From: an uncultured virus (IMG/VR IMGVR_UViG_3300031329_000004)
Taxonomy: Duplodnaviria; Heunggongvirae; Uroviricota; Caudoviricetes
Length of the DNA: 20,000 nt
IMG/VR virus record: IMGVR_UViG_3300031329_000004
Reading direction: 5' to 3' (one strand)
The notes below the pieces were generated by a model that ran no database searches, was not told where the DNA came from, and was given only the letters and a program-made list of their open reading frames with translations. Positions 1-20,000 of the stretch are shown piece after piece. How positions within the stretch are numbered: the first letter of the stretch is position 1; every line of letters starts with the position of its first letter. The position numbers and the translations under genes are program-made.

Positions 1-249
1 GAGTGAGAATACTACACAGTCACTATACCCAAGTGAAACTCGTGTGGATTATTCGATCATTGTACTGGCTCATGATCTATGCTTGACTGTACATTACTCA
101 GAGACTTTACTGTCACTCTCGACAAGTGACTTGAATCAGAGTATGACTTCTATAAACTTATAGTAGATAGCTCTGATACAGGTTATGGTATCGATAAAAC
201 TTATGGACTCACAAGAGAAGCTTGGTGAGATAATATTTCTTTAACATAA
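1..249 (+). CDS. hypothetical phage protein, 5'-truncated (code 25)
   Basis: Frame 1 is open to TAA 247-249 if TGA=Gly: ...PKGNSCGLFDHCTGSGSMLDCTL...YGIDKTYGLTREAWGDNISLT*. Confidence 0.8.
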
Positions 250-255
250 ATTATT

Positions 256-576
256 ATGAGTTATATATACTCACTACAACTTCCAGAATGACAAGAGCAA
301 AATCAATGTATACATGAGCTATGAATTAGTAAACAACTTTATAATGTAGAATATAATATATTCAATGAATCAATTAAATCATATTTAATGGAAGAAGCTC
401 TTGATAAATACTCAATTCATTTTCCAGAAATATTATTTACTATACTTGTAGAGCATGAACTCGCTGATAAAGATGATAATCTTTCAGTTATATACTGAAT
501 CAATGGAGAATCTTATGAAGCTGAAGCTGAAATAATAATTGCATATCCCGACTTCGATTCTACTTTACTTTTATAA
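256..576 (+). CDS. hypothetical protein, apparent paralog of 7036..7551
   Basis: ATG256-TAA576 in code 25; FPEILFTI...NGESYEAEAEIIIAYPDFD. Confidence 0.8.
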
Positions 577-586
577 ATATATTATT

Positions 587-991
587 ATGGATAAAAAATA
601 CCAGGTACTTATAAATCAATTAATTCAATGACATCATCTCGAACCAAAAGAGTTTGATGATTTAAGATTATATCTTGAGTCTCATATCAGAACTATAGAT
701 ATAAGAAAAAAGAATGAACTCTGAATAGAACCAGAGTTAAATCCATTCTCAAAAATAGAACAAAAAATACAATCTCAAATAGAAGATGTAAATCAAATGG
801 ATGAAGATGAACCTTGAGAATATTTATACTCTCAATATATCGATGAGCTTTGTATACAAGATCAAGAAGAATGAATGAGTCCATTAGAAGCTATTGATAG
901 ATTCGATAGTAACGAAATAGATTTTAATATCTGATTCGAGAAATGATATATTCAGTGAATGAGAGAGATGCTTAAATTATTTAATAAATAA
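587..991 (+). CDS. hypothetical acidic protein
   Basis: ATG587-TAA991; C-terminal GFEKGYIQGMREM, all three Gly encoded by TGA. Confidence 0.8.
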
Positions 992-997
992 AATCAT

Positions 998-1228
998 ATG
1001 GCTACACTAGCAAATCTTGCAGATGAATTAGAATTACCAGTAGATGAATATCTAGACTGGGTAGTAAATCTATACATAAACTGAAACAAAAAAGAATTCA
1101 TTAAAGACTTTGCAGAAGTCTGTGCTTGCTGATGATACGAAGACTTCATGGATAATCTATGAAACTTCTGACCAGAAACACAAATGAAAATTCTTAAAGC
1201 AATAGTAGAATTTACTTATAATTCTTAA
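998..1228 (+). CDS. hypothetical protein
   Basis: ATG998-TAA1228, tightly packed; MATLANLADELELPVDEYLDW... Confidence 0.8.
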
Positions 1229-1237
1229 TAAACTATT

Positions 1238-1471
1238 ATGGATAAAAATTGATATGCATCCTCTTGGCATGTATCAAATGCTGCTCAAGTTAAATTCTGT
1301 GAGGATAATAAATGCCCACATTTTGCTCCTTATAATAATTGTTATTCTTGCAATAATAGCATTTATTCTCCTCTTACTAGAAATGGAAAGATTACTTGAG
1401 TGACATTAAAAAAAGCTACTGAAGAATTAATAACTTCATGTCCTCATTGCAACAGAAGCTACTGTGATTAA
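1238..1471 (+). CDS. small Cys-rich (probable Zn-binding) phage protein
   Basis: AQVKFCEDNKCPHFAP..CYSC...ITSCPHCNRSYCD*; two CxxC pairs. Confidence 0.85.
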
Positions 1472-1488
1472 TTCTTAACTAAATTACT

Positions 1489-1782
1489 ATGCAATATCAA
1501 GTAATACAAATAGAACATTCAAATAGATTTTGAGATGTTTATACAATTAAATGAATATTTGATTCATTTAATCCTGCAAGAGAATTAATGAAAAGTTTAT
1601 ATGATAATTATATATCATATAACAAAATGTCTGACGATACAAATTATGATAATACATCTTGAGTTTCTTGTACTCATCTAGTTGAATGAGAAAACTGATG
1701 AAGAACTCCAGATCAAACATACAAAGTTGTAGAATTAGATTTCGAAATGAATCAGCCTTGTGAAATTAATATATCTGATTAA
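1489..1782 (+). CDS. hypothetical protein
   Basis: ATG1489-TAA1782 in code 25. Confidence 0.75.
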
Positions 1783-1791
1783 TTAAAACAT

Positions 1792-2028
1792 ATGAAACAA
1801 TTTATATGAGACTGTACTAACAGTCCATTCGAAGATGCAGATACATTATCTGATATAGTAGATAAAGCAGTAGAAATAACTCCTAGAGAATTTCTACTTG
1901 AATGTGAAATAGATAGCAAAGAAATACTCACAGACATAATAGTTTACTGAAGTCCTAGCTATACATTCTATAAAAGCTGAGATACATATTTTTATATGTG
2001 GTCAGCTATAGAATTTTTATATCAATAA
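1792..2028 (+). CDS. hypothetical phage protein
   Basis: MKQFIGDCTN...FYKSGDTYFYMWSAIEFLYQ*. Confidence 0.8.
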
Positions 2029-2040
2029 AAAAATATTACC

Positions 2041-2175
2041 ATGAAAGATTTAGACCAGTTAATAAAAGATGGTATGTTTAATACCTGTTGAATATATACA
2101 TGAGACATGGCTATCACTCATCCAACTATTTATATTAAAAATAGAATATTAAGATTATTAGACATCAAGTCTTAA
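2041..2175 (+). CDS. small hypothetical protein (44 aa)
   Basis: ATG2041-TAA2175 fills the gap between neighbours. Confidence 0.55.
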
Positions 2176-2215
2176 TAATAAATAACATATAATTATAATT
2201 TATAAAGATATTACT

Positions 2216-2605
2216 ATGACAACTTGAGAAACATTTATGCCACCCGAAATACAAAACAAGAAAATTGTTCTTGATGATTTAGCAAAGATGGAATTTAATA
2301 TTAAAGAAATTTACTGACTCATTGCTAGAACAATGATAGCTATGAGTTGGGGAATTAATTCTCCTGCTAATTATAGAGACAGAGTTTTATTCTTTAAAGT
2401 ACAATGATTTTTACTCAAGGGATATGTTTATATCTCTCTTGAATATGATGATACATTCACTGTATACTTTACTAAGAAAGATAAAGTCTCAGTGATACGA
2501 ATAGTTAAATGAGTTTATATAGATCAACTCATAGATATTATAGATCACTATGTAGAAAAAAATGTTAGTGACGAAGAGTATAAAAAACTTATTTCCAATA
2601 TATAA
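2216..2605 (+). CDS. hypothetical phage protein
   Basis: SWG...LFFKVQGFLLKGYVYISLEYDDTFTV...KGVYIDQLIDIIDHYVE; start could also be ATG2237. Confidence 0.8.
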
Positions 2606-2610
2606 ACATT

Positions 2611-3216
2611 ATGAAAACATGGAATGAAAATATGCTAGAGATAGCTATAGGACAATGACTTACATCCTCTAATAGAGATGTAAGAACTACAAGTATAGAT
2701 GCTTTTAAATCTCCTCACTTTAAAGATTGTATTAATAAATATCTCTGATCTAAATGATTCCCTCAAATGAATTTAGATTCATGGAAAGATACTGTTGATA
2801 AAAATTTTGATGACTCAGTATATTATTCTGAGCTTCAAGATTTTGCATATAAGTTATTAGATGCATGACTTCAAATACTTTGACCTAAAAGATCAAACAA
2901 ACAAACTTGGATAACATTCACAGATTGAACTAACATATGATATGTTCAAGCAGAATACTCTTGGTATGCATATAGTTTAAATTGTATTCCTAGTCGTAAC
3001 ACATGAAACTGATTCAGAGTAATAGACAATGCATGACTTACTATTGCAGAAGCAAAACAATGTCTTGCATCTAGACATCTATCTAACACCTTTGTTTATG
3101 ATTACAATCCTGAATATTATTCTTCTATAGAATCTTATATAGAAACAAGCCGAAGAAGATCATGGAAAAATTATGGTTACATACATCGTGACGAAGTAAA
3201 ACAATTTATTAAATAA
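2611..3216 (+). CDS. hypothetical phage protein
   Basis: 201-aa ORF in code 25; FTDGTNIGYVQ...PSRNTGNGFRV. Confidence 0.8.
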
Positions 3217-3225
3217 ATTATTATT

Positions 3226-3573
3226 ATGCTAGATCAAATTAAAAAAGAACTTAAAAAAGTTTTATGAAGATCAATAGAACATTGAGTTATTAGATATACT
3301 ATATCTGAAGATAAAGAAAAATATCTTACTATAGAATATCATGATAGAAATACTTATACTCCATCTAAAGATTGACACACATGGAAAACATTATGTTCTA
3401 CTCCATTGTTCGTTAGAAAATGAGAACTTGAATTGTGATATGAGTATGTAAATAAATATCCATCTATAGACAAACTTATAGATTGGATAGTATTTATTCT
3501 TGTAGATAAAATGCTATCATATAGTCAAGATGTAAACTGAATCCTAGATGAATATATCTTAACTAAAAAGTAA
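3226..3573 (+). CDS. hypothetical protein
   Basis: ATG3226-TAA3573 in code 25. Confidence 0.75.
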
Positions 3574-3577
3574 TAAA

Positions 3578-3886
3578 ATGAATAGAGAAACACAAGCATT
3601 ACTCTGTGAACTATGTGTGACTATCTGAAGATCAAAACATTCTAATACATTTACTGAACTGACTACAATACAGTTACTCGTTTTCTACGAGTATGTATTA
3701 GAAGTTTGTATCAAAGATACAAAACTAAAAACACTACAATCAATCTATGACTTCGTCAACAGTTGAGATATATTAGAATTATTTGCCAGACTTAAAAAAG
3801 AAATTAAGGACTGACAAAAACTACTTACTACCTGGAAAGATATTCCTAAAAAAAATAAAAAGCTAGACAAGTTGTTACAACCTTAA
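3578..3886 (+). CDS. hypothetical protein
   Basis: ATG3578-TAA3886 in code 25. Confidence 0.75.
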
Positions 3887-3892
3887 TACAAT
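3864..3892 (+). promoter_or_regulatory. sigma70-like promoter
   Basis: TAGACA-17nt-TACAAT upstream of the 3970 gene. Confidence 0.5.
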
Positions 3893-3969
3893 AAACCTAG
3901 CAATAGAAGTAATCTAAACTTTTTTCAAAAGTTAAAATATACTTATAGTTTATTTCTTAACATATATTT

Positions 3970-4695
3970 ATGCCACCAGATAAATTTTCTAAATTTTCTG
4001 TTTGAGACTTGATAGTATATCAAGATGACTATTGAGTAATAGAAGCTATACATACTCACTATATGAGAGTTTCACATAATACTCTTTGAAAAAGAAACTT
4101 TATATGAAGAGATACTCCCGATATATGCATACACATAAAAGTGAATAGTATGGTTAGATCTTTTTGATGATCACTACATTATATACTTAAACCCTGATTA
4201 AAATTAGAAATACTTAATTCTTTTTCACAACTTATATTAAGACTTGAAGATATATATGATATAGAAGTTGTTTCAAAATCTAATTGAGATTCTACTCCTG
4301 TAGCACACCCTTTAAATACTAAACCTATTACACCCATGACTAATTTTATACAACAAAAAAAGAAAGATGATTTCTTAAATAGTAAAGCTAAAATCAATAA
4401 GGTAGAAAAAATATCTAATGAACTAGATGCTTCTACTAAACTTGTTCGTGAAGCTCGAAGATCACTAGAACATATTGAAGATAAAATGAATTATCTTGTT
4501 CAACAAAAAGAAAGCGCTATTAACAACTCAGATATTGATACTCTTGAGAATCTTATCTTGGATATTCCAGAGATATTAAATACTCTTGATACAGAGATAT
4601 TAAAATCATTTGTTAAAGATCTTGTAAAGACTCCATCTGTTAAATCTAAAAGAGATACAGAATCTCCTAGAGAATATTTTTGACTCAAAGATTAA
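3970..4695 (+). CDS. hypothetical protein with C-terminal coiled coil
   Basis: KFSVGDLIVY N-terminus; includes track ORF 4336..4683 in frame and reads through TGA4681 to TAA4695. Confidence 0.8.
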
Positions 4696-4698
4696 TTA

Positions 4699-4733
4699 TA
4701 AAAAGCCTACGATAATACTTAGGCTTTTTATTT
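4699..4733 (+). terminator. rho-independent terminator
   Basis: TAAAAAGCCTA-10nt-TAGGCTTTTTA immediately after the stop codon. Confidence 0.75.
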
Positions 4734-4763
4734 TACATTAATTTATTATTAAAACATAAACAC

Positions 4764-6098
4764 ATGACTAAAAAATTACTACTATTTATTCTTGTTATCA
4801 TATTAATCCTATGAGTATTTACTTATATGGATTATACATCTCTAGATTCACAGATCGCAAGAGCTGATGATACTAGAAAAGAAGTTGCTGAATCTTTAGC
4901 TTACACTATTCATATAGATAGTTTAAAGAACTCAGACTCTGAAGCTTTAATCTCATTAGAGCAACAAGCTATACAAGAGAGAAACATTGAGATTAAAAAC
5001 AATCAATGATGTATGGCTGCTAACTATGCACTCAAAGGTACGACAATCGCTCCTGTGAGTTGTGACGAAACATTAGGTATGTTATATCCTAGTGAATTAT
5101 TCTATACATTTAAAGTATCAGATAATCCTGTTATATCACAACATGAAGAAAATCATTTTCATAAATGAGCATGATGAATGTTAGCAACAGATATAGCAAC
5201 ATCATTCTGACAAGCAGAACAATTCGCTCTAGATTATTTCTGAGAAGTAAAAGCATATACAGTTCGATCATTTCAAAATGAATGTGTTGATGATATACTA
5301 GATGATTTTTATCCTAATGAATCTCAAGGTTGTAAAAACTGGAAGACTCATTTATGAAATCATATAGAATTATCATTCAATCATAAATGAGAAGATATGA
5401 AATTTGTACTGTGACACATCGATAGTAAACTCTCTGATGGTGACATAGTCTTTACAGGACAAAAGATCTGACAGACTAATGTAACAGGTACTACAACAGG
5501 CCATCATGTTCATATAGAACTATGGTCTTGAAAACATAACATATCATACTCAGTAAGAAATAAAGAATTACTAGAATCAAGAAGTGCAGATCCAATTAAA
5601 AAAGAGACAACAACTTCTACTGAATCTACTAATGATTTTACTTATACTCCTATCGTTGGTGACGGAAACTTATCACCAGACTCTCAGAAATATAAAGATG
5701 CATGAGAAAAATATGGTATAGATTGGAGAATGATTTCAGCAATACATTGTACTGAAACATTTGATATCAAAGCTAAGAGTTGTAGCAGACATACTAAATC
5801 ACCAACATCATCAGCATGAGCGCAATGATGTATGCAATTTATGCCAAAGACTTGGACTTGATGGTTAGCATCTAGTACATGATACTGAGTAGATGGTGAC
5901 TGAGACTGAGTAGCAGATATACATAACTGTATGGATGGTATACATTCTGCTGCAAACAAACTCTCATCAAATTATAACAAGTTCATATCTGAATGAAGTA
6001 CTCCAGAACAAGCAAGATGGAAAGCATACAGACAATACAATCATGCAAATTGGTATGCAGATCGTGCAGCTAATATCTTTAATACTTTAACAAAATAA
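4764..6098 (+). CDS. membrane-anchored/secreted M23 peptidase + lytic transglycosylase (SLT) fusion, 444 aa
   Basis: N-terminal hydrophobic helix; M23 motifs LGNHIEL, GDIVFTGQKIG..TG.TTGHHVHIEL; SLT motifs YGIDWRMISAIHCTET, SSAGAQGCMQFMPKTW, YGVDGDGDGVADI, YNHANWY; about 21 in-frame TGA. Confidence 0.9.
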
Positions 6099-6103
6099 TT
6101 CTT

Positions 6104-6331
6104 ATGTTACAACTAGAAGCAGACAAAGATTGTTTTGATACAGTCATAGCATTGAAGCATGAGATACAAGCTATAGCTTCTATCTATCAGAATGATTGAG
6201 AAGTAAACCTAACTCAAATGCTTAATCATAATCAAAAGATTATGGATGTTATGACTACTCTATCATCAATGAAGTTTAGCTTAAAAGAAATCAAAGCAGA
6301 AACAAATAATTTTTTATCTTCTAATATATAA
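6104..6331 (+). CDS. hypothetical protein
   Basis: ATG6104-TAA6331. Confidence 0.7.
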
Positions 6332-6429
6332 TGATGAAACAATTAATATTTATAAAACATAAAGATCCATTCAAAGGAAGACAAACTCTTCCTGTAAATG
6401 TAAACTGAAAAATAATTCATAACAAATAA
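6331..6429 (+). CDS. 32-aa peptide similar to the C-terminus of the next gene
   Basis: TAATG stop/start overlap; DPFKGRQTLPVNVNGKIIHNK. Confidence 0.55.
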
Positions 6430-6431
6430 TT

Positions 6432-6629
6432 ATGAAAGATATTTTTAATATAAAAAAAACTCCTGCTACTACTGAAGCAATAAACAAACTCATTACTAAA
6501 TGGACTAATCTATTGCTTAAGTATGAAACAATGAAAGTTCCAATACAAAATAAGACACCTTCAAAATGAAGAGTGTCTGTACCTGTAAATATATTTAAGA
6601 ACTGAAAGCTTATTCAAATAAATAAATAG
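6432..6629 (+). CDS. small basic hypothetical protein
   Basis: ATG6432-TAG6629; TPSKGRVSVPVNIFKNGKLIQINK. Confidence 0.7.
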
Positions 6630-6706
6630 TTATGAAACTCTAATAACTATTTGCTTTTAAACATACTCCGATTATTATATATCAGTATATTATAACAACC
6701 TATACT

Positions 6707-7030
6707 ATGAATGATGTATATGAAATTCAATTGATTGTAGGAAAGAACATCTCTACTAAAAACATTGCAGACAATAATGTATCTATCTTCGTAAGTATTC
6801 CAACAAACCTATATAATGTTATACATAAATATGTAAACAAAGTTTTGGAATTACATCTTACTAAGTGAGGTACATCTTTTATATTGAACTGCAATATTAA
6901 TAATGATGGATCTACTCCTATAATGTACAATGCAAAAGAATGACATTGAGTTTTAAAACTTGATGTAATACTAGAAGATAAAATGGTACTATGATATATA
7001 GTATCATCTGATTTATTCCTTAAGATATAA
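6707..7030 (+). CDS. hypothetical protein
   Basis: ATG6707-TAA7030 in code 25; weak TTGCTT-16-TATTAT upstream (6651-6678). Confidence 0.65.
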
Positions 7031-7035
7031 TCCTT

Positions 7036-7551
7036 ATGTGATATTATACTAAGCATGAAATAGATTTGACTCCAGAACAAGAATGTAAAAAAGATCAGTA
7101 TCTTAAAGAGATAGAAATAATCTCTTGATACTTCAATCCTTTTGAAAATGTATGTAAATGGTATGAAAGATCTACTGATATGTGTGCATTCTCTCTACTA
7201 CATCCAGAAGAAGTATTTACTATCTACTGACATTGAGAAGAAGACTTAGATAAATGGATAGCATACTATCATAATTGAAATGAACAACAAGAGAAAGCAG
7301 AAATATCTATAGTATATCCTGAATATAATTCTGATAAGCTACTCAATGTAGATTCTACTTCAATGAATAGAACTGTTAAGCAGGCTCTCAAAGATTATAA
7401 TACTATAGTCAATTCATCTATGACTCTTGAAGTTCATAAGACAGTTACACACCAAACTTATAAGTGTACTAAATGTTTAAAAACATTCTCCGAAGACGAT
7501 GTAGAAGTTCAATGAAGATGTCCTAAATGTTTTGAAGATAATAATTCCTAA
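7036..7551 (+). CDS. hypothetical phage protein with C-terminal Zn ribbon
   Basis: MGYYTKH...CKWYE..DMCAFSLLHPEEVFTIYGHGEE..DKW..YYHNG; C-terminal CTKC...GRCPKC. Confidence 0.85.
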
Positions 7552-7564
7552 TCATATAATCCTT

Positions 7565-8980
7565 ATGATCAAATCTATAAAGATAGATTACCCAGAATAC
7601 TGAGTCAAAGTATCAGAAACATTCTGACCTTGAGTCAATGTATTAGAAAAACCTAATGGATATGGTAAGACTATAATCCTTAGAACTATTCTCTCTGCAT
7701 ACTCTGGAACATTCATATGATCTAGAACTCTTCCATCTGGAAGTGCTGAGATAATCCTAGACGACAAGACTCTTATGATGTCTAAGTCTATGTGGATTGG
7801 AATAGACAAAGTGAATGCTATAGCAAAACATATAATGCCTTGAGCATTTATGGATCTCTCTACTCCAGAACAAAGGAAGACTATTGTAGATCTCTTAGAG
7901 ATAGATAGACTCTGATTCTTATCCTCAGCTTTTGATTGATTCTTATCAGCAAAAGGTGTATGAGAAAAACAAGAAGATGGTAGTATCATTACTACTATCA
8001 AATACTCTGACACTCTTGCTAAAGAAACAAAGCAATCTATTGCTGAATCTAAATGAAAAGAAGATCAGCTTCTCTCAGATATTACTAGGCTTCAATGAAA
8101 TATTAACTCATTCAAAAAGAAAGAGTTTAAAGACATTGATAACTATAATATCTTTGAACAAGAAGTAGTAAGACAATGGTCCGAACTTGTATCTGGCCAT
8201 CAAGAGAATGTAAGAAAATCTAACTCAGATAAATCTTTATTAGAATCTAATAAAGCTGCATTACTCAAAGAGTATTCTGTATTACAATCTCAACTTAATG
8301 GAACATGTCCTACATGTAATCAATCTATAGATGTAGATACTACAGCTATTAACTCTAAGATAGATCAGAATATTACAGAGTGAAAAGAGATCGCAGATAA
8401 ACTTAGTAAGTTTAAAACTCTTGATGCTCTTCCTATTCTTAATACCTTAGAAGAGAAAGCTAAACATCTAGCAATGGAGATTCCTAAGAAACCTGCAGAA
8501 GCTAGATATACTGAGCAACATGATTATAATAATCAATTGCAATCTCAGAAGTTTACCAATGAAGAACTTGAACTTAAGAAGAAAGATCTTCGTGAACTAT
8601 GAGAACTAGATAATCAAGCTGTACTAGATTGTATAGATAGAGCTCAGAAAGAATTCACTAAAACTCTTGAAAAGAAAATCTCATCACTCTGATTAGAGAT
8701 TGAATTATTCAAGACTCAAAAGAATGGTACAGTTAAAGAAACATTCAATGTATCTTTAGATGGTAAACCATACTCAGAACTCTCTCAATGAAATAAGATT
8801 ATCTTACAAGTAAAGATGGCTCTTGTATTCATTAAGAAGTTATGACTAGACTTCATGCTCATTGATGAAGCAGGTACACTAGGACAAGAATCATTTGATA
8901 TGATTGTTAAAGCTTGTAGTGAATTAGATTCTAATATCCAAATCATTGCAATGCGACCACCATACTTCAAAGTAAAATAA
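7565..8980 (+). CDS. Rad50/SbcC/SMC-like ABC ATPase with Zn hook, 471 aa
   Basis: Walker A PNGYGKT, coiled coils, central CPTC, signature-like LSQG, Walker B FMLIDEAG. Confidence 0.85.
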
Positions 8981-9022
8981 TCTTTAATCATTCTAAGTCT
9001 ACAAAATTATTGAGTAGATACA

Positions 9023-9060
9023 TAGAGGGCAAGTATAATTACTTGTCCTTTATTTTATTT
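9023..9060 (+). terminator. hairpin/terminator overlapping a TATAAT box
   Basis: TAGAGGGCAAGTA-TAAT-TACTTGTCCTTTA followed by a T-rich tract. Confidence 0.55.
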
Positions 9061-9075
9061 ATTAAATATTCTATT

Positions 9076-9150
9076 ATGAATGACATAGAAATATACAATG
9101 AGTATGGTCTATTAAAAGACTGAGTATCTTATTTTAATAATCATATCTAA
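9076..9150 (+). CDS. putative 24-aa peptide
   Basis: ATG in typical ctattATG context; stop abuts the next ATG. Confidence 0.4.
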
Positions 9151-9151
9151 T

Positions 9152-9844
9152 ATGAAAGTACAAATACTAACAGAATATCATCTTAAAAAAGTAATAGATA
9201 CATTTAGTCCTTTAGGATTATTCTATGCTTATATAGATTGATCATGGATCTGAGTAGATAATTCTACTGCAGATTCTTGGACCGAAGAATTCCAATCAAA
9301 ACAAGAATGTCTTGATTGGCTTCTTGAAGAACATCCTATTTATAAAACTATTATGACAGACTACGAACAAGAAGCTCAAGACTTTCTTGATGCTACTAAC
9401 ACTACCATCACTAAGAAATTTCTTATGTATGGTCTACACTTTCCAGAAGATACTGATGAGAGGAATATCTGGGAGATTACATTAACCAGATGACAACAAT
9501 CATATACTTATAAATTCTGAGATAGTATTAATAACTCTCAGATAAAAGATAAAGCTGCTTTTAATAATCTATCAATTAGTAGAAGAAAGTATGTATCATC
9601 TTATATGTGAAATTATAAATATCCTAGAAAAGAGAATCCTAAAAAAATTCCTCCTACTAACTGTAGTGTAATCTCATGTTTCTATATATGTGATGAATCA
9701 TTTGCAGACTTCTGTGACTCTATGTGATATGACAGAGATTCTATTAAAGCTCTTGATATATATAACAATGTCATGAAAGAAGTGAGAGAATTAAAATCAT
9801 TATTCTCTCCAAGTGAATTAGAAAAGCTCCAAGAAATACAATAA
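9152..9844 (+). CDS. two-domain hypothetical phage protein (apparent gene fusion)
   Basis: N: PLGLFY...WIGVDNSTADSWTEEF..CLDWL; C (from ATG9353): MTDYEQEAQDFL...FADFCDSMGYDRDSIKALDIY. Confidence 0.8.
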
Positions 9845-9860
9845 CATTTAATTATATATT

Positions 9861-10304
9861 ATGAAAATAGCTATCAACAAATGTTATGGATGATTTCAAT
9901 TATCTATAATGGCTCAGAAAAGAATCGCAGAGATTCTATGAAAGACAGCATACTTCTTTCATAGAGAATATGATGATGATCTTAATGTGACATATACTCT
10001 TATGGATTACCAAGATCTCAACAACAAAACTTCTACTATGTTAGAATGTTATACAGTATCAACTCTTCCAGATGATATAGATACTATATCAGATAAAGAT
10101 TATGATGCTATAACTCTACCCAATTATACAGACTATGATAATAGATCTCTTCCAGAACTTATACAAGTAATAGAAGAACTATGATCAGATGTATCTAATC
10201 ATATTTCAAATATTAAAATAGTAGAAATTCCAGATGATGTTAAATGGCATATAAATGATTATGATTGAATAGAAACTATTCACGAAGATCATAGATCATG
10301 GTAA
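9861..10304 (+). CDS. conserved-looking hypothetical phage protein
   Basis: MKIAINKCYGGF..LS...LIQVIEELG...KIVEIPDDVKW.I.DYDGIETIHEDHRSW*. Confidence 0.85.
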
Positions 10305-10411
10305 TGAGTCTACAAAATGCTAGACTAAATAGTTAGACCGTAGCTTACAGCTACAACACAATAATTCTTTGGATGCATTTCATCCAAACTTATATTCCTA
10401 ATTTTTCCATT

Positions 10412-10780
10412 ATGAAAAATGCAATCGCAAAACAAGAAGCACATATTATGAATCTCTTTAATCTTACTCCAAAAGATATCTACTCTGAAAGAGAATTTCC
10501 ATCTAAAGAAATTACTGACCAAGAAACTTGAGAAGTAAAACAATCTTGAAGTATGAAATCTATTTCACTTAAAGGTCTTATTAAAAACAATGCTATATCT
10601 TTCAAACTCTTTGAAAAGAAAGATGCTCAGATTGTTAAATACAATCGTGATACTCAAAAAGAGAACTTCGTAGTTCTAGATAAAGCTGCACTTGATTCTG
10701 ATTTACTCCAGATACAAGCAATGCTTTCTAAAAGAAGTTCTAAATCTACATATACTGTAGAAGACTTCTGTGAGGTTTAG
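10412..10780 (+). CDS. hypothetical protein
   Basis: ATG10412-TAG10780, extends track ORF 10553..10780; DQETGEVK. Confidence 0.75.
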
Positions 10781-10847
10781 CCTAACCCATAGCTCAAGAA
10801 TAATTTCTTGGGCTTTAGTTAGATTATATCCTAAAACAAAAACACAA

Positions 10848-10988
10848 ATGATTACACTAGTAATACTATGCCAGAACTTATTCTGGACTCCACATAACAC
10901 GAATCCTAGAGTTATAGAAGCTTGCGAGATAACTTGGCAAGAAACATATCCAGATGCATATAATTCTCTGGACACTTATACTTATTAA
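10848..10988 (+). CDS. small hypothetical protein (46 aa)
   Basis: ATG10848-TAA10988 downstream of a hairpin at about 10778-10828. Confidence 0.5.
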   Translation: MITLVILCQNLFWTPHNTNPRVIEACEITWQETYPDAYNSLDTYTY

Positions 10989-11037
10989 TATTCTATACTG
11001 AGTATTTCCTAAATAATATATTATTAATTACAACATT

Positions 11038-11133
11038 ATGATACACTTATACAACCCAATAACTAAAGACGAGATAACTGTTAAGAACGACAGAGAACAA
11101 GCTCGTGCTCAAAAACTATGATACAGGAAATAA
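11038..11133 (+). CDS. small hypothetical protein (31 aa)
   Basis: cattATG context; MIHLYNPITKDEITVKNDREQARAQKLGYRK*. Confidence 0.6.
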
Positions 11134-11150
11134 TCCTGTATCTTTTTTTT
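11120..11150 (+). terminator. rho-independent terminator closing the + strand block
   Basis: GATACAGGA-AATAA-TCCTGTATC followed by T8. Confidence 0.85.
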
Positions 11151-11252
11151 CCTCTCTCATATCTCATACATATCTTCGTAGTACATTCTAATAATTACTA
11201 CTCAGATATATATTTCAATATGAGCTGCCAATGGCAGACCTAAAAAAATAAT

Positions 11253-11282
11253 CCACCACCTCCCCACCACCACCAAATAAAA
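11253..11282. repeat. 30-nt direct repeat copy 1 (CCACCACCTCCCCACCACCACCAAATAAAA)
   Basis: Identical to 12499-12528. Confidence 0.9.
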
Positions 11283-11499
11283 GTGAATTACATTCACATA
11301 TGCAAATCAAATAAATAAGATAACTCTTATCTTAAACACAACAAAGAATAAAAGATCTCTTACTAAGAAAGTAAGCGATATACTTAATAGCATCCAAGCA
11401 ATCTTGATAGAGACTAGATATACCCAAACAAAAAAACCAATGCAAAAAAGAAGATCACAATCACATGACGAAACTCAATGCATAATCTATTTATTAGAT

Positions 11500-11527
11500 T
11501 TGCATACCTACACTATATAGATATAAT
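11500..11527 (+). promoter_or_regulatory. sigma70-like promoter
   Basis: TTGCAT-16nt-TATAAT. Confidence 0.5.
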
Positions 11528-11570
11528 ATCTATATATGTAACACCTCCTCAAACAACAATAACAATCCAA

Positions 11571-11610
11571 TAAAAGAGATGACTTCTCCAATGAAGTTCA
11601 TCTCTTTTTA
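11571..11610. terminator. bidirectional terminator-like hairpin
   Basis: AAAAGAGATGACTTC-TCCAAT-GAAGTTCATCTCTTTTT (one bulge). Confidence 0.7.
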
Positions 11611-12105
11611 AATCACAATATTCTGGCCGTACTGATACTCGCTAGAATATATACTACTACCAATACTATATATAACACTAAGAACTATACACTACTACAC
11701 CATAGAATAATAAGAACCATCCATCTTATTATTAGACCATCCAATATAAATACTAATATAAATCTATTATGTATTTTTATCAATGGTCTATAAACCCAAT
11801 AACAATCCATAAAACTATACCCTATGTAAATAGGTATGTGAGATAGCTGTACTCCGAGATTACCATTAATCTCTCCCCATCCTTATTATATATAGATATA
11901 CTATACCACATACAATTACTAATACTATTATACTATAAAATATATTAGCTATATTGTAAACATCAAACATCCACCGGTCTACAGAAAATAAATTACTTTA
12001 CTGTAGCCATACTTGACATAACCTTATTATAACAACCTTTAATATCTATTAAATTACTATACATATGTCAATACCTATCATTATAATAACTCCTATTATA
12101 ATGAT

Positions 12106-12134
12106 CCTCCACCTCCCCTACCTCCACCAAATAA
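12106..12134. repeat. degenerate copy of the 30-nt repeat
   Basis: CCTCCACCTCCCCTACCTCCACCAAATAA: two A>T changes and one insertion relative to the exact copies. Confidence 0.75.
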
Positions 12135-12191
12135 TTAATCTTATTACATTATTCTCTTTATTATTAATATACATTAATAATAAAAAACCCA

Positions 12192-12220
12192 TTTATATAT
12201 ATATAACATATATATATAAA
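12192..12220. repeat. perfect AT inverted repeat
   Basis: TTTATATATATAT-AAC-ATATATATATAAA. Confidence 0.85.
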
Positions 12221-12254
12221 AACCCCCCAACAATATAATATCCCATATTATATT

Positions 12255-12560
12255 GACCCCACAACCAAAACAACAACAACAACAAACACCAAAAACACAC
12301 TGACCCCACACCCCTAAACAGACAACACCAAAACAACAAACAACAACAACAACAAGACACTAACCCACAAACAAACAAACAAACAAACAAACAACAACAA
12401 ACAAAACACAAACAACAAACAACAAACAACAACCTAGATATACGATATTAAGAAAACCCCAAACCCCCAATACCCCACACACAAACAAACAAAACAAACC
12501 ACCACCTCCCCACCACCACCAAATAAAAAAAAATAAAAACAAATAAAATATATAAAAAAC
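12255..12560. repeat. low-complexity (CAA)n/(CAAA)n tract, nearly G-free on +
   Basis: Visible imperfect tandem CAA/CAAA units. Confidence 0.9.
12499..12528. repeat. 30-nt direct repeat copy 2
   Basis: Identical to 11253-11282. Confidence 0.9.
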
Positions 12561-12741
12561 AAACAAATATAAAATAATAGATGACGAAGAAGTAGCAGCA
12601 GCAGCAGCAGGGGTAGTAGATGGACCAGAAGTAGTAGTAGTAAGATGTACTCCTCCCCCCAGTCAAACAGTAGGGGTACAATTACTATATATATAATTAT
12701 TATAAAATTTGTGACTTTTAAAATTTTTTGAAGTATATAAT

Positions 12742-12772
12742 AAAAAAGGCCTCCACCTTTTGTGGATAGCCT
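12742..12772 (-). terminator. rho-independent terminator closing the - strand block
   Basis: Minus strand AGGCTATCCAC-AAAAG-GTGGAGGCC-TTTTTT. Confidence 0.7.
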
Positions 12773-12813
12773 ATTATGATCAAATGTATTTGTATATAAT
12801 AATTCTTTGAATC

Positions 12814-13014
12814 TTATGGTCTATTCAATATCTTTCTGATCTCTGATACTGCATGCTCTCTCAGCTCTTGTATATCGCTGTCTATGTAACTTATATCTTT
12901 ATAAGTTCTAGAGCATCAATCTATGAGTATTGCATTGTCATGGCCCTGTCATAGAGTATTACCCATATGATATCAGTATCATGTATCTGCATCGTAGAAT
13001 ACTGTAAGTTCCAT
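12814..13014 (-). CDS. hypothetical protein (66 aa)
   Basis: MELTVFYDADTGYGYHMG...; TAATG overlap with the upstream gene. Confidence 0.7.
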
Positions 13015-13178
13015 TATTCTTTAATATGATTAATAAGTATATAGCATGCTCACATACATATAACAAAGCCAAGCCAGTCTCATATACCTAATCTGTATAT
13101 TCATAATCAGAATAGTATGAGCACTCATATGGTATGGAAGAAACTATAGAATTCTTCTCCTGTAGTTTTTTCTCTCAT
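13014..13178 (-). CDS. small membrane protein (54 aa, about 2 TM)
   Basis: FFHTIGVLILFGLGIYRLGIGDWLGFVICMGACYILI. Confidence 0.7.
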
Positions 13179-13182
13179 AATT

Positions 13183-13425
13183 TTATGTTAAAGGGTTATT
13201 TCTATCTATAAGACATCAGCATTCGCATTCAATTGTAGAGCCTTTGCTTTTATTCATTTCATTATTACATACAGGACATTTATATGTACTCACATAAAGA
13301 TCTGCATATTCCTCTAATGAGTAAAATATTCATGATTTAAGTTGTGAGATATCATAAGAATTAAAAACCTTATCTGGATTTTCACTTATAAATTCTTCAA
13401 CTATTTGAGATACTAATTCCTGCAT
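13183..13425 (-). CDS. Zn-ribbon protein (80 aa)
   Basis: CPVC...ECECG. Confidence 0.75.
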
Positions 13426-13427
13426 AA

Positions 13428-14006
13428 TTATTTTTTAAATATATATTTGATTCTCTGCCATAGGCTCATAGATTTGAATCTAGCATTCTCTTCTGCAATA
13501 GTTTTAATAGTATGACCAATATAAAATTCACAAGGATCTCCAGATATATTTTTACTTATTGGATCTAATAAATCTGCAAAAGATTTTTCTTTTTCTTTCA
13601 TTCTCTTTGAGAAATTTTTCTCACTTATATCAACTTCTAATAAAGAAGATTTCTCCTTAGCATCAATACGAGCCTTAGAACTTTTCTCAAGTTCCTTGAT
13701 TCGCTCTTTATCTTTGAGAGCATCTTTATAAAGTTTATCAGATTGTTTCTGAATGTCTTTCTCAATCTTAGTTGCTGTAACAGCAAACTCTTTTGAAAGT
13801 TTATCAAAGTATTGTGAAACTCATTCTACATTTTTTATGTAGACTGTATCAGATCTTTTCTGCATAGAACATAATCCACTATCTGCAAAATCAATTCACA
13901 TGATATATGCTGTAGTTCTATGGAATCAATCTTTTATTAGATCCTTTTGAAGACCTATAAGTCTATCGTAAGTCTCTCTCTCTAGTGTAACAATATTAGT
14001 GTCCAT
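13428..14006 (-). CDS. coiled-coil hypothetical protein (192 aa)
   Basis: Open in code 25; ends SMSLWQRIKYIFKK*. Confidence 0.8.
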
Positions 14007-14008
14007 AA

Positions 14009-14476
14009 TTATTTTTTTAAAATATAAGGTTTATCCCAGATCATCATTACTCTATATGATTTATGAAAATCTTTGAGTATCTTAGTTTCTTTATCTGTGA
14101 TAATGCTGCTGATAAAATTTTGTCTTTCTTGACTTGTAATATCTCATACAGCTCCAGAAAGAATAATACTTATTACAAATGCATGCTCTGCTTGAGACTT
14201 AACATCATAGATCATTTCTTTTGTGACTCTCCCAAAATCAATGTTCTTTACTCATATAGGAAAAGGCATAGTCTTTATAGCTCTATTCTTTTTCTTATTA
14301 AATACTGTACAGTCCACGACCAAAGGAATCTTTTGATGACTCGTATCAACTTCATCAATAACAGCATGAGCAATTTCATTCAAGTCTTCGTTATCAGATT
14401 TATTTATTAGATCTTTAACTCATGCCATCTTGCTTGCAATGCTATCTCAATATATAACAGGATCTTTAGTGCTCAT
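14009..14476 (-). CDS. hypothetical protein (155 aa)
   Basis: ATG14476-TAA14009 in code 25. Confidence 0.8.
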
Positions 14477-14496
14477 GATTATAAATATTTGTAATT

Positions 14497-14526
14497 AAAA
14501 ACCCCTAGCACAAAGTGTTAGAGGTT
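14497..14526 (-). terminator. rho-independent terminator
   Basis: Minus strand AACCTCTAACAC-TTT-GTGCTAGGGG-TTTTT. Confidence 0.6.
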
Positions 14527-14553
14527 GTGCTTGTAAGTAAAAGATGTAAGTTG

Positions 14554-14952
14554 TTATGCTTTCTTTTCAGATACTTCTTCTAGCTTGATATCCCAAGTAG
14601 ACTTGATGACACAAGATCTTTTAAGTTCTTGTTTGAAAAATTCAATAGTGAGCTCTGCTCATTTCTTTGTATCTTTCATATCTGGAACTGCCATATAACC
14701 TGCCTCAAGAAGCTTGTTATTAGCATATTGATAATCCATAGGAAAACTTTTTTCCTCTGTTACAACATCTCCATTCTCAATTTTAAGATTACCATCATCT
14801 CATTTCACAGCAACTTCTGCTGTATAAGATGCAGGAAGATTCAGAAATTCTGCAATCTTTTCAGTCATCCATTTAATTCCCTCATCTCCAAGAGCTGCCT
14901 CAAGAGATTCTACTTGTCTATTCATACCTTGGTAAAAATCCGAATTCATCAT
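14554..14952 (-). CDS. hypothetical acidic protein (132 aa)
   Basis: MMNSDFYQGMNRQVESLEAALG...STWDIKLEEVSEKKA*. Confidence 0.8.
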
Positions 14953-14977
14953 AATATTATATGATTATAAAAATAAA

Positions 14978-15256
14978 TTATTTAGAGTTTAACTCTTTCC
15001 TAAAGATCTGACTCGTTCTAATACGCAGCACCTTAAAAGGTTGTGTCTGCATTGGAGTCTTATTAATTGGGTGCAACAGATTCCTCGGTTGCTGCTCAAC
15101 TACTTCTAGTTTCATTAAAGATCTAAAATCAATAACTGTACCATCCATAAGTGTCTCTTTTATTGTTTCAACAAAAGTATCATAGATTACTGCAGCCTTA
15201 ACTTTAGAAATCTCTAATTTCCTAGCAAGTTTAGCTATCATCATTTTTCTATTCAT
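14978..15256 (-). CDS. HU/IHF-family DNA-binding protein (divergent)
   Basis: 92 aa; MNRKMMIAKLA...SK..A...YDTFVETIKETL..G..IDF...R...HP.....M.....K...RTSQIFRKELN matches the HU fold pattern. Confidence 0.8.
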   Translation of the reverse strand: MNRKMMIAKLARKLEISKVKAAVIYDTFVETIKETLMDGTVIDFRSLMKLEVVEQQPRNLLHPINKTPMQTQPFKVLRIRTSQIFRKELNSK

Positions 15257-15285
15257 TTTCTTTATTACTATATAAGAGTACAGTT

Positions 15286-15313
15286 ACTATATAGGTATTG
15301 AATAACAATGCAA
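15286..15313 (-). promoter_or_regulatory. sigma70-like promoter of the HU-like gene
   Basis: Minus strand TTGCAT-16nt-TATAGT directly after a terminator. Confidence 0.55.
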
Positions 15314-15315
15314 AT

Positions 15316-15347
15316 AAAAAAGACTAAGATATATTCTTAGTCTTTTT
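15316..15347 (-). terminator. bidirectional rho-independent terminator
   Basis: AAAAAAGACTAAGA-TATAT-TCTTAGTCTTTTT. Confidence 0.8.
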
Positions 15348-15356
15348 AGCATAATA

Positions 15357-15656
15357 TTATTTATGCATATCAAGAACTGCTCCCCAGTTAGAAGTAGCCA
15401 ACTCTTCATAGTTGTCTCTTCTCTTTTTGAACATAGCTCTTTCCTCATCAGTATCTTCAATATCATCTTTCAGAAATGCTATCATAGCATCTCGTCTAGC
15501 TCTAAACATATTTGCTTGAGCTTTAAATGTAAGAGAAACTCTTTCAGTAGATTCACTAGAGCTTTCAGCATCGCTATCATCTCTATTAAGATGTGCTGCT
15601 CTTTTTACTTCATCCTCTGTAAGAGGAACAATCATTTCTAAAACATCTGTTGGCAT
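15357..15656 (-). CDS. hypothetical acidic protein (99 aa)
   Basis: Track ORF 15357..15674; more likely start is ATG15656 in aattATG context. Confidence 0.75.
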   Translation of the reverse strand: MPTDVLEMIVPLTEDEVKRAAHLNRDDSDAESSSESTERVSLTFKAQANMFRARRDAMIAFLKDDIEDTDEERAMFKKRRDNYEELATSNWGAVLDMHK

Positions 15657-15702
15657 AATTGTATATTTATACAAATAAAATTAAGGTGTTAGCCTTGAAA
15701 CC

Positions 15703-15730
15703 ACTATAACTATAAGTGAAGTAAATACAA
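15703..15730 (-). promoter_or_regulatory. sigma70-like promoter
   Basis: Minus strand TTGTAT-16nt-TATAGT directly after a terminator. Confidence 0.55.
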
Positions 15731-15732
15731 AT

Positions 15733-15759
15733 AAAAAAAGAGAGAGCCGAAACTCTCTC
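15733..15759 (-). terminator. strong rho-independent terminator
   Basis: Minus strand GAGAGAGT-TTCG-GCTCTCTC-TTTTTTT. Confidence 0.9.
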
Positions 15760-15788
15760 AGTTAAAACAGGGATTATACCACTAGCTT

Positions 15789-15923
15789 CTACGAGCTAGG
15801 GAGATTAAGATCACCTCCTTTCTTGAATGGATATGGAGGGATATCAAGATCCATCTCCAGTTGGTCGCTCTCTTTGTATTTCTGACCTCTGCAGAAAACG
15901 AAACCGATAAACTTCTTAATCAT
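15789..15923 (-). CDS. 44-aa ORF with canonical SD and internal 16S-3'-end complement
   Basis: AGGAGGT 7 nt upstream of ATG; MIKKFIGFVFCRGQKYKESDQLEMDLDIPPYPFKKGGDLNLPSS*. Confidence 0.6.
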   Translation of the reverse strand: MIKKFIGFVFCRGQKYKESDQLEMDLDIPPYPFKKGGDLNLPSS

Positions 15924-15998
15924 TTTTATAACCTCCTAGTTGGCCTCCACTCACAGGTTATTCTGCTTACGGAGAAAAATACCAGAAATTAATCTGGG

Positions 15999-16616
15999 CT
16001 ATGTAACTCAATTAGGATTCAAAGCATCTGTAGCTTCTGATGATCTTCGTCTTAAGATTCAATTCTCTCTCTTATATTGTTTTACAAGTCATTCACTTTC
16101 TTTGAGTTTCTGATTTAGAATATCAGCATTCTCTCATATAAGTGAATCTTTCCAAGTTTCAAATGATCCATATCCAGATACTTTAAAAAAGTTATCTCCT
16201 ATATCCCATTTTCTTGTAGAGTAATCTCTATGACGAATTACATTTTCTTTTGGAATATTATATTTCTTCATAAGATGTATTACCCATTCTCTCGTAGAAT
16301 CACACGCAGCTCGTGTAAAATTCTTTCCATCAGAAACAACCTCAAGTCAAATTGAATGAGCATTGATATTATTCAAATATCATTTGATCATATCTCATAA
16401 TCCTGCATGCCAAAGAATATAATCCTCAGTTCCTATTCTTCCAGTCTCTCCATTAGGACCAATAACTCAATGACAAGATACCTGTTTAGGATGCTGAGAT
16501 AAATAAGAAAGCATTCATTTATAAGAACCTCATCCTGTATGATGCAGCATTATAAAAGTTTTTGAGTTTACTCATCTGGATTTCTTTGATGTTCAAACAT
16601 CATCTGTAAATTTCAT
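15999..16616 (-). CDS. N-acetylmuramoyl-L-alanine amidase (Amidase_2-type endolysin), 205 aa
   Basis: IMLHHTG, VSCH.VIG..G, LWHAG, NAHSIGLEV, NVIRHRDYSTRKWD. Confidence 0.9.
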
Positions 16617-16635
16617 ACTTTAAATTTAAAAAATA

Positions 16636-16875
16636 TTATCTCATTTCCTCCATATCAACTTGATCTGACATAACTATTTTCTTAGTTACAGAAACTTCTT
16701 CTGGATCAAGCCCAAGTCTCTTAGTAGCAAATGATGTAAAGATTGCAATGAATCATGCACCAAAACCAAATAATGCTAATCTATGTTCTTCTGGAGAAAA
16801 GAATGATCCTGCTATGAATCCTATTCATAAAACAAGTATAATTCATAGAAGTATGTAATAATCTAATTTATTCAT
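16636..16875 (-). CDS. putative holin (79 aa, 2 TM, charged C-terminal tail)
   Basis: YYILLGIILVLGIGFIAGSFF / LALFGFGAGFIAIFTSFA; directly upstream of the amidase. Confidence 0.6.
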
Positions 16876-16891
16876 AATGTATATTTAAAAA

Positions 16892-17284
16892 TTATAATTC
16901 AACTGCGTACACCTGTACCATTTCTCCATCTTTTTCTTCGTGCTCTACATCAGCACCTCAATGATCTTCGTCTTCTCAAGTAAGAACTTCTTGAGTACTT
17001 TTCATCTCTTTAAACCAATCAATGAAATCCATCATAGCAAATTCAAGCCTAAGATTCTTAGGATTAGAATATTCTGTTTTTCATTCATGAAGAACATCTC
17101 GTAAACATTTATGTACATCTTCTTGATTAGAATCATCTGTCATCAGATCAATTCTATGAAGAGTAAGAAGAACAAAATCTTTATGCTCTTTGAGATCTTG
17201 TTCCATATCTGGACCAATATCTGCCATTCACTCAATGAAAGATTCAACTTCATTAGTGAATTCTTTATCTGAAAAGAATACCAT
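16892..17284 (-). CDS. hypothetical acidic protein (130 aa)
   Basis: ATG17284-TAA16892 in code 25. Confidence 0.8.
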
Positions 17285-17361
17285 ATGTAAAAATTTATTT
17301 ATAAAAACTGCATAACTATATTACTTTTCAAAGGAATAATTGCAAATTTTGAATTTTAAAT

Positions 17362-17389
17362 TTGACGGATCTAAAATAATAAATATATT
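17362..17389 (+). promoter_or_regulatory. sigma70-like promoter of the tRNA cluster
   Basis: TTGACG-16nt-TATATT in the divergent intergenic region. Confidence 0.55.
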
Positions 17390-17447
17390 CAAATCAATAA
17401 ATAACTTGTGATAAGGACGCAGGTAGTTCGGAATCAAAAAGTTTTTC

Positions 17448-17476
17448 CCTCTCAGTCCTTATCTGAGAGGTTTTTT
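17448..17476 (+). terminator. terminator hairpin just upstream of tRNA-Pro
   Basis: CCTCTCAG-TCCTTAT-CTGAGAGG-TTTTTT. Confidence 0.7.
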
Positions 17477-17480
17477 ATTT

Positions 17481-17558
17481 CTAGGTATAGCTCAGTCTGG
17501 CCAGAGCACTCGGTTTGGAACTGAGGAGTCGGAGGTTCAAATCCTCCTACCTTGACCA
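17481..17558 (+). tRNA. tRNA-Pro(TGG)
   Basis: Cloverleaf: CTAGGTA/TACCTTG acceptor (one mismatch), D arm GCTC/GAGC, anticodon arm CTCGG-TTTGGAA-CTGAG, T arm GGAGG-TTCAAAT-CCTCC, encoded CCA. Confidence 0.95.
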
Positions 17559-17559
17559 T

Positions 17560-17634
17560 TACGGAATAGAGTATTGGTAACTCATCTGCTTCATACGCAG
17601 AAACATGTAGGTTCAAATCCTGCTTCCGTAACCA
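17560..17634 (+). tRNA. tRNA-Met(CAT) (elongator Met or Ile2)
   Basis: TACGGAA/TTCCGTA acceptor, anticodon arm TCTGC-TTCATAC-GCAGA, T arm GTAGG-TTCAAAT-CCTGC, encoded CCA. Confidence 0.9.
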
Positions 17635-17637
17635 TTT

Positions 17638-17719
17638 GAGCACTAGACCTTGTAGATGTAAGAATACAAGGGGGAAAAGAATCTTAGTAGATAGGTGCAA
17701 TCCCTATCGGGGCTCTCCA
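17638..17719 (+). ncRNA. non-canonical tRNA-like RNA
   Basis: GAGCACT/GGGGCTC acceptor-like stem + T + CCA; T-like arm GATAGG-TGCAATC-CCTATC; no standard D/anticodon geometry. Confidence 0.6.
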
Positions 17720-17786
17720 TATTTTTAAACAAACAACTTTATAAATGAAAAATATATCTGAAATAAATTTTGATTAGTAGCAATGA

Positions 17787-17816
17787 AGCATATCTATTTT
17801 ATAGGTATGCTTTTTC
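17787..17816 (+). terminator. rho-independent terminator after the tRNA cluster
   Basis: AAGCATATCTA-TTTTA-TAGGTATGCTT-TTT. Confidence 0.7.
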
Positions 17817-17829
17817 TTGTTAATCAAGA

Positions 17830-18112
17830 ACTGATACCAGAGTATAAACTGGGGTACACTACGAGGTTATAACTAGCTCGTAGATCAATATCTAAGTAAA
17901 TCAGTATAAATAATCTTAGGGGAGCTTGTTATTGCCGACACGATCAGCATACTGTCATAACAAGTCTAGCATGGAGAGGCTATAGGATAATGACCTAGAA
18001 ACTACCCTAGTACCTTACTCAATATGAGAGCTGCATAATGCAGCCTAGTAAGCGAAGTTAAACTACCTCAAATCTATGAGGGGGTAGGGGGAGCTTTGCA
18101 CTCTTCTCCTAA
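17830..18112. ncRNA. candidate structured non-coding element
   Basis: GC-enriched stretch with no convincing ORF found and many nested helices (see findings). Confidence 0.4.
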
Positions 18113-18216
18113 CACCTGTCATAACATTTCTTCCCTAGTTAGACTTAGTTAGATATATAATATAATATAAATAATAATATAGTCTACCTAATAAAACATC
18201 TATAACTATAATAGTT

Positions 18217-18244
18217 TTGACACTTTCTAATAAAATATTAGTAT
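18217..18244 (+). promoter_or_regulatory. sigma70-like promoter of the replication genes
   Basis: TTGACA-16nt-TAGTAT. Confidence 0.55.
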
Positions 18245-18273
18245 GAGTCTACTATTATTTTTTTATTAGATCT

Positions 18274-18480
18274 ATGAAACTATCTCAACTTGAATGATCC
18301 AATACTAAAGTTATTCCTAAATCTATTTGGAATACTTTGAGTAAAGAAAAACAAATGCATTTTAGATTATGCGAACTTAAGTGACTTCCTCTTACAACAA
18401 CCGAGAAAACTCTTAATATTATTTTACAACCAAGAAAAAATGAATCACTACAAGCTGCACACGAAGCAAAGAAATCTTAA
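18274..18480 (+). CDS. small basic hypothetical protein (68 aa)
   Basis: ATG18274-TAA18480 in code 25. Confidence 0.6.
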
Positions 18481-18928
18481 GTCTCTTATAGAATCTTATG
18501 AAGAATCGTTTCATGACTTTGATAAAATTATTTGATCAGTAGATGCTCTTGAAAAAAAGATTATAAAAAAATCTTTGGAATCTCTTGAGTGAGTCAGAGA
18601 ATCAATACCTACTGAGCTGCATGTAACATCATATATGCCAGAACATCTTTGGCTTCCAGATGAAATAAAAGACTGGGAAGAAACTACAGGATTTACTTTC
18701 TCTCTCAGATGAGAATGTTTATGACTGGATTCAAGTAATGAATATCTTTTATATGAACGAAATAAGATTCTCAAGTGAATGAATACTGGTAATGAACCTA
18801 AGCTAGAATGAATATGAATTATATTAGATAGGCTAGAAAAAATGTTTGATTATGCTGTAAGAAACGAAAGACCTATAAAATCTTTTATGTGAACTTTTAA
18901 TACATTTACTTCTGGGAAGTATGACTAA
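18440..18928 (+). CDS. hypothetical protein (162 aa)
   Basis: ATG18440-TAA18928 in code 25; overlaps both neighbours slightly. Confidence 0.7.
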
Positions 18929-20000
18929 TCTCTCTAATTATGCCAAAGATAACCGAACAACAGCTCAAGTTAATAAAGACTATGATCAATGAAAAATACA
19001 TGAGGAAGCTTTTAAAAATAAGTGTGAGGGTAAAGTTCAGATACTCAATGATAATGTGAGTGATACATTCTGAACAACCTCACAATATGTATGGGACTTC
19101 ACTATTGAATGATTTAGAATTGAGTACAAATACTCACAAATACCTCTCAAGTTTGTTGAATGGAAAAAGAATCAATACCAACATGCCAAAAAGAAATGAG
19201 TGTATTTTATTCAAGAAGACCCAGAATGATACTTCTTTATATCTCCCTACGACTCTAAAGAATACTTGGAAATATGATACTGCAATAAACCTACTTGGAA
19301 ATTCTCTCCAGAAAAACTAAGCTTTGAACAATTACTTTCTAAAATAAAATCTATGAATCTACTTATTGAATCTATAAAAGATATATCTTTCAAAGAAGTT
19401 CTTACTGCTGCCGGTATAAAATATGAGGACCGGACAATTCATCTGGACCTCTATACTAAAAGTAATTCAGAACTTTCATCTGGATGGAAAGCAAGTCTTG
19501 AAGATAATATAGTTTCTGATTTCTCTCACAATAGAGCTACTTGAAATCCATATGATTTTATCCAGAAGTTATTCTGATACTCAGAACAAGAAACAGTTGA
19601 ATGGTTCAAATCTAAATGGCCTATGCTACAAGATGATAAAAAAGTAGAAGTAGCTCCTACTGATATGGTAGTTCCAGAAGATATGGTTTTAACTTATGAT
19701 ATGAAAACTATATCTGATAAGTGGGATTCACTTCAATGATGTACTCAAGATCAAATTATCTATATGGAAAATAGATGAATAGATTATTCTAAAATTACTG
19801 GAATAGTAAGAAATATGGAATGAAGAATATGAGCTCCAATCCAATGATGGGTATGAGAAGAATTCGGAATGCTTACAATTCAGAGTAGAGATATTCACTC
19901 CAGACAATTCAGAATCATGAAAGGCACAAAGTCTAAGTGAGTCTTTATGCATTGAATCAATCCTAAGATAAAACATATCTATGTAGTTGAATGATTATTT
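18921..20000 (+). CDS. PD-(D/E)XK nuclease-like domain fused to DnaG-like TOPRIM primase, 3'-truncated
   Basis: N: GKIHEEAF...WDFTIEGFRIEYK; from ATG19353: GNPYDFIQKLFGYSEQETVEWF, YMENRGID, TOPRIM start IYVVEGLF at the window edge. Confidence 0.8.

Follow-up and report, generated by a model that had tools for sequence, protein, structure and literature searches.

The window, as we call the whole 20,000-base stretch analysed here (GC content 30%), resolves into three blocks of tiled genes when TGA is read as a sense codon: one on the plus strand at 1-10780, one on the minus strand at 13183-17284 and another on the plus strand at 18290-20000. The features are as follows.

1-6087, plus strand: left arm with 13 small genes of unknown function and an M23/SLT hydrolase gene, TGA being sense in all
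4764-6098, plus strand: peptidoglycan hydrolase anchored in the membrane, combining Peptidase_M23 with an SLT/SLT_2 lytic transglycosylase domain and matching endolysin PHROGs; 21 TGA
6331-6432 (33 aa) and 6432-6629 (65 aa), plus strand: two small paralogous ORFs that align with each other
7036-7551, plus strand: phrog_6306 protein, paralog of 256-576; 6 TGA
7532-8980, plus strand: SbcC-like ATPase (phrog_77, E 1.2e-19); 15 TGA
9152-10780, plus strand: three genes, the first two matching phage families whose function is unknown (phrog_4273/37721 and phrog_16527) and the last closing the plus block
10781-13182: 2.4-kb non-coding gap between converging gene blocks
13183-17284, minus strand: inverted block of 9 genes
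14978-15256, minus strand: HU-like DNA-binding protein, without TGA
15999-16616, minus strand: Amidase_2 endolysin (Pfam); 12 TGA
16636-16875, minus strand: 79-aa two-helix membrane protein just upstream of the amidase, a holin candidate judging from its sequence
17481-17634, plus strand: tRNA-Pro(UGG) and tRNA-Met(CAU), the only tRNAs of the window
18290-18928, plus strand: first gene of the right plus block, function unknown; 9 TGA
18921-20000, plus strand: N-terminal 360 of the 751 aa of a T7 gp4-type primase-helicase (Toprim_2 and DnaB_C in the relative contig introduced below), its Toprim motif VVE-TGA-LF lying at the window end; 17 TGA in the window

For the gene blocks, "early", "lysis" and "replication" are presumptive labels. 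The non-coding gap contains AAC/ACAA low-complexity arrays, a ~28-base C-rich motif that occurs three times (near 11251, 12104 and 12497) and a two-way terminator-like hairpin at 11120-11142, and G makes up only 7.3% of the plus strand at 11200-12700. An Rfam scan of the gap returned nothing at the curated threshold, and blastn against phage records gave no match. From 6088 to 20000, a span of 13,913 bases, the window matches a 60,427-base IMG/VR contig at 99.957% identity; this contig, hereafter the relative contig, has a CheckV completeness of 98%.

Under table 11 the window has 28 ORFs of 60 aa or more, of which the longest is 141 aa, and a greedy non-overlapping ORF cover reaches 0.38. Reading TGA as sense raises this cover to 0.868, the highest value among the codes compared (0.548 with TAG as sense, 0.681 with TAA as sense). 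The 31 genes then end in TAA (28) or TAG (3), with intergenic spacings of mostly -20 to 187 bases and three exceptions of 2402, 1005 and 324 bases. The 159 TGA codons in complete genes are evenly distributed along them (37/32/29/35/26 by gene fifths), so there is no pile-up at 3' ends. TGA in the genes of the window is a sense codon, and the tiling of the blocks agrees with the original prediction made from the sequence. That prediction also described the recoding as window-wide; in-frame TGA is indeed present in 29 of the 31 complete genes, at uneven density. TGA is the commonest glycine codon of the window (180 TGA versus 87 GGN), and its share of glycine codons is 74% in the left block versus 47% in the inverted block (Fisher p 1.5e-4).

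The residue for which TGA stands in these genes is glycine, as originally proposed; every test that we ran favoured it, and tryptophan is rejected. Glycine is the top-scoring reading of TGA in all nine Pfam and PHROG families matched by window genes. With TGA set to each of the 20 residues, Amidase_2 scores 81.0 bits for G (X, 75.7; W, 72.7), SLT_2 scores 38.6 for G (X, 20.5; W, no match), Peptidase_M23 scores 30.4 for G (W, 17.9) and SLT reaches 28.8 bits for G (W, 25.6). Five readings (G, W, X, A, S) were compared for phrog_16527, 77, 4273, 37721 and 6306: phrog_6306 (7036-7551) gives 57.7 bits for G, 42.9 for X and 37.6 for W, phrog_77 (7532-8980) gives 71.4, 55.0 and 51.0, and the families of the 9152-10780 genes (phrog_4273/37721 and phrog_16527) are best read with glycine at 65.2, 47.3 and 92.8 bits. 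On the relative contig, where eight readings were tried (G, W, X, C, R, S, L, A), DnaB_C scores 69.4 for G, 59.3 for X and 47.6 for W, and PIF1 scores 97.5, 85.4 and 77.5. TGA also encodes all three glycines of the helicase Walker A motif, LLxAATxVxKS.

A column test of the primase-helicase points the same way. Homologs were divided at a Trp content of 3%, a division of our own choosing, and the test used the 89 whose Trp content is normal, together with 22 TGA columns covered by at least 10 homologs each. Glycine makes up 43.2% of residues at these columns and tryptophan 0.4%, similar to the GGN columns of the query (G 42.5%, W 1.2%) and unlike its TGG columns (G 1.5%, W 13.1%). The plurality residue is glycine in 13 of the 22 columns, another residue in 9 and tryptophan in none, and at column 358, within the Toprim motif, 18 of 20 normally composed homologs carry glycine. 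Without this division, tryptophan makes up 15% of TGA columns across the 148 homologs; 59 of these 148 aligned representatives are apparently further TGA-recoded sequences in which the database reads TGA as Trp. Where TGA in the window faces a different codon in the diverged orthologs of the relative contig (18 pairs), the partner is GGN in 10 and TGG in none. Glycine's share of codons is 5.3% if TGA is counted and 1.7% if it is not.

The five motifs put forward earlier as placing TGA at conserved glycines are all present: SSAxAQxCMQF and YxVDGDxDx in 4764-6098, SIxLE in 15999-16616, CYGxF in 9861-10304 and VVExLF at the window end. The two paralog pairs said to align GGA with TGA are likewise real. 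Both 256-576 and 7036-7551 match phrog_6306 and pair N-GGA with N-TGA, in a weak alignment whose remaining 5 TGA pairs are not glycine; the 33-aa ORF repeats the C-terminus of its 65-aa neighbour, with K-GGA-R at 6373 and K-TGA-R at 6564. TGA does not always fall at glycine columns; exceptions occur in the primase-helicase (the 9 of 22 columns above) and in the amidase. In the latter, all 5 homologs have Tyr opposite the TGA of CHxVIG, the TGA at position 8 faces Thr or Val, that at position 34 faces Asn, and an indel makes one more position ambiguous.

Code 4, in which TGA is tryptophan, is used by Mycoplasma, Spiroplasma and many recoded gut phages, and one could suppose that the window comes from a phage of such a host. 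A public protein collection does place Trp at TGA in the window's amidase (P0001) and in the primase-helicase of the relative (P0007, 95% identity), Trp is the second-best reading for SLT, and it fits the conserved Tyr of the amidase better than glycine does. It is nevertheless the worst reading, or nearly so, in eight of the nine window-gene families and in DnaB_C and PIF1, would raise Trp from 1.0% to 4.6% of codons while leaving glycine at its lower share, and would replace all three Walker A glycines. Contradicted by profile scores, homolog columns, codon pairs, composition and Walker A, this reading has practically no chance of being right.

The genome from which the window derives is that of a phage, whose virion genes are known via the relative contig. 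The terminase and capsid genes that the original prediction proposed to look for are found there, in the 99.96% identical relative rather than in the window itself: a large terminase (phrog_2, E 6.5e-14) and a capsid protein of 449 aa with an HK97 fold (model pLDDT 75; Foldseek top match Vibrio phage VP1 capsid, E 5e-16), accompanied by a tail fibre and RusA. Host-like genes in the window (HU, M23 and amidase), together with the use of code 25 by prophages of Gracilibacteria and Absconditabacteria in the sections of Liu et al. (2023, PMC10746230) consulted, might instead suggest a prophage, plasmid or island in the chromosome of a code-25 bacterium. We consider such an origin very improbable. 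The relative contig is self-closing, its last 359 bases repeating the first 359 at 98.9%, and neither an integrase nor cellular core genes turned up when its ORFs were scanned against Pfam and PHROG. In addition, neither protein had a relative among 185,579 reference genomes when these were scanned with the M23 and amidase alignments. Five further complete IMG/VR relatives of 59.6-67.2 kb, all rated 100% complete, have direct terminal repeats in three cases.

The left arm has a separate history. Only 157 bases of 1-6087 match the relative contig, at 72% identity, and its products share 38-55% identity with syntenic genes there. A 4704-base contig of run X1 spans 1459-6162 with zero differences from the window. 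By sequence comparison, the arm is a diverged, syntenic swapped module, also in code 25, and the genome is a recombinant. One assembly extends at least 20 kb to the left of the window. All nine listed runs that contain the DNA are labelled salt lake metagenome; they are all from one year, and two of them may be the source.

No tRNA(UCA) was found in the window. In the whole relative contig, ARAGORN and Rfam detected only tRNA-Pro and tRNA-Met and no tRNA(UCA), and neither a release factor nor an aminoacyl-tRNA synthetase was found, so TGA decoding would have to come from the host. TGA would then be an ordinary glycine codon, with genes ending at TAA and TAG only, in a host that provides a tRNA-Gly(UCA) and has no RF2 activity on UGA. 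Decoding of this kind by the host leads to the Gracilibacteria/Absconditabacteria (SR1) group, to our knowledge the only bacteria that read UGA as glycine. We therefore regard the window as very probably 20 kb of the genome, ~60 kb long and in genetic code 25, of a tailed dsDNA phage; its host is probably of the Gracilibacteria/Absconditabacteria type, given the code, the missing tRNA(UCA) of the relative and the literature.

A different possibility is that TGA is glycine in a phage of a standard-code host that switches the code itself by a suppressor tRNA, in the manner of TAG- and TGA-recoded crAss-like and Lak phages. One family member has its own tRNA(UCA), and the unseen remainder of the window's only partly seen genome could hold one too. 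Moreover, spacers from non-CPR bacteria match code-25 phages (2 of 5 such Absconditabacteria phages) in the available part of Liu et al. (2023, PMC10746230). We nonetheless think a self-switching phage very unlikely. Besides the lack of tRNA(UCA) in the relative contig and of any tRNA in four other complete relatives, TGA occurs in the first genes of every block, so that a standard-code cell could make no product ahead of the switch. The 29 of 31 genes with TGA also match the ~90% given for code-25 phages of code-25 hosts, versus 26-71% for phages of standard-code hosts, in the portion of the Borges et al. preprint (10.1101/2021.08.26.457843) at hand.

A phage in code 25 with a host-supplied decoder has precedents. 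Borges et al. describe code-25 phages, for some of which Absconditabacteria hosts are predicted, and phages of both lineages have been linked by CRISPR (Liu et al. 2023 mBio). In the excerpts seen, all but 6 of 50 Absconditabacteria phages are clearly code 25, and in 34 of 38 Gracilibacteria phages coding density changes only slightly (Liu et al. 2023). The window is thus a well-supported further example, and the original description of the group as poorly sampled is only partly right, with such phages in print and the 59 apparently recoded homologs noted above. It resembles the published code-25 phages, as far as those accounts could be consulted, in its dense TGA, the marked rise in its coding density when code 25 replaces code 11, the alignment of TGA with glycine and the dispensability of a phage suppressor (Borges; Liu 2023). 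Their hosts are linked by CRISPR spacers, whereas that of the window is deduced. The words "hypersaline", "salt", "capsid" and "RNA polymerase" occur nowhere in the text of these accounts that was examined; hypersaline habitats also hold Gracilibacteria/Absconditabacteria lineages, according to the part of Jaffe et al. (2021) available. Phages using code 4 or code 15 (TAG = Gln), such as crAss-like and Lak phages, likewise read a stop as sense in a low-GC genome, and those of standard-code hosts recode mainly late and lysis genes and commonly carry suppressor tRNAs, in the same portion of Borges et al. The window differs from them in its residue, the spread of its recoding and the lack of a detected suppressor.

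The primase-helicase is like the T7 gp4-type enzymes of podoviruses in joining Toprim and a DnaB-like helicase in one protein. It shares 22-28% identity over 53-62% of its length with those of Fusobacterium phage phiFN37, cyanopodoviruses and pelagiphages, from which it differs by an extra N-terminal region of ~270 aa. The remaining genome is unrelated to these podoviruses, and tblastn of the relative's terminase against 50,697 phage records gave no match.

All five complete relatives are TGA-recoded, with an ORF cover of 0.21-0.63 under table 11 versus 0.91-0.99. One carries a 75-nt tRNA(UCA) with G1-C72, C2-G71, G3-C70 and U73, a set that we take to mark a tRNA-Gly; no tRNA at all was found in the other four. 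A 59,648-base IMG/VR contig (locus L015) of similar size, with direct terminal repeats and a cover of 0.29 (table 11) versus 0.91, belongs to the same family by its capsid (36% identity), as a distant relative of the window's phage. The capsid gene is without TGA in six of six family members.

The genes of the window close only when TGA is read as a sense codon, as the original prediction of a phage using TGA as glycine (code 25) with genes ending only in TAA or TAG had held. Under table 11, the whole window yields 28 ORFs when a minimum of 60 aa is set, the longest being 141 aa, and a greedy non-overlapping ORF cover of 0.38. Reading TGA as sense lifts the cover to 0.868, a level reached by neither TAG (0.548) nor TAA (0.681), and the effect is therefore TGA-specific. 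The 31 complete genes obtained in this way terminate with TAA (28) or TAG (3), and 29 of them carry in-frame TGA, in all three of the blocks that the genes now tile. When each gene is divided into fifths, the TGA codons show an even distribution (37, 32, 29, 35 and 26; 159 in all), which rules them out as leaky stops backed by a second stop. Altogether, the 32 window genes comprise 5066 codons, with 180 TGA, 87 GGN and 51 TGG, such that TGA makes up 67% of the glycine codons. This abundance rejects selenocysteine or single-site read-through, and the open, conserved frames reject pseudogenes. All five motifs with TGA at proposed glycine positions are present in the sequence, and both internal paralog pairs are real: phrog_6306 is the family of both 256-576 and 7036-7551, whose alignment pairs N-GGA with N-TGA, and the C-terminus of 6432-6629 recurs in the 33-aa ORF at 6331-6432, where K-GGA-R stands opposite K-TGA-R. 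The main features are as follows.

1-10780, + strand: left block, consisting of small genes without assigned function besides those named here; the first two of the three genes closing it belong to phage families of unknown function
4764-6098, + strand: membrane-anchored M23 + SLT peptidoglycan hydrolase (family match)
7532-8980, + strand: SbcC-like ATPase (family match)
13183-17284, - strand: inverted block, including an HU-like protein gene without TGA
15999-16616, - strand: Amidase_2 endolysin (family match)
Directly upstream of the endolysin, inverted block: 79-aa protein with two hydrophobic helices, a holin candidate from its sequence
Divergent gap between the inverted and primase blocks: tRNA-Pro(UGG) and tRNA-Met(CAU)
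18290 to the window end, + strand: right block, with the N-terminal part of a primase-helicase

Labelling these blocks early, lysis and replication is reasonable, with support from family matches limited to the named enzymes.

Six lines of evidence agree that TGA encodes glycine. When the TGA codons of two proteins, the amidase and the M23/SLT hydrolase, were set to each of the 20 residues and to X before Pfam scoring, glycine gave the top score in every family. Four more window proteins, scored with G, W, X, A and S, placed glycine at the top and tryptophan at the bottom in 5/5 PHROG families, bringing the count for glycine to 9/9 profile families on window genes. Tryptophan was the worst or nearly the worst reading in eight of these nine, contradicting code 4 (TGA as Trp).

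Pfam bit scores of window proteins by residue assigned to TGA
Amidase_2: G 81.0; next best T 78.6; X 75.7; W 72.7
SLT_2: G 38.6; next best E 25.6; X 20.5; W no hit
Peptidase_M23: G 30.4; next best A 27.7; X 21.8; W 17.9
SLT: G 28.8; next best W 25.6; X 20.2; W 25.6

Glycine likewise outscores tryptophan in two proteins of a near-identical relative described below (DnaB_C, 69.4 versus 47.6; PIF1, 97.5 versus 77.5), and all three glycines of the helicase Walker A loop, LLxAATxVxKS, are written as TGA. Homologs of the 751-aa primase-helicase point the same way. A phmmer search of 1.84 billion representatives returned 3363 hits at E <= 0.001, of which the best 149 non-self hits were re-aligned to the protein with X at TGA and 148 aligned. 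A plain tally over the 29 covered TGA columns gives 29.5% glycine and 15.1% tryptophan. We split the homologs by tryptophan content at 3%, a cut of our own choosing, into 59 tryptophan-rich hits (5.9% Trp, 2.3% Gly overall) and 89 of normal composition (1.1% Trp, 6.0% Gly). The former have tryptophan at the invariant Walker A glycine in 22 cases and have the appearance of further TGA-recoded proteins, translated in the database with TGA as Trp. Among the latter, the TGA columns resemble glycine columns and are unlike tryptophan columns; TGA positions hold 0.4% tryptophan, versus 13.1% at TGG positions, which is not what code 4 predicts.

Residues in the 89 normally composed primase-helicase homologs, by codon in the query
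TGA (22 columns, at least 10 homologs each): G 43.2%, W 0.4%
GGN: G 42.5%, W 1.2%
TGG: G 1.5%, W 13.1%
All other columns: G 3.0%, W 0.8%

In two window genes with diverged orthologs in the relative, TGA faces GGN in 10/18 replacements by another codon and TGG in 0/18. Glycine makes up 5.3% of codons with TGA included and 1.7% without, and tryptophan would make up 4.6% if TGA encoded it. Individual columns do deviate: nine of the 22 primase-helicase TGA columns have a non-glycine plurality, as is expected for a common codon at variable sites. A PDB sequence search with the amidase and M23/SLT proteins (TGA as X) gave no hits, and an amidase homolog search with X at TGA gave only six, one of them the window's own product. 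At codon 50 of the amidase (15999-16616, -), TGA stands where 5/5 homologs have tyrosine (S-x-H-Y-V), and glycine there would be an unusual substitution for an Amidase_2 core; two other TGA positions align with Thr or Val and with Asn, and one further position is ambiguous.

The window is a clean, well-controlled case of a phage with the rare UGA = Gly code of a presumed CPR host, and it bears a salt lake habitat label that is absent from the portions of published code-25 phage accounts available to us. The public protein collection translates the TGA of this phage as tryptophan (P0001, the window amidase; P0007, a primase-helicase 95% identical to that of the relative), and 59/148 of the closest primase-helicase representatives, about 40%, look misread likewise. 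Annotation of these phages and homology searches with them are therefore systematically distorted.

An exact 47-mer of the window located the relative, a 60,427-base IMG/VR contig (G002) that matches window 6088-20000 at 99.957% identity over 13,913 bases. Its CheckV completeness is 98%, it is 95% coding under code 25, and the first and last 359 bases are 98.9% identical repeats, indicating that it closes on itself. It encodes a large terminase (phrog_2, E 6.5e-14), a 1375-aa tail fibre, RusA, an exonuclease, a PIF1 helicase and the full primase-helicase, within the N-terminal part of which the window ends. A 449-aa protein (model pLDDT 75) matches phage capsids, with the Vibrio phage VP1 capsid best (E 5e-16), phicrAss001 next and HK97 lower in the PDB ranking; the model matches 235 PDB chains at E <= 0.001, and phage capsids and encapsulins fill the top ranks listed. 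Its predicted structure marks it as the HK97-fold major capsid protein. Pfam and PHROG scans of the relative's genes found no integrase and no cellular core gene, and the combination of terminase and capsid without core genes therefore identifies a tailed phage. Rather than cellular core genes without virion genes, virion genes are present in a relative 99.96% identical to the window; of phage-type genes, the window itself shows only those of the primase-helicase, the endolysin and the holin candidate.

Identity to T7 gp4-type enzymes is 22-28% for the primase-helicase, and the terminase had no tblastn match among 50,697 phage records; the lineage is thus distant from phages that have been isolated. 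Non-self homologs of the capsid protein number 74, at 30-57% identity, and their contigs reach 67 kb. Five more complete IMG/VR genomes with this protein span 59.6-67.2 kb, three with direct terminal repeats, and all five are TGA-recoded. With the primase-helicase as a single IMG/VR query, only the relative's own contig was found. Published code-25 phages of Absconditabacteria and Gracilibacteria share with the relative the presence of phage hallmark genes, and the window phage is a further example of this already published kind. Another IMG/VR viral contig (L011; 35,975 bases, GC 34.6%) encodes an amidase 57% identical to the window's and uses TGA as sense less densely, with a cover of 0.766 under table 11 versus 0.942 with TGA sense.

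Between primase-helicase and terminase, the relative has a 3961-aa ORF (G002 15225-27110; 5225-17110 of locus L008). A search for DxDxD, the metal-binding motif of the giant two-barrel RNA polymerase (crAss-like type; double-psi beta-barrel), located DFDAD at residue 2236, where the consensus of the three full-length homologs found for the ORF is DFDGD. A proline lies nine residues upstream, which we take to be the spacing in the RNA polymerase beta-prime catalytic loop. The ORF had no Pfam, PHROG or PDB sequence match, and the model of residues 1950-2550 (pLDDT 35) gives an unusable fold.

Window 1-6087 is missing from the relative, where syntenic genes encode proteins 38-55% identical. At 6088, the comparison passes abruptly from no DNA similarity to 99.96% identity, the break falling ten bases upstream of the M23/SLT stop codon, and the M23 protein has an SLT domain in the window versus a different C-terminus in the relative. 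A 4704-base contig from run X1 covers window 1459-6162 with zero differences; X1 is a possible source of the window and so does not provide independent support. Another X1 contig, of 22 kb, ends at window base 1474. A contig from run X4 matches the window from 6102 on only, and the 215 unlike bases before that point have the relative's form. Both left-arm forms occur in salt-lake runs, and the mosaic of near-identical and diverged arms shows recombination between two or more lineages of code-25 phages in the same lakes.

The recoding also bears on the identity of the host. A cell that stops at UGA would make nothing of this phage, as TGA occurs in 29/31 genes, among them those that open each block. 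ARAGORN and Rfam found no tRNA(UCA) in the window or in the whole relative, and four other complete relatives lack tRNA genes altogether. Given TGA in these opening genes and no tRNA(UCA) in the window or the relative, the host must decode UGA, presumably by supplying a tRNA-Gly(UCA) without release at this codon. To our knowledge, the only bacteria with UGA = Gly are Gracilibacteria and Absconditabacteria, and we infer a host of this type. The exception among the phages is a 67-kb family member, G003, with a 75-nt tRNA of anticodon UCA (locus L018 1261-1335, -) beside tRNA-Cys and tRNA-Met. ARAGORN labels it SeC solely from its anticodon. Its acceptor stem has G1-C72, C2-G71 and G3-C70 with discriminator U73, which we take to be the identity set of bacterial tRNA-Gly, making it presumably Gly-type and the sixth line of evidence for glycine.

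Recoded phages of standard-code hosts are marked by a suppressor tRNA and by recoding mainly of late genes, whereas neither the window nor the relative has a tRNA(UCA), and TGA in the window extends over all three blocks. Amidase and M23 alignments against 185,579 reference genomes gave patterns at 34 and 229 places, none confirmed, and the HU protein, searched in a language-model atlas, returned mixed phyla only, which is uninformative on the host. All nine listed runs with window DNA are labelled salt lake metagenome and date from one year, two of them may be the source, and no RNA run is listed among them. According to the available portions of the respective reports, Gracilibacteria and Absconditabacteria occur in hypersaline habitats (Jaffe et al. 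2021); code-25 phages with predicted Absconditabacteria hosts have in-frame TGA in ~90% of genes (Borges et al., 10.1101/2021.08.26.457843); and phages have been CRISPR-linked to both groups, with most of 50 Absconditabacteria phages clearly code 25 (six are not) and 34/38 Gracilibacteria phages showing only a small coding-density change (Liu et al. 2023, PMC10746230).

The use of TGA is not uniform across genes. In 6/6 family genomes, TGA accounts for 0-30% of glycine codons in the major capsid gene versus 40-86% in its neighbours, with Fisher p values of 3e-6 to 1e-13 across the six loci. The capsid genes lie at G002 8128-9477 (L004) in the relative and around 10001-11350 in loci L013-L017 of the five further genomes, and the comparison is with other genes within 10 kb.

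TGA among glycine codons of the capsid gene and of other genes
L012 (relative): capsid 0/33; other genes 59%
L013: capsid 1/34; other genes 40%
L014: capsid 7/30; other genes 86%
L015: capsid 5/31; other genes 80%
L016: capsid 1/30; other genes 66%
L017: capsid 10/33; other genes 79%

Within the window, the TGA share of glycine codons is highest among the small genes of the left block, at 74% versus 47% in the inverted block (p 1.5e-4), where the HU gene, devoid of TGA, has just a single glycine codon. Tryptophan content among the 74 capsid homologs is below 1% in 39 and at least 2% in 23. One tentative reading, to which we give somewhat less than even credence, is that TGA-Gly is a costly codon in this phage family rather than a neutral synonym, with its use tuned to expression. 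The relative's capsid gene also has a higher GC3 than other late genes (0.224 versus 0.16), and general codon bias or a foreign origin may account for the pattern as well as selection against TGA. Capsid avoidance together with the tRNA(UCA) of G003 suggests that very high expression is limited by the decoding of TGA. If TGA is indeed costly, the supply of tRNA-Gly(UCA) in code-25 hosts would cap high-level translation. Such a cost would run against the suggestion, in the portion of Liu et al. 2023 (PMC10746230) available to us, that codon optimisation explains dense TGA. In titles and abstracts, we found no report that highly expressed genes or capsid genes avoid TGA in code-25 organisms. The capsid pattern and the G003 tRNA offer a testable handle on the natural decoding efficiency of a reassigned stop codon.

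Where the left and inverted blocks converge, the 2.4 kb of 10781-13182 are non-coding, although coding sequence makes up ~95% of the genome elsewhere. The + strand of 11200-12700 is 45% A, 23% C, 24.5% T and 7.3% G. AAC/ACAA arrays occupy 12254-12577, and a motif close to CCACCACCTCCCCACCACCACCAAATAA occurs three times, near 11251, 12104 and 12497. The gap has no convincing ORF under any one- or two-stop code, its long frames being due to base composition, and gave no Rfam match at the curated score and no blastn match in phage records. It is possibly a site of genome termini or packaging, a replication origin, or a C-rich, G-poor Rho loading region. At 17343-17476 (+), directly 5' of the two tRNAs, is a sub-threshold Rfam match to manA-II (41.2 bits versus a curated 100; E 2e-4), the 3' end of which is a terminator-like hairpin at 17448-17470. 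The ~650 bases from the tRNAs to the right block (17640-18289) lack an ORF and an Rfam match, have a G+C content above the surroundings and contain several hairpin-like runs. Sigma-70-like promoter matches are not enriched in the window (113 versus 131.6). Terminator-like hairpins are enriched (22 versus 4.4 expected from shuffles), including a two-way hairpin at 11120-11142 and, on either side of the HU gene region, pairs at 15317-15347 and 15740-15759.
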